A DNA stretch of 59,349 nt from an uncultured Christensenellaceae bacterium (GTDB lineage: Bacteria; Bacillota; Clostridia; Christensenellales; UBA1242). Every line of letters starts with the position of its first letter. The first letter of the stretch is position 1. The stretch is taken from positions 1 to 59,349 of the forward strand of contig CAJULT010000004.1 in the NCBI GenBank assembly GCA_910587225.1, read 5' to 3'. Below, one piece after another: positions 1 to 59,349 of this stretch. The notes beneath the pieces are model-generated. The model ran no database searches. It had not been told where the DNA came from and worked only from the letters and a program-made list of their open reading frames with translations. The position numbers and the translations under genes are program-made.

Positions 1-266
1 AGGTGACTGCGCCCAACTTTTGCATAGCCATACCCCGGCAAATCTACAAATCGAGAACTATCATTTATGTCAAAATAGTTCACCATTTTGGTAAGTCCGG
101 GCGCACTGGACGCTTTAGCAAGTCGCTTCTGCCCAACTAGCATATTGATAAGACTGCTTTTGCCCACATTGCTTCGCCCCACAAACGCAAATTCAGGAAC
201 GCCGTCCCCTAGAAGTTTACTTTTGTCCACCACACTGGTGAGATACTTTGCACTTTTTATATTCAT
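1..266 (-). CDS. engB: ribosome-biogenesis GTPase EngB/YsxC, N-terminal part (gene runs off the left window edge)
   Basis: Reverse-complement translation from the ATG at 266-264 gives [60 protein letters not shown]...[12 protein letters not shown]. This shows the [10 protein letters not shown]-loop and the DLPGYGYA region typical of EngB. It is missing from the ORF track because the window edge truncates it. Confidence 0.8.
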
Positions 267-321
267 ATCAAAAGAATAACACATTTTACAGCATTTTGCA
301 AATCAAAGTTCTGCAAAACGA

Positions 322-349
322 ACAAAAAAAAGAGCGCTAAAAGCACTCT
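322..349 (-). terminator. rho-independent terminator after the 337-993 gene
   Basis: Minus-strand agagtgc-tttta-gcgctct stem (7 positions, one mismatch) followed by a run of 8 T. It overlaps the stop codon. Confidence 0.55.
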
Positions 350-993
350 TCTGTCTTATTTGTAATCATGCTTATTATATCCGGCTTCTCTGCTTTATTT
401 TCGTCCGGCAAATCAATCAACAATTGCTCTAAAAATTTTCTTCTCTCTGGGGTAACTTTATGTTTTTCCAGCTCCAATTGTGCAATGTTACGAGCCACAA
501 CGATTACTAAAAGATCATCGCAATAATTTTGTTCATACCATTCTTTGTCACGAATAGTCCAGTCAGTCAGCCACTTGCAATCCTCGAAGAATTGATTGTG
601 ACTTCGCTTTTGCACTTTAACAGGTTTAAAAACTTTGTAATACACATTTTTCGGGCAAGCGATTTTCCAAGTAGTGTCATAGCAGTAGCCACCCTTTTCT
701 ACCCAACCATGTCCAGTTTTTCCTTTCCATGCCTTACGCAAACTTCTTAAATTTCCGCGACAAACATAAGCCTCTTTCCCAAATGCAAGTCCTAGCGTAG
801 CTGAGGCATCATAACAATGCCCATTTGTCATATAACTCTCTGTCAAATGATAATAAATAGGCAAACCTCGAAAATACATCCCGTCAAATTGACGATAAAA
901 CTCGCCATCAAACTTCTTTATTATACCTTCGTGCAAATACTTGTGATAATTGTAAATAAAAGACTTCTCTAAATGCTCATCAATAAGCTTCAT
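337..993 (-). CDS. hypothetical protein with a transglutaminase-like Cys-His-Asp core
   Basis: 218-aa ORF. NGHCYDASATLGLAF ... GHGWVEKGGYCYDTTW matches the G-x-C-x-x-[FY]-[AS] ... H-x-W-[VA]-E ... [FY]-D-[PT]-[TS] spacing of transglutaminase-like cysteine peptidase cores. Recognised from memory, not searched. Confidence 0.45.
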   Translation of the reverse strand: MKLIDEHLEKSFIYNYHKYLHEGIIKKFDGEFYRQFDGMYFRGLPIYYHLTESYMTNGHCYDASATLGLAFGKEAYVCRGNLRSLRKAWKGKTGHGWVEKGGYCYDTTWKIACPKNVYYKVFKPVKVQKRSHNQFFEDCKWLTDWTIRDKEWYEQNYCDDLLVIVVARNIAQLELEKHKVTPERRKFLEQLLIDLPDENKAEKPDIISMITNKTEECF

Positions 994-1061
994 TTGTCAC
1001 CTCTACGCAAGTTTAACACAAACCCACGCCAATTTCAAGCCCTAATTTTTTAGACAAACAC

Positions 1062-1087
1062 TAAAAAAACAGGCTTCACCTGTTTTT
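1062..1087 (-). terminator. rho-independent terminator after the 1087-1509 gene
   Basis: aacagg/cctgtt 6-bp stem (1068-1073 with 1079-1084), 5-nt loop, then 7 T on the minus strand. Confidence 0.65.
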
Positions 1088-1509
1088 CAATTGTCTTCTG
1101 CTTCTTGTTGCTTTTTTAAAAGAAAATCTTCCCAATAATCTGAATAATCCACGCTGCCCGCTCCATTATTATAGTCTGCCTTACAAGTCCCGTCTGGCGT
1201 TATTGTCAAAGATAAGGACTCACATATATATCTTCTTCCCTCATGTGGTTCATAGCCAGAAGACAAAAGAAACGCATACCATATGTCATGCTCTTGATAG
1301 CACTGAAAGCGCTTAGGATTTTCCATGCCAGCAAGCTTATTGCCGTTAAATATATATTTAAAAAAATTTGTAACAAGCTCTTTTGTAATTTTAATATTTA
1401 CTTTATTTTCAAACTCTCCGTCGCGTATCTGCTCCAACTCTTTCAATACCCTATTTTGTTCATCTTTCGATAAATCGTTAAACCACTCTCTTACTTCACG
1501 CCTTTGCAT
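1087..1509 (-). CDS. hypothetical protein (140 aa)
   Basis: ORF-track ORF 1087-1563 trimmed to the ATG at 1509 (MQRREVREW...), which has a GGAGGT Shine-Dalgarno at 1517-1522. No recognisable motif. Confidence 0.6.
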   Translation of the reverse strand: MQRREVREWFNDLSKDEQNRVLKELEQIRDGEFENKVNIKITKELVTNFFKYIFNGNKLAGMENPKRFQCYQEHDIWYAFLLSSGYEPHEGRRYICESLSLTITPDGTCKADYNNGAGSVDYSDYWEDFLLKKQQEAEDN

Positions 1510-1601
1510 AACAATACCTCCTTTTTGAGTCTTAATTATAAACAACTCTTTATGTTTTGTCAAGTTTGTTTGTCTTTTTATCTAAAACATTAAACTCTAA
1601 G

Positions 1602-1630
1602 TTGACTTTGAGAGGAAATAATAATATAAT
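1602..1630 (+). promoter_or_regulatory. sigma-A type promoter TTGACT-17-TATAAT
   Basis: TTGACT at 1602-1607, 17-nt spacer, TATAAT at 1625-1630. The tRNA-like fragment starts 10 nt after the -10, the same geometry as the two other tRNA promoters in this window. Confidence 0.7.
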
Positions 1631-1640
1631 GAAAGAGCAA

Positions 1641-1729
1641 GCAGGAGTGGCGGAAGTGGGGTCCTGAAAATTGCAAAGCAATTTTTGGGTCACAGTGGCA
1701 GACGCGCAAGTTTTAGAAAACTTGCGCCA
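1641..1729 (+). pseudogene. 5'-half tRNA-Leu-like fragment with a 40-nt insertion (pseudo-tRNA)
   Basis: 1641-1655 is identical to 1772-1786, and 1696-1713 is identical to 1787-1804 of the intact tRNA-Leu. The two blocks are split by a 40-nt insert (1656-1695). After the shared block the sequence diverges inside the anticodon loop and closes as a GCGCAAGTTTT/AAAACTTGCGC hairpin. There is no variable arm, T-arm or 3' acceptor strand. Confidence 0.6.
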
Positions 1730-1762
1730 AAGACTAAGTAATTTTTTAAGTCTTGACAAAAC

Positions 1763-3424
1763 TTAATATATGCAGGAGTGGCGGAATGGCAGACGCGCAA
1801 GTTTCAGGTACTTGTGGTGGCAACACCTTGTGGGTTCAACTCCCATCTCCTGCACCATAGCAGGGGTATACGAACCACTGCGAGATTGAGAAACCGAGTT
1901 GTCGGTTTCTTTTTCTTTGTCCTCGTTTCCGTCCTCGTCGTTGCTCCCGTTGGGGTAGTCGGGGAAAATCAAGTTCAGAATGAGTTCTTCTTTCTGCCCG
2001 CCTTTCAAGTGGAATAAGATTTTCATTTTATCGTCGTATAACACAATGCGATAAATAAAAATGTCTATCAAGTCCTTGCGGTGTTTAATCTTGGTATAGT
2101 CGAGCGTGCGGAAATGTAAAAGCCATTGCCTTATGTCTGCGTAACAGTAATTTATCTGTACCGCCTTTTGTGCCGCAATGGTATTGTTCAATTCGGCGTT
2201 TTCGTTCTCTAACTTTTCGATTTGCGACAAAATAATGTCCGTCGCCTTGCCGTGCATAAGGGCTTGCATTAGGTTGTTTATCGCCTTTTGATTTTCTGCG
2301 ATAAGGCTTTCAAGCCGTTTTATCTCGCTGTCGTTGCGTTCGGCTTGTATCAGTAGATAGGTTTCTGCGGCTACGCTGTCAATAAATTCGTCGGTCAGAA
2401 CGCCGTACCTGTTCCGCTCCGTACCGTCGCCCGTGATAGCCGTTATAACCTCGTCCTCTAAATCTTGCTTGCGTATCGCTCTCTTGCGGCAACCGCATTT
2501 ACTTACGCCTACGCATTTATAGTAATTGTAAATGGTCTTGTTATGGCTCGTGCCGCTTATTCCCGTTATTTTGTTGCCGCAGTGTCCGCATATCAATTTT
2601 TCGCTCAAAATGTATTCGACTTTCGCCTTACCTCTTGACGGTGCGGCGGCGTACTTTGCCAAAACTCTTTGCACTTCTTCAAAAAGGTCGTCGTCGATAA
2701 GTTGCGGTATGCCGCCGTCCGTTTCTTTGCCTTGATAAATATACTTGCCCAAATAGCGGCGGTTGCTGAATATGCTTTGAAAACTGTTTTTGTTCCACTG
2801 TGCGCCCGTTGATGTCTTAATTCCGCGCTCGTTCAGATGACGGGCAATATCGGCGTATGTATGTCCGTTTGCAAGCATTTCAAACATTTGCCGCACAATG
2901 GGCGCTTTTTCCTCGTCAATGACATAGTTTTTCTCGCTGTCTATCTTATAGCCGAGTGCAACCGCACCGCCGAAAAATTTACATTTTGCCGCCGACATAG
3001 CAATACCGCGCTTTACCTTTTGCGACAGCTCGGCAGAATAGTATTCTGCCATACTCTCTAAAACGCCCTCGATTAAAATACCGCTCGCGTCGTCCGTGAT
3101 ATTCTCTTTTGCCGAGAGTACGCGAACGCCGTTTTTCTTTAACTTTGCTTTATAGGTTGCACTGTCATAGCGGTTACGGGCGAAACGGTCTAATTGATAT
3201 ACAAGCACAAATTGAAAGCCTTTGCGCTTGCTATCCTCAATCATTTGCAAGAATTGGTCTCGCTTGTCGCTCGTACCCGTCAAATGCTCGTCTATGTATT
3301 CGTGGACGATAGTCAAATCGTTTCTTTGAGCATAGGCGTAACATTCGGCGAGTTGCCCTTCGATAGATTGGTAGTTTTGCTTTGAGCCTGGCGAATACCT
3401 TGCGTAGATAACTGTGTTTTTCAT
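1763..3424 (-). CDS. large serine recombinase (resolvase/invertase catalytic domain, recombinase domain and zinc ribbon)
   Basis: N-terminus VIYARYSPGSKQNYQSIEGQ...LDRFARN carries the catalytic Ser context. CGHCGNKITG...YYKC is the zinc ribbon, followed by a coiled-coil region. The last ~32 codons are antisense to the tRNA-Leu gene. Confidence 0.85.
   Translation of the reverse strand: MKNTVIYARYSPGSKQNYQSIEGQLAECYAYAQRNDLTIVHEYIDEHLTGTSDKRDQFLQMIEDSKRKGFQFVLVYQLDRFARNRYDSATYKAKLKKNGVRVLSAKENITDDASGILIEGVLESMAEYYSAELSQKVKRGIAMSAAKCKFFGGAVALGYKIDSEKNYVIDEEKAPIVRQMFEMLANGHTYADIARHLNERGIKTSTGAQWNKNSFQSIFSNRRYLGKYIYQGKETDGGIPQLIDDDLFEEVQRVLAKYAAAPSRGKAKVEYILSEKLICGHCGNKITGISGTSHNKTIYNYYKCVGVSKCGCRKRAIRKQDLEDEVITAITGDGTERNRYGVLTDEFIDSVAAETYLLIQAERNDSEIKRLESLIAENQKAINNLMQALMHGKATDIILSQIEKLENENAELNNTIAAQKAVQINYCYADIRQWLLHFRTLDYTKIKHRKDLIDIFIYRIVLYDDKMKILFHLKGGQKEELILNLIFPDYPNGSNDEDGNEDKEKETDNSVSQSRSGSYTPAMVQEMGVEPTRCCHHKYLKLARLPFRHSCIY
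1772..1857 (+). tRNA. tRNA-Leu (anticodon CAG), class II with long variable arm, CCA encoded
   Basis: Acceptor GCAGGAG/CTCCTGC; D-arm GCGG..CGC; anticodon stem CAAGT/ACTTG with loop TTCAGGT; long variable arm; T-arm GTGGG-TTCAACT-CCCAT; discriminator A plus CCA. Confidence 0.85.
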
Positions 3425-3523
3425 TGTCTGCTCCTTTTGCGCGGTCTCTTTTGTGGGGACTGCGCCTTAATTTTTTAAGGCGATTATGCTTAATCGCCTC
3501 TTAATTAGCCCACACCGCCGATA

Positions 3524-3614
3524 GCGGAAAACTGTCAAGGGTTTTAACCGCGCCACGCGCGGCGGCGTTTTATGCCTAACGGGAGATAAATAGCCGCCCT
3601 TGACTGTTTTCCGC
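3524..3614. repeat. 17/18-bp inverted repeat (GCGGAAAACTGTCAAGGG / CCCTTGACTGTTTTCCGC) enclosing a GC-rich 55-nt core
   Basis: Arms at 3524-3541 and 3597-3614. The core contains the CGCGCCACGCGCG palindrome and a GGCGGC/GCCGCC stem. Confidence 0.7.
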
Positions 3615-3685
3615 AGAGGTGGTACTCATAGCCACGATTACCGTGAAAGTTTGTATAATGTGTTTTGGCAATTTCTCAAAACCTC

Positions 3686-3714
3686 TTGACAAACTTTACT
3701 ACAAGTATTATAAT
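3686..3714 (+). promoter_or_regulatory. consensus sigma-A promoter TTGACA-17-TATAAT for the TetR operon
   Basis: TTGACA at 3686-3691, 17-nt spacer, TATAAT at 3709-3714, 35 nt upstream of the ATG at 3749. Confidence 0.75.
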
Positions 3715-3748
3715 TTAACTGTCAGTAAAAAGTCAAGGAGAATTGCTT

Positions 3749-4372
3749 ATGAATACACGCACGGAAAGGACTATTTCATTTAACCGCAAAAACATACTTG
3801 AAGCGGCAGATAAACTATTTACGCAAAACGGCATAGAAAAAACCACAATGGATATGATTGCCGTTGAAGCGGGTTATAGCAAGCCTACGCTATACGGCTA
3901 TTTCAAAGATAAAAACGAGGTCTATTTTGCACTTGTTTTGGATTTTATGCAAAAAATCACAAAGCAAGTAAATTCTATTGCCGCAAAAGAATTGCCGTTT
4001 ATAGATACCTATAAAAAAATATGTGAGTTTGTTTTTCGGCTTGCCGTTCGCTATCCTCTGTATTTCGAGGGCTTAATCGGGAAAATAAATGTCGATATAT
4101 CTAATTCGGACACCCCGAAAATCTATAAAGAATTATACGAGCGCGGCGAAGAATTAACGGGCACTATCGAGCAACTTATTCAAAAAGGTAAAGATGAAAA
4201 TATCATAAATAGCGACCTTGAAAACGCCGCCGTTATTCTTTATCTGTGGAGTTCTGTATCGGGCATTATCAGAATGTCCTTATTGAAAAAAGATTATATG
4301 AAAATTCTAAAACTGAACGAAAATGATTTTAGCGGCTTTTGCTTTGAAAGGCTGTTACTCTCTTTGAAGTGA
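3749..4372 (+). CDS. TetR/AcrR family transcriptional regulator
   Basis: The N-terminal HTH ILEAADKLFTQNGIEKTTMDMIAVEAGYSKPTLYGYFKDKNEVY is the classic TetR_N signature. The ATG at 3749 is preceded by AAGGAGA. Confidence 0.85.
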   Translation: MNTRTERTISFNRKNILEAADKLFTQNGIEKTTMDMIAVEAGYSKPTLYGYFKDKNEVYFALVLDFMQKITKQVNSIAAKELPFIDTYKKICEFVFRLAVRYPLYFEGLIGKINVDISNSDTPKIYKELYERGEELTGTIEQLIQKGKDENIINSDLENAAVILYLWSSVSGIIRMSLLKKDYMKILKLNENDFSGFCFERLLLSLK

Positions 4373-4382
4373 GGAAAAAACA

Positions 4383-5492
4383 ATGACAAGGAAAAAGAAA
4401 ATTATGATTACCGTATTTTCCATTTTTGGCGCAATAATTATCGCCTTATCTGCCGTATTGATTACTGCGGCTGTTATGGGTAAGCGGTTAAAAGTTAGTC
4501 CGTCGCGTTATCTCGAAGGTGTAAGCGAGGAAATACAAGATATTTTGTGGTATTCTTCTATCTCTGCAAACTCGCATAATTCACAGGCTTGGACGGTAAA
4601 ATTGCGCCCCGACGAAAACAAGTTGCAAATAGCGGTTGACAATAAAAGAACGCTTGCCGTTGTTGATGCGACTAAACGCGAGGCTTATATATCGCTTGGC
4701 TGTTACATAGAAACAATGAATACGGCATTTAGTGCCTACGGGTATGAAACGCAAATTATATGCAATGAAAACACCGTCGAATTAACATACAGTAAAGTTC
4801 AGTCTATCGTGAATAAAGATAAACTGAATTTAATTGACAAACGCCATACAGACAAATCTGCCTATTCCACCAAAAAAATAAATGATACTACTGCAAACGC
4901 TTTTCTTGCAAAATATAACGGTTTGCATATCTATCAGAACGGCGAGGAAAATTTTGCATATTTGAAACAAGCAACGCTTGACGCGGTAACGCTGCAATCT
5001 GCCGACCAAAATTACCGTAACGAATTAGCCGAGTGGTTGCGGTTTTCCGATAAAGAGGCAAGCGAAAAATTAGACGGTATCACTGCCGAAATGATAGGCT
5101 TAAAAGGAATAGTAAAAACTTTTTATTATTGGACTACCTCACGCGAAAGCGCAAAAGGCGATAAATTTGCACAACAAGGCATAGACACCGCTAAAAAGCA
5201 AGTAAATAATTGCGGCGCATTTGCTATTATAACGGGTGGAAACACTTTTCCCGAACTTATCAATACGGGCAGAACTACACAAGCATTTTGGTTTGACTGT
5301 GCCGAAAATAATATAGCCGTGCAACCGCTTTCCGCCGCGCTTGAAACGCAACCGTTTTCAAATTCAATTCAAAACGATTTAGGCGTAACCGCCCCCGTAC
5401 AAATGATTTTGCGACTTGGTTATGTGGACGAATACGGAAATAATTTAGGACTGCGCCGCAACCTATCCGACTACATAGAGGTCGTAAAATGA
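4383..5492 (+). CDS. nitroreductase-fold (Acg-like, tandem) protein with an N-terminal membrane anchor
   Basis: A hydrophobic helix (ITVFSIFGAIIIALSAVLITAAV) is followed by SANSHNSQAW, the S-x-x-N-x-Q-x-W motif of nitroreductase-family proteins. The ~330-aa soluble part fits the Acg-like two-lobe type. Confidence 0.55.
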   Translation: MTRKKKIMITVFSIFGAIIIALSAVLITAAVMGKRLKVSPSRYLEGVSEEIQDILWYSSISANSHNSQAWTVKLRPDENKLQIAVDNKRTLAVVDATKREAYISLGCYIETMNTAFSAYGYETQIICNENTVELTYSKVQSIVNKDKLNLIDKRHTDKSAYSTKKINDTTANAFLAKYNGLHIYQNGEENFAYLKQATLDAVTLQSADQNYRNELAEWLRFSDKEASEKLDGITAEMIGLKGIVKTFYYWTTSRESAKGDKFAQQGIDTAKKQVNNCGAFAIITGGNTFPELINTGRTTQAFWFDCAENNIAVQPLSAALETQPFSNSIQNDLGVTAPVQMILRLGYVDEYGNNLGLRRNLSDYIEVVK

Positions 5493-5650
5493 CATATTAC
5501 ACGGTATGCCCCGACTGCGGGTATAAATTGTTAAAAGCAAGCGACGGCTCGAATATAGAAATCTATTGCCCGAAATGCAAAGCAAAACTAATTGTTGAAA
5601 TCAAGGACGGAAAAATACTTATTCAAAAAATATTGGCAGGTAAAACATAA
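5489..5650 (+). CDS. small zinc-ribbon protein (53 aa; CPDCG...CPKC)
   Basis: Its ATG overlaps the upstream stop (ATGA at 5489-5492). It translates to MTYYTVCPDCGYKLLKASDGSNIEIYCPKCKAKLIVEIKDGKILIQKILAGKT, with two CxxC knuckles. It falls below the ORF-track size cutoff. Confidence 0.6.
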   Translation: MTYYTVCPDCGYKLLKASDGSNIEIYCPKCKAKLIVEIKDGKILIQKILAGKT

Positions 5651-5677
5651 CAACCGAAAAACTTAATATCAGACAAA

Positions 5678-5750
5678 AGAATTGAGTGTACGAAAGTAAA
5701 GACAAATTTATTTTCGGGAGCGAATATGCAACACTCAATTCTTTTTTTAT
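5678..5750 (+). terminator. long-loop hairpin plus T-run (possible terminator)
   Basis: 12-bp perfect stem AGAATTGAGTGT/ACACTCAATTCT (5678-5689 with 5731-5742), then TTTTTTTATTTTT. Confidence 0.5.
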
Positions 5751-5873
5751 TTTTCAATACCTCATAACAAGTGCGTTATATAACCCACTACAAACAATAC
5801 GGGGCTGTACGCGCACGCCCGTTTACGGCTGACATTTGTTAAAGAAGCAATAACTCTCTGCGACAGAGTAAAT

Positions 5874-5925
5874 GCCCGACAAATATTTGATTCAATTCAA
5901 ACATTTGTCGGGCGTTTTATTTTTT
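5874..5925 (+). terminator. strong rho-independent terminator
   Basis: 11-bp perfect stem GCCCGACAAAT/ATTTGTCGGGC (5874-5884 with 5903-5913), followed by GTTTTATTTTTT. Confidence 0.7.
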
Positions 5926-5980
5926 CATTAAAAAACCTTACCAAACGCCCGCCTTTCTTCTTATAGGTAGAGGTATTTTA

Positions 5981-6379
5981 ATGAATATAATTCAATACAA
6001 ATTTTGCGACGGTACAACAAGCGCAGTCGAGGTTACGGACGATATTTACGAAGTACATTTATATTTATTGCAACAAGAAAAGCGGCTACATTGGCGAGAG
6101 GCAAAGCATAATGTTTCTTTAAGTTATTTTACCGAAATGGGAATTGACTTCGAGGACAAGCGCACCGAAAACCCGCTTGATATTTGCATACGAAAAGAAA
6201 CCGTTGCAAGCGTACATAAAGCAATGTCAAGACTGACGGACAAACGGCGAAAACTTATACATAAAGCATTTTATCAAGAAATGTCTTTGCGCGCGATAGC
6301 AAGAGAGCAAGGCTTGTCGCACTCGGCGGTATCGCAACAAATGAAAACAGTGTACAAGCATTTAAGGAAATATTTATGA
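5981..6379 (+). CDS. sigma-70 region-4-like HTH protein (mobile-element regulator type)
   Basis: The C-terminus LTDKRRKLIHKAFYQEMSLRAIAREQGLSHSAVSQQMKTVYKHLRKYL is a region-4 HTH. The small size (132 aa) and the context next to a serine recombinase fit this type. Confidence 0.65.
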   Translation: MNIIQYKFCDGTTSAVEVTDDIYEVHLYLLQQEKRLHWREAKHNVSLSYFTEMGIDFEDKRTENPLDICIRKETVASVHKAMSRLTDKRRKLIHKAFYQEMSLRAIAREQGLSHSAVSQQMKTVYKHLRKYL

Positions 6380-6695
6380 CGCATAATGAATTACTATATA
6401 ATTCTTTATATTCACCCTGTAACACTGTAACAGATTTAGCGGTTTCCGCTACTGTTACCTTATTGGCACTACGGAACGCGGAACATAAAAACAATATAAT
6501 GGGTGGCGTATAGTATTACCACGCCACCCCGTAACGTGTAACATAAATAAGGCAGTACGCGGGGCGGCGACAGCCGCCCGTATGCCATAAGGTTACTATT
6601 ACCCTTATGGCACTGCGTCGCAAGTCGCAAGAATTTAGAATTTATAAAGTACCCCGCTGGGTGGGTATGGGTGGGGAAATTTAGGGAGCATTATT
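6380..6695. other. hairpin- and iteron-dense non-coding region of the element
   Basis: Several independent perfect stems (GGGTGGCG/CGCCACCC; GCCATAAGG/CCTTATGGC; GTAACAG..CTGTTAC around AGCGG/CCGCT; a GC stem around GACA). Repeated motifs include GTAAC-n2/3-TGTAACA x2, GTCGCAA x2 in tandem, and GGGTGG(G/C)(G)TAT x3. Confidence 0.6.
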
Positions 6696-6878
6696 ATGAG
6701 TAAAATACCGAGCGGCATTACCGTCATTTACTTTAACGACAATAGTAAAAATATCTATGCGGAATTGCCGCCCGATAACGAACAAGCAAAAAGACTGTCA
6801 AAGCACATTTACAAAAGCGCAATGACAGCCATATCTGCCGACAAGAAAACTGACGAGCCGTTAGCCCCTCGCGGCTAA
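6696..6878 (+). CDS. hypothetical small protein (60 aa) of the element
   Basis: ORF with a GGGAG Shine-Dalgarno 8 nt upstream. No recognisable motif. Confidence 0.45.
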   Translation: MSKIPSGITVIYFNDNSKNIYAELPPDNEQAKRLSKHIYKSAMTAISADKKTDEPLAPRG

Positions 6879-7030
6879 TTGCTTGCCGTATAGTTTATAG
6901 TCCGATAGTAGCAATTCCACTTGGCAATAATATTCAAGCCTATTCACTTGCAATATTACTATGTTCTTTTTTATCGCCTTGCGGTGCACCAATTCGGTTT
7001 AAAATTCGAATACTTTGAGGAGGTTATTAC

Positions 7031-7450
7031 ATGACCATAAAAGAAATTTTTGATCAATATTCCCAATATGATTTAAACTATGTAATGTTAAAATGTTTGG
7101 CCGACAATAAAGTTATCATTACTGATTTGCCAACCATTAAAGCACTATATAGTTACGGCAGTCGTAATATAATTCCTACTGAAGAGCGAAATGAAGTTCT
7201 TGCTAAAATCAAAGATATTAAAATTTCCGACTGGGCGAGTCTTTGGAGGTGTTATAAGGCCATTTTTTATCAAACGCGGAAAGTGAAAGCTGTTTTTGCT
7301 AAAAATAATGATATGGAAAATAAAGAATTAACTACATATAGAAATGCTTGTTATTTATGTCGTATTGGTATTTTTGATATATTAAAGCGAGAACACGGAG
7401 CATGGGACATTACTTATGATAAAAACAGGAATATAGAACTTATTTGTTAA
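7031..7450 (+). CDS. hypothetical protein (139 aa)
   Basis: ORF with a strong GAGGAGG Shine-Dalgarno at 7017-7023. No recognisable motif. Confidence 0.6.
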   Translation: MTIKEIFDQYSQYDLNYVMLKCLADNKVIITDLPTIKALYSYGSRNIIPTEERNEVLAKIKDIKISDWASLWRCYKAIFYQTRKVKAVFAKNNDMENKELTTYRNACYLCRIGIFDILKREHGAWDITYDKNRNIELIC

Positions 7451-7591
7451 TTTTCTGCTCCCATTTACAAGTCAACAAAAGTAAGATTATATATCAAATC
7501 AAATTGTTTTTACTTTGTAAATTTAGTGAAACATGTTATACTACTTATGTTTAAAAGTTGGACGAGAAGTCTATAATTGAAAGGAGAAAAT

Positions 7592-7987
7592 ATGGAAAAG
7601 GTTATTAGAAACATGAATTTTAAACCTCTACTTGAAAGTGTAGAGTACGAAAAGTTGGATGCACCAGCACAAAACTCAACTATTAATATGCGCGTTTGGG
7701 ACGAAATGAAAGTTGAAAGACTTCGCAGCGATGCTGTTAAAGTTATTCTCACCCGCAATGTTGAGCCAGAGCCAAAATGCATTTTTGCACTTAAAGCTGC
7801 AATGAGCATTGAGGTTATTGTAGATCCTAACGAATTTGACGCGCTTGATGACGCTGAGGAATATTTCCGTAATAGTCAAGTAACTCGCGTGCTTGCTAGC
7901 ACAGTTGCAGTGGTAATTTCAAACATTACTCTTCACTCACCTATCGGTGCAATGATTACCGCACCAGTAGGACAATTCCCACAATAA
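7592..7987 (+). CDS. hypothetical protein (131 aa)
   Basis: ORF trimmed to the ATG at 7592, preceded by AAAGGAGAAAAT. A terminator follows. The C-terminal pattern only vaguely recalls SecB-type chaperones and is not asserted. Confidence 0.6.
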   Translation: MEKVIRNMNFKPLLESVEYEKLDAPAQNSTINMRVWDEMKVERLRSDAVKVILTRNVEPEPKCIFALKAAMSIEVIVDPNEFDALDDAEEYFRNSQVTRVLASTVAVVISNITLHSPIGAMITAPVGQFPQ

Positions 7988-7993
7988 AAATTG

Positions 7994-8018
7994 ACCTTGC
8001 CTTAGCGCAAGGTTTTTT
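7994..8018 (+). terminator. rho-independent terminator
   Basis: ACCTTGC/GCAAGGT stem (7994-8000 with 8007-8013), 6-nt loop, TTTTTT. Confidence 0.75.
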
Positions 8019-8045
8019 CATGCAAAAAATGACAAAAGTTTGATC

Positions 8046-8074
8046 TTGACAGCCAGCTACATATGTGATATACT
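8046..8074 (+). promoter_or_regulatory. sigma-A promoter TTGACA-17-TATACT with an extended -10 (TGA)
   Basis: TTGACA at 8046-8051, 17-nt spacer ending in TGA, TATACT at 8069-8074. Confidence 0.7.
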
Positions 8075-8092
8075 GCGGGCAAGGAGATAACC

Positions 8093-8614
8093 ATGAAAAA
8101 ACCAGAAGGAAGAATTATAAGACTTATTACTGCAAAGTATGAAAAATTTTTATACTGCGGCACTGAACCTGCAATATCACACTCTACTTATGTTTCTATG
8201 CCCTACAAAATCCCAAACAATCTCAGTTTAGATGAAACATGCAAAATGATTTCATATATAATGAAAAAGACAGCAATTAAAAATGGCACTACCAAAGATG
8301 AAAAGAAGACTACCATGCTTGCAACTGAAGAATTTAAAAAATTTGGTTTTGAAGAACTACATTCACAAGATTTTGGTTATCACGAAACCAGTCAATCTTC
8401 CGCATATTGCTATTTTCTAATTCCTTCCTATAAACGGCTTGAAATAAAAAGCATTAATGGAGTGGTAGACCTTATTACTTGTGCTGGCGATCCTAAGATA
8501 TTCAAAAAGTCACCTCTTGGGAAGAGATACTTTGAGTGGAATGATCCGAGTGTTTCACAAAACGAATTCAAAGCGCTTTGCGAAAAAGCAAAAGCTGAAA
8601 ATGAAGACAACTAA
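8093..8614 (+). CDS. hypothetical protein (173 aa)
   Basis: ORF with an AAGGAGA Shine-Dalgarno, its own promoter and its own terminator. No recognisable motif. Confidence 0.6.
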   Translation: MKKPEGRIIRLITAKYEKFLYCGTEPAISHSTYVSMPYKIPNNLSLDETCKMISYIMKKTAIKNGTTKDEKKTTMLATEEFKKFGFEELHSQDFGYHETSQSSAYCYFLIPSYKRLEIKSINGVVDLITCAGDPKIFKKSPLGKRYFEWNDPSVSQNEFKALCEKAKAENEDN

Positions 8615-8615
8615 A

Positions 8616-8645
8616 AAGACTTGCCGTTTGGCAAGCCTTTTTTAA
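8616..8645. terminator. bidirectional rho-independent terminator
   Basis: CTTGCC-GTTT-GGCAAG stem-loop (8620-8635), flanked by an A-run upstream and a T-run downstream. It lies between convergent genes. Confidence 0.7.
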
Positions 8646-9221
8646 TTAAAATTGAACTCTAACATTTTCGCGTTCTTCTGGCGCAGAAACTTCAAACAAG
8701 TTACGCTTTTCGAATTTGAACCATTTTGCAATGATTGAACTTGGGAATAGTTCTACTTTGTTATTGTAGATTTTAACAGTTCCGTTATAATACTTTCTAG
8801 CGGAAGTGATTTCCCCCTCAACTTGATTAAGAGTTTTCATAAGGCTTGAAAACTGACCATCTGCTTTAAGCTGTGGATAATTTTCAGTAACTTTGTAAAG
8901 TCTGCCAAGGGTTTGAGTTAATGCGTTCTCATTCTTAACTCTATCATCAGTATTTTTAGAATCAAGGCAGGCACTTCTTGCTTTCATTACATTTGTTAGT
9001 GTTTCGCTTTCATGTTTTGCGTAACCCTTTACAGTTTCAACTAAGTTTGGAATAAGGTCATATCTCTTTTTAAGATATACGTCCATAGTTGAAAAAGCCT
9101 CTTCAACATCATTTTTCTTTTTGACAAATCCATTACGCGAAGCAATAACCCAGATACCGAAAATTAAAGCGATACCAAGAATAACACCTAGCGCAATCAA
9201 ACAAATTTCAAGTGTTCCCAT
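8646..9221 (-). CDS. lemA: LemA family membrane protein
   Basis: An N-terminal TM helix is followed by KKKNDVEEAFSTMDVYLKKRYDLIPNLVETVKGYAKHESETL..., typical of LemA. The ATG at 9221 has a GGAGGAG Shine-Dalgarno. Confidence 0.8.
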   Translation of the reverse strand: MGTLEICLIALGVILGIALIFGIWVIASRNGFVKKKNDVEEAFSTMDVYLKKRYDLIPNLVETVKGYAKHESETLTNVMKARSACLDSKNTDDRVKNENALTQTLGRLYKVTENYPQLKADGQFSSLMKTLNQVEGEITSARKYYNGTVKIYNNKVELFPSSIIAKWFKFEKRNLFEVSAPEERENVRVQF

Positions 9222-9315
9222 ATTTTTCTCCTCCTTATAAATATATGTTAACACTTTTGTAGTTATTATGTCAAATAAAAGTTAAATAATAAATAAAAAC
9301 AGCTTTCCCCTGTTT

Positions 9316-10644
9316 TTAACGCTTAACCTCGATTAAATATGCCGTAGGCACATCTTCAACTTTTACTTTGTCAGAAATTTCAATTCCCGCAATCGCCAAA
9401 ATATCATTTCCGTCAGCAAGTACTGGGATTACCCCTCTTTGCCTAAGTGGAACTTTTTTATCAATTAGGTAACTTTTAAGTTTTTTAGTTCCGCCGCCAA
9501 ACTTGGTAAACACATCACCGTCCTGTCTAAAACGCCATACTGCCGTCTTTGGCACCTTTCGCCAATCGATAAGAAGTTGTCCTTCTTTTACGTTAAAGTC
9601 TTTAACCCTCTTAACGCTTACCTTACCAAAACCATCTACATCAAATTCGCCACACTTTAAAGGTTGATTTAATTCTGTGCTTTCCTGTTTGCGATTTGAA
9701 ATGGTGATATAATCATATTCTTTAAATACAATCGCCTCGAAAGGAAGATATAATCTGCTTCCGTTTTCGCCGGACAAAGCAAGTTCTTTTATAGCCAAGA
9801 TATGTTTTCGTTCTATATCACAATTAATGCCTATTGCTTTAACAGCTTTAAAAATAATTCTACTTACTACTGCATTTGGATACAGGAAATAACTATTTGG
9901 TATACGTACAAGCTTATCTTCTACCATCATCGCATCAGCATAAATTTGCGAGCGAATATATTCATCATCCTCAACTATCGCTTGTCCAAAGCTAGCAATA
10001 GCGCCTACCGCATTAGGCCAACGCTTTGAAATTTCATTTGTAAGAAGGCTACGGACAAAGTTTCTATTGTAACTTGTATCTTTATTTGTATAGTCATCTA
10101 CATATTCAATTTGGTTAGATTTGATATAATCCATAATCTCTTCTTTAGAGGTAGAAAGCAAAGGTCTGATGTATACGCCGTCACGGATAGGATCCATGCC
10201 CTTCGCTCCGCTCACCCCAGAGCCTCTAAAAATATGCATGAGAATTGTTTCTGCCTGGTCAAGAGTGTGATGAGCAAGCGCGATTTTATCAACAACGCCT
10301 TTTTTAATGAGGGAAGCGAAAACGCCATATCTTGCCTCTCTTGCCGCAGTTTCCAAACTTAAAGATTTCTCCTTCGCAATTTTTGGCGCGTCAATGCGAA
10401 ACTTATAAAAACGCACTCCCATTTCACGTGCCTTCTCTCTAACAAAGTCCGCATCCATATAACTATTTTCTCTAATGCCATGATCAACATGAATTGCGAC
10501 TATTTCAATATCAAGTTCCTCTGCCATGCCATGCAAAAAGTGTAAAAGAGCCATACTATCGCTTCCACCGCTGACGCCAACTCCGATAATATCTCCTCTT
10601 TTAATCATACCTGTTTTTAACATAAATTCTTTAGCGCTATCCAT
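9316..10644 (-). CDS. tilS: tRNA(Ile)-lysidine synthase
   Basis: PP-loop GVGVSGGSDSMALLH, then LAHHTLDQAETILMHIFRGSG and a TilS C-terminal domain. The start is set at the ATG at 10644 (GGAG upstream). The alternative TTG at 10677 is the ORF-track start. Confidence 0.85.
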   Translation of the reverse strand: MDSAKEFMLKTGMIKRGDIIGVGVSGGSDSMALLHFLHGMAEELDIEIVAIHVDHGIRENSYMDADFVREKAREMGVRFYKFRIDAPKIAKEKSLSLETAAREARYGVFASLIKKGVVDKIALAHHTLDQAETILMHIFRGSGVSGAKGMDPIRDGVYIRPLLSTSKEEIMDYIKSNQIEYVDDYTNKDTSYNRNFVRSLLTNEISKRWPNAVGAIASFGQAIVEDDEYIRSQIYADAMMVEDKLVRIPNSYFLYPNAVVSRIIFKAVKAIGINCDIERKHILAIKELALSGENGSRLYLPFEAIVFKEYDYITISNRKQESTELNQPLKCGEFDVDGFGKVSVKRVKDFNVKEGQLLIDWRKVPKTAVWRFRQDGDVFTKFGGGTKKLKSYLIDKKVPLRQRGVIPVLADGNDILAIAGIEISDKVKVEDVPTAYLIEVKR

Positions 10645-10881
10645 AAATTTCTCCGTTCGCGATTTATTATACACCAATTCAATCGCAACTGCAAGAGCAA
10701 ATTTAAATAAATCATCATTAATTTTTATTTTTTTAATAGAAAAAATGTTTTCTTTATAAAATTTCTACTAATTTTGTCTTTTTTAGTTGAAAAAAGTCTA
10801 AATTTAATTTTTAGACGCTATTTTTGAGTACTTAAAAAATTTTAAATGGCAATAGTATACAATTAAGAAAGGAGGCAAGAA

Positions 10882-11082
10882 ATGGTTGGTGATCAAATCA
10901 AATTTTTAAGGACTGAAAATAAACTTTCGCAAGAAGCTTTGGCAAAACGCATTAAGTCTAACCAAAAGCAGATAAGCAAGTGGGAACGCAATCAAATTGA
11001 GCCTAACATTGATGCACTTACACGGCTTGCTGATTATTTTGAAGTTTCAGTCGACTATCTTATTGGACGAGTTAAATATTAA
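10882..11082 (+). CDS. XRE-family helix-turn-helix transcriptional regulator
   Basis: IKFLRTENKLSQEALAKRIKSNQKQISKWERNQIEPNIDALTRLADYFEVSVDYLIG is a canonical HTH_3/Cro-C1 domain. AAAGGAGG Shine-Dalgarno. Confidence 0.85.
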   Translation: MVGDQIKFLRTENKLSQEALAKRIKSNQKQISKWERNQIEPNIDALTRLADYFEVSVDYLIGRVKY

Positions 11083-11123
11083 AATCTAGTTTTTAAATTT
11101 CGCTTTCAAATATTGACAAATTG

Positions 11124-11132
11124 TGATATAAT
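11124..11132 (+). promoter_or_regulatory. extended -10 element TGATATAAT placed 6 nt before the yycJ-like ATG
   Basis: TGA then TATAAT (11127-11132), then TTGAGC, then the ATG at 11139. No Shine-Dalgarno is present. Confidence 0.45.
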
Positions 11133-11138
11133 TTGAGC

Positions 11139-11921
11139 ATGCGAGTTATAAACCTGTCCTCAGGAAGTGAGGGCAACATAACATTTCTAGAATGCGATGG
11201 CGTTAAGGTGCTTATTGATGCCGGACTTTCTTGTATGCAAATTTGCAAACGCTTGAAAGTACTGGACGTTAACCCAAGCGAACTTGACGCTGTTTTTTTG
11301 ACGCATGAACATATTGATCATGTTAAAGGGGCGGACATTCTTTCGGGGCAATATAACATCCCCGTTTTCGCACATGAAAAAGTTTGGATGAGTTATGACG
11401 GAAAAGCAAAGAGAATAAGCTCGCTTAACCGCAAAGCTTTTTCTGACAACTTTAACTTTAAAAATTTAGAAGTTCAACCGATAGAAATTCCACATGATGT
11501 TGTTTGTTTTGGATATAGTTTTTTAAATAATGGTAAAAAGATAAGTATTTTGACAGATTTGGGACATACTAATGACAGAATACTCACAAGTGTTTCTAAT
11601 AGTCAGCTTATTTATCTAGAAGCAAATTATGATCGCGCTATGCTTATGAGCGGCACTAAATATCCTCTTTCTCTTAAAATGAGAATTGATGGGCCAAATG
11701 GCCACCTCTCAAATGACGCTAGTGCGCAGGCAGCAGACTTTCTCGTTCGCACAGGGACAAGGCAGATTATCCTATCTCACCTTAGTAAAGAAAACAATCG
11801 CCCTGAGCTTGCCTATAACCATGTTTGCAGAAAACTATTGCAAAATGGTATTGAGGAAGGAAGGGATGTCAAAATTGACGTAGCGACAACCGAAATAGGA
11901 GCAATGTTTAGATTAAAGTAG
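11139..11921 (+). CDS. MBL-fold metallo-hydrolase, YycJ/WalJ-like
   Basis: HEHIDHVKG (HxHxDH) metallo-beta-lactamase motif. The N-terminus MRVINLSSGSEGN resembles YycJ, and the gene is followed by an HtrA-type protease as in the Bacillus yycJ-yycK arrangement. Confidence 0.8.
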   Translation: MRVINLSSGSEGNITFLECDGVKVLIDAGLSCMQICKRLKVLDVNPSELDAVFLTHEHIDHVKGADILSGQYNIPVFAHEKVWMSYDGKAKRISSLNRKAFSDNFNFKNLEVQPIEIPHDVVCFGYSFLNNGKKISILTDLGHTNDRILTSVSNSQLIYLEANYDRAMLMSGTKYPLSLKMRIDGPNGHLSNDASAQAADFLVRTGTRQIILSHLSKENNRPELAYNHVCRKLLQNGIEEGRDVKIDVATTEIGAMFRLK

Positions 11922-11937
11922 CTGACAAGGAGGAAAA

Positions 11938-12957
11938 ATGAAACGTCACCTTTTAGCTATTTTTTTGTTGCCAACTCTCGCTTGCGGTGGTTGTCTTTTT
12001 AAAGATAACTCTACCCAAAAACCAGATTTGTCCGTTGACATGACCGTGCGAGAAGTTTCGCTTAGTAATATGGATGAAATTGAAATGCTTGACAAAGCCC
12101 GAAGCGCTGTTGTGGGCATTAGTATGGATGTTACTGGCGGATATGTTATCGGCTCGGGCGTCGCTATGGCTGAGGGCGGCTATATCTTAACTAATAACCA
12201 CGTAATTGAAGAAGGCGGAAATATTACCCTCTATTATGCAGACAAAACAACGGGAAGCGGAAAAGTACTTTGGAAAGATGCTGGGCTAGACCTTGCAATT
12301 TTGAAGTCTTCACGTAATATTCCGTACTTGCGTGCAGGCAACTCGCAGGAACTTAAAGTTGGACAGACCGTTTTCGCTATGGGGACTCCCCTAACCTTGC
12401 AGTTTAAACATACGGTAACCAAAGGTATTGTAAGCGCGCTTGGCAGAACGCTTGAAGTTGATGGCAATAATGGCAGCAACTTCCTTCAAAGTTTAGTTCA
12501 ACATGACGCAAGTATTAACCCGGGAAACAGCGGCGGGCCTTTGATAAATACCGATGGAGAAGTTGTGGGAATTAACACCTTAAAGGCAAGCGAGGGCGAA
12601 GGACTTGGCTTTGCCAGTCCTATTGAAGTAGGGAAAGCTGCAATTGAGCGAATTTCAGAAAACGAAAACTATAAAACCGCTTATCTAGGACTATTTGGCT
12701 TTGATAGTGAAATAGCGAAGGTGTATGGTGAAAGCTTAAACGAGGACGGCGTTTATGTAATAAGCACAACTGGACCAGCCGAGGAAGCGGGACTTAAAAA
12801 AGGCGATTTGGTTACTAAATTTGGGGAAAAAGAAATTCGATCAATGCTCGACCTAAAGCTTGCACTGTTTGATTATAACAATGGTGACAGCGTTGAAATT
12901 GAATATCTTAGAAATGGCAAAATCATGCTTGGTCAGGTAACTTTATCGCAAAAATAA
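11938..12957 (+). CDS. HtrA/DegP-family trypsin-like serine protease with a PDZ domain
   Basis: The catalytic triad contexts are TNNHVI, DLAILK and GNSGGPLIN. There is a C-terminal PDZ (GLKKGDLVTKFGEKEI), an N-terminal signal/lipobox-like LACGGC, and an AGGAGG Shine-Dalgarno. Confidence 0.85.
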   Translation: MKRHLLAIFLLPTLACGGCLFKDNSTQKPDLSVDMTVREVSLSNMDEIEMLDKARSAVVGISMDVTGGYVIGSGVAMAEGGYILTNNHVIEEGGNITLYYADKTTGSGKVLWKDAGLDLAILKSSRNIPYLRAGNSQELKVGQTVFAMGTPLTLQFKHTVTKGIVSALGRTLEVDGNNGSNFLQSLVQHDASINPGNSGGPLINTDGEVVGINTLKASEGEGLGFASPIEVGKAAIERISENENYKTAYLGLFGFDSEIAKVYGESLNEDGVYVISTTGPAEEAGLKKGDLVTKFGEKEIRSMLDLKLALFDYNNGDSVEIEYLRNGKIMLGQVTLSQK

Positions 12958-13020
12958 GGTAAAAATTATAGAAATTTGGTCGAAATTAAACATTTTGACC
13001 AATTTTTTTGTTTTACCCCC

Positions 13021-13049
13021 TTGAAATTGCATATAATATGTGGTAAAAT
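13021..13049 (+). promoter_or_regulatory. sigma-A promoter TTGAAA-17-TAAAAT with an extended -10 (TGG)
   Basis: TTGAAA at 13021-13026, 17-nt spacer ending in TGG, TAAAAT at 13044-13049. Confidence 0.6.
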
Positions 13050-13076
13050 AGTCACAAACAAAGGGGGCTACATAAT

Positions 13077-14681
13077 ATGGAAAAATTAAACGCTTTACAA
13101 ATTATGGCTAAATATCTTCGTGAAGGTGACACGGAGTCTTTGAAAAATAATGTTATCGCTGCGCTTCAACACGGAGGCTATGACGCTAATCTTCTAACTA
13201 GCAACTGCATGACAAGTTTTCTTGCTTTCAACGATATGCCAGTTCTTGACAAAAACCCTGAGGGCGAAAGTTTGGTTTCATGGCTTACCGAAAAAGCTAC
13301 TGCTGGTGCTAATAGAAATATAAGTCAAGCGAATTTTGACAAGCGTGTTGAAACAGCTCGAAAAGATGTCAGGATTTTGAAAGATGTTGCAAAGGTTTTA
13401 GCTTGGTATAAAGATTATACTACAAACGAAAAGCAGAAGGGATGCATCGAGAAAGTTTTAACAAATCTTCCAGAAAAAGAAGTAGACCCTATTGCCGCGC
13501 TTATGACAGTAGCGCTCACCTACAAAGCAACTTATCCAGAAGATGTTGCTGGCGCAATTGAATTTGAGAAAACCTTAGAGCCATTTGTAATTGCATTTAC
13601 AGATAGAGATAAATTTAAGTACACTGTTAACAGTGCCAAAGCAAAAGGAAACGATTATCAATATTACTCACACCATGCAAGATATGATGTTCGCAATATG
13701 CTTGGCAAGACAATCGGAAAGGAAAATGCTGATGAACTTTTACACGACATTGCAATCAATGCAGTAATTAGCCAATTCACCGAGCAAGAAGAATGGAACA
13801 TCGCTCTTAGCACTGATCCTCAAAATGGTATGCAATTTATTGATGAAAAGGGCGAAACAAAATATCTCTTCCCTGCTAAGTCAAATGCATCCGCAAATTC
13901 ATCTTTTGAAAGTTTGCTCAAAAACGGGACTGCTGCAGAACTTTTAGCAGCATTTGAAAAAATTACAGATTCTATTAACAAAACTTCTTCAATCTCAAGC
14001 CCAGAAAATGCTCTCAAAATGCTTACAAGAATGGTTATGCTTTGCGACAACCTTGAAATTGATAATGAAAAACTAGCTTGCGCAATCGCAGATCCACTCG
14101 TTGATATTCTCAGCACTTTTGAGCGTACTTCTAGCGGAAAAGAAACAATTAGAAAAATCGTAGACGACTCAATGGGTTATGCAAATCAAATTGCAGCTCC
14201 TAAGAAATCAGTCGAAGCAGATTCACAACCTATATTCATTGACAACACTGAAGAAGATCAGTTTATAATGCTAGAAGAAGTACCACAGGTTGTTGAAAAG
14301 AAAGCCCCTCCTAAAAAGAACACCGAGAAAAAGATTTCTGAAGCTGAGGCAATGCTTAAAAAAGAAGATGCAATGTTAAACCTTCTTAGAAGAAGGTTGA
14401 TAAGGGTAAGAACTACACTTGAAGGTATGTACGATGAAAATAATACAGAGCTTGGCAACTTCATGTCAGTTTTGCGTTATAAAGGTGAAGCAATAATTCA
14501 CAATCAACCTATAAACAGCAAGTATGGCGAATTAATATCACAATATTATAAGCTAATCAGTCTTAAAAACCCACCTTCTGGAGATAAATTTGACAAACGC
14601 GTTGAAAAAATATATATAACGGGAATCGAAAAAGTTCAATCTTCTACTGAAAACGCAACTTCTGATGATGAGGATAAATAA
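13077..14681 (+). CDS. hypothetical protein (534 aa, predicted cytosolic, Lys/Glu-rich segment and acidic tail)
   Basis: Long ORF with a GGGGG Shine-Dalgarno-like element, its own promoter and terminator. No recognisable motif. Confidence 0.7.
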   Translation: MEKLNALQIMAKYLREGDTESLKNNVIAALQHGGYDANLLTSNCMTSFLAFNDMPVLDKNPEGESLVSWLTEKATAGANRNISQANFDKRVETARKDVRILKDVAKVLAWYKDYTTNEKQKGCIEKVLTNLPEKEVDPIAALMTVALTYKATYPEDVAGAIEFEKTLEPFVIAFTDRDKFKYTVNSAKAKGNDYQYYSHHARYDVRNMLGKTIGKENADELLHDIAINAVISQFTEQEEWNIALSTDPQNGMQFIDEKGETKYLFPAKSNASANSSFESLLKNGTAAELLAAFEKITDSINKTSSISSPENALKMLTRMVMLCDNLEIDNEKLACAIADPLVDILSTFERTSSGKETIRKIVDDSMGYANQIAAPKKSVEADSQPIFIDNTEEDQFIMLEEVPQVVEKKAPPKKNTEKKISEAEAMLKKEDAMLNLLRRRLIRVRTTLEGMYDENNTELGNFMSVLRYKGEAIIHNQPINSKYGELISQYYKLISLKNPPSGDKFDKRVEKIYITGIEKVQSSTENATSDDEDK

Positions 14682-14692
14682 ACCGATTTAAT

Positions 14693-14722
14693 AAAAAAGA
14701 CCTTGAAAAAGGTCTTTTTTGT
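14693..14722. terminator. bidirectional rho-independent terminator
   Basis: AGACC/GGTCT stem (14698-14702 with 14711-14715), flanked by an A-run and a T-run. It lies between convergent genes. Confidence 0.65.
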
Positions 14723-14726
14723 TTCA

Positions 14727-16295
14727 TTAATTTAGTTTTGAAAGTTTGTCAAGTTCAGCAGTTATATCTAGGCGAGGGAAAAGTATGCCAACAGGTTTAA
14801 CTTCGCTCCCCTCTTCTAGTCCATAAAAATCATCGCTTCCAAAGTGTTGAGCATTGCAACCAAGCGCCTCTAAAACCTTTCCGCTGCAGCTAGGAAGGAA
14901 CGCTTCAAGCAGTTCACTGCCTACTCTGATGGCTTCAAGCAGATTTCTCATAATATTTTTAAGTTCCTGCTCGCGCGCTGGGTCTTTTGAAACAGCCCAA
15001 GGCTCAGTCTGCTCAATATATTTATTTGCCTGTGAGAAAATGTTAAATATTGAAATCAGTGATTTAGATACATCAAAGTTTTCCATATATTTAAACACGT
15101 TTGCTCTTTCGCTAGCAACAACCTGTTTTAAAGTACCACTTGCTTCAAGATTATCTTCCTTAACCTCTGGCACAATACTCCCAAAGTATTTTTTAAGCAT
15201 GCTGAAAGTTCTTGAAATCAAGTTGCCATAATTATTCGATAGGTCACTATTAAATCTTGAAAGAAAGATTTCTGTTGTGTAGTTACCATCCGAGCCAAAA
15301 GGAATTTCTCTAAGTAAGATATACCTTACCGCATCAGCAGAATACTCTGGAACTAAAATTCTTGGGTCAATGCACTCAACCGTGCCAACAGTTTTGCTTT
15401 TTGAAAGTTTGTCGCCACCAAAAAGCATCCAGCCATGACCGAAAACTTTTTTAGGAAGTGGAAGGTCAAGTGCCATTAAAATTGCAGGCCAAATAATAGC
15501 ATGAAATCTTACAATCTCCTTACCAATTATATGTACATTTGCTGGCCAATACTTTTTAAAATTTTCTTCATTGTCGCTTAGATAACCAATAGCGGTAAGA
15601 TAATTTGAAAGTGCATCAATCCAAACATAGATAGTATGTTTTGGGTCAAAGTCAACAGGTACTCCCCATTTAACAGAAGTTCTTGTCACGCACAAGTCGT
15701 CAAGTCCCGGCTTTAAGAAATTGTTAACCATTTCGTTGACACGTGTCTGAGGTTGCAAAAACTCAGGATTGTCCTTATACAGTTTTGAGAGTTTATCAGT
15801 GAAGGCTGAAAGTTTAAAAAAGTAAGCCTCTTCCTCACCTGCTGAAACCTCTCTGCCGCAATCTGGACACTTGCCATTAACCAGTTGGCTTTCAGTCCAA
15901 AACGCCTCACAAGGTGTACAATATAGCCCTTTATAATGGCCTTTATAAATATAACCTTTATCATAAAGCATTTTAAATATTTTTTGAACAGCTGCCACAT
16001 GGTAATCATCTGTAGTACGAATAAACTTATCGTAAGTTATTCCCAAAAGCTCCCATAAATTTTTTGTGTCAGCAATGATTTCATCAAGATATTCTATCTC
16101 ACTTTTTCCCTGTTTAGCCGCTGCTTGACTTATCTTTTGACCATGTTCATCAGTTCCCGTCAAAAAGAAAACTTCCTTCCCTTGCTTACGATTAAATCTT
16201 GCGACCGCGTCACAAATAACGGTCGTATAGCAGTTGCCAAGCGTCAATTTATTACTAGGATAATAGATAGGTGTTGTAATATAAAATTTTTCCAT
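14727..16295 (-). CDS. metG: methionine--tRNA ligase (short form without the C-terminal tRNA-binding domain), atypical HIGH signature
   Basis: YITTPIYYPSNKL..YTTVICDAVARFNRKQGKEVFFLTGTDEHGQKI, the zinc knuckle CTPCEAF...CPDCG, and KLSKS (KMSKS signature). The HIGH position reads TLGN. Confidence 0.85.
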   Translation of the reverse strand: MEKFYITTPIYYPSNKLTLGNCYTTVICDAVARFNRKQGKEVFFLTGTDEHGQKISQAAAKQGKSEIEYLDEIIADTKNLWELLGITYDKFIRTTDDYHVAAVQKIFKMLYDKGYIYKGHYKGLYCTPCEAFWTESQLVNGKCPDCGREVSAGEEEAYFFKLSAFTDKLSKLYKDNPEFLQPQTRVNEMVNNFLKPGLDDLCVTRTSVKWGVPVDFDPKHTIYVWIDALSNYLTAIGYLSDNEENFKKYWPANVHIIGKEIVRFHAIIWPAILMALDLPLPKKVFGHGWMLFGGDKLSKSKTVGTVECIDPRILVPEYSADAVRYILLREIPFGSDGNYTTEIFLSRFNSDLSNNYGNLISRTFSMLKKYFGSIVPEVKEDNLEASGTLKQVVASERANVFKYMENFDVSKSLISIFNIFSQANKYIEQTEPWAVSKDPAREQELKNIMRNLLEAIRVGSELLEAFLPSCSGKVLEALGCNAQHFGSDDFYGLEEGSEVKPVGILFPRLDITAELDKLSKLN

Positions 16296-16436
16296 TTCTT
16301 GCCTCGCTTTTGTAAATACAATTTATCACAGCGCAAATTAAAAGTCAATTTATTTGACAAAATAACGCGAGTTTAGTCAAAATAGCCTTTTCACTTACTC
16401 CCGCCGAAATGCTAAACTGCAATTAAGGAAGGAATT

Positions 16437-16523
16437 ATGAAAAGGCGATTTGTGTTTGTAATAGGTTTTGTTATGCTTTTTGTAGTAGTCTATTTTTTAA
16501 CCTGCTTTGCGCCTAAGCTTTAA
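16437..16523 (+). CDS. possible 28-aa hydrophobic peptide
   Basis: AAGGAAGG Shine-Dalgarno 4 nt before the ATG. It translates to MKRRFVFVIGFVMLFVVVYFLTCFAPKL, and its stop overlaps the uvrA stop convergently. Too short to be confident. Confidence 0.3.
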   Translation: MKRRFVFVIGFVMLFVVVYFLTCFAPKL

Positions 16524-19354
16524 TTTTTTAAAACGCTTCGCAGGAAGTGTCCAGTATGGCTTGACGAAACAAGACTAACTTGTTCGGGCGTGCCTTCTGC
16601 AACAATAGTTCCGCCGCCGCTACCGCCTTCTGGGCCCAGGTCAATAATATGGTCAGCACATTTTATGACGTCAAGGTTATGCTCAATAACTACGACCGTA
16701 TTGCCACCGTCGACAAGACGGTTTAAAATTTGAATAAGCTTTTTAATGTCGTACATATGAAGACCAGTTGTAGGTTCGTCTAATAGATAAATAGTTTTAC
16801 CAGTTGATTTGCGAGATAATTCGCTCGCAAGTTTTACGCGCTGCGCCTCGCCGCCTGAAAGCGTGGTTGCTGATTGCCCTAGTTTTATATATCCAAGCCC
16901 GACATCATATAGCGCCTGTACTTTCGCTTTTATAGTAGGCACATTTTCAAAAAAGCTTAGCGCTTCCTCGACTGTCATTTCAAGCACATCTGCTATTGTC
17001 TTGCCTTTATACTTAACTTCAAGCGTTTCATGATTATAACGCTTTCCTTTACATACTTCGCATGGCACGCTTATATCTGGCAGGAAATACATTTCAATCT
17101 CTTTAATTCCTGCACCCTCGCAGGCGTCACAGCGTCCGCCTTTAATATTGAAACTAAATCTCCCTGATTTGTAACCTCTTGCCCTTGCATCAGGTGTTGC
17201 AGCAAATAACTCGCGAATAGGTGTAAACAAGCCAACATAAGTTGCAGGATTAGAACGCGGCGTTCTGCCGATAGGCGACTGGTCAATGCAGATGACCTTA
17301 TCAAGTAGGCTTGCATTTTCAATCTTAGAAAATTTTCCATTTTCAAGTTTGCTGCCATTAAGAACATTAGAAAGGTATGGATATATAATTTCGTTGACAA
17401 GACTGCTCTTTCCGCTGCCCGACACTCCGGTAACCGCAGTAAATACTCCAAGCGGTATATTAACATCTATTTCTCTAAGGTTGTTCTCTGCCGCACCTTT
17501 TACTTTCAGATAGCTATTACTTTTTCTTCTTTCTTTCGGCACTTCAATCTTTTCTTCGCCTGTCAAAAACTTGGCTGTTATTGACTCTTTATTTTTTAAG
17601 ATGTCTTCAAAAGTTCCATTGCCTATAATCTCTCCGCCATGCACTCCGGCATAAGGCCCAACGTCAACTACCCAGTCAGCCGCGCGGATGGTGTCCTCGT
17701 CATGCTCAACAACGATAAGCGTGTTTCCTAGGTCACGCAAGTGCTTCATTGTCCCAATCAAGCGTTCATTATCCCTTTGATGGAGACCAATACTTGGCTC
17801 ATCCAAGATGTATAAAACGCCACTCAGCCCGCTACCTATTTGGGTTGCAAGTCTAATTCGCTGTGCCTCACCACCTGACAAAGTTTCAGCGCTGCGTGAT
17901 AAAGTTAGATAATCAAGCCCTACATCCAAGAGGAATTTAAGACGGGCATTTATCTCTTTCAGAATGCTTTGAGCTATGTTTGCCTGCGACTTATTAAGTT
18001 TTAAATTTTGGAAGTATGGAACAAGCTCACCAACGCTCATATCACAAATCTCGGCAATATCTTTTTTATCAATCTTGATTGAAAGCGCACTTTCGTTTAG
18101 TCTACGACCGCCGCAAACTCTGCAAGTTTGCTCACGCGCAAACTTGCTTATTTCAAATCGAATAAAGTCACTCTTTGTTTCAGTAAGTCTTCTTTTTAAG
18201 TTATTTAAAATTCCCTCAAAAGATAATGCTTTCTTACCGTTATAATGCTCAAAAGTCTTGTTTTGCTTTTCGTTTCCGTATATATCAAGCCGTTCACCAC
18301 CATTTCCGTAAAGCAATATGTCTAAATGTTTACGTGGCAATTTATTCACTGGCATATCCAAATCAATGTTGTATTTATTTGAAAGCGCATTGAAATATCT
18401 AGAAGACAAACTACCCTCTTCCATACGCCAGCCAGTTATATCAAACGCACCTTCTTTAATTGACAGGTGACCATTTTTAAGTATAAGCCCTTCATCAATA
18501 TCTGTCACTACTCCAAGTCCCGAACAATGCTCACACGCACCAAACGGCGAATTGAAAGAAAACATTCTCGGCGTAACTTCTTCGAGCGTCCACCCACAAT
18601 CTGGGCAGGCATAATTGGTTGAAAAAAGGTCAACCTGTTCATCCTGCTCAACTTGGCAAAGCCCCTCGCCTAGTTTCAAGGCGGTCTCCAAGCTATCGTT
18701 TAAGCGCGTTCTTGCACTTTCTTTTAAAACAATCCTGTCAATAACCGCGCTGATATCATGCTTTAAATTTTTGTCAAGGTTGATTTCCTCATCTAGCGTG
18801 TAAATATTCCCGTCAACTTTAACGCGAGCATAGCCCGACTTTTTAAGGCTTTCAAATGTCTTAACAAACGCACCTTTCTGACCACGCGCTATCGGCGCCA
18901 TAATAGTGAGCTTGCTACCCTCGCCTCTCTCAAATATAGTTTCAATAATTTGATCTATTGTCTGTTGCGCAATAGGCTTGTGACAATGTGGACAATACGG
19001 CACACCAATTCGCGCAAACAAAAGTCTGAGATAGTCATATATCTCAGTTACCGTTCCCACTGTTGAACGCGGGTTATGGTTTGTAGTTTTTTGGTCAATA
19101 GAGATTGCAGGAGAAAGCCCGTCGATAGACTCCACATCCGGCTTTTGAGCCTGCCCCAAAAACATACGCGCATAGGAAGAAAGACTTTCAATGTATCGCC
19201 TTTGCCCTTCCGCAAAAATTGTACCAAACGCGAGCGAACTTTTTCCCGAACCGCTCACCCCAGTAAAAACCACCAGCTTGTTTTTAGGAATTTCCAAGCT
19301 GACATTTTTAAGATTATTTTCTTTTGCCCCTGTAATTAAAATCGAATTTTTCAT
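16520..19354 (-). CDS. uvrA: excinuclease ABC subunit A
   Basis: Two ABC ATPase modules (GVSGSGKSS twice; LSGGEAQR twice) and zinc-finger CxxC pairs. The start is set at MKNSILITGAKENNLKN (19354), 50 nt after the uvrB stop. Confidence 0.95.
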   Translation of the reverse strand: MKNSILITGAKENNLKNVSLEIPKNKLVVFTGVSGSGKSSLAFGTIFAEGQRRYIESLSSYARMFLGQAQKPDVESIDGLSPAISIDQKTTNHNPRSTVGTVTEIYDYLRLLFARIGVPYCPHCHKPIAQQTIDQIIETIFERGEGSKLTIMAPIARGQKGAFVKTFESLKKSGYARVKVDGNIYTLDEEINLDKNLKHDISAVIDRIVLKESARTRLNDSLETALKLGEGLCQVEQDEQVDLFSTNYACPDCGWTLEEVTPRMFSFNSPFGACEHCSGLGVVTDIDEGLILKNGHLSIKEGAFDITGWRMEEGSLSSRYFNALSNKYNIDLDMPVNKLPRKHLDILLYGNGGERLDIYGNEKQNKTFEHYNGKKALSFEGILNNLKRRLTETKSDFIRFEISKFAREQTCRVCGGRRLNESALSIKIDKKDIAEICDMSVGELVPYFQNLKLNKSQANIAQSILKEINARLKFLLDVGLDYLTLSRSAETLSGGEAQRIRLATQIGSGLSGVLYILDEPSIGLHQRDNERLIGTMKHLRDLGNTLIVVEHDEDTIRAADWVVDVGPYAGVHGGEIIGNGTFEDILKNKESITAKFLTGEEKIEVPKERRKSNSYLKVKGAAENNLREIDVNIPLGVFTAVTGVSGSGKSSLVNEIIYPYLSNVLNGSKLENGKFSKIENASLLDKVICIDQSPIGRTPRSNPATYVGLFTPIRELFAATPDARARGYKSGRFSFNIKGGRCDACEGAGIKEIEMYFLPDISVPCEVCKGKRYNHETLEVKYKGKTIADVLEMTVEEALSFFENVPTIKAKVQALYDVGLGYIKLGQSATTLSGGEAQRVKLASELSRKSTGKTIYLLDEPTTGLHMYDIKKLIQILNRLVDGGNTVVVIEHNLDVIKCADHIIDLGPEGGSGGGTIVAEGTPEQVSLVSSSHTGHFLRSVLKN

Positions 19355-19404
19355 AACACAATTATACCACTCTTTTTGTCTTTGTAAAAGTAAAAAACGC
19401 AAGC

Positions 19405-21378
19405 TTAACTGCGTTTTTTAAATTTGCTTTTTTCGAGTTTCTTTTTGAGTGCGGAAATCTGATTGCGAAGTTCCATAGCCCGCTCAAAGTCAAGACTGTT
19501 TGCAGCAATTTTCATCATGGCGGTAAGCTTCTCAATCTGAGCAGGGATCTGCTCAACTGCCAATTTTTCATCCTTAACCTTTTGTGAAATTTCAAGCGTA
19601 TTGTTTATCTCTTTGATAATGGTCTTAGGGACAATGCCATGTTCTTTATTATATTTTTCTTGAATTTGCCTGCGGCGCTCGGTTTCATCAATTGCTCTTT
19701 TCATGCTATCAGTAATTTCATCGGCAAACATGATAACTCTTCCGTTTGCATTTCTTGCCGCCCTGCCTATTGTTTGAACAAGCGCCCCTTCCGACCTTAA
19801 AAAACCTTCCTTGTCAGCGTCAAGTATGCAGACAAGTTCCACCTCTGGCATATCAAGCCCCTCTCGAAGAAGATTGATTCCAACAAGCACATCAAACTCG
19901 CCAGCACGAAGACCATTGACAATTTCAACACGCTCCATAGTGTCAATTTCGCTGTGCATATATTTCGCTTTAAAGTTTCGCTCCAAAAGATAGTTGGTTA
20001 AACTCTCTGCCATTTTCTTAGTTAAGGTAGTTACAAGTACCCTTGCGTTTTTGGCAGTTACCTTTTTAATCTCTTCCATTAAAACTTCTATTTGATTTTC
20101 GATAGGCTTAATTTCAATCTTTGGATCGAGTAGCCCAGTTGGTCTAATAACCTGTTCAACCACTTGCCCAGCTCTACCAAGCTCATACTTTGCAGGCGTT
20201 GCTGAAACATACACTACTTGTCCAAGTTTGCTATTAAACTCGTCAAAGGTGAGCGGACGATTATCTTTCGCCGCCTCCAATCTAAAACCATAATCTACAA
20301 GCGATGCTTTACGCGCCTTATCACCATTAAACATTGCTCTAACCTGAGGCAACGTCATATGGCTTTCATCAATGATAGTTAAAAAGTCTTTTGGGAAATA
20401 GTCAATAAGAGTGTATGGTGCTTCTCCCGGACTGCGTCCATCAAAATAGCGAGAATAGTTTTCAATCCCACTGCAAAAGCCAACCTCTCTCATCATTTCA
20501 ATATCGTAAGCAACTCGCTGTCCTATTCTCTCTGCTTCAATAAGTTTGCCCTGACTTTCAAAATCCTTGACAGCAATTTGTCTATCTTGTTCAATCTCTT
20601 CAAGCGCACTTTTTAATCTATCAGACCCTACCGCATAATGAGTGGCAGGATAAATTGCAACATGTTTAAGTTCATTTATAAGGTTTCCGCTGACTGGCTC
20701 AAACTCATAAATATGTTCAACTTCATCTCCGAAAAATTGAATGCGCACCGCCATTTCACTTTGAGACGACGGAAACACATCAACTGTATCACCCTTAACT
20801 CTAAAAGTCGAGCGCTTAAAGTCAATATCATTACGCATGTACTGAATGCCTACAAGCTGGGCTAGCAGTTCGTCACGATCAATTACATCGCCAGGTCGCA
20901 ATGAGATATGAAGATTGTAATATTCGTTAGGGTTTCCAAGACCATAAATGCAAGAAACAGACGCAACAATTATTACATCTTTTCGCTCGAGAATTGAACT
21001 TGTCGCGCTGGAACGAAGCTTGTCAATTTCCTCGTTGATTGACATATCCTTTTCAATATATGTATCGCTTGAAACTATGTACGCTTCAGGCTGATAGTAG
21101 TCGTAATAGGAAACGAAATATTCCACACGATTGTTGGGGAAAAACTCACGAAACTCGTTACAAAGCTGCGCCGCTAACGTTTTATTGTGAGCAATTACAA
21201 GGGTTGGTTTATTAACTTTTTGTATAATATTCGCCATGGTAAAAGTCTTGCCGCTACCTGTGACGCCAAGAAGTACTTGTTCTTTAAGTCCATCTTCTAT
21301 ACCTTCCACAAGTTTGTCTATCGCTTGCGGTTGATCCCCAGCTGGACTGTATTTTGATTGCAGATCAAACTTATCCAT
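19405..21378 (-). CDS. uvrB: excinuclease ABC subunit B
   Basis: [30 protein letters not shown]..., helicase motifs, and a C-terminal UVR domain ([13 protein letters not shown]). The ATG at 21378 has AAAGG 6 nt upstream. The alternative ATG at 21384 overlaps the upstream stop (ATGA). Confidence 0.95.
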
Positions 21379-21380
21379 TT

Positions 21381-21743
21381 TCATCCTTTAAAAATAGCTT
21401 TAAGAAGCAGTCCAAAGACAAAACTGACTGTGGCGAGAAGCATGCTTCTCAGCACCAAAAGCCCTAGCGTTTTTCGTTGCTTACGGGTGTCTATCAGATA
21501 GGTCTGCCCTTTTTTCTTCAGTGTTACACAATAAAAGTAACCATCACGCCCGTCCGATACCACAAAATCAATGTAGTTTTCGAGCGCAAGCTGTGCCATA
21601 ACTTCATCCAGTTCAGCAACGGATAGCACGCATCTTTTTGAAATCGCCTCTGCAATTTGACTGGGGGAAATCAGAGATGTCTTTCGCCCACTACAAACTT
21701 TGCAAAGGTAACTCATCACCAGTTTTTCTTTGCGTTCAAACAT
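21381..21743 (-). CDS. membrane-anchored winged-helix-like protein (paralog of 22974-23330)
   Basis: 120 aa with an N-terminal wHTH-like region and a C-terminal TM helix ([22 protein letters not shown]). It aligns by eye with the 22974-23330 product. AAAGGAG Shine-Dalgarno. Confidence 0.6.
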
Positions 21744-21831
21744 TGACGGCTCCTTTTTTCAAGATATTATTCCCGAAACTTTAACCATCTATGCCTAAGA
21801 TAAGTATAATACAAATTTTATTAATTGCAAA

Positions 21832-21856
21832 CAAAAAAGTGGCAATGCCACTTTTA
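21832..21856 (-). terminator. rho-independent terminator after the 21868-22860 gene
   Basis: AGTGGC-AAT-GCCACT stem-loop (21838-21852) with A/T runs on both sides. Confidence 0.6.
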
Positions 21857-21867
21857 TTTTAATCCTG

Positions 21868-22860
21868 TTAGCCTTCATCTTCTGAGTTGTCAGCTTGAAA
21901 CTGCTGGCAGTCATCGCTTGTAAAAATTAACTCTTGACCGCCCTTTAATATACTAGCCTGTTTTTTCTGCAACCTTGCCTTTCTTTGCTCAGTAGCCGTT
22001 AACGAATTTTGTGGAAAATGCATATCAAATTCTTCCTGTCCCATGATTTCTTTAATAATTTTACTAAGCTTTTTATCATTCTGTAAAAGGTCATTTGCTT
22101 GCAAAAATTCAATAAACTCACCACTGAATTGTAACTTTGAAAGACTTAGTCCAACATGTTCTGCGTTTCCGCAGCTCTTGTCCGCTTCGTCGTAAATAGA
22201 TGGCGGAATAAGATAACCGGCAAGAACGGTAAACCTTTTAGGTGAAAATTCTTTCATTTCGTTAAGCGCAGAAATGTTGTATTTGTGCTTAGCATATTGC
22301 GGCTCCAAATCCTTTGCCTTTTGCTCAAAATGATTCATAACATCCCTTGCTTCCATCAAATCCTTTCTTCCATAACCCTTGTCTACAATCCTGTCAGTTT
22401 CATCTTCATTATTAGGATCATTCCACTTTTTGTAGGCAGCTTGATATTCCACATTGTGAGCAAGATCTGCTCCTTCTAACGCGGCAGCATCTTCAGCTAA
22501 ATGTGCAAGTATTTCATCCTTGTTGAAATAATGACAACTCTGCATAGCGTATGCATACATCTTTTTGTCGTCCCAGTCACGAAGACCTATTTTCATCTTG
22601 CGAAGAAGGTATAACATAGCCTGTTTTTCAGCATTGTAAATTATGTCTTCTATATTGCTACTGAAGCAGTGGCTGTCAAAAATCATTTCTAAAATTTTAG
22701 CTGCTTGCACATTAAAGTTATCTTCTTGATGTCCACCATAACGAGCTTCGTAAGCATTAACCCATTGATTGTTTATGGCATTATAAAGCGGTCTTAAATC
22801 CAAGTCTTTATCGTTTCTTACAAAAAATCTAATTGCAAACTCTACGTTATTCTTGTTCAC
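21868..22860 (-). CDS. hypothetical protein (330 aa, predicted cytosolic, acidic C-terminus)
   Basis: Long ORF with an AGGAGGG Shine-Dalgarno. No recognisable motif. Confidence 0.7.
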   Translation of the reverse strand: MNKNNVEFAIRFFVRNDKDLDLRPLYNAINNQWVNAYEARYGGHQEDNFNVQAAKILEMIFDSHCFSSNIEDIIYNAEKQAMLYLLRKMKIGLRDWDDKKMYAYAMQSCHYFNKDEILAHLAEDAAALEGADLAHNVEYQAAYKKWNDPNNEDETDRIVDKGYGRKDLMEARDVMNHFEQKAKDLEPQYAKHKYNISALNEMKEFSPKRFTVLAGYLIPPSIYDEADKSCGNAEHVGLSLSKLQFSGEFIEFLQANDLLQNDKKLSKIIKEIMGQEEFDMHFPQNSLTATEQRKARLQKKQASILKGGQELIFTSDDCQQFQADNSEDEG

Positions 22861-22973
22861 ATGCCCTCCTGTCTATAATTATATATTAACCTATTTTGTC
22901 GAAAAAGTCAATACAGCCTTGAAATATTGCAAAAAAAGTTATACGGGAGCTGCATTTTGGTAAAAATTTTCAT

Positions 22974-23330
22974 ATGTTGGATATAAAGTCGAAACTTGTT
23001 TTGAAAATCTTGATAAAGGAATGCAACGGCGGCTCTTATAAAATTGTAGAGTCCAGCGACATTATTGCTGCCCTTCCCGCGCGTTATCAAGTCGATAGCG
23101 ATGGCCTTGATAACATACTTTCCTATCTTGAACGACAAGACTATATCTCTATTAAATATGACGATGACGGGGTGTATTGCCTTTGCGTTCTGCCCAGCGG
23201 CTACGAAATAATGGAAGAAGAGGGCAAAAAGAAAAGAGGTAAAAACCCCTCTTATCTTTTTTATTACTTAACTCCACTTTTTGCTTTGCTCGGTGCTTTC
23301 GCAGGTGCAATGCTTGCAAAGTTAATTTAA
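22974..23330 (+). CDS. membrane-anchored winged-helix-like protein (paralog of 21381-21743)
   Basis: 118 aa with the same architecture: K-KLV..L.K.C.G...I..A...LD...L....YI....DG.Y, then a basic stretch and a C-terminal TM helix. There is no Shine-Dalgarno, and a TGGTAAAAA element lies just upstream of the ATG. Confidence 0.55.
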   Translation: MLDIKSKLVLKILIKECNGGSYKIVESSDIIAALPARYQVDSDGLDNILSYLERQDYISIKYDDDGVYCLCVLPSGYEIMEEEGKKKRGKNPSYLFYYLTPLFALLGAFAGAMLAKLI

Positions 23331-24041
23331 TCCCTCATCCGAAGTAAAGAACCTATCCATTCTTCCGCTCTCAATGCTGTAGATTCCGTCTATACCCACT
23401 ACATAGTGATCCATGAAACGCACACCTAGTGATTGAAAGAGGAATTTTATGTTGGTCGTTGCTTCTAAGTCTTGTTGGGATGGTTTTGCACGACCTCCCG
23501 GATGATTGTGTACTAGAAATACAAAGGCTGGATTGGTAGCGTTGATAAACTTTGTTATCTCTCTTTGGCTTATTCCTACCATACTTATGCTACCTTTGGC
23601 AAGTAGCCTTGCGGAGATTAATCTGAAACCTATATCTAAGGCGACTATGTATAGCTCTTCTGTTATCTTTATTCTTACAAGGTCTTCTACAAAGTCTAGA
23701 AGATCTATTGTATCATTCAGACATGGTCTTTCTTCATACGTGCTTTGCATGTAGTAATCAAATATCTCAGGAAATTTAGTTATCAGCGCTGCTGCGCGTT
23801 TACCTATTCCCCTTACCATCATCATGTCTTGAGGATCAGCGTTGAACACGCCGGCTACATTGCCATATCTGTCAAGTAGCCTATGTGCTAACGGATTAGT
23901 GTCACCTCTGGGAAAAACATACGTCAGGATAAACTCTAATGCTTGAACTTTACTTACATTACTAAGTCCTGCATTATCAACTAGCTCCAAGAGCCTTCCT
24001 CTATGCCCTTCGTGTATGTTCTTCTCATCTGTGTATTTCAT
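23322..24041 (-). CDS. radC: RadC-like JAB/MPN-domain protein
   Basis: HNHPGG (JAMM motif context VFLVHNHPGGRAKPSQQD), an N-terminal HhH-like region, and an AAAGGAGAAAACAA Shine-Dalgarno. Confidence 0.85.
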   Translation of the reverse strand: MKYTDEKNIHEGHRGRLLELVDNAGLSNVSKVQALEFILTYVFPRGDTNPLAHRLLDRYGNVAGVFNADPQDMMMVRGIGKRAAALITKFPEIFDYYMQSTYEERPCLNDTIDLLDFVEDLVRIKITEELYIVALDIGFRLISARLLAKGSISMVGISQREITKFINATNPAFVFLVHNHPGGRAKPSQQDLEATTNIKFLFQSLGVRFMDHYVVGIDGIYSIESGRMDRFFTSDEGLN

Positions 24042-24108
24042 TTGTTTTCTCCTTTTAGTTTAGATATTGCTACGCAATTTTTACTCATAACCATGCCGTA
24101 ACTTTTGA

Positions 24109-27100
24109 CTAACGCTTCATGTAAGCATTACATGCAGCAACGGTTGCTTGCATAGTTTTTAGGAAGTTAATCCATGCCTCTTCATGACATTCCCACACCA
24201 ATTTTCCGTTTGAGAAAGTCAAACGAATGTCCGCATCTTGAAAGCCACTCCATCGGTCTTTAACAAACGCCCCGATAGTAATTAACGCAAATCCATTATT
24301 CCCTTTTGCACCATTTTGTGAGCTTAACGCTCTAAATGTACCGCTATTTTCATTATTAACTTGTCCATTAGAGCCTTTCATAGGCACAACGTTTTCGTTT
24401 GGCTTAGGCAGTTTGTTTGTCCATTTGCGCTCATTCAACTTTTTCTGCACATTCTCAACTCGAGCCTCCATATTAATCCATCCTGATCCGTTATACTTAT
24501 CCCAGACATTCTGAAGTTCATCAGGCGTTACAATGTTTTCCGCATTTGCGCCGTCCTTTCCAGCTCCGCCGGAGCCGCCAACTCCTACAAAAGCATAGCC
24601 ACTTTTATCGTTTGATTGAAGAGTAATTCCACCTCCGCTAATACCAGCCGCTCCTCGCCATTTGGCTCTTTCTCCATTTCCAGCCATCAAAACAGCTTCA
24701 TTCTTTAGCGCGCTAGCATTAGCGACCAATTTATTATTTTCTTTCTCTGCTGCCACATATATATCAAAGACATTTATATCAGAACTATTCGCACTTCTAT
24801 CTTTTTCATAAATGCTTGCATAGTTGGTGATATTTTGCACTGTACCACTAGATAAAGTAACCATTACTCCTGATGCTTTATTGCCTGCAGTTACTCCATT
24901 AATTGATCCAAAAGTGTTAACTTTGTATAAAGTACCACTAGCATTTTCTGCCAAGATACTATAATTATAATTCTTATATTCGTACCAAATGTCAAATTGT
25001 GGTTTCTTAATAATAACATTACCTAAGAAGTCAACGTACTGGAATCCTCCAGTAATAGGTCTTGTATGTTTAATTGCCCTATATCTGCTTGCATCTAAGA
25101 CACCTACAACTTTTATATCCGAAAAATCTCCATTTATTTTTCTAAATAAAGAATTGAATATATTTACTGTGTTATTTCTAGAAACATAACTTAATGTATA
25201 TCCATTGCCATAAACATTATTGGACGCAACTATAGTATTTGAGCCAGTTAAGATACCTAGATTTATATTTCTATTTAATATAACTCCGGTTGTGGTAACG
25301 CTAGTGTTGTCCTCAATGTGAATTGTTAGCTCTGGTGTACCCTTCCAAGTCTCGCTTAATATATATGTATCATTCCCTTCTTGAATATATTTAGGTTTCT
25401 CTATCCCATATATTTCTGGACCTTCTATGTTAGGTTTGACAGGATTTTTACTAGGCTCATACCACTGCATCACATCATCTTCTTCTGTATTTGGCAATGA
25501 CACGTCTATCTCCTTCTCATATGATGCTTCGATGTCACTAACACTTACTTCTAGCTCTTTGCCAGTATAGTTTTTCAGATAATAAATTATTTCATCATTT
25601 CGCTCTTCTTTTTCTATCACTATTTCGCCTGCAATAAAATCTCCGTCATTAAACGTTATCGTTTGTCCGTCTACACTGACGACTGAATGGGTGTGAATCG
25701 TCTTGTTACCACTTGCATCCATGGTTGCTAGTAGAATATCCTTATAATACCAAACAGTATTAGAATCTTCTATTTTCACATCAAAAGATTTTTCAATATT
25801 ACCATCCAACCATTCTTTATAATACGAGCCATCAATGTTAATAGTAAATTTAATATTCTCACCAACAATAGCAGCATTAATTATTATTCCATCAGTCTTT
25901 GAATCTTTAGAAAGTTCTAAATGATCTTCGTTATCATAATCTGGGGTATCTTTTAAGACAATTATTTTTGAACCAAAACTGCTTGCACATGATATGGTAT
26001 CACTTATATTTAGATCTAAATTTAACTCTTCATTTCCCTTCCTGCTATAAATTACTCCATTAATATTTTCTAAAATATCATACTTGCTGTCATCATATGC
26101 GTTTTTACTTACTACATTAACATTTACTTTATCGCCTATATTTACTGTTAATATGAAGGTTTGTCTAGCGTAACTTTTTCCATCTCTCGTGTAGGCAACA
26201 TATTTATCACCTATTTTTGCTAATCCAACATTAGAATCATTTAATTTAGGTCTAATAACAACAGATGTCGCCCAAGACGCACCCGATATTTCAGCCTGAA
26301 TATTAGGATTTTTTGTATCCGCAGTAATAACTCTTTCCGCCGTTATTTTTGATATTTCTGTTTCAAAACTCAATTTTCTATCCAACGTGAATTCTGGAAT
26401 GCTACAACTTGAAGTCTGTTTAATTATGGCAATTCTATTGTAATATTTATTAATAAGTTCTTTTGCAAATTCGGCGCCAGTACCATCTTCACTTAATGCG
26501 CCTGACATTATCAATGTTTTTTCTTTGCTATATCCAAACAATGTCATGTGCACATGTTTAGAAGCCGCGTATGTCCACTCTTGAACACAAGGCACCCACT
26601 GCAAATTCTCATCTAGGAAACCATAAGGTTCGTATCTCCAATTATCTGGAAGTCCGTAATCGGCAAAATCAAACTTTCCATTTTCATAGCTCCCTAAAAC
26701 TGCTTCAATTTCATCATGGTCACCATAAACAACAATAAGTGCACTACCTGTAACATCTTTCAAATCAATTTCATAACTTAGTCCGTTTTTATCGATTGCA
26801 GATTTATTTCCATAGCCCGTTGTGGCGGTACCAACTTCAATATATCCGGAACCACTTGCATTGTTACCACTAAAGGTTGCACTATTTGCTGGTGCATTCG
26901 GGTTAGTTAATGGTGCACTCGCGATAGTTGTCGTAAAAGAATGTGTTCCTTCATACTTATACTTGGTACTAATTGTTGCATCATCGAAATCTTTTATATC
27001 TAACTTATAATCATTCTCAAAAACATTGAGTATTCCTCTTTCTGATTGCAATTTCGGAATATACATTAAACAATTTTTATCTTTGCTATAACCCAGATAA

Positions 27101-30100
27101 ACAGTTCGTGAATTTCCTTTCTGAGTCAATGTAAACTCAATTACTGGAATTTCTATTTCTTTTCCATCATTATCCGTTGTGATTGCAGTTATATAATTAT
27201 CTTGAGGTATCGCATTAATTTTATGCTCAATGTTATGAAGATATATTAATATTTTCCCATCACTATATTTATCATAATGCAATCCGAAGTTTTCGTCTCT
27301 CAATATGATTTCATGTTCTTTTGTATGACTGTAATCGACTTTAATGGCAGCCTTATTTGGATCAAATTGTTTATTCTCCGGAATAATTCTTAGCTCAAAT
27401 TTCAACGTTGCTCCTTGAGCTGAGAAACCCTGAATTCTCACCTCTGCGTCTTCGCAAGTAATAGTAAAATCTTGTAAATTCCACTCATTTGGATCATATG
27501 CAGGACAATCAAATTCTATCTCAGCTTGATAGCTTGTACCTTTTTCGAAATTCTCAAGAATGCTCTCTGCTGAACCATTAGTTAAATAATATGCTTCTCC
27601 CGCAATTTTGATATAGTTTTTACTCTCGTCCTGCTTAGAATTTGCGTTTGTTGAACCGATTATTTTTTTAAGAAGCTCCTCATTAGAGTTTGTTGTTTTT
27701 CCATATGTTGACTTGGCCAGATCTTGGTAATAACTGTCAGTTGTCCCACAATTCCAATTTTCATAGAAATCATATACATATTCCCAGCCTCCCCACAAAT
27801 CTCTCCACATGTTTGCATATAGAGTGCCATCATCATATCCACCGTTACCATTTGGAACTCTATCATGGCTTCCTATATCGCTATTTAACAAAGCTATGGC
27901 TGTTTGCAAATATCCACCAACTGGGCAACCATAGTTATCCCACGCCGTTGCATACATTTTATCTAAACCGCTATTATACTCATCAGTATTATATTTTTTA
28001 TGTGAAGGATAAGACCCGTTGACATGTTTTAGATCTTTATAATTAATTTCGAGATAAGAATACTGAGGACTAAAATATGTTTCATCTATTGTCTCTCGCA
28101 GTGCAGAATTCTCCATTAGATTCATCATTAGTAAATATTGTGACTGTAACATATGTTTAGTATAACTATGATGTGGCGCACCCCATGGCGCAGAATCAGC
28201 ATGCCAATTTCCGGTAGACATTCCCTTATTATACTCTGACAAATTGATTTTTCCTTCGTAAACCACTTTTCCATTAAGAAAAGCCGATCCATTGTTAATA
28301 ATATCGTAATTATAGTTGTAGTTGTTATAAACTTGTCCTTCTTGAACATATCCACAAATTCCACTAGCATAGACATTCTTTTTAGAAGTCTGTTCGATGA
28401 AAAATTTGTAACCACTTGTATCAAAATTGCGTTTTTCCTTTGCATCTTCATTTACGCCATTGTATATTGAATTGTTTTTGTAATATAATCCAGTTTTTTG
28501 AGTTATAGCGCCCCATCCCGTTGTTCCTAAGCCTTTTATTACTTTTGGGGAGTTTATGTTTTCTGAATAATCATAATCGTCAAAATAGTAGTCATAACTT
28601 AATTTTTGTTCAAACGTCCCATTCTGAGCAGCGGCTTCAACAGCCCCCTCGTTAATAGAATTTGAGATAGAACCGCCCTTATTTAATTGACCAACAATTC
28701 CGCCTGCGTATGACTGAGAAGTTACATTTTTATTGCCCGCCTTAATCATACCAGCGTTGTAGCAGTAGCTGATATTAAATTCGCTTTCATTTGCTCCATT
28801 AGCACCTAAAATACCACCGACTCTATTTGATCTCTTGGTTGTATCAGCATAACCTGCTAAAATAGCGTTAGTATTATATGAATATTTTATTTCAAATGGA
28901 TTAGTATTACCGCCTATATGTCCTATAAGTCCACCAACAGCTGTTATAGTAGTTCTTCCACCAAAAGTTATATTTTCTAGCACAATTGGAGCGTTGTTCA
29001 CACAATAGTTCATACTGCCGTTCGTTACGCTACCAACAATACCTCCGACACCACTAGCACTACTATTGGTTACGGTTATGGCCGTGTTATTTGTAATAGA
29101 AAAGAGGTTTACAATATGTCCATCTTTATTGTCGGAACTTCCTAACAATGCACCAACATTATATTCGAACTTATTGTCTGCATTATCGTTTCCAGTACCA
29201 TTTCCAACGTAACCATTGACTAAACTAGTTTTACCTAAAGTTCCACCCAATGTTATGTTGCTAAAATTGGTGTCTCCTCCCACTGTATTAGCTACAATTG
29301 CTGAGCCGTTCTCTATTTTAGCATCAAGGACATCGAAGTTGCGCAGGCCGCCGCTTACACTATGGAATAGAGTTGTATTTGCGTGATAAATTCTGTGTCC
29401 ATCACCATCTAAATCCCCACTAAATTGTTCACACGTTTTTTCGTTTGTTCCCAAATAATCTAGTTCTAAATCATTTGTGAGTAAGAAGTTTGATACTTGG
29501 TAACCATCAAACTTTTTATCACCCAATCGTGCATAAACTCCGGCATTTGGAATTCGATAATAATAGGCATCAATTCCGTCCGCAAGTATGAATCTCCCTG
29601 AAGTTAGATCTAATTCCGCTGCTAATTCGGACACTGGCACTTTATTATAGTCATAATATACAATTTCTTCACTTGGTTTATCTTGCTTGTCCCCACTAGT
29701 ATAATTCGTTGGGTTACCGTCTGAATCATGACAATATGTACTTCTTGCTTCGTCAATTTTATCCCGTTTCATATACGAAGTTTGGCGGAGATAGTAGAAG
29801 CCTTTATGTACTGGGTAACCGCTATTGAAAATAGGATTAGCTTCCCAATTATGAATATCGGTAGAGTCTTGCAACTTAATTATTTGATCAGTAGTCTTAT
29901 CAACTCCGCTATTATTGCTTGTATCTTTAGGAATGACCGCATAGCGATCATAGAAACCTGAAAATGTTGCATCATTAACTTTTTGATCACTGTCACAACT
30001 CCAGAATACAGAATTTGCGACTTGTGGAACTGCATTTTGATAATCGTTTGCATCAAGAGTTGTAGCTGTGTAGCAGTTGCGGACTGTTGCATTGATTGCA

Positions 30101-33100
30101 AATGCATCAAGCTGTGTATGTAAGTAACTCTTAACGCTACCCACAGCATAAGAGTTAGCAATAAGAACTTCCTTAACCCCTATCGTAATAGCTGCTGCCA
30201 TGCCGCCTGGACGCCTATCTTCCTGTGTCTCAGTATCCAAATTCCCAGATCTTGTTTCAATAGTCACATCGGTGTAGCAGTTGTTGATATAACCGCCTGC
30301 TGCATAACCGACAAGTCCGCCGATTTTGGCTTGAACAGTTCCACCAACTTCGATTTTGCCAGTTACGCCAACAGCGAATATTTGACCATTGGTCATCTGC
30401 TTTGCTAGCCCACCAACATACGAGCTAGTCGACCTTACATGCTCTTCAAGAATATTTGCATCTACTGTTAGTCCAGATACGCTTGAGAAATTTGTCATAT
30501 TTGAAATTAGATTTATCTCATGATTATCATTCTTATCTTCATTTTTATTTGTATAAGACAAAGTATTGGCATCACCTATAATTGCAACGTTATTGAGATT
30601 GCCAAACGACTTATTTTGATCAAGTGTAAAAGTGCCGTTATCAGTCTTTGGAATATAATAGGTAATTCCATTTGTAGAATGTTCTACCTTATCTTCAAAT
30701 GTGGTAAGTCCACTAGTTGTTATCTTGCTAGGGTTGAGCTTAGTGCCATCACCATTGTCATTTTCGTTAATATTGACAAGGTTTACGCCTTTAAACTTGC
30801 TTTGCATAGTAGTGTTAATATAGTAATCGCCATAACCAAAGCGGTCGCTTGTATTATATGCTGTTGCAAAGCCGGTATCGGTTGCGCAGTCGTCTGTAAG
30901 AAGGCAAACGCTATGGTTATAATAGTTAGTAGTTGGTATTCCTGTCCTGTTAACGCCAATAACCGCATTCATATTGTCAATGTTTGCCACTAAAGGTTTT
31001 TCATCGTGCAAAGTTGTAAGAATATAGTTCGTTGCAATAGATTTATTATTACTGTTGGTACTACTCCCCACCTCATTTGCAACTCCTTGCCCGATAAGAC
31101 CACCATAGCAGGAACCGTTGGCTAGTTGATTGTAAACAAACACATCACCATAGTTATAGTTCTTGGTAACTTCAGGAGTAATAGTAGAATTTGAAGATGT
31201 CCTTCCAATTGTTCCACCTATTGTCGCTTTTGGACTAGAAAGCACTTTAATTGCGCCGCTGAAGGAAGTATTTGAAATTGTAATTGTCTGATTGCTGTTA
31301 TCACCAATAGAAATATTTCCGACAATACCTGCCCCGTTGAAGTCTTTCGTACTCTGTGTATAAATTTGTCCACCAAAGCCAGACTCTGCCACATTAGACA
31401 TTCTAATTTCTAATTTTCCATTAATTGTTTCTGGTTGATTAGAGGTGCTTCCATCTTTGTTATAATCTGCGATCTCATAATTCCCTACAAAGCCACCTGC
31501 ATTGATTACCTTAGTGTCATCTTTAGCCGTCTTAGCTTTTGTTTTTGTAGTGGTTGTTGATGTGTAATCACCAACGCTTATAATTCCTTTGTATTTAATA
31601 TCGCCATTAATAGTTAAACTATTTGAGGCTCTACCTACAAGACCGCCGACATTAATATCGCCACTTGCCGCAACAACTATATCTCCAGTTGATATAATGT
31701 TGTTATTCTCGCCTGAAGTGCTAATAGTTGTATTTGCAGTGGTGTCGCCGAAATAGCTTCCAGCGTAGACCGTTGTTGCTGTGAGTGGGTAGAAAGTATA
31801 TCCTGCATCCTCTCTTGAGAGTGCACCATTACCTTTCTTGCCTGCTTCAGCAAGTTTGTTTTTGCCGTCGCTTTTTGTCTCCCAGCCACTAGTAGATAGC
31901 TCAGCTTGAATATTGTTGAGTGAGAACTCGACTGAGTTCTCTCCTGCAATTCCGCCCAAGCATGCGTCGCCTTTGACGGGATTTTGCACTCGGACATTAG
32001 TTGAGAACACATTACCTTTTGCGCCAGAAAGATTTTGCGCACCACCGGCATTGCCTCCTAGTTGACCGAAGAAGCCACCCGCATAAAGCTTCCCATTAAT
32101 TGTAGAAGAGATTGCGAAGTCAAAGTCAGCATGCGCCTCACTGCTAACAGCAATAGAATCAAGAGCTTTTACATTGCCAACATAACCGCCTATATAGGTA
32201 TTTGATGATTCACTGCCGTCAATTGAGTATTTTGCCTTAAAGGCTTTTGTTGGATCAGACTGACTTGTTCCATTTTTAAACTCATCTAACTGAAGTCTAA
32301 TTTCAGCGGTAGCATCATCATCTCTCTGTAATAAACCAAAGTATCCACCTACATATTGAGCTTCTTTATCAGTTGATGTTACTTTAATAAATGCACCATC
32401 ATCAGCAGCTTCGGTTCTTGTAACATCGATTCCATAAAGAACCATTGTTCCATCGCTTCTTCTTTGAGCTGCAGTTCCGCTTACAAGACCTACATTTGTT
32501 GCATTTTGTGCAGTTAAAATAGCATTTGGGGCATCCCCTGTATATTTAATGTGAAGACCTGAAATAGATACGGACTCAATTGTTGGAGCAAGTAATCCCA
32601 CATTTGCCCCTTTTCCACCGCTGCCTTGAAGCTGAATTCCGTCCGCGATTTCGAAAGTCACTTCTGATACGCGTCCTTGCGAATACGACTCATTGATTAA
32701 AGCACCCGCATTGTTTGCTTGCCCAAAGAGGTCTGCCTTAGAACCACTGCCTTGTTTTTCAAATAAGAAAGTCACATTAGAAATATTAACACTATTTGCT
32801 TGGCTGATTAGCGGTCTATCGAGGATAACGCGAGGATAACGCTCGCCATTTACTTTATTATCTTCTAATACACCAACAATCTTTCCTGCAAATTTTTCAA
32901 TTGGGTCGTGACCTTCTTGTGCGAGGTATTTTGCAAGGTTAATATCTGAATAACCGTCAATTACTTCGTCGATCTTACCTCTTACACGAATTTCGATTTT
33001 TGGATTCTTCTTAACTGCGCGGAACACCTTTTCAATGCTTGATGAATAAGCATCAAGGTAAATATATGAATTAGCTGCAATTGAGAATCTAATACTTGGA

Positions 33101-36100
33101 TAAAGGTACTCGCTAGGATGATACCAGTCATCTGCAAGCCAGAAGTCTCTTGCGAGGAAGGCTGCGTGGGTCAGTTCACTGTACTCACTAGCCTGTTTGA
33201 ACTCGGTAATGTCTGGCATATCAAAAGTTTGATGTATACCTTGTTTTTTCACAGTCCCGCTTTCTGCAGGGAACATTAAAATGTTCTCCTCTGTCGATTT
33301 ATATTTCTTAACAGTACCAACAGTTGATTGCCATGCTTCGTTGTCTGCTGCTCTAGTAGTGGTTTCATCAGAGCTCTTTTCTTTAATTTGAGTAAATACT
33401 GCAAGATCTACATCATCAAGTGAGCCGACAACAGAGTAAACTTTTAAATTTGTAAATGTATCTTTAGTAACATTTTCCAGTCTTCCCCCCTTCTCGTAAT
33501 CAGTGAAGGAGAAGAAGTTTGCTTGGTTTACAGCTTCAAAGGCTGTTCTACTTTCCATTCGCCCTACTATACCGCCTGCGGCGCCTACGGCAGTTTTTGC
33601 GCGAACATCACCAGTTGCATAAACCTCATGCAAGCGTAGATAGCTTACAGCGCTTTCGCCCGCGCTATAAGGCACAGCGCCTGATGCGTTAATATGTCCA
33701 ATAAGCCCGCCAGCATAACCTGCGCTTAAACTTACTACATTGAGTTTAGAGTAGGAAATTGAAATATGACCGCTCCCCACAAAACCAACGAGTCCGCCGA
33801 TAGCTTCCTGTTTGTCATTTAAGTCGGTGCTTACAAATATGTCAGTATTGCCACGCTTATCAGCACTGCCAGAATAGTAATTTCCGATATTGTTTTCTAT
33901 ATCCTTTTGAGTTGTCGCGTCATATTGACTAAACAGTTGAGTAAGCGCACCAAAAGACTGACCGATTACACCACCAGCATAAAGTCTAGTAGCGGTAATA
34001 TGTGAAGTTGTAGTACCTAAAAGAATAAGTCCTGCATCCTTAACATCAGTTTGGAAGCCGGTAAGACCAACTACGCCACCAGCCACATGACCGCGAACAG
34101 TTGCCGTTCCGCTCACGCGAAGTTTAGTAATGTCATAGTTTGAAACTTTCATTTCGCTAACATAACTGAAGTAATGAATGTCCACTTCCTCAGAGGTAAA
34201 GATATCTGCATATCCAATTACGCCGCCTGCGAAAGAGTGGTCTTCCAATTGACCTCTTATGAAGTTTTTGTCGCTAGCAGTAATGATTGAAGATTTTAGT
34301 CTTGAATAGAGGCTTTCTCTAAGCTTGCCTACTTGAGCTTCACTTATGAGCTTAGTAGCATCTCCAACAACATATCTTGCGGCTACAACATTAGGGTTTG
34401 TAACTTCATCATTTTTGATTTTCACATCGCCAAGCACACCACCCACAAGTCCGCCGACCATGTTAAGACCGACAACACTTGCGTTGTCGTTAAAGGATAC
34501 ATTAATGTTAGCAAGGCTTGCCCTTCTGCCGCCATTTTCGCTATTGCCTTTGACAAAGCCAGCAAGAGCGCCAACGAAGCATGCCTCGTTGTTTACAACT
34601 TGCTTAACTGTAAGGTTAAGATTAAGTACGATACCATTTTCGATAGAAGCGAACACGCCATATGCCGCCGCCAAATCTTTATTTATCTCTTCGTCTGGAA
34701 GTGAAATAGAAATATCTTTAAAGGTGAAGCCGTTGCCGAAGAGTATACCGCTAAACGCCTTCTTAGAAGAAGGTAGTTGAGCAGTCAAAGTAGTATCAGA
34801 GGTAAGCTCAGAGAACTCAAGGTCATTAACTACACGATAAGTGCCTTTGATTTCATCATCGGTAAAGTTACCATCTTTGATTGAGTTAAACTGGCTATTA
34901 CCTGTTACGTCAGTAAATTCTAACGCAGTTCTTATAAGTATTGGGTTATCTTTCGAGCCATATCTTGCTTCAATCGGTTTCCTATTGCCATATTCAATAA
35001 TAGAAGGCAGCACAGTATATTTCTCTTCATCATTTGCGTCAGATTTATAGTAACGATTTGCATAAGTTTCATAGTTAGGCTCTACAAGTGTGATTATCTT
35101 GTTTCCAAGATCATATCTCCAAACACCATCAAGTCCGCTATCGCCACTGGCAAATGAGAAGCCGTAGAAATAGTTAACATCGTCAAGCTCTTTAAGTTGT
35201 ATAGCGCCAGTTGAATATTGCTCTTCGGTTGGAAGTGAGTCTGACATATCATCGATACTATAATAATAGCAGTTTGTATATGTACCAATCGTTGAGGTTA
35301 AATCACCACGCTCGTTAAGTCCAGAGAAGTTCATCTGTGAATATTTTAAAGCAGCAACTTGTGAAAGAGATAGACAGTTTGTTAGCGCGCCGTCGTTGAT
35401 GTACACGAAACCAGATGCAAGCTGAGAGCTTTGTCCTATTTCATCATTTGCAATTAAGATATTTGAATAACAATCCTTAATGGTTTTACCTTGTTTGTTT
35501 TCGTAGACGAAACCAACTGAAGTTCCCATTTTTGAAATTATTGAAGAGCCAAGTCTGCAATATGCATCCTTAGGATTAAGTTCCTTAGCGCCCTCAACGT
35601 AGCTAGCAACTATAGTACCATTGTTGCTGCCTACAAAACCAGCTGCATAGTAAGCAGAGTCGCTCGACACATTGCTTATACCCACATTCTTAACAAAGCT
35701 TGACGCAATGTTTTTGCCGTTTGCAAGCGCAAAGCCGGCAATATTGCCTTGTCCATGAATGTTAAAGGTAGGAAGCGAAAGGTCAGAAGCTTTAACTCTT
35801 CCTGTTGGATTTCCTTCTTCATCTTTTTCAACTTGACCATAGATTTTGATTGAATCTCCGCCCACACGGCTGTTTGTAACAGAGCCCGAGTTGTCAAGTA
35901 CAAAACCTGCAATTTCGCTTTGGATAGATGTCCCTATAATCGAAGTTTCGCCACTTGCACCATTGCTATTTACAAATCTTACATTAATGCCTGGCTTTGC
36001 AACTGTAATATCATTCTCGTTTGGCTTAAATGCTACAACTTCGCAGTTGGTAATCACACCCTCGTTCGAAATTGCAAAACCAGCAACGCGGATGCTCATA

Positions 36101-39100
36101 GTAGGGAATTTAGAAGTATTAATAGTTATCTGTCCTGCGTGATAGATGTTTACGCGAACGTTTTTGATTGTAGTATGCTCAAACACTTTGTTAAATAGTG
36201 CCAGAGTCACACTGCTTGAATTTGAATAATCTTTGAAAGATTTGATATTGATTGTGTATCCGTTTCCGTCAAAGCTGTCGATATATTGTGTGCTGATTGG
36301 GTCGTAATTTTCAAGGTCAATATCATTCATAAGAATGTAGTCTTGTTTTCTAAGGTTAGGCTCTTTCATTGCTTCAAAACGTGCTTGGTCTTGAACAATA
36401 AGTGGAGCTTCCTCAGTTGAATATGCCGCAACCTGAACAGAGAAGTAATAGTCACTTTCAAATACCTCTCCGCCAGCATAAACATTGCTTGAAAGTTTAA
36501 ATCTAAGCGGCTCGGATGTAAGTTTAGTTCCTGAAATAAGAATTGACTTTCCTTCATTGTCTACTGTTATCTTCAAATATCCGCCATAAGTAAAGCTTGA
36601 AGTGCCCTTTCCAGTTTCAATAGCTGGAAGACTTCGCCAGTTGTCATCTACTGTAGAGTAGTAAGACAGTCTTGAGTACAATGATCTTGCTGTATACTTT
36701 TTATCATCTGGTTCTCTATCATTATAGTTATAGTTAATATAGAACTTATTATCATTATCTATATAACTATCTTTACTGCGGAAGTCTTCAATGGCGTCTT
36801 TAATTTCTTTTACCGCATTTAAGCTTTCAGCATCGTTTGCGTCATAAGTATAACTTTCCGGTCTAATCGGTGTATCAAATTGAAGCGGTCTATTTACATC
36901 AAGGTATGCAGTAAAGATGTCATCCTCACCATCTCTTACCTTTACGTTTTTAATGTCAGGGTTGAACTTAACTAGACTTACCACCGCTGTTGCCGTTTTG
37001 GATTCTGCCGTGCCGTTAAGCACTCTTCTAGTTGTAATTGATAATTCAAACTTACCGCCCGCAGCCTGCGCAAGTACGGTTGCTCTCAATTTAGAAGTGT
37101 ATGTTTTAAGTCCGTTATTTGGGTTAACTTCTTCAAACCAGGTTGGCTCACCCGCATCGTTTCCGATTGTGATACCTCTAAGCGCACCAGTCTTAGTAAC
37201 CGTGTTGATATCAACATCATACTCGCTTGGTACGATAACTTGAATTTCGGCCTCTTCTCCATTGGCAAGCATTGCGGTTGAAGAGCCGTTTACAAGTATG
37301 CGAGGCTGAGTGAAATAACTTACAAGAAGTGGGAAGCTTGCCTTCTTAACTGCATCAGTTTGACTGCTGTCAAAGAAGGAAAGATTGAACTTAATTAAAA
37401 GGTCGGTCGGATTGTTTGGATCACTGGTTATATCCTTATTAATGAATATCTTGAAATAAAGATCTTCACTGTGATTATTGTTGCGAACTCTTATTCCATT
37501 CGGCTCTCTGCTTACTGTCGCTTTGCTGTCCGAATAGAAGTATCCTTTCTCTTCATCATATTGCATAAAATCTATAGCCACGGCTGTAGCTACCGTTGTG
37601 TTATCAAGGTATGTAAGAGTGAACGAGTCATAGTAAGCATATTTAGGGCTAACATGAACTTTCAATATACTACTGCTGCCCGGTGCAAGCACGCTAATCT
37701 TTGAGGTTTGGTCAGCCACATATACTGTGCGATACTTGCCTTCAATAGTAGTGTTTGCGACATAGGAATTTTCAATTTTAAAGTTTTCAAAGTCAACGTC
37801 TTTAAAGTCTTGCTTGTTTACGGTAAGGTTAATTGCATTGCTTGATACTTCTGAATCTGAAACAAGCTTAATGCGATATTCTTCCATCTTTGAAACAAGC
37901 GCTTTGTGAGCTTCTGCAACTGAAAAGGTGATTGAATATTCTTTTGTATACTTGCCGCCTACTAGCGAGCCTGCTTCGCCGCCGTTTTTGACATACTCTA
38001 AAACTGGTTCGTTGTTAAGATATACATATCCGCCTTCCACTTTAAGCTCGTCATAGCTGTCGCCATTTTTAAGCTCAACAACAGGTGTGATTGTATCATC
38101 TTTATCAGTTGTCACTAAGGTTGCATTTATAGTAACCGAAGTCATAGGAGTAATAGAAACATTCTCATGAGAAGCACCAACCGTAAGCGCTCCATTGAAA
38201 ACATTGATATTGTACTTCAACGTAAACTTTTCTGAAATGGCATTTTTGTATTCGCCAACAAGACCTGTAATTTCTACTGTTGCTGTGATTGAGTTATTTT
38301 CACTAGTGTCCGCCGAACTTTTAAATGAGTGAATATTGCGAGCAATCTCACTATGAGCAATTGCATTTGTATCTGTATCAGTTTTTACGCCAGTATGCGA
38401 CAAAGTGTAATCATTTGTAAGAAGAGTATATCTCCCCCCGCGAGTGCCAAGCACAATTGCAGCGTTTTCAAAGCTGTAAGTTACGCTCATGCTTTTGCCG
38501 CGTTGAAGCTGCGCAGTTGCACCACCCGCAATATTTACGCTACCACTAGCCACACTGCGAGTTGCAATTAATTTAGATAATGCGTTTACAACTTGCACCT
38601 CAATTGTCTTGGTGTTTGTGTAGTCATATTTAGATGAAAGAGTAAAGGTAGCTGAGCCCGTTCTGTTAATTATCACATTGTTACCATTTACGCTCACCGC
38701 ATTGTTTTTTGAAACTGCGGTAATAACAAGCTTAGCAGCAGCCTTATCATCAATGCCTAACAAGTCTTTAAGGTTGATTATATTCAAGCCGTCAAGCTCT
38801 CTTGCCGCCTGCGGATCATTTTGCTGCATAACATACTTATCAAGGTCAGAAACCTGATAGAAGAAGAGAACGCCATTTTCTTCACCCTCTGCCCTAACCG
38901 CATGGTAAAGTCCGCGATTATTTACAACCTCGCCTTTGTCGCCGCCAAGCATATATCCGCTAACATCACTTAGAGGTAACTCTTGGTGGAAGTCTTTGAG
39001 ATAAGGTTTTTTAAAGTTGATTGATTCGTCAAAGTCATCGCCTTTTGAAACCCATGAATTGTCAAAAGCTTCTTCGGAGTCCGTTTGCGTTCCTTCATGA

Positions 39101-42100
39101 TTAAATCTTACGCTTTCAATTGCCCCTGAATTATAGAATGTTAGGTATCCATTTTTCAAAATCACATTTTCATTATGCGCACCAACAACCGTAGGTTTAT
39201 TTACAACCGCAAAAGAATTTGTAATTACAAGGTTGCCCGTGTCACTATTTTTACCTACAAAACCTATAAGCGCACCTGCATTACTTGAACCTGTAATATG
39301 TGATTTGCCTTCCGTCATAGCGTAATCATAAGCGTATATGTTTTTAATTGATACTGGATTAGTTGAATTTACTTGTATCATTCCAACCACGCCGCCAACA
39401 TAAGTGCCAGTTAATGTGTTTGCTTCATCCTCAAAATTGTAAATCTCAAAGCGAGCACCATCAATTGAGCCACTATCCATTTGACCAACTATACCGCCGA
39501 CATCACTACTACCATTTATTGTTGCACCAAGCACTGCAACATTTTTAAGTGTGCCGCTGTTCTGCCCAACAATACCACCAGCAACGCCAGTAGCAGTAAG
39601 TGTGCTCGAAGAGTATGTGCCATTATTTACATAAACATCAACTGTTACATTTTCAATTGTTCCGCTATTAGTGTTTGCGACAAAGCCTTTGCCTGTTACA
39701 TTTCCTGCAATAGTTAAGTCTTTGATTTTACCTTTGTTTTCGTTTACAAGTGTTTGTCCAGTCAGCGTAATCGTTACGCTTAGGTCATTTCCAATAATTC
39801 CGCCAGTTGCGCCAATTTCTGCAAAACTTGTCCAGTTATTTAGAGTAATATTGTTCATTACTCGGTAGAAATTGTTTGTTCCACGTGTTGCAATTTCTCT
39901 AAACTGCTCATCAGTATAAATGCGGTATGCCTGCTCTTCCTTTGCACCGTCAGCAACAACCACCTTGATTTTAACCAAAACATCTTTAAATTCAACCTTG
40001 TTTCCAGCACTATAGAAATAGCCTTTATCAACTAAAATATCATAGTAGAGTGCAAGATCGTTTCGGTTAAAGCTATCTGTTTTCTGTTGTTTGTTTTCAT
40101 CATAGTAGTAATAAATTTTCCCATTATTTACAGCGTCCTTCGGGAAGAGATATAGGTAGCCATTCATACCACTTGTTGCAGCTAAGGTAACCTGCGCTCC
40201 GCCTTCAACCTCAGTAGCTGCAAACGGCTCTTTTTCTTGAAGTGCGCCTTTATCGTCTGTTGCGATATAGTCAATATGGGTATTTTTAGCGTCAGCAGGA
40301 GATGAGGTAAGAACGATTATTTGATTTTTTGTTTCACTACCTATTTCAAAGTACAAATCTTCATTTGCACCGTGCTCCCAAACAAGCTTTTCAATTCTTT
40401 TCGCGCTGATAACTTTTACAGAAAGTATTTCGCTAAGATAAATATTGTCGACCTTGTCAGTATTGTGATAAGCAATAGTTAGATAATTGTCTGTGATGAA
40501 AGCTTCACCATAAGTATCAATACCTGTGATAATAAATGAGATTGCTGTATTATTGGCATTTGGCTTAACATCGGTGATTGAGTAGTAAGGTAAATTCACT
40601 TCACCACCGTCATTATTTGTCCAAACAACCACATGATTGCTTACCTTTCCTATAACACTTGGTCCTAAACGGTTTGAATAAAATGTAAAGTCCTCAAGCT
40701 TAAAATCTGAAATTGGTGTTCTGCCAAGTGTGATAGTCACGACCTGTGAAGTTTGTGAGCTGTCGTCAACAGAACCTCTTGCATAAACCTCCACTCTTGG
40801 AGTACTTATTGTGAAACTAGTTGGCGCTTCATAGACTTCTACCAAAATAAATCTAACATAGGTCACTTTTTCCCCGTCAGCACCAAGACCAGTGAATTTA
40901 ACTATAAGATAGGTCTTTCCAACTTTCCTAGCCGTAAATCCATCAGTGGTAGCAGAAATTATTCCGCTTGCATCCTCTGAGTTTTTATAAATGGTGCGAA
41001 GGTCTATAACGTCTAAATTAGCGTCATCTATGTCATAGTACGCAAATGAAAGTTTAGCTTCTGCATGCTTGCCAAATTTCTCATTAGTGATAAAATCTAA
41101 TGCAACGAATCCGCCATTCCTTACAAGAAGATCTGAAACGCTACTTGTAGCATCACCTTTTTCGATTAATTCTCCATTGCTATCTAAGTAAATTTTATTA
41201 GTACTATCTGGAGTATTTGTAACGCTATTATTAAGTACAGTATCCACACCCACCCTTGCGTCTGTAAGAGGAAGGAAGATAGAAACGGCATAAAACTTCT
41301 CAAATGTCAGCCCATTCTTATGTCTAATAGTATAAAATCCGTCAATTGTTTCCCCAATCGCACTGTCAAGTAATTTAAACTCAACACTAAATTTAACTGT
41401 TGGCAACTGACCATTGTCCCCAGCAGCAAAACTTACAGGAATTATTTCTCCTATTGAGTAACCTTCAGGTTCAACCTCATTCCCATTTTTGTCCACAGCA
41501 ACAACTTCAAGACCGTTGATAGTAGATTGACCTTTAAGAGTAAAGGTTTTTGTTACGCTGGTTGGAGTTTGATGTGATGCAAGTTTGACATCGCCAGTCT
41601 CACCTTGTTCCATCTCAATATCCATACTTGTAGTTGAACGATAAACGTCTACCTTAAAGGTTTCTCTTACATCTTCATTATCATATGAAATAAAGGTAAC
41701 ATCAATTCCCTTAATAAATTGTTGAAGCGCGCTGTCCGCCTTTATATAAATAGTCTGTCCTGAAGGTAGTAAATCTTCACTTGTTGTAGTAAAGATTCCA
41801 TCTTCTGATTTTGTTAATGAAACTTCAACCGGTTTATTACCTTTGCGGTATTGGAATGAAAGTATGTTATTTTCCGGCTTAGCACTACTAGAAGTGTAGT
41901 TCACAATAATTTTATATTTACCTGAAGCGTTCTCAACATTATTCGGTCCGAATTTGACAGTATATTCGGCGCCTAAATTATTCTTGTAGGAAGTATAAAT
42001 TTCATTATTAGCTACAGAGGCAAGCGCCCCGTTTTCGTTGCGCACTTCAATCTCATCAACCATAAGTCCGCAAATGACATTAAATTCTACCGAGCTTGCC

Positions 42101-43110
42101 ACGTAGTCATAATCTTTATAGCCTAACTGAAATCGCACCTTGTAAGTATCATTGACCTTTTTTAAACCTTTGACCTCGAAAATGTTATAATCCTCGCCTG
42201 AAGGGCCACTACTTGAAATTTGCAAAATGGAGAGTTCGTTTGATGGGCTATTTGCGTCTATCACTTGTCCATCGATAACGGGTTTAATATCTAAAGCGTT
42301 ATTTTTGTTTTTTGGCACAAAGATATAGGCTTTGTTTTTGTCTTCAATGTTAGGCACAAGATTCACCTCTGTAGCTTTACTTACGCCGCCCTCTATTGAT
42401 GTAATGCCATAGCCATACTGAAGTTTTAAGTTTTTCGAATCAATCGGATCAAGTACTCCAAAGGTGACTTCTTCAGTTTCAAGCCCACGATCGCCCTTAG
42501 CTTTTAAAGTGATTTTGCTTCCGTCATAATCCCCAGGAACAGTAATAACATTTCCATTTATTTTTATTCCTTCGGCATTGACATTATCGCCAAGCACCCA
42601 CTCAATATTTGTTCTTGAATTTTGATTTGGATAGATATTTAAAAGTTCGTTAATTTTAAGTGTATTGTCCTGACCTTTTACGAGGAATCTTTTTCTTAAG
42701 TCAGACGCATCACTCTTCCATTCAATCGCTGTCGCATTACTATAAACCGTAACCGGTACAGTAACACTAATGTTGTGGTCATAGTCGGCTGTAATGACAA
42801 CGTTTGCAGTTCCCTCTTCCTTACCTGCCGCCTTAATGGTAACCAAGTTTCTTCCATTAGCGCGATTATAAGTGTAGTCTTCCACAATGACCATGTTCGT
42901 GTTAGAAGAAGTAGCAGTTACTGTTCCGCCCGAGATTCCATTCACAACAACAGAAACAGTCGTGCTTTGTGACGACTCATCGTTTAAACAAATTTCCTTG
43001 TAGCTGTCGCCTATAATTTCAAGTGAAACATTAGGCTTGCCGCAAGCGGTAAAAATACCACCTCCAACCAGCAAGATACAACTTAGAATTCCTAGCCAGA
43101 ACTTTTTCAT
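24109..43110 (-). CDS. giant (6,333 aa) lipoprotein-anchored surface protein with Ig-like arrays, multiple GLUG-type beta-helix modules and a C-terminal Gly-rich domain
   Basis: Single uninterrupted ORF with a GAGGAGG Shine-Dalgarno. Signal peptide with lipobox MKKFWLGILSCILLVGGGIFTAC. Big_2-like domains (e.g. ATSSNTNMVIVED...VTIKAAGKEEGTANVVITA). Repeated module entries such as DYILMNDIDLENYDPISTQYIDSFDGNGYTI, followed by many xGG(I/L/V)VG rungs. Confidence 0.9.
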   Translation of the reverse strand: MKKFWLGILSCILLVGGGIFTACGKPNVSLEIIGDSYKEICLNDESSQSTTVSVVVNGISGGTVTATSSNTNMVIVEDYTYNRANGRNLVTIKAAGKEEGTANVVITADYDHNISVTVPVTVYSNATAIEWKSDASDLRKRFLVKGQDNTLKINELLNIYPNQNSRTNIEWVLGDNVNAEGIKINGNVITVPGDYDGSKITLKAKGDRGLETEEVTFGVLDPIDSKNLKLQYGYGITSIEGGVSKATEVNLVPNIEDKNKAYIFVPKNKNNALDIKPVIDGQVIDANSPSNELSILQISSSGPSGEDYNIFEVKGLKKVNDTYKVRFQLGYKDYDYVASSVEFNVICGLMVDEIEVRNENGALASVANNEIYTSYKNNLGAEYTVKFGPNNVENASGKYKIIVNYTSSSAKPENNILSFQYRKGNKPVEVSLTKSEDGIFTTTSEDLLPSGQTIYIKADSALQQFIKGIDVTFISYDNEDVRETFKVDVYRSTTSMDIEMEQGETGDVKLASHQTPTSVTKTFTLKGQSTINGLEVVAVDKNGNEVEPEGYSIGEIIPVSFAAGDNGQLPTVKFSVEFKLLDSAIGETIDGFYTIRHKNGLTFEKFYAVSIFLPLTDARVGVDTVLNNSVTNTPDSTNKIYLDSNGELIEKGDATSSVSDLLVRNGGFVALDFITNEKFGKHAEAKLSFAYYDIDDANLDVIDLRTIYKNSEDASGIISATTDGFTARKVGKTYLIVKFTGLGADGEKVTYVRFILVEVYEAPTSFTISTPRVEVYARGSVDDSSQTSQVVTITLGRTPISDFKLEDFTFYSNRLGPSVIGKVSNHVVVWTNNDGGEVNLPYYSITDVKPNANNTAISFIITGIDTYGEAFITDNYLTIAYHNTDKVDNIYLSEILSVKVISAKRIEKLVWEHGANEDLYFEIGSETKNQIIVLTSSPADAKNTHIDYIATDDKGALQEKEPFAATEVEGGAQVTLAATSGMNGYLYLFPKDAVNNGKIYYYYDENKQQKTDSFNRNDLALYYDILVDKGYFYSAGNKVEFKDVLVKIKVVVADGAKEEQAYRIYTDEQFREIATRGTNNFYRVMNNITLNNWTSFAEIGATGGIIGNDLSVTITLTGQTLVNENKGKIKDLTIAGNVTGKGFVANTNSGTIENVTVDVYVNNGTYSSSTLTATGVAGGIVGQNSGTLKNVAVLGATINGSSDVGGIVGQMDSGSIDGARFEIYNFEDEANTLTGTYVGGVVGMIQVNSTNPVSIKNIYAYDYAMTEGKSHITGSSNAGALIGFVGKNSDTGNLVITNSFAVVNKPTVVGAHNENVILKNGYLTFYNSGAIESVRFNHEGTQTDSEEAFDNSWVSKGDDFDESINFKKPYLKDFHQELPLSDVSGYMLGGDKGEVVNNRGLYHAVRAEGEENGVLFFYQVSDLDKYVMQQNDPQAARELDGLNIINLKDLLGIDDKAAAKLVITAVSKNNAVSVNGNNVIINRTGSATFTLSSKYDYTNTKTIEVQVVNALSKLIATRSVASGSVNIAGGATAQLQRGKSMSVTYSFENAAIVLGTRGGRYTLLTNDYTLSHTGVKTDTDTNAIAHSEIARNIHSFKSSADTSENNSITATVEITGLVGEYKNAISEKFTLKYNINVFNGALTVGASHENVSITPMTSVTINATLVTTDKDDTITPVVELKNGDSYDELKVEGGYVYLNNEPVLEYVKNGGEAGSLVGGKYTKEYSITFSVAEAHKALVSKMEEYRIKLVSDSEVSSNAINLTVNKQDFKDVDFENFKIENSYVANTTIEGKYRTVYVADQTSKISVLAPGSSSILKVHVSPKYAYYDSFTLTYLDNTTVATAVAIDFMQYDEEKGYFYSDSKATVSREPNGIRVRNNNHSEDLYFKIFINKDITSDPNNPTDLLIKFNLSFFDSSQTDAVKKASFPLLVSYFTQPRILVNGSSTAMLANGEEAEIQVIVPSEYDVDINTVTKTGALRGITIGNDAGEPTWFEEVNPNNGLKTYTSKLRATVLAQAAGGKFELSITTRRVLNGTAESKTATAVVSLVKFNPDIKNVKVRDGEDDIFTAYLDVNRPLQFDTPIRPESYTYDANDAESLNAVKEIKDAIEDFRSKDSYIDNDNKFYINYNYNDREPDDKKYTARSLYSRLSYYSTVDDNWRSLPAIETGKGTSSFTYGGYLKITVDNEGKSILISGTKLTSEPLRFKLSSNVYAGGEVFESDYYFSVQVAAYSTEEAPLIVQDQARFEAMKEPNLRKQDYILMNDIDLENYDPISTQYIDSFDGNGYTINIKSFKDYSNSSSVTLALFNKVFEHTTIKNVRVNIYHAGQITINTSKFPTMSIRVAGFAISNEGVITNCEVVAFKPNENDITVAKPGINVRFVNSNGASGETSIIGTSIQSEIAGFVLDNSGSVTNSRVGGDSIKIYGQVEKDEEGNPTGRVKASDLSLPTFNIHGQGNIAGFALANGKNIASSFVKNVGISNVSSDSAYYAAGFVGSNNGTIVASYVEGAKELNPKDAYCRLGSSIISKMGTSVGFVYENKQGKTIKDCYSNILIANDEIGQSSQLASGFVYINDGALTNCLSLSQVAALKYSQMNFSGLNERGDLTSTIGTYTNCYYYSIDDMSDSLPTEEQYSTGAIQLKELDDVNYFYGFSFASGDSGLDGVWRYDLGNKIITLVEPNYETYANRYYKSDANDEEKYTVLPSIIEYGNRKPIEARYGSKDNPILIRTALEFTDVTGNSQFNSIKDGNFTDDEIKGTYRVVNDLEFSELTSDTTLTAQLPSSKKAFSGILFGNGFTFKDISISLPDEEINKDLAAAYGVFASIENGIVLNLNLTVKQVVNNEACFVGALAGFVKGNSENGGRRASLANINVSFNDNASVVGLNMVGGLVGGVLGDVKIKNDEVTNPNVVAARYVVGDATKLISEAQVGKLRESLYSRLKSSIITASDKNFIRGQLEDHSFAGGVIGYADIFTSEEVDIHYFSYVSEMKVSNYDITKLRVSGTATVRGHVAGGVVGLTGFQTDVKDAGLILLGTTTSHITATRLYAGGVIGQSFGALTQLFSQYDATTQKDIENNIGNYYSGSADKRGNTDIFVSTDLNDKQEAIGGLVGFVGSGHISISYSKLNVVSLSAGYAGGLIGHINASGAVPYSAGESAVSYLRLHEVYATGDVRAKTAVGAAGGIVGRMESRTAFEAVNQANFFSFTDYEKGGRLENVTKDTFTNLKVYSVVGSLDDVDLAVFTQIKEKSSDETTTRAADNEAWQSTVGTVKKYKSTEENILMFPAESGTVKKQGIHQTFDMPDITEFKQASEYSELTHAAFLARDFWLADDWYHPSEYLYPSIRFSIAANSYIYLDAYSSSIEKVFRAVKKNPKIEIRVRGKIDEVIDGYSDINLAKYLAQEGHDPIEKFAGKIVGVLEDNKVNGERYPRVILDRPLISQANSVNISNVTFLFEKQGSGSKADLFGQANNAGALINESYSQGRVSEVTFEIADGIQLQGSGGKGANVGLLAPTIESVSISGLHIKYTGDAPNAILTAQNATNVGLVSGTAAQRRSDGTMVLYGIDVTRTEAADDGAFIKVTSTDKEAQYVGGYFGLLQRDDDATAEIRLQLDEFKNGTSQSDPTKAFKAKYSIDGSESSNTYIGGYVGNVKALDSIAVSSEAHADFDFAISSTINGKLYAGGFFGQLGGNAGGAQNLSGAKGNVFSTNVRVQNPVKGDACLGGIAGENSVEFSLNNIQAELSTSGWETKSDGKNKLAEAGKKGNGALSREDAGYTFYPLTATTVYAGSYFGDTTANTTISTSGENNNIISTGDIVVAASGDINVGGLVGRASNSLTINGDIKYKGIISVGDYTSTTTTKTKAKTAKDDTKVINAGGFVGNYEIADYNKDGSTSNQPETINGKLEIRMSNVAESGFGGQIYTQSTKDFNGAGIVGNISIGDNSNQTITISNTSFSGAIKVLSSPKATIGGTIGRTSSNSTITPEVTKNYNYGDVFVYNQLANGSCYGGLIGQGVANEVGSSTNSNNKSIATNYILTTLHDEKPLVANIDNMNAVIGVNRTGIPTTNYYNHSVCLLTDDCATDTGFATAYNTSDRFGYGDYYINTTMQSKFKGVNLVNINENDNGDGTKLNPSKITTSGLTTFEDKVEHSTNGITYYIPKTDNGTFTLDQNKSFGNLNNVAIIGDANTLSYTNKNEDKNDNHEINLISNMTNFSSVSGLTVDANILEEHVRSTSSYVGGLAKQMTNGQIFAVGVTGKIEVGGTVQAKIGGLVGYAAGGYINNCYTDVTIETRSGNLDTETQEDRRPGGMAAAITIGVKEVLIANSYAVGSVKSYLHTQLDAFAINATVRNCYTATTLDANDYQNAVPQVANSVFWSCDSDQKVNDATFSGFYDRYAVIPKDTSNNSGVDKTTDQIIKLQDSTDIHNWEANPIFNSGYPVHKGFYYLRQTSYMKRDKIDEARSTYCHDSDGNPTNYTSGDKQDKPSEEIVYYDYNKVPVSELAAELDLTSGRFILADGIDAYYYRIPNAGVYARLGDKKFDGYQVSNFLLTNDLELDYLGTNEKTCEQFSGDLDGDGHRIYHANTTLFHSVSGGLRNFDVLDAKIENGSAIVANTVGGDTNFSNITLGGTLGKTSLVNGYVGNGTGNDNADNKFEYNVGALLGSSDNKDGHIVNLFSITNNTAITVTNSSASGVGGIVGSVTNGSMNYCVNNAPIVLENITFGGRTTITAVGGLIGHIGGNTNPFEIKYSYNTNAILAGYADTTKRSNRVGGILGANGANESEFNISYCYNAGMIKAGNKNVTSQSYAGGIVGQLNKGGSISNSINEGAVEAAAQNGTFEQKLSYDYYFDDYDYSENINSPKVIKGLGTTGWGAITQKTGLYYKNNSIYNGVNEDAKEKRNFDTSGYKFFIEQTSKKNVYASGICGYVQEGQVYNNYNYNYDIINNGSAFLNGKVVYEGKINLSEYNKGMSTGNWHADSAPWGAPHHSYTKHMLQSQYLLMMNLMENSALRETIDETYFSPQYSYLEINYKDLKHVNGSYPSHKKYNTDEYNSGLDKMYATAWDNYGCPVGGYLQTAIALLNSDIGSHDRVPNGNGGYDDGTLYANMWRDLWGGWEYVYDFYENWNCGTTDSYYQDLAKSTYGKTTNSNEELLKKIIGSTNANSKQDESKNYIKIAGEAYYLTNGSAESILENFEKGTSYQAEIEFDCPAYDPNEWNLQDFTITCEDAEVRIQGFSAQGATLKFELRIIPENKQFDPNKAAIKVDYSHTKEHEIILRDENFGLHYDKYSDGKILIYLHNIEHKINAIPQDNYITAITTDNDGKEIEIPVIEFTLTQKGNSRTVYLGYSKDKNCLMYIPKLQSERGILNVFENDYKLDIKDFDDATISTKYKYEGTHSFTTTIASAPLTNPNAPANSATFSGNNASGSGYIEVGTATTGYGNKSAIDKNGLSYEIDLKDVTGSALIVVYGDHDEIEAVLGSYENGKFDFADYGLPDNWRYEPYGFLDENLQWVPCVQEWTYAASKHVHMTLFGYSKEKTLIMSGALSEDGTGAEFAKELINKYYNRIAIIKQTSSCSIPEFTLDRKLSFETEISKITAERVITADTKNPNIQAEISGASWATSVVIRPKLNDSNVGLAKIGDKYVAYTRDGKSYARQTFILTVNIGDKVNVNVVSKNAYDDSKYDILENINGVIYSRKGNEELNLDLNISDTISCASSFGSKIIVLKDTPDYDNEDHLELSKDSKTDGIIINAAIVGENIKFTINIDGSYYKEWLDGNIEKSFDVKIEDSNTVWYYKDILLATMDASGNKTIHTHSVVSVDGQTITFNDGDFIAGEIVIEKEERNDEIIYYLKNYTGKELEVSVSDIEASYEKEIDVSLPNTEEDDVMQWYEPSKNPVKPNIEGPEIYGIEKPKYIQEGNDTYILSETWKGTPELTIHIEDNTSVTTTGVILNRNINLGILTGSNTIVASNNVYGNGYTLSYVSRNNTVNIFNSLFRKINGDFSDIKVVGVLDASRYRAIKHTRPITGGFQYVDFLGNVIIKKPQFDIWYEYKNYNYSILAENASGTLYKVNTFGSINGVTAGNKASGVMVTLSSGTVQNITNYASIYEKDRSANSSDINVFDIYVAAEKENNKLVANASALKNEAVLMAGNGERAKWRGAAGISGGGITLQSNDKSGYAFVGVGGSGGAGKDGANAENIVTPDELQNVWDKYNGSGWINMEARVENVQKKLNERKWTNKLPKPNENVVPMKGSNGQVNNENSGTFRALSSQNGAKGNNGFALITIGAFVKDRWSGFQDADIRLTFSNGKLVWECHEEAWINFLKTMQATVAACNAYMKR

Positions 43111-43159
43111 AATTCCTCCTCGTTTGCACTAAATGCAAAATGAAATTATCCTTGTAAAA

Positions 43160-43188
43160 ATTATAATAACAGCTGCGAAAATTGTCAA
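43160..43188 (-). promoter_or_regulatory. perfect consensus sigma-A promoter TTGACA-17-TATAAT for the giant gene
   Basis: On the minus strand, TTGACA is at 43188-43183, the 17-nt spacer at 43182-43166, and TATAAT at 43165-43160, about 50 nt upstream of the ATG at 43110. Confidence 0.75.
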
Positions 43189-43333
43189 ATAAATTGCGGC
43201 AAAATTATGTATAATTAATAATTATTATTATTTAAAAAATAAAATTTATTTAGTTTATTTTTAATTAATTTTAATTACGAAAAAATGTTTTATTTTGATT
43301 TATTTTTTTATTTTTTAATTATTTAATTTTTTC

Positions 43334-43362
43334 TTGCTTTTTTACCTACTTTTTGGTATATT
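43334..43362 (+). promoter_or_regulatory. sigma-A promoter TTGCTT-17-TATATT with an extended -10 (TGG)
   Basis: TTGCTT at 43334-43339, 17-nt spacer ending in TGG, TATATT at 43357-43362, 22 nt before the ATG at 43385. Confidence 0.55.
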
Positions 43363-43384
43363 TTTTGTTAATAAAGAGGCTTAT

Positions 43385-44092
43385 ATGCAAAAAATTTTAT
43401 CACTTATGCGCAAGGCATGCAACGATTACAACCTTATTGAAGATGGCGATAAAATAGCCGTGGGCGTTTCGGGCGGAAAAGATAGCCTGCTTTTGTTGGC
43501 TGCGCTCGCTGCTTACAGGCGCTTTTGCCCTCAAAAATATACACTTGTAGCAATTTCAGTTGACCTGTCAAACGGAAAAATGGATTATAGCGAAATTGAA
43601 AAATATTGTGAAAAACTAAATGTTCCCTTCAAGCTTGTCCCATCAAATGTCTTTGAAGTGGTGTTTGACACTAGAAAAGAACAAAATCCTTGCAGTTTAT
43701 GCGCTAATATGCGCCGCGGACTTCTAAATACTGCCGCTAAAGAACTAGGCTGCAATAAAGTAGCCTTAGGGCATCATAAAGACGACCTTGTGGAAACATT
43801 TATTATGTCACTTTTCTTTGAAGGCAGACTTTCAACCTTTAAGCCAAAGACCTATCTTTCAAAAACAGACCTTAATGTGATAAGACCACTTATCTATTGC
43901 GAAGAAAAAGATATTGTTTCTTTTAGTGAAAAATTGCCAGTTTTGCATAACATTTGCCCTGTCGACCACAAATCACAGCGCGAAAATGCAAAAATATTTT
44001 TAAAAGAAATTGATAAAAAATATAATGACGCTAAAAATAAAATATTTAATGCAATAATTCACACGGAAAGATACAATTTATTTGATAAATAA
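43385..44092 (+). CDS. ttcA: TtcA-family PP-loop ATPase (tRNA 2-thiocytidine biosynthesis-like)
   Basis: VGVSGGKDSLLL PP-loop, CSLCANMRRG, GHHKDD. The start is set at MQKILSLMRKA (43385) with an AAGAGG Shine-Dalgarno. The ORF-track extension upstream is AT-rich and hydrophobic junk. Confidence 0.8.
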   Translation: MQKILSLMRKACNDYNLIEDGDKIAVGVSGGKDSLLLLAALAAYRRFCPQKYTLVAISVDLSNGKMDYSEIEKYCEKLNVPFKLVPSNVFEVVFDTRKEQNPCSLCANMRRGLLNTAAKELGCNKVALGHHKDDLVETFIMSLFFEGRLSTFKPKTYLSKTDLNVIRPLIYCEEKDIVSFSEKLPVLHNICPVDHKSQRENAKIFLKEIDKKYNDAKNKIFNAIIHTERYNLFDK

Positions 44093-44168
44093 AATAATTA
44101 ATCAAAAAATAGCAAAAAATAATAAAAAAATCGAAAAATAATTCGATTTTTTTAATTTTTAATTAATT

Positions 44169-44912
44169 TTAATTATTTTTTAAGCAATTTTTTTGCAGTT
44201 TATTTATTGTGTCTTTTTGACTTCTTAGACTGCTTCCAATTATTATAAGTTGACGGTCAATGTTTTGCACATTTACAACTCTTTGAAGCTCGACATTTAA
44301 CCTTATCATTATATCAAGATAATCTTCGGTCACTTCAAGGCCAGAGCAATAGTTTTGACCAAGCGACGGAGCTGTCATATCCTGCATAGGTGGCAATGCG
44401 TTTCCACTTAAAGACAAATATATATTTAGAAGTGCGAATTGAATAAGCAGGTTCTCACGTATTAAGCCATCTACTTCATCAGTTTTATTGATGTCATTCA
44501 ACCCCTGGTAGAGCCCGTGCAAAATCCGCGTGCTATTATATAAATCACGACTAAGCCTAACAGCCCCAACTGGGTTTGTGGGACTACTGGGAGTTGAGGG
44601 GCTACTGGGAGTAGAGGGATTTGGGTTTGTCACTTCATTTTGAGGCGGCCGCACAGTAGGTTGGGTTGGCTGCGGAGCTGGTGACGACGGCGCTGGGGTT
44701 GGCTGCTCAACATAAGCACGAGATTGACTTAACGACTCCGCTGTTTCACTGAATTCCTGTTCATCAGTTCGTTTTGCTGGATTTTTTCGTGCAAAAAGTG
44801 ATAATAACCCCCTATTTTGTCTTCCTTGTTGCTGCGGCGCGCTTTCAACCACAACATAAGTTTCTGTTATGGGGTCAAATTTTAACGAATAACTTTTCGA
44901 TAGATTGTTCAT
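44169..44912 (-). CDS. hypothetical protein with a central Pro/Ser/Thr-rich linker
   Basis: 247-aa ORF with an AAGGAGAG Shine-Dalgarno. The linker reads PTPAPSSPAPQPTQPTVRPP...STPSSPSTPSSPTNP, and a helical C-terminal domain follows. Confidence 0.6.
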   Translation of the reverse strand: MNNLSKSYSLKFDPITETYVVVESAPQQQGRQNRGLLSLFARKNPAKRTDEQEFSETAESLSQSRAYVEQPTPAPSSPAPQPTQPTVRPPQNEVTNPNPSTPSSPSTPSSPTNPVGAVRLSRDLYNSTRILHGLYQGLNDINKTDEVDGLIRENLLIQFALLNIYLSLSGNALPPMQDMTAPSLGQNYCSGLEVTEDYLDIMIRLNVELQRVVNVQNIDRQLIIIGSSLRSQKDTINKLQKNCLKNN

Positions 44913-44988
44913 ATTCTCTCCTTACATTGTTATATATGTCGAAGGCGAAAATATGGTTAAAAAAATTACAAAGCTATTAAATATAGAT

Positions 44989-45017
44989 TTGACAAAAGGA
45001 TAAATATGTAATATACT
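44989..45017 (+). promoter_or_regulatory. sigma-A promoter TTGACA-17-TATACT for tRNA-Leu(TAG)
   Basis: TTGACA at 44989-44994, 17-nt spacer, TATACT at 45012-45017. The tRNA starts 11 nt later. Confidence 0.75.
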
Positions 45018-45028
45018 AATGCTAGTAT

Positions 45029-45110
<82 letters not shown>

Positions 45111-45111
<1 letters not shown>

Positions 45112-45133
45112 ACAGGCTTCGCCTGTTTTTTTT
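45111..45133 (+). terminator. rho-independent terminator after the tRNA
   Basis: AACAGGC-TTC-GCCTGTT stem-loop followed by TTTTTT. Confidence 0.75.
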
Positions 45134-45168
45134 AATTACTTATAAAAAAAACGGCAGTCTGCCGTTTT

Positions 45169-46065
45169 TTATTTATCTATTACATTATTGACAAATTCCA
45201 AAATGTCATTATATACGATCTGATTGTTTACCTCATTTAATATTTCATGGCGCATGCCTTCATAAAGCTTTAATTTTGCATTAAGGCCATGCTTTTTATA
45301 ACACTTATAGAGTTTTGTAGTACTTTTGCCCATTTTGCCAACCGGGTCATCCTTGCCGCTTATAATCAAAATTGGCATAGCCTTATCAATTTTTTCAAGA
45401 TTTTTCTTTTTATAAAGTTTGTATGTATTTGAAAACATTGAACAATAAAAGTTTGCACAAAGTGGTTGTCCGCAAAGCGGATCGGCTTCATATTTTTCGA
45501 CAGACTTAGGGTTTGCGCAAATCCAACTGCCACTCCCCACCTGTTTATTATAGCCACCATAAACAATTTTTTCGATAGCTTTTGCCGTTGCTTCCCCACC
45601 CTTAAAACTTCGAGTCAGCTTTGCAACTATTCCGCCAAGCAAAACATCAAAACGCTTCATATAAGCGCTTCCGCAAAGGATTGCTCCGCTTTCTTTGTCA
45701 TAACGCTGCAAATAACCCTGCACAACAAAAGAACCATAAGAATGACCCATTATAATCAGCGGCTTATTAAATTTATCAATAAGCATATCCGAAATCATGC
45801 ACTGGTCTTGAACCATCACAGGATATATATCACGAATTTTTGTTTTACTTAAATTTTCGCCTGCGGTTTCCCCATGCAATCTTTGGTCACAGGTAAAAAC
45901 TAAGTAACCGTTTTTGTTTAAAAACTTTGCAAAGTCAGAATATCTTTTTCCATGCTCTTCAAGCCCATGGACAATTTGAACTATTCCCTTAATTTCGCCC
46001 TCTGGCGCAAACTCATAACATTTGATAATTTCGCCATCAAAGCTCTGAAAATCCACCTTTTTCAT
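45169..46065 (-). CDS. alpha/beta hydrolase (lysophospholipase / monoacylglycerol lipase-like)
   Basis: GHSYGS nucleophile elbow, VHGLEEHGKRY, and a C-terminal H in MRHEILNE. GGAGGG Shine-Dalgarno. The AACGGCAGTCTGCCGTT terminator overlaps the stop. Confidence 0.75.
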   Translation of the reverse strand: MKKVDFQSFDGEIIKCYEFAPEGEIKGIVQIVHGLEEHGKRYSDFAKFLNKNGYLVFTCDQRLHGETAGENLSKTKIRDIYPVMVQDQCMISDMLIDKFNKPLIIMGHSYGSFVVQGYLQRYDKESGAILCGSAYMKRFDVLLGGIVAKLTRSFKGGEATAKAIEKIVYGGYNKQVGSGSWICANPKSVEKYEADPLCGQPLCANFYCSMFSNTYKLYKKKNLEKIDKAMPILIISGKDDPVGKMGKSTTKLYKCYKKHGLNAKLKLYEGMRHEILNEVNNQIVYNDILEFVNNVIDK

Positions 46066-46169
46066 AATCCCTCCACATATATTTTATCACTATTTTGACA
46101 AATTTACTAATTAATTGTCCTTTTTGTATAAAATAATCAACATTTCACACATTAACTATGGAGAATAAT

Positions 46170-46862
46170 ATGTTTGGAATAGACGGCATTTATTGGGTAC
46201 TTATAAACTCAGTTGTATCATTTATATATCTTTTTATCATAGCTAAACTACTAGGAAAGAAGCAAATTGCACAACTAGAATTTATCGACTATGCGGTAGG
46301 AATTAGTCTTGGCTCAATAGCTGCCGAAATGGCAACTGATGACAATAATCCATTTTACTATTACTTGATAGCCATGACGCTATACTTTTTGTTTGCATTA
46401 TTCGTTGCATTAATAGGTCGCAAAGGTGCAATATTCAAACGCATATTCAAAGGTCACCCTTCAATGATTATTTACGAGGGAAAACTAGACTATAAACAGA
46501 TTAAAAAATGCAAAATTGATGTCAACGACGTACTCTCAATGCTACGAGAACAAGGCTACTTTGACATAACCTCAGTCGCCTATGCCGTGCTAGAAACAAG
46601 CGGAAAACTTTCAGTACTTCCAGTTTCCGCGCAGCGACCAGTTGTTCTTAGTGACCTTGACAAAAAAGAATCGCCTTCTACTATAACCAACTATCTCATT
46701 ATTGACGGAAATATTTCAGGGTCAGGACTAAGCCAAGCAGGAAAAGACCAAGAATGGCTTTTCAAAAAACTCAAAATAAAGAGTAAGAAAGAACTTAAAA
46801 ATATCTTGCTCTGCTCCTACGACAGCCAAAAAGACAGGTTTGATATACACAGAAAAGTTTAG
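46170..46862 (+). CDS. YetF/DUF421-family membrane protein
   Basis: N-terminal TM helices with LLGKKQIAQLEFIDYAVGISLGSIAA and a C-terminal soluble domain (LREQGYFDITSVAYAVLETSGKLSV). The start at 46170 has GGAG 6 nt upstream. The alternative ATG is at 46158. Confidence 0.65.
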   Translation: MFGIDGIYWVLINSVVSFIYLFIIAKLLGKKQIAQLEFIDYAVGISLGSIAAEMATDDNNPFYYYLIAMTLYFLFALFVALIGRKGAIFKRIFKGHPSMIIYEGKLDYKQIKKCKIDVNDVLSMLREQGYFDITSVAYAVLETSGKLSVLPVSAQRPVVLSDLDKKESPSTITNYLIIDGNISGSGLSQAGKDQEWLFKKLKIKSKKELKNILLCSYDSQKDRFDIHRKV

Positions 46863-46881
46863 TTAGCTGCGAAAGCAATAC

Positions 46882-46908
46882 AAAAAACTTGGCACAAGCC
46901 AAGTTTTA
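46882..46908. terminator. bidirectional rho-independent terminator
   Basis: ACTTGGC-ACAA-GCCAAGT perfect 7-bp stem, flanked by an A-run and a T-run. It lies between convergent genes. Confidence 0.75.
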
Positions 46909-46909
46909 T

Positions 46910-49201
46910 TTATTCTTGAAAGACCTTTACAACAAGGCAGGTCATATCGTCTACTGCGTAGCCGTTATTGCCTGCGAGCGCACGAGAAAGTATTTCCTCT
47001 GCAAACTCCTGTGGGTTTGCCGTCTTGATAGTTAGAATAAACTCTTTAAACGCCTCGTCACTACCAAAGCTGTCGCTGATACCATCACTGCAAAGAACTA
47101 TCATATCTTTCTCGCCTACCACAAGTTTGTTCGTAAGCGCGCTGACGTCATTTAACACCCCTATAGGAAGCGCCCCACCAGTCACTATCTTACACTCATC
47201 GGTTGTGCGTACATAGCTTGAAGTAGCCCCCATTTTGACAAAATCTGCAATTCCACTTCTAAGGTCCACTACACAAATATCTATTGTAGAGAACACGTCA
47301 TTTTTCTCAAGATTTAAAAGTCTATTCACACTAGACAAGATTATCTCATTATCAAAGCCCGCCTTATAGAAGTTTTCAATAAGACTAACTGCTGTATCAC
47401 TTTTTTGATTTGCCGCTTCGCCCGATCCCATACCGTCGCAAAGTGCGAACATAAATCGGTCACCGTCCAACCTTTGCACGCTATGACAATCGCCGCTGAC
47501 AGCTGAGCCTGACTTATTATGGCAGGCAAGACCAAACACGCAATCATATCTTGGTGCGGTTTTGAGATTAACAGTTACAAGTCCTGCGCGAGAAGCTGGA
47601 TAGGTTTCATAAGGCATCATGCGCTGCCCGCAAATCTTGCTTACTACCTGTCTAAGTTTTTCTCTATCCGCATCTTCACTGCGCACGATCAGCGAAGCCA
47701 TCATTGTACGCGCATCTCGCTCATACACCACAGCATCAGTACAAATGATGTTTGCATAGGCGAGTTCATCAATTATTTTACCCTCTCTTACACTATCAAA
47801 AGATACTAGAAGGTCAACTTCCCCCGCAAGACCTTTCAAAATTTGAGATATTCCACTAAGCTGGTCAGCCACGAGCAGCTTACTAGAATCCACACTTTCG
47901 ACAAGGCTTGAATAGTTTTTATATTGAGCTGTAAGCGTGTTAATGGCGCTTATAAGACTGTTAGTTTTTGCACAGCGAGAAGTTAAGTAACTCGGAATGT
48001 CGAGTAGTGTAATTTTACCCTTCTCCATTGCGATTTGAATAAGCTCTTCAAACATTTTCTTACTTTCATTTGAAAAGGTGCGGTGACAATGTTTATATTC
48101 AGGACAGCCTTTACAAATTTCGCCACGAATTTCTTCAAACAGCATATCTTTCACCTGCTGACTGTTCATGTTTTGCTTAATTAGTTTTCTAAACACGCTG
48201 TCCATTTCGCAAAATACTTCGCTAAGATTGCCAAGCCGCCTGCTTAGCACCTGTCTATTACGGTTAACGATATTTTTCATGCCTAGCCTATCAGCACTTG
48301 ACGAAAGAAGGGTTGAAATTTGATCTAAAAGCTTTGCAGGAATTACCATAAAAACCGCTCCGCTAAGTAGAACTGGCAAAGCGTCTAGCCAAGTATAACT
48401 GTAATACAATGAGAAGTAGAAACCACAAACCGCCTCAGCCGCAAACATTGCAAGTACAGGAAAAATTCTTTGTTTGGTGCGAAAAGCGGTTATCGCAAGC
48501 GCCCATAAAATGAAGGGCGCAACATAAAGAGGGTTACCATTGCCGAGCAGCGTTCCAAAGCCCATAATCCCCGCAAGAAGGGGCGCAATAAAGCCTTTAC
48601 AAGTATGGCTAACACACAACAGAATTAACGGAACAATTAGTTTTAAAAAAGAAAATCCGAAAAAGTCAAATGATGCCAGTCCATCTACAATTGCCATTAA
48701 GACGAAAGCCCCGGCAATAAGTTCTCCACTAGTAAGTTTATAGGTAAACCCACGCACAATTATAGCTTCAAAAATTTGCAGGCAGGCGTACATAAAAAGC
48801 ACCCCAACTCCCACATGTAATATGCACACAAGCCAAGCGCCCGAAAGCGCAGTAAATACTACATACGCCGTCTGACCTATAACTGCATATATTGGAAGTT
48901 CCCACCTTCGCATATTCTTTTTAAGCAGGACGTGAACGTAATAAGGAACGGCAATCATTAACACCGCTACAAAGGAAGATAGAATTCCTTCAAAGGTAAA
49001 GTTTGTTGCCATGGTAGCAAAAAGATAGGCGGGGCATACAATCCACACTTTCTGATTAGACCAAATAAGCGCAACCATGCAGCCAAAGGCAAAAGGGAAA
49101 ATGGTAACCTGCAAACTAGCCAAATCTAATAGATAAAAGGTAACAAAAAAGAATACTAAGGTTAAAAAATAGCGAAGATATTTGTTCATAGTTTTCTCCA
49201 T
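46910..49201 (-). CDS. spoIIE: stage II sporulation protein E (PP2C phosphatase with a polytopic membrane domain)
   Basis: About 10 N-terminal TM helices and a C-terminal PP2C domain (SGDCHSVQRL..FALCDGMGSGEAAN..DDMTCLVVKV). Confidence 0.85.
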   Translation of the reverse strand: MEKTMNKYLRYFLTLVFFFVTFYLLDLASLQVTIFPFAFGCMVALIWSNQKVWIVCPAYLFATMATNFTFEGILSSFVAVLMIAVPYYVHVLLKKNMRRWELPIYAVIGQTAYVVFTALSGAWLVCILHVGVGVLFMYACLQIFEAIIVRGFTYKLTSGELIAGAFVLMAIVDGLASFDFFGFSFLKLIVPLILLCVSHTCKGFIAPLLAGIMGFGTLLGNGNPLYVAPFILWALAITAFRTKQRIFPVLAMFAAEAVCGFYFSLYYSYTWLDALPVLLSGAVFMVIPAKLLDQISTLLSSSADRLGMKNIVNRNRQVLSRRLGNLSEVFCEMDSVFRKLIKQNMNSQQVKDMLFEEIRGEICKGCPEYKHCHRTFSNESKKMFEELIQIAMEKGKITLLDIPSYLTSRCAKTNSLISAINTLTAQYKNYSSLVESVDSSKLLVADQLSGISQILKGLAGEVDLLVSFDSVREGKIIDELAYANIICTDAVVYERDARTMMASLIVRSEDADREKLRQVVSKICGQRMMPYETYPASRAGLVTVNLKTAPRYDCVFGLACHNKSGSAVSGDCHSVQRLDGDRFMFALCDGMGSGEAANQKSDTAVSLIENFYKAGFDNEIILSSVNRLLNLEKNDVFSTIDICVVDLRSGIADFVKMGATSSYVRTTDECKIVTGGALPIGVLNDVSALTNKLVVGEKDMIVLCSDGISDSFGSDEAFKEFILTIKTANPQEFAEEILSRALAGNNGYAVDDMTCLVVKVFQE

Positions 49202-49267
49202 AAACCAAGTATATCTCCGCTTTAATTATTGACATTTATACAAAGCTAGGCTTTTATAGCCAAAAAT

Positions 49268-49816
49268 TTACTTTTTTGTCAGTTTTTTTAGATAATTATT
49301 AATTATCTCAACAGTTTTTGGCATTTCTAGGTTTTCAATCACTAGGTCATATTCGTCAAGGCATGCCCTTTCCATAGGCGCACGCGACATGCGGAAACGA
49401 GCATTCTCTTCCGTTTCCCCGCGCCCAATTAACCTGTCATAAATTACCTCATCTGGCGCGTCTAAGAAAATAGATACAACTGGCGACTTCCCCTTAAAAT
49501 ATTCTCGCATTTTACGGTTGCCATAAACATCAATGTCTTTGATGTAAATATGATCCTTATCTTCGACAATAGCATCTATCGTTTCATTAAGCGTGCCAAC
49601 ATGATGACTATGAAGTGCTACCGTTTCAAAAAAGTGTCCCGCCTTTTCCTTTTTAGCGAACTCCTCTTCCGTCAAGTAAATATAATTGCACTCTCCGGGT
49701 CTTGCCCCGCGCGTTGTAACAGATTTAAAGAAGCGCATGTTGTCATGCTGCTTAATAAGTTCATTTATAATAGTATTTTTACCTACTCCAGATACTCCTG
49801 AAACTATGATTAACAT
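49268..49816 (-). CDS. guanylate kinase-like P-loop kinase
   Basis: GVSGVGKNT P-loop, and SVTTRGARPGE..YIYLTEEEF resembling the TTRxxRxGE..Y.F motif of Gmk. The family assignment is only approximate. Confidence 0.6.
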   Translation of the reverse strand: MLIIVSGVSGVGKNTIINELIKQHDNMRFFKSVTTRGARPGECNYIYLTEEEFAKKEKAGHFFETVALHSHHVGTLNETIDAIVEDKDHIYIKDIDVYGNRKMREYFKGKSPVVSIFLDAPDEVIYDRLIGRGETEENARFRMSRAPMERACLDEYDLVIENLEMPKTVEIINNYLKKLTKK

Positions 49817-49875
49817 TTTGTTTTTATCCTTTTATATAACATACCAAAAAACAAAATTTTTTCAAAACAAAATTG

Positions 49876-50571
49876 CTACATTTCAAAAAACTTCAATATG
49901 CCGGCAAGCAGGCAATAACAAAAATCTTTCATGTATTTTTCATCAACAAGTCTTGCCTCTTCTTCTGGATTTGATAGATAACCGCATTCCACAAGTACGC
50001 TAGGTTTTGTGGTACAGTTGAGCATATAGTAATCACCCACGCTTGAAACCTTTCTCGCATTAGGCACACCTTTGACAATCTCCTCTTGAACGCTATCCGC
50101 AAGCGCCTTACCCGCCTCAGCTCCTTTGGCGTAAAAAACCTGCGCGCCACGCGCGGAAGAAAGAGGATAACTATTCATATGAAGACTAATTACAAGGTCT
50201 GCATTGCTGCCCTCAATTATCTGCCTCCGCCTTTCCATATCGCTACGCTTTTTGTTTGGCGCAGTAGGAGAATAAAGCCCATTCATGTCCGCCCTTGTCA
50301 TAGTTACGCCAATACCATAGTCCTCACATAAAGCTTTTAACGCAAAGGCGTACTGCAAATTTAAATGGCTTTCATCCACGCCGGTAATCTTTCCAACCGC
50401 GCCACCATCAATTCCACCATGCCCGGCATCAATAACAATAGAATAGGTCGGTTTAGGCGAACTCGCCGCCTTTACCGAAAAATATGTGCCAAAAACACCA
50501 CCAGCTGCAATAATGCATAACAAAACTGCAATGATTGTCCTTTTTTTGATAGTTAAAAATTTAAGTTTCAT
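49876..50571 (-). CDS. cwlD: N-acetylmuramoyl-L-alanine amidase, CwlD-like (Amidase_3)
   Basis: N-terminal TM anchor, IDAGHGGIDGGAVG, SLHMNS, ECGYLSNPEE, and a sporulation-gene neighbourhood. Confidence 0.8.
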   Translation of the reverse strand: MKLKFLTIKKRTIIAVLLCIIAAGGVFGTYFSVKAASSPKPTYSIVIDAGHGGIDGGAVGKITGVDESHLNLQYAFALKALCEDYGIGVTMTRADMNGLYSPTAPNKKRSDMERRRQIIEGSNADLVISLHMNSYPLSSARGAQVFYAKGAEAGKALADSVQEEIVKGVPNARKVSSVGDYYMLNCTTKPSVLVECGYLSNPEEEARLVDEKYMKDFCYCLLAGILKFFEM

Positions 50572-50662
50572 TAAGATATTTTATTTAGGGAACAAATATT
50601 TTATGATGTATCTATTGAAATTTGTGATTTTATGTGATATATTTAAGTTAATAGGGGGTTTC

Positions 50663-51313
50663 ATGAGAAAGATTATAGTTATTCCTGAATACATGAATGC
50701 TGATCGAGAAAGAAGTTGCGTTTTGGATGAAACAATACCTATTGAGATCAGTTTCAAACATGTGTTTCAAGGGGAAAAAGATATTGTATGTGAATACTAT
50801 GTCTATAATTTTCATATTGATGATTTTAAAAATCTTGATAACTTTATTTTTAAACCTAAAAAAACTCCTTCCTCTACTATTCATAAATTTGTTTTTACAA
50901 CCGATGGGAAAATTTCTTTTATAGATACGGGTTATCCCGATATTCTCTCCGCAATGGCTGCAATGCCAAAGGATGAAATGAAAGAGTCTATATTCTGTAT
51001 TGATCTTTGGGCAGATAATGTTCGCTCCGGCTTTGACACTAGAATTCTTAAAGGGGGACTTCCTACTTGTGAGGCTTTAGAAGCATTGATTTCAAAAACA
51101 ACCAAAAATGTGTTTTTCTACTCACATTGCTGGGGATATGAAGCAGAAAGATTTGTCAACGAAATGAAAAAGAAATACAAAGAGCTTCATCAGGGAAATA
51201 TGGTTTATCATCAGCTCCAACGATATGAAGGTGATGGTTGTTATGTCCGCCTGTTTGAAAATGCAAAAAATTTTTGTCACAATCAACTAAAATGCGATGA
51301 CGAAAATACATGA
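50663..51313 (+). CDS. hypothetical protein (216 aa)
   Basis: ORF-track ORF trimmed to the ATG at 50663 (AGGGGG Shine-Dalgarno). The longer version would overlap cwlD. No recognisable motif. Confidence 0.6.
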   Translation: MRKIIVIPEYMNADRERSCVLDETIPIEISFKHVFQGEKDIVCEYYVYNFHIDDFKNLDNFIFKPKKTPSSTIHKFVFTTDGKISFIDTGYPDILSAMAAMPKDEMKESIFCIDLWADNVRSGFDTRILKGGLPTCEALEALISKTTKNVFFYSHCWGYEAERFVNEMKKKYKELHQGNMVYHQLQRYEGDGCYVRLFENAKNFCHNQLKCDDENT

Positions 51314-51354
51314 GTGTTTAAATATGTTTCTGTGTATCCGTAAAATTAAAAGTT

Positions 51355-51381
51355 AAGCATATCTCAAGGGTATGCTTTTTT
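51355..51381 (+). terminator. rho-independent terminator
   Basis: AAGCATA/TATGCTT 7-bp stem, 9-nt loop, T-run. Confidence 0.7.
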
Positions 51382-51396
51382 ATAACAAAAATTTTC

Positions 51397-51425
51397 TTGA
51401 CAAAAAAGTTTGATTTGGACATAAT
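51397..51425 (+). promoter_or_regulatory. sigma-A promoter TTGACA-17-CATAAT placed 6 nt before the ATG
   Basis: TTGACA at 51397-51402, 17-nt spacer, CATAAT at 51420-51425, then TAAGTT, then the ATG at 51432. No Shine-Dalgarno. Confidence 0.6.
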
Positions 51426-51431
51426 TAAGTT

Positions 51432-52040
51432 ATGAAATTTCTTTTATGTCTTATCATGCTTTTTAGTGGCGTCAGCAATGCTACCTACGCGGCCGACAAT
51501 GCCTATGTTATGGTGCCAAGCTGCCCCGTTTATCAAACAGCAGACTTCTCATCTCCTCTCCTTTACAATGATGAGCCTGTTACCCTTGCAAATAATAGCG
51601 AGGTTGTCGAGCTGGTGGTAGAGGGCGACTTTGCAAAAATAACTTTTAATTATCTAGACACCGAACTTGAAGGTTATGTCTACAAATACTATCTATCTTT
51701 TTCCAAGTCTGAACAAGAAATGTATCCTGTCTTTAATGGCAGTGTCGCTCATGAGGGTGCAGTCATTTATGACTTGCAAGAAACCCCTACCACGCACACA
51801 GCAAAGGCAGGACAGGGAATTTATCTTTACAAAGGTTACCAGCACCATGAAAAGTATAACGCGGTAGCAATAGTTCTTGAAGATGGCAGCCTATACTATG
51901 GCCTTATGCTGACTAGCGACATTTCACCAAACGGGATTAACGCGGGGCTGATTACTGGTATTATGGTTATTGCGTCCTGCCTTACTATTATCTTCCTTTT
52001 AGTGTTTATCAAAAAGAAAAAAGGTGGCAGTAAAGGTTGA
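51432..52040 (+). CDS. secreted/membrane protein: signal peptide, SH3b-like repeats, C-terminal TM anchor
   Basis: MKFLLCLIMLFSGVSNATYA signal. Two segments resemble bacterial SH3 (..VTLANNSEVVELVVEGDFAKITF.. and ..AKAGQGIYLYKGYQ..YNAVAIVLEDG..). C-terminal TM helix plus KKKKGG. Confidence 0.55.
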   Translation: MKFLLCLIMLFSGVSNATYAADNAYVMVPSCPVYQTADFSSPLLYNDEPVTLANNSEVVELVVEGDFAKITFNYLDTELEGYVYKYYLSFSKSEQEMYPVFNGSVAHEGAVIYDLQETPTTHTAKAGQGIYLYKGYQHHEKYNAVAIVLEDGSLYYGLMLTSDISPNGINAGLITGIMVIASCLTIIFLLVFIKKKKGGSKG

Positions 52041-52107
52041 AAACTTTAAATTTCTAACCTATACTCCTTATCACAAAGCCATGCGCTTAAAGATAAGGAG
52101 TTTTATT

Positions 52108-53166
52108 ATGCAAACAATCAAAGACCTTGAAAGTAGTGTTGCGGCACTTAAACTAGACATTCAACACCTGTCACGAGTAAGTATACCAAAGCTGCAAAAG
52201 TTAATAGAAGGTGCAGCCCTGCCAGATATGAGCGGAATTGAAAATAATATCACCTCATTAAAAAATTCCCTTTCTATGCTCACAGGAAAAGTTGATGACA
52301 ATTCTAAATCAATCACTAACCTTCTGGGTGGAATAAACGCGTTCAATGAACAAATTGCCGAATGCCAAATTCAAATTGCTGAAAACATAAACGATATAAA
52401 AGAAAACGCATCCGCCTTATCAGATGTCAACTGCTCGCTTACAGATTTAAATCAAAAAGTTGTAGGCTGCAAAAATAGTGTTTCTTCTCTAAGCGCAACA
52501 GTAAGTGCCTGCTTTACAAAAATTCAAAATTGCGAAAGTTCTGTTTCGTCTAATGCAGAAAAAATTACCACACTTCAAAATGATTTATCCACAATACAGA
52601 ATTCAATTTCAACAGCCGAAAGCAATGTTAACAGTTTGCAAACAAAGGTCAATGAACAGGCTGAAAGCTTAACAACGCTATCTTCTTCCATTTCCGCTTT
52701 ATCAAATTGGAAAGGTGAAATTTTAGAGACAATAAATGATATGTCAACTAAGATTAATGAGCTTTGGAACAACTGCGGTGAACGAATTGTCACAATCTAC
52801 GACGCGTCATCTGCCGACCCGAATGTCAACTGGGGCTTTACAGCAGGTATGGTTGGTGGCAATAGTTTAACTTATGATTTCTCTCCTTTCAAAAGGCTAC
52901 GCATTCATGCGTCAGTTAATAAATATGATGTTACCAGCGTAGTTGATTTGCAGCACCGCAAGTTTAGCGAAATAGCTCTTCACACATGTAGCGTGGGCGT
53001 TGACAAACAGTTCTATCTTAAAGTCAACATCCTTGCCAACAAAACAAGACTCATCATCAACCAAGCTGGCGCTTATGCTATCAATATGGTTACCTTCGAT
53101 ATGAGCTTTGAAAGATGTAAAGGCGACGCCAATTATTATGTTTATAGAATTGAAGGTTTATTATAA
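52108..53166 (+). CDS. coiled-coil fibre-like protein with Cys-studded heptads and a C-terminal beta-rich globular domain
   Basis: Start at 52108 (AAGGAG Shine-Dalgarno). About 230 aa of N/S/L/I-rich periodic sequence carry 6 Cys, followed by ~110 aa of non-repetitive sequence ending YYVYRIEGLL. Confidence 0.6.
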   Translation: MQTIKDLESSVAALKLDIQHLSRVSIPKLQKLIEGAALPDMSGIENNITSLKNSLSMLTGKVDDNSKSITNLLGGINAFNEQIAECQIQIAENINDIKENASALSDVNCSLTDLNQKVVGCKNSVSSLSATVSACFTKIQNCESSVSSNAEKITTLQNDLSTIQNSISTAESNVNSLQTKVNEQAESLTTLSSSISALSNWKGEILETINDMSTKINELWNNCGERIVTIYDASSADPNVNWGFTAGMVGGNSLTYDFSPFKRLRIHASVNKYDVTSVVDLQHRKFSEIALHTCSVGVDKQFYLKVNILANKTRLIINQAGAYAINMVTFDMSFERCKGDANYYVYRIEGLL

Positions 53167-53192
53167 TAAAAACGGGCTTGACTGTCCGTTTT

Positions 53193-53498
53193 TTAATATG
53201 CTCTTATATAACCTGCGAAGAAGGCGTAAATGGCAAGCGCCACCGTGCCAATAAAGAATAATGCCGCAAGAAAATAATTTAATCTTTTTAAAACTTTTCC
53301 GCTTTTCACATCCTGATAAGATCCGTTAAAGAAAAAGCAGCAGCCCATACTATAGCACACTACTACCGCTGCAAGCCAGCTGTTTATAATTTTAAAATAA
53401 TTTAAAAGTATGCAAGCCACTCCGATTGCTGAAACCAAAAGCCCCATAAGTCTTGTGGCGTTCATGCGCTTTTTTAAATATTTTGTATATGCGTCCAT
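53193..53498 (-). CDS. small membrane protein (about three TM helices)
   Basis: 101-aa hydrophobic ORF with an AGAGG Shine-Dalgarno-like element. Confidence 0.5.
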   Translation of the reverse strand: MDAYTKYLKKRMNATRLMGLLVSAIGVACILLNYFKIINSWLAAVVVCYSMGCCFFFNGSYQDVKSGKVLKRLNYFLAALFFIGTVALAIYAFFAGYIRAY

Positions 53499-53552
53499 AA
53501 CTATACCTCTAATCTATTGTACCTATATTTCCCCGATAAGTCAAATTAATAT

Positions 53553-54392
53553 CTAAAATTTTGGAATAAAGCAGTCGCTTGCACTTGTTATATCTTGGAA
53601 ATATCCGTTGTCAAGTCCTATTCTTTCAGCGTGGGCTAAAACTGTTTTTAGTTCAAGCGGTGTTATCTTACGGCTGAACTCGCCTCTGCCAGTAGGTGTA
53701 AATTGACTCATTATACTTACGCAAGGCTGCTTAAAATTCTCCTTTATAAAATTTAGCAGCTTGATACTATCTTTTACCTGTCCGGGCAAAATAAGGTGAC
53801 GTATAAGCACGCCTGATACAAGCTTACCCTCTTCAAATTTGTTTGGCTTAAGTGAGGACATAAGCTTAATTGCTTTTCCTGCCACCTCAAAATAATCTTT
53901 TGCGCCCGCTACCCTCAATGACAAATTAGGGTCGTAAAATTTAAGGTCAACTAAAAATATATCAACATGCGGAGCAATTAATTTTATCACCTCTTCGCTT
54001 TCATAACCATTACTATTCCAAACTACCTTAACTTTCGGTTTAACAAGTTTCATAGCTTGGATTATTTGCATTGAAAAGTGGGAGGGCGTCACAAGGTCAA
54101 TGCTCTCGTAGTTATTTAAATTGTAACTTTCTAAAAGCCTCGCAAACTCACTCACCGAATAGGACTGGCCTTTGCCTATATGCGAAATTTCGTAATTTTG
54201 GCAAAACTGGCAACGAAGATTGCAGCCCGAAAAAAAGATGGCAAGTGCGCCTTTATCTCCACTCACACAAGGCTCTTCCCATTTAAAGTTTTCAATAATT
54301 TTAGCTATGCGAATGTCTTGCCCTTCTCTGCAAAAACCCGTTTGCATAGTTCTATCGACATTACATTTTCGCGGACAACTATTGCATTTCAT
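53553..54392 (-). CDS. radical SAM protein (PflX-like activase family)
   Basis: The CNLRCQFCQN CxxxCxxC cluster and the N-terminal MKCNSCPRKCNVDR motif are typical of this family. The start is set at 54392. Confidence 0.8.
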   Translation of the reverse strand: MKCNSCPRKCNVDRTMQTGFCREGQDIRIAKIIENFKWEEPCVSGDKGALAIFFSGCNLRCQFCQNYEISHIGKGQSYSVSEFARLLESYNLNNYESIDLVTPSHFSMQIIQAMKLVKPKVKVVWNSNGYESEEVIKLIAPHVDIFLVDLKFYDPNLSLRVAGAKDYFEVAGKAIKLMSSLKPNKFEEGKLVSGVLIRHLILPGQVKDSIKLLNFIKENFKQPCVSIMSQFTPTGRGEFSRKITPLELKTVLAHAERIGLDNGYFQDITSASDCFIPKF

Positions 54393-54398
54393 GCTAGC

Positions 54399-54427
54399 AT
54401 TATACCACATCTATAACTATTTTCAAA
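54399..54427 (-). promoter_or_regulatory. promoter TTTGAA-17-TATAAT with an extended -10 (TGG), 6 nt before the radical-SAM ATG
   Basis: On the minus strand, TTTGAA is at 54427-54422, the spacer ends in TGG, TATAAT is at 54404-54399, then GCTAGC, then the ATG at 54392. No Shine-Dalgarno. Confidence 0.55.
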
Positions 54428-54455
54428 AATTATCCCAAATTTTTTCATTTTTTCA

Positions 54456-54484
54456 TTGACATAAATATCAAAATTATATATAAT
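54456..54484 (+). promoter_or_regulatory. consensus sigma-A promoter TTGACA-17-TATAAT for tRNA-Met
   Basis: TTGACA at 54456-54461, 17-nt spacer, TATAAT at 54479-54484. The tRNA starts 10 nt later. Confidence 0.8.
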
Positions 54485-54494
54485 TTAAAAGCAT

Positions 54495-54571
54495 GGCAGC
54501 ATAGCTCAGCTGGCTAGAGCGCATGATTCATACTCATGAGGTCACTGGTTCGATCCCAGTTGCTGCTACCA
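54495..54571 (+). tRNA. tRNA with anticodon CAT (elongator Met; a lysidine-modified Ile2 cannot be excluded)
   Basis: Acceptor GGCAGCA/TGCTGCT; D-arm GCTC-AGCTGGCTA-GAGC; anticodon stem CATGA/TCATG with loop TTCATAC; T-arm ACTGG-TTCGATC-CCAGT; ACCA. It lacks the initiator-type three G-C pairs in the anticodon stem. Confidence 0.85.
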
Positions 54572-54576
54572 AACTT

Positions 54577-54602
54577 CCCAACCCTTGCGGTTGGGCTTTT
54601 TA
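54577..54602 (+). terminator. rho-independent terminator after the tRNA
   Basis: CCCAACC/GGTTGGG 7-bp stem, CTTGC loop, then CTTTTTATT. Confidence 0.75.
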
Positions 54603-54688
54603 TTGCAAAGAGTAAGAAAAGAAGAACTTGTTCGATTTTTATTTGGAAAAATGATGACTTTTGTCTAAAATATAGGAAGGAGTTAAAC

Positions 54689-55708
54689 ATGAGTAAAATT
54701 ATAACTAACAAGTATGCACGCATCGCATTTCAAATTTTGCTATTGGCGGTAGGATCAGCTATCATTTGTCTTGGCTATAACTGCTTCTATACACCGCATG
54801 ATTTTACACCAAGCGGGTTCTCTGGACTTGCAACTATATTTTCGGTTCTTTTGTCGCGCGTTGGAATTAATATAGGATCGTCCATTATTTACCTTGGTCT
54901 TAACGTGATTCTTGTAATACTAGCCTTTATCTTCTTTGGTTGGAAGTTTGCGATTATGACACTTATGGGTATCGGTATCTTCACGTTATGCCTTGAATAT
55001 GTGTATATCCCAGCTCTTGTACCAGCAGATCCGACAATTTCAGCCTTGGTTGGAGGCGCTATTGTAGGCGTCGGCGGAGGAATTATTTTTAGAAGCGGCG
55101 GCTGCACTGGTGGTAGTGATGTAGTAGTTTTGCTTTTAAATAAGTATTTCCCAAATATTAAAACAGGTCAGTGTTCCATGATAATCAACCTTGTTGTAAT
55201 TGTGCTTAGCGTAATTACTTTCGGTATCAACTGCGCCTTCTACACAATTGTAGCAATCTTCATTGCGGGCAAAATGATGGACACAATACTTAACGGTTCA
55301 AAAGGTGTACGTGCCTTCTATATCATCTGCGACAAAGAAGAAGCTGTTGCCGAAAAGATTTTACAGACCTTTAACCGCGGCGTAACAAAACTCAATGCGG
55401 AAGGAGCTTTTTCACATAAGCAAAAAACTATGCTCCTCTGCCTTGTAACTAATGAACAAGCAAGAAGAATGAAATTGATAGTTCATGAAGCCGACCCAAA
55501 TAGTTTTATGTTCTCTACTAGCGTGAGAGAGGCTATGGGCGAAACAATGTTTATCCGCGAAGTTTCTCAGCGTAAACACCAGCTACTCAACGCACAAATC
55601 GATCTTAAAACCGAAAACAAATTTGCTCATGCAAAGCAAACTAGACTTTCCAAAAGAAACAAACTCAAATATGTAAAACCGCATAAAAAGCACCTTTCTA
55701 AAGCTTAA
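54689..55708 (+). CDS. YitT-family membrane protein (DUF2179 C-terminal domain) with a Lys-rich tail
   Basis: Start at 54689 (GGAAGGAG Shine-Dalgarno). The ORF-track N-terminal extension runs through the tRNA gene and terminator. Polytopic N-terminal half, then GVTKLNAEGAFSHKQKTMLLCLVTNEQARRMKLIVHEADPNSFM. Confidence 0.75.
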   Translation: MSKIITNKYARIAFQILLLAVGSAIICLGYNCFYTPHDFTPSGFSGLATIFSVLLSRVGINIGSSIIYLGLNVILVILAFIFFGWKFAIMTLMGIGIFTLCLEYVYIPALVPADPTISALVGGAIVGVGGGIIFRSGGCTGGSDVVVLLLNKYFPNIKTGQCSMIINLVVIVLSVITFGINCAFYTIVAIFIAGKMMDTILNGSKGVRAFYIICDKEEAVAEKILQTFNRGVTKLNAEGAFSHKQKTMLLCLVTNEQARRMKLIVHEADPNSFMFSTSVREAMGETMFIREVSQRKHQLLNAQIDLKTENKFAHAKQTRLSKRNKLKYVKPHKKHLSKA

Positions 55709-55710
55709 TA

Positions 55711-55738
55711 AAAAAAGCACACTTCAAGTGTGTTTTTT
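55711..55738. terminator. bidirectional rho-independent terminator
   Basis: CACACT-TCA-AGTGTG stem-loop (55718-55732), flanked by an A-run and a T-run. Confidence 0.65.
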
Positions 55739-55881
55739 AATTCCCATATTTCCTAAGCTCGCGTAGAAGCAAGATTTTTAAGGCTCGTCGAATGCGACTA
55801 GGCAGGAGTTTAGTAAAAGCTAAATGACTGTTTTGAGCCGCCCGCCAGTGAACGCAGAAATGCGCCGCTTATATGTGGAAA

Positions 55882-56619
55882 TTAGCCTTCCATTAGCATT
55901 TTGTCAGCTATTAGCGCTATCAACTCGCCATTAGTAGGCTTTTCATTTGAATTGTAAATTTTAAGTCCGAAAAGAGAATTAATGTTTTCAATCTTACCTC
56001 TATTCCATGCTACTTCAATGGCATGACGCATGCCACGCTCAACCTTGCTTGAAGAAGTATCAAAGCGCTCTGCTATGGTTGGATAAAGTTTTTTGGTAAT
56101 AGAGCCGATGATTTCGGGTTCTTCTACCGCAAGCTTAACAGCCTCTCTTAGAAACTGATAACCTTTAATATGAGCAGGAATTCCGATAGAAATGAAAATA
56201 TTTGAAATTTTTTCTTCCAACTGCTTTTCGCCTTTATCTAAGGCTTTGTCAGTTTGGGTGAGAAGGTCACGCATACGCTGGTCAAGATTTTCAGGTATAA
56301 TAGGTTTAACCATAAAATAGCTAGCCCCTTCCTTGATTGCTTTTGAAACAAAACCACTATGAGATAGGTGTGAAACGAAGATAACCTTAGGCATAGAAGC
56401 TTTCATCTCTTTTTTGAGAGTTTCTAAAACCATAAAGCCGTCCATACCTGAAAGCATAACTTCCATCACAAGAAAATCAGGCTTTAACATTTTTACGTCT
56501 TTGATGACGCCAGCGCCGTCTGTCGAGCGCCCTACCAGACTATATTTCTCACTTGCGGTGAAATAGCTTGCAAGCGTTTCATCTTCTGCGTCCGCCAAAT
56601 AAACCTTTTGTTTTTCCAT
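55882..56619 (-). CDS. spo0A: sporulation master regulator Spo0A with an atypical receiver domain (Glu at the phospho-acceptor position)
   Basis: The C-terminal effector domain IGIPAHIKGYQFLREAV..SKVERGMRHAIEVAWNRG is diagnostic for Spo0A. The start is MEKQKVYLAD at 56619 (AAAGGAGAG Shine-Dalgarno). The receiver reads PDFLVMEVMLSGMDG where Spo0A proteins read PD..LLD.IMPHLDG. Confidence 0.85.
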   Translation of the reverse strand: MEKQKVYLADAEDETLASYFTASEKYSLVGRSTDGAGVIKDVKMLKPDFLVMEVMLSGMDGFMVLETLKKEMKASMPKVIFVSHLSHSGFVSKAIKEGASYFMVKPIIPENLDQRMRDLLTQTDKALDKGEKQLEEKISNIFISIGIPAHIKGYQFLREAVKLAVEEPEIIGSITKKLYPTIAERFDTSSSKVERGMRHAIEVAWNRGKIENINSLFGLKIYNSNEKPTNGELIALIADKMLMEG

Positions 56620-56673
56620 ATTTTCTCTCCTTTTATTTTTTTCAACGAACAATCTAACTATATCACAAATTTC

Positions 56674-56722
56674 AACCAAAAAAAATCATAATAGCGGTGT
56701 CGTAACCGAATATTATGATTTT
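56674..56722 (-). terminator. rho-independent terminator after the 56757-59288 gene
   Basis: 12-bp perfect stem AAAATCATAATA/TATTATGATTTT (56682-56693 with 56711-56722), followed on the minus strand by a T-run. Confidence 0.7.
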
Positions 56723-56756
56723 ATTTGTCGAGTATTGTCATGTCAATTTTACTTGC

Positions 56757-59288
56757 TTAACTCACCCCTTCAAAGCCCATTTCCACGAGGTAATTATAAA
56801 CATTTTCGCTGCCACTTTGACCGCCAACTGCAAATAATCCGCTAGGCATTGGCATGCCGTCATTTAGGTATTGATCATAAGTAAAATCGCCAAAACTTTG
56901 GGCGTTGCCTAACATCTTCTTTCCTTCTAATTCAGTCTCTGAATAAACTCCTGTCATAGATTCTACTAAGCCTCCACTTCCATTGACCGATTTACAGTTC
57001 GCACCACTTATGCCATAGGCTGCACAAGCAGTTAAACGCCCCGTAGTCAAAGTATCTCCAATGAAGGCACCACAATAGTCCCCGTCTAAAGCGCTGTTTT
57101 TAACTAAACATCCGCTGATAATCACATTAGGCGCAGCAGCTCGACCTACCAAACCACCAACAAATCTTCCATTTAAATTTGCATATGACACGATACAATT
57201 TTTAATTTCACTGTTAGTTGTAGTTCCGCCCATTATTGCTCCTACATTTGTATACATATCAATAGTAACATGTTCAAGAATTATATTTGAAACATACAAC
57301 GCCTGTCCGAACAGGCCGGCACAATTATAGTTCCCCTCAGTGATCCTGAGATTTGAAATCTTATAATAGCTGCCATCAAAATTTCCCATAAATGTGCTTC
57401 GAATATTTAGAATATTTATCGGAACCCATTGGTGAGCGTTTAAATCTATGTTTGCTCCAAGTTTAAAATATACACCTTCAAAAGCGCTAGTCTGACTATC
57501 AAGAGATAACTTTCCAAGCTGCCCTGCTGTTTTAATAATATATGGGTCTTGCTGCGTTCCTGTGCCGCTTGCGTAACTTGACGCGACATATTCAGAATCT
57601 GTCCATGCTTTTTCCTGCCAGTTGGCAGTAAGTGTCACTGAGTCATTATTCGTCGGCGTAATGCTTTTAAAATATACTAGACCAATTCCGTTCACACATT
57701 TTGTTGTAGACGATGAAATTGAGGTTGTAGGAGCGTTTGTTGTCCCCCACAGCGCTGTAGCAGGATTAAGCCCTTCTGTCACAGTCCAACCTGTAAAGTT
57801 ATAACCTGTCCTTGTTGGTGACGAAACTGAAATAACGGTGGTGTAATTTTTACTTCCCAAACTTGTAGAACTTGTGCTACCGTTGTATGTCCCGCCATTT
57901 GGATTTACTGTAACTGTATATTTGTTTTCAGTCCAACGAGCGTAAAGAGTTGTAAAATTAGAGCCCGCAATGGCCTTATGCCATACTCTTGCACTCGCAC
58001 CCGTTGAGGTATAATACTGCGTTCCGCCACTTGTGGCACTTGTATCGAAATAACCTTGGAAGGTGTAGCCTGTCCGCGAAGGTTTTGTTATGGCTGGCAT
58101 TTCACTATCGTAGGTTGCGTCTATACGGGTTGTTCCGCCGCTGCCACCGTTTTGCTCTAACTTGACAATTGTAGTTTTCGCAGTCCAGTTGGCAGTAAGC
58201 GTTGAATTGTTAACTACTGAAACGGTATTATATGTTTTGTTATATGTCGATGAACCACTTGTCACGCTGTAACCACTGAAATTATAGCCCGTTTTGGATG
58301 GATACAATAAAGGCACACTAGATCCAATAGAGTAAGTATATGTAATACTTGAAGTTGTCCAACTATTTGCTGGCACAACCCAAAAATCACTTGAAAACTC
58401 CCCCGAAACACTTTCTAATGAGTAAATACCAAAATAATATGTGCCAGTTGCGTAGGCTGTAAATGGTAACCACTCACCATAATCCTCAAATTCCAAACTG
58501 CCTTCATCATCTGCCTGACCAAAATCTGGATCGGTACTATATAGTACGCCAATATTGTATGCTCCTCCAATAGCATGAAGTAAATACTCCTCGCCAGCAG
58601 TTAAGTCTGCTGAAAACTGCGTTGGCGCAAAGCTACCTTCATCAGCTTGAACATACATATTCCCTTCACTTGCCACATAACTGATCGTCATGCCCGCGCC
58701 ACTATCGCCTACCCAGTCTTTATCAATCCCTTGAAGCACATTTCTATAATGCCTTCCCCCATTTGGATTTACTGTAATGTCGCTAGTTAAAGCATCCAAA
58801 ACTAGATACACATTGACTTTCACATTGCCCATATATGAAATTGCGCTATCAATAACCCCAATTGAAAATGAGGGTAATGTTCTCTTACTAGATACCGTGC
58901 CCTCACTTCCTAGGCTAATAATTGAATATGTTGCATAAGACTCGTTAAGGTTTATAGCATAACCTTCTGGCGCTACTCCGTCCAAATTCACAGTTATCGT
59001 ACATCTATGCAAGTATCCATCAATTGTCTGCTGATGTGTTCCGCCGCAAACATCACTTCGAGTTAATGTAGGATTAGTAGCCACGGTCGCACTTCCTCCC
59101 GATGAATAAGTTGCACTGACCGTTCCCAAAGTAGACATCCATTTGCAACCAATCGCACCGTTCACATCTTCTGAAATTTCATCTTTTTGTTGTGTGTTAA
59201 ATATTTCACTTGACGACAAAAAATATGCGCCACCCGCCATTATGCTTAAACAAAAAATCAGCGCTAATGTTTTTAAAACTTTTTTCAT
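56757..59288 (-). CDS. surface protein with Listeria-Bacteroides repeats and a C-terminal GLUG-type beta-helix module
   Basis: N-terminal signal/anchor; three P(S/T)(K/R)TGY(N/T)F(S/Q/T)G(Y/W)...TL(T/Y)A(N/R)W repeats; then DPYIIKTAGQLGKLS...NIDLNAHQWVPI..FMGNFDGSYYKISNL...CAGLFGQ...VGGLVGR. AAGGAGG Shine-Dalgarno. Confidence 0.85.
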   Translation of the reverse strand: MKKVLKTLALIFCLSIMAGGAYFLSSSEIFNTQQKDEISEDVNGAIGCKWMSTLGTVSATYSSGGSATVATNPTLTRSDVCGGTHQQTIDGYLHRCTITVNLDGVAPEGYAINLNESYATYSIISLGSEGTVSSKRTLPSFSIGVIDSAISYMGNVKVNVYLVLDALTSDITVNPNGGRHYRNVLQGIDKDWVGDSGAGMTISYVASEGNMYVQADEGSFAPTQFSADLTAGEEYLLHAIGGAYNIGVLYSTDPDFGQADDEGSLEFEDYGEWLPFTAYATGTYYFGIYSLESVSGEFSSDFWVVPANSWTTSSITYTYSIGSSVPLLYPSKTGYNFSGYSVTSGSSTYNKTYNTVSVVNNSTLTANWTAKTTIVKLEQNGGSGGTTRIDATYDSEMPAITKPSRTGYTFQGYFDTSATSGGTQYYTSTGASARVWHKAIAGSNFTTLYARWTENKYTVTVNPNGGTYNGSTSSTSLGSKNYTTVISVSSPTRTGYNFTGWTVTEGLNPATALWGTTNAPTTSISSSTTKCVNGIGLVYFKSITPTNNDSVTLTANWQEKAWTDSEYVASSYASGTGTQQDPYIIKTAGQLGKLSLDSQTSAFEGVYFKLGANIDLNAHQWVPINILNIRSTFMGNFDGSYYKISNLRITEGNYNCAGLFGQALYVSNIILEHVTIDMYTNVGAIMGGTTTNSEIKNCIVSYANLNGRFVGGLVGRAAAPNVIISGCLVKNSALDGDYCGAFIGDTLTTGRLTACAAYGISGANCKSVNGSGGLVESMTGVYSETELEGKKMLGNAQSFGDFTYDQYLNDGMPMPSGLFAVGGQSGSENVYNYLVEMGFEGVS

Positions 59289-59349
59289 TACGCCTCCTTA
59301 ATTTAACTCTAATTTCTTACTTTCAATTTTTATTTTAGCAAATCCCTCC

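Follow-up and report, generated by a model that had tools for sequence, protein, structure and literature searches.

What does a single gene of 19 kb do for a bacterium of an uncultured Clostridia lineage, and how would a protein of that size be built and held at the cell? Among the genes of uncultured gut anaerobes, those for giant surface proteins rank with the least understood. The DNA analyzed here, termed the window, is a contig of 59,349 nucleotides, about a third of which is filled by one giant gene. The gene and its immediate surroundings are arranged as follows:

24109..43110, minus strand: giant gene, 6,333 codons plus stop
43115..43121, minus strand: Shine-Dalgarno GAGGAGG, 4 nt upstream of the ATG
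43160..43188, minus strand: putative sigma-70-type promoter TTGACA-17-TATAAT, 12/12 match to the consensus
43385..44092, plus strand: PP-loop ATPase gene (TtcA/TilS-like), divergent neighbor, syntenic across the family
23322..24041, minus strand: radC (JAB domain), 67 nt downstream of the giant gene

The giant ORF starts with ATG, contains 0 internal stops and encodes 6,333 aa at the same G+C as the window. Its ribosome-binding site is predicted to be strong, and the upstream spacer of 274 bp has a measured G+C of 17%. These features agree with a first-pass annotation of the same DNA, which had described an uninterrupted 19-kb ORF, a perfect promoter, the GAGGAGG element and a 274-bp AT-rich upstream region, and all five of the peptide landmarks that it quoted lie where it had placed them. 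It had also seen no terminator in the 67 nt before radC; none of the terminator-like sites found lies between the stop codon and radC, and the first one downstream follows radC (23253-23232). The tie between radC and the giant gene is uncertain, and another strain (GCA_948598985.1) carries a different gene upstream of radC, with the order cysK, a collagen-like gene, radC.

The gene is intact in every assembly that spans it. At least four further assemblies, namely an ENA 178-kb scaffold, GCA_948915875.1, GCA_948561125.1, and Logan ERR4079130, carry complete copies of 6,333 or 6,334 aa, giving three protein alleles, and the sole length difference among full copies is an in-frame 3-nt insertion. 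The species occurs in samples such as ERR4079130 and SAMEA7076256, and roughly a dozen samples contain the gene. All of these assemblies appear to be short-read metagenomes. Comparison of the window with itself revealed no DNA repeats inside the gene, and BLASTP found no internal protein repeats at E<1e-3, which makes repeat collapse very unlikely.

The protein has relatives in other metagenomes, where at least 15 giant lipoproteins collinear with it, from 3,300 to over 6,100 aa long, are encoded. These family members (loci L012 and L092-L108) are 25-35% identical to the window protein over aa 1 to ~4,835, and their genes often adjoin the same PP-loop gene, which is conserved in five loci at 52-69% identity. 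The collinear family and the conserved neighbor argue that the giant gene is old, vertically inherited, and fast-evolving. In complete members, what comes next downstream is either another large lipoprotein gene (L102) or rpoB/rpoC (L105). Broader scans returned little. An exact 8-mer scan of GTDB representatives with aa 2567-3766 gave no match and is too strict for 25-35% identity, and word-index homologue searches gave nothing or one weak match (P0001) and also missed the giant protein itself, which is present in the collection. PHROGs yielded one match, to a family without assigned function, on the entry motif of module B (described below), and a scan of viral contigs yielded weak generic GLUG-type matches only; a phage origin of the gene was rejected on these two results. 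Gut Clostridia giants of 10,000 to over 30,000 aa, with repetitive RCC1, beta-propeller, dockerin, or LRR domains, were described by West-Roberts et al. 2023 (bioRxiv 10.1101/2023.11.21.568195), who do not mention GLUG or lipoproteins. Like the present family, those giants come from Clostridia of gut metagenomes and are predicted to be surface-type proteins. The present family, from uncultured gut-type Clostridia, is previously undescribed and of a known general kind.

The attachment of the protein to the cell is predicted from its N-terminus:

43042..43110, minus strand: lipoprotein signal peptide, aa 1-23, lipobox F-T-A-C, Cys23 the predicted lipidated residue

The N-terminus, MKKFWLGILSCILLVGGGIFTAC followed by Gly, satisfies the PROSITE-type lipobox rule ([LVI..][AST..][GAS]C at positions 15-35, after an n-region with K/R and an uncharged h-region) at Cys23. 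The lipobox Cys is conserved in 17/17 family N-termini; the strict rule is satisfied by 15 of these, and the remaining 2 have a canonical LVGC. Apart from the signal peptide, the 6,333-aa protein has no hydrophobic segment. LPXTG and LPXT[GAN] are absent by pattern from the whole protein, and its Pfam matches include no SLH or choline/cell-wall-binding families. A sortase-anchored surface protein is ruled out by the lack of LPXT[GAN] and of a second hydrophobic segment. The earlier proposals of a lipoprotein signal and of the N-terminal lipid as the sole visible anchor therefore stand. Neither lgt nor lspA was recognized among the window ORFs scanned.

Beyond the anchor, the chain is built from recognizable modules and the stretches between them. 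From the N-terminus to the C-terminus, the regions considered here are:

39931..43041, minus strand: membrane-proximal region, aa 24-1060, no Pfam match in the window protein
39076..39930, minus strand: GLUG beta-helix module A, aa 1061-1345 (profile match aa 1062-1298, i-E 3e-13)
36406..39075, minus strand: inter-module region, aa 1346-2235, with Big_2 in 2/16 orthologues
35011..36405, minus strand: module B, aa 2236-2700, AGF-type rungs (profile i-E 3e-4)
33490..34902, minus strand: GLUG beta-helix module C, aa 2737-3207 (profile i-E 3e-9, 1e-12)
30997..32853, minus strand: module D, aa 3420-4038, long run of GG-x-x-G rungs (four profile matches, i-E 1.5e-4 to 0.02)
30016..30708, minus strand: GLUG beta-helix module E, aa 4135-4365 (profile i-E 5e-11)
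28609..29562, minus strand: GLUG beta-helix module F, aa 4517-4834 (Pfam Glug and a confident AF2 model)
24673..25320, minus strand: possible module G (weak), aa 5931-6146 (profile i-E 0.009; entry-like motif VYGNGYTL)

The rung motif GG[ILVFY][ILVFA]G occurs 24 times in the protein, against 0.5 expected in shuffles. Pfam PF07581 Glug matches three stretches, around aa 4723-4750 within module F, at 31.5 bits (E 1.9e-7; gathering threshold 20.5 bits). Only module F reaches this threshold. A purpose-built profile made from module F relatives picks up modules A-E, with weaker support for module D, and gives a weak match to G. At the position of module A, the L012 orthologue itself scores 21.3 bits with Pfam Glug. 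Across the family, conservation is highest in module B (27-45% identity). Self-matches of the giant protein by phmmer fall only among the GLUG modules, and modules A-E are recognizable as paralogues of module F. Where at least five or six GLUG modules had been proposed, the profile thus finds six (A-F) and a possible seventh.

The fold of these modules is best seen in module F. An AF2 model from a 17-sequence alignment has a pTM of 0.78 and is confident and all-beta over aa 4516-4832, with pLDDT>=90 at 189 residues. A Foldseek search with this model placed 3n6z best (E 3.9e-7, probability 1.0), followed by the IgA1 proteases of S. pneumoniae and G. haemolysans (E about 1e-4) and the SRRP adhesin of L. 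reuteri (E 6e-3). Module F is accordingly modeled as a right-handed parallel beta-helix of the GLUG type, and the beta-helix fold suggested by the first reading gains support from both the model and its structural matches (E 4e-7 to 6e-4). For the modules other than F, the same fold would follow from paralogy.

The stretches of the stalk that separate the beta-helix modules match, for the greater part, no family and no structure. The first-pass annotation had read the first thousand residues as tandem Big_2-type Ig domains, and this claim was not borne out. Ten overlapping 700-aa segments of the window protein gave no Ig-like family, Pfam PF02368 Big_2 included, at E<=1, and hhalign with two domain profiles returned only the query domains, which means that no repeated domain was found in the first 4,900 aa. 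When family alignments covering aa 24-1065, 1346-2235, and 2236-2725 were compared as profiles with the PDB, nothing significant emerged, and a filamin-type Ig domain came closest at E 0.48. Big_2 does exceed its threshold at two places, counted along the window protein: opposite aa ~660-741 in L105 (27.8 bits) and L106 (25.2 bits), and within the stretch opposite aa 1346-2235 in 2/16 orthologues. As Big_2 is thus detected in distant orthologues alone, an Ig-like fold is plausible for some of the stalk domains. A tandem-repeat Ig-like extender was rejected, given that there is no BLASTP self-match, there are no DNA repeats, and phmmer self-matches are confined to GLUG modules.

The part of the protein beyond module F behaves differently from the stalk. 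Its features are:

24112..28608, minus strand: C-terminal region, aa 4835-6333, lineage-specific, with no homologue past aa ~4980
27829..28461, minus strand: substitution cluster 1, aa 4884-5094, 9 changes, Tyr/Trp-rich
24166..24660, minus strand: substitution cluster 2, aa 6151-6315, 8 changes vs P0025 and 3 vs P0024

Identity to family members drops to background after aa ~4,900. The same N-to-C decay is seen in independent orthologue pairs (80 to 50%, 65 to 25%, and 50 to 20%). A phmmer search with aa 4836-6333 against all family members gave no match. This result can be relied on just for the ORFs that are complete (L101/L102, L105, and L106), as the sequences of most family loci are cut off 10 kb downstream of module B. 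An exhaustive phmmer search with aa 4420-5619 against 1.84 billion representatives likewise found nothing past aa ~4977. Searches of Pfam, NCBIfam, PDB, and PHROGs gave no binding domain, lectin, or CBM family in this region. The stretch after module F is rich in Tyr (11.6%) and Trp (2.3%), and a single-sequence AF2 model of aa 5134-6333 has a pLDDT of 29.7.

Strain variation is concentrated in the same region. Between the window and the ENA allele, 24/24 substitutions are nonsynonymous (P=0.003 under neutrality), a signal that comes mainly from one pairwise allele comparison, and very recent polymorphism is enriched in nonsynonymous changes anyway. All but three of the substitutions (21/24) fall in aa 4836-6333 (Fisher 3e-5), where the in-frame indel also lies. 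Changes of charge are common, nine of the 24 leading to Asp or Glu, and three alleles (S, V, and G) occur at site 6288. Because the other contigs break in or next to radC, a single DNA allele besides the window covers the C-terminal half. With mainly this allele pair as its basis, the distal region is probably under diversifying selection. As the target of a diversity-generating retroelement the region was rejected: the 59-kb window has no repeat pair, the 20 ORFs scanned include no reverse transcriptase, and the substitutions are of all types over 9 kb and not adenine-specific.

The reading favored here, with moderate confidence, is that the gene encodes a lipid-anchored giant surface fibre with a distal variable binding head, whose function would be adhesin-like. 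The host would be a spore-forming member of an uncultured Clostridia lineage, and the fibre would be exported to its surface by Sec. A lipid on Cys23 would then tether the protein by its N-terminal end to the outer leaflet of the cytoplasmic membrane. From this point a stalk of ~4,800 residues and fixed architecture would span the wall and project from the cell, as strings of small domains without family match alternating with six right-handed GLUG beta-helix modules; 'small domains' and the 'extended' shape of the stalk are assumptions. The fibre may be ~100-200 nm long. This rough figure takes ~2,400 aa as beta-helix, with each ~23-aa rung adding about 4.8 A, and allows for the domains in between. 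The head, comprising the distal ~1,450-1,500 residues, is lineage-specific and would be under diversifying selection, and it most likely binds an external ligand, for instance mucus, another cell, or a glycan from the host or the diet. We infer lipidation, surface exposure, an extended shape, and a binding function.

Giant adhesins such as those of the RTX type (MpIBP/LapA) and Ebh of S. aureus consist of an envelope anchor, a long extender, and a distal ligand-binding region, and their extenders are near-identical tandem Ig-like repeats. The giant protein appears to follow the same logic, as judged from its lipobox and its N-to-C divergence gradient. In contrast to these adhesins, its stalk has no detectable repeats, with each position individually conserved in the family, and its anchor is a lipoprotein signal instead of a T1SS retention module or a C-terminal TM. 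RTX repeats were not seen by eye. The SRRP of Lactobacillus reuteri (5NXK/5NY0), a Gram-positive gut adhesin, resembles module F in its right-handed beta-solenoid (E 6e-3). This match is the weaker one, and the giant protein lacks the serine-rich repeats and LPXTG of SRRP. An aSec locus was not seen in the window.

Among the alternatives, the one that survives best is an envelope scaffold or protective coat, in which a dense, ligand-free brush would space, shield, or organize the surface, with phage, bile, and immune effectors among the possible threats, and the variable end would be its antigenically exposed part. The structural evidence for such a coat is identical to that for the adhesin-like fibre, the perfect consensus promoter fits an abundant structural protein, and the changes to acidic residues fit antigenic escape, or escape from phage that use the protein as receptor, equally with ligand tuning. 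The present data do not separate the two readings. A non-repetitive, Tyr/Trp-rich head of 1,500 aa is, however, over-elaborate for a passive tip, and a coat is considered unlikely on balance.

The structural neighbors of module F raise a second alternative, a surface-tethered enzyme carrier. The NTD2 domain of IgA1 proteases is a beta-helix (PMC9637739). Module F shares its fold with the M26 IgA1 metalloproteases (S. pneumoniae ZmpA/IgA1P NTD2, 6XJA/6XJB; G. haemolysans, 7UVK) and with BACOVA_03286 (3N6Z), on which the model superposes with E 3.9e-7 to 6e-4, probability 1.0, and a TM of ~0.45-0.55, and it also shares their entry motif (…NDxxL…F.G.xDGxGxxI) followed by xGGxxG rungs. By analogy with M26 proteases, the GLUG helices could scaffold or gate a catalytic domain, and the C-terminal region or a pectate-lyase-like helix would degrade a host or dietary polymer. 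Beta-helices of polysaccharide lyases and hydrolases, including the pectate-lyase type, do appear lower in the Foldseek list with non-significant E-values, and the composition after module F is unusual. The giant protein nevertheless differs from the M26 proteases in lacking HEXXH, the M26 domain, G5, and LPXTG, and it carries six or seven helices per chain where IgA1P and 3N6Z have one, within a lipoprotein and not a sortase substrate. No peptidase, lyase, or glycosidase family was found by Pfam, NCBIfam, or PDB sequence searches; identity as an M26 IgA1-specific metallopeptidase was rejected, there being no HEXXH anywhere, no peptidase family, and no PDB sequence match. Catalytic domains are also usually conserved, whereas this C-terminal region has no homologue even within the family. 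An enzyme carrier is therefore distinctly unlikely.

A conserved N-terminal stalk with a non-homologous C-terminus is the hallmark layout of contact-dependent polymorphic-toxin-type effectors, in which, as in CdiA, a conserved beta-helical stalk bears an exchangeable toxic C-terminus. The details argue against this assignment, which is very improbable. There is no small immunity-like ORF downstream, either here, where radC follows, or in complete members (L102, L105), and the variable part is ~1,500 aa instead of 100-300 aa. Within-species variation consists of scattered point substitutions with no cassette replacement, and no toxin family was matched in Pfam or NCBIfam. An N-terminal lipid anchor is not known from polymorphic-toxin systems. 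The weakest alternative, an assembly artefact or decaying pseudogene, could draw on the short-read origin of the assemblies and the different gene upstream of radC in GCA_948598985.1, but is effectively refuted by intact ORFs and three protein alleles in at least four further assemblies, nothing repetitive that could collapse, an only indel that keeps the frame, and ~15 orthologues elsewhere that stay open over 3,300 to over 6,100 aa.

Within the favored reading of an adhesin-like fibre, a bolder and rather doubtful version would make the protein a vertically inherited 'lipid-anchored spear', a lineage-defining surface organelle with a frozen stalk of unique domains and a rewritten, positively selected head, possibly of a new module class. 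The ~4,800-aa stalk may consist of domains that do not repeat and that keep one order throughout the clade. Between species the ~1,500-aa head may be exchanged or rewritten, with positive selection acting on it within each species. Such a head could represent a new receptor-binding or effector class, without relatives in 1.8 billion representative proteins, with a role in attaching to the host, in contact between bacteria, or as a decoy for phage.

Large beta-helix and Ig-type fibres are familiar bacterial surface proteins, and a giant fibre of this kind overturns no existing concept. A 19-kb gene that is intact wherever it is spanned, with an architecture conserved in at least 15 related lineages, is a clear cellular investment. 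The analysis provides a map of the family, with its predicted anchor and its six beta-helix modules. The gradient of divergence along the chain suggests that the C-terminal ~1,500 aa are the part that acts. Given its nonsynonymous-only strain polymorphism, the gene is a candidate marker of host- or phage-driven selection.

The giant gene is one uninterrupted reading frame, as the first-pass annotation had proposed. All residue numbers refer to its product, here called the giant.

24109-43110, minus strand: giant ORF of 6,333 codons, ATG start, no internal stops

The signals assigned to the gene held up as well. A GAGGAGG Shine-Dalgarno has the ATG four bases downstream, the AT-rich 274-bp spacer upstream has a G+C content of 17%, and the predicted promoter described as perfect (TTGACA-17-TATAAT, 43188-43160) scores 12/12 for consensus match and is the sole 12/12 match within the region. 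The N-terminus, MKKFWLGILSCILLVGGGIFTAC followed by G, conforms to the PROSITE-type lipoprotein rule, with the pattern cysteine at Cys23, and no hydrophobic segment exists besides the signal peptide. All five peptide landmarks lie where they had been placed, and a motif search of the giant found no LPXTG, also as claimed. The 67-nt gap before radC indeed holds no terminator-like site, the first being placed after radC at 23253-23232. The G+C contents of the giant gene (38.3%) and the window (38.5%) are regarded as equal.

An assembly artefact has a negligible chance of accounting for this frame and is refuted on several counts. Copies of the gene were located by exact-protein look-up of its two flanking genes, and it is intact in four other assemblies: an ENA 178-kb scaffold (6,334 aa) and, at 6,333 aa each, GCA_948915875.1, GCA_948561125.1, and Logan ERR4079130. 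In five more assemblies the copies are truncated at contig ends. DNA identity among all copies is at least 99.7%, and the 90%-identity cluster of the giant comprises three protein alleles whose sole length change is a 3-nt insertion, in frame. No repeats were found in the gene at the DNA level or in the protein by BLASTP, and there is therefore nothing able to collapse. About 15 orthologues elsewhere also keep their frames open.

The proposed GLUG beta-helix modules, lettered A to G from the N-terminus, are confirmed by the Glug match and predicted fold of module F (aa 4517-4834) together with the matches of a profile built from the module F family. One module is thus supported by predicted fold, five (A-E) by paralogy, and one (G) is doubtful. 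A Pfam search of the giant in ten overlapping tiles of 700 aa matched a single family, Glug (PF07581; 31.5 bits, cut-off 20.5), around aa 4723-4750. An NCBIfam search gave no meaningful match and a PDB sequence search no match, while PHROGs returned one match, of unknown function, covering the module B entry motif. An exhaustive phmmer search with aa 4420-5619 as query, run on 1.84 billion representative proteins, retrieved the giant itself and 22 weak matches, all within aa ~4510-4977, that is, module F. Their alignment with module F displays the canonical architecture, in which an entry segment (Y-x-I…NDIDL…F-x-G-x-xDGxGxxI) leads into rungs that read xGGIxG…I…CYN-x-G. Across the giant there are 24 occurrences of the rung motif GG[ILVFY][ILVFA]G, versus 0.5 expected from shuffled sequence. 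AlphaFold2, given a 17-sequence alignment of module F, returned an all-beta model (pTM 0.78) that is confident over aa 4516-4832.

Modules detected with the module F profile
A, aa 1062-1298: i-Evalue 3e-13
B, aa 2249-2588: i-Evalue 3e-4
C, aa 2751-3190: i-Evalues 3e-9 and 1e-12
D, aa 3440-4022: four weak matches
E, aa 4182-4334: i-Evalue 5e-11
G (possible), aa 6049-6103: i-Evalue 0.009

Foldseek matches of the module F model in the PDB
3N6Z (BACOVA_03286, "putative IgA1 protease"): E 3.9e-7
S. pneumoniae and G. haemolysans IgA1 metalloproteases: E 1e-4 to 6e-4
L. reuteri SRRP adhesin: E 6e-3
Pectate-lyase-type beta-helices: E 0.5 and above, not significant

The NTD2 domain of IgA1 metalloproteases is a beta-helix (PMC9637739), and the modules of the giant belong to the GLUG beta-helix class of the M26 IgA1 proteases and 3N6Z. 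The giant was rejected as an M26 protease itself, given that a motif search of the whole protein found no HEXXH.

The tandem Big_2-type Ig domains of the first-pass annotation are unproven. No recognisable tandem array is present in the giant, and the ten Pfam tiles contain no family other than Glug at E<=1, Ig-like families included. Family alignments of aa 24-1065 and of aa 1346-2235, used as profiles to search the PDB, gave nothing significant, and two domain profiles compared by hhalign with the first 4,900 aa recovered the query domains themselves only. In L105 and L106, the most distant two of the orthologues, Big_2 does score above threshold, aligned to aa ~660-741, and it does so as well in 2 of the 16 orthologues that cover aa 1346-2235. 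It is therefore probable that some domains of the ~4,800-aa N-terminal stalk are diverged Big_2-type sandwiches.

Upstream of the giant gene lies a divergently transcribed PP-loop ATPase gene, and downstream are uvrA, uvrB, and radC. At another locus (L012), a PP-loop gene 69% identical stands in the same divergent arrangement beside an ORF starting MKKFFVGLVSIFFLLGATILTAC, whose product aligns collinearly with residues 1-3206 of the giant (32-35% identity) up to the end of the fetched flank. A metagenome scan seeded with module B (alignment A1), the best conserved part, yielded the loci L092-L108. Their frames are open over 3,300 to >6,100 aa, most of them cut off at the 10-kb flank. All have a lipoprotein signal, and from aa 1 to ~4,835 of the giant they align collinearly with it, 25-32% identical; pairwise identity among family members ranges from 22 to 96%. 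In five loci, L012, L092, L096, L102, and L106, the PP-loop gene (52-69% identity) lies divergently beside the giant gene, which is absent from the Lachnospiraceae and other loci that were obtained with the PP-loop query. The collinear family and conserved neighbour therefore indicate that the giant gene is old in the clade and vertically inherited, and it evolves much faster than the PP-loop gene. Among GTDB species representatives, the closest PP-loop relative ("uncultured Clostridia bacterium E14__bin218") is just 69% identical and the next, from Lachnospiraceae, about 50-54%, which argues for a poorly sampled Clostridia lineage. In L102, a second large lipoprotein gene (16958-19934) lies 30 nt past that of the 4,855-aa giant lipoprotein; this second gene, a putative tandem paralogue, begins MKKKIWSVLILLMALVSCAGIFSAC, encodes a similar first domain, and is open for at least 992 aa until the locus ends.

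Elsewhere, the window holds an alpha/beta hydrolase gene, yetF, spoIIE, tilS, metG, and an HtrA-like protease gene, and the locus is chromosomal, from a spore-forming Firmicute. No phage, reverse transcriptase, or secretion-system genes were recognised among the window ORFs scanned.

44169-44912, minus strand: ORF of 247 aa with a Pro/Ser/Thr-rich low-complexity middle and no Pfam match, conserved beside the PP-loop gene in every assembly of the species reaching that far
1763-3424, minus strand: large serine recombinase gene (Resolvase, Recombinase, and Zn-ribbon domains), followed by a TetR-family gene
1772-1857, plus strand: tRNA-Leu(CAG) gene, overlapped by the 3' end of the recombinase gene, as would be typical of an element integrated at a tRNA site
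6583-6629, plus strand: Rfam ssNA-helicase RNA motif RF03070 (44.9 bits, gathering score 41.5), in the region beside the recombinase

Divergence within the family rises from the N- to the C-terminus. Identity to the giant in the family alignment is 20-43% to aa ~4,900 and then 14-18%, which was taken as background. A phmmer search of the head (aa 4836-6333) matched no family member, including the complete ORFs of L101 and L102 (4,847 and 4,855 aa), L106, L105, and frames running >1,000 aa beyond the last alignable position. Independent pairs of orthologues follow the same course.

Identity near the N-terminus and near the C-terminus
L095 and L099: ~80%, ~50%
L095 and L100: ~65%, ~25%
L097 and L100: ~50%, ~20%

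The conserved end is the one predicted to be lipid-anchored, and the variable end would be the far one.

Polymorphism within the species is concentrated in the same region, as seen for the C-terminal half in what is essentially a single DNA comparison, that of the window with the ENA allele (20.7 kb overlap, 9.9 kb of it giant gene). The giant gene carries 24 of the 28 substitutions, a density 6.5 times that of the flank (Fisher 7e-5). Each of the 24 is nonsynonymous, with a neutral probability of 0.003 given that 78.4% of sites are nonsynonymous; nonsynonymous changes are enriched in very recent polymorphism. Aa 4836-6333 hold 21 of them and aa 3025-4835 three (Fisher 3e-5), with clusters at aa 4884-5094 (nine) and 6151-6315 (eight), and in 9 of 24 the replacement residue is Asp or Glu. 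Five residues separate a third allele, P0024, from the window, three of them within the final 150 aa, and the three alleles have S, V, or G at site 6288. Across seven assemblies, aa 1-3,240 are almost invariant, the only differences being a shared V3175A and, in a single MAG, I1608V together with a cluster of three codons at 1811-1813. A diversity-generating retroelement (DGR) was rejected as the source of the changes because the window contains no template/variable repeat and no reverse transcriptase was recognised among the 20 ORFs scanned.

A variant strain, L002 (GCA_948598985.1, contig CAPDMB010000005.1), is 99.8% identical to the window over 5.8 kb, beginning exactly at the radC ribosome-binding site. 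Directly upstream of radC (positions 1-1849 of the contig) it carries not the giant gene but a cysK-like gene and a 385-aa collagen-like gene (Gly-X-Thr repeat, BclA-like) with its own terminator and promoter. In radC (23322-24041) there are 13 synonymous differences in L002 and 8 in another locus, L003, with zero in the next ~5 kb; they look like a recombination tract ending at the junction, window 24042-24056. That radC variation is synonymous only is a product of the identical-protein look-up and is uninformative on selection. Many metagenome contigs of the species terminate in or directly beside radC, which suggests an assembly-graph branch from strain heterogeneity.

We propose that the giant would be exported via Sec, lipidated at Cys23, and kept in the membrane by its N-terminus. 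Its stalk (~4,800 aa), made up of unique domains plus six beta-helices, would project outward a head of ~1,450-1,500 aa, the part exposed to selection. This head most likely binds an external ligand. If ~2,400 aa are taken as beta-helix that rises about 4.8 Å with each rung of ~23 residues, and the domains in between are added, the fibre would be 100-200 nm long by our estimate. The same data fit a non-specific protective or spacing coat as they do an adhesin, and we consider such a coat unlikely. An enzyme carrier of the IgA1-protease type is less probable again, since no catalytic motif or family was found in the giant and catalytic domains would be expected to be conserved. A polymorphic-toxin-like effector is very improbable, as the variable part is too long, variation is by point changes, and no immunity gene is present, the downstream genes being radC in the window, the second large lipoprotein gene in L102, and rpoBC in L105.

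RTX adhesins and Ebh are giant anchor-extender-head adhesins. The giant, as a ligand-binding fibre, would follow the same logic; unlike them, it has a predicted lipoprotein anchor and a repeat-free stalk in which every position is individually conserved across the family. The Clostridia giant proteins of West-Roberts et al. (bioRxiv 10.1101/2023.11.21.568195) are larger and made of other repeats, with no mention of GLUG or lipoproteins. No published description of the giant lipoprotein family was found. The feature is real, and the first-pass annotation was largely right on GLUG, beta-helix, and lipoprotein; to it are now added the family with its synteny, the gradient from N- to C-terminus, and a head polymorphism that is nonsynonymous only. 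The giant represents a new family in an already known class of proteins.
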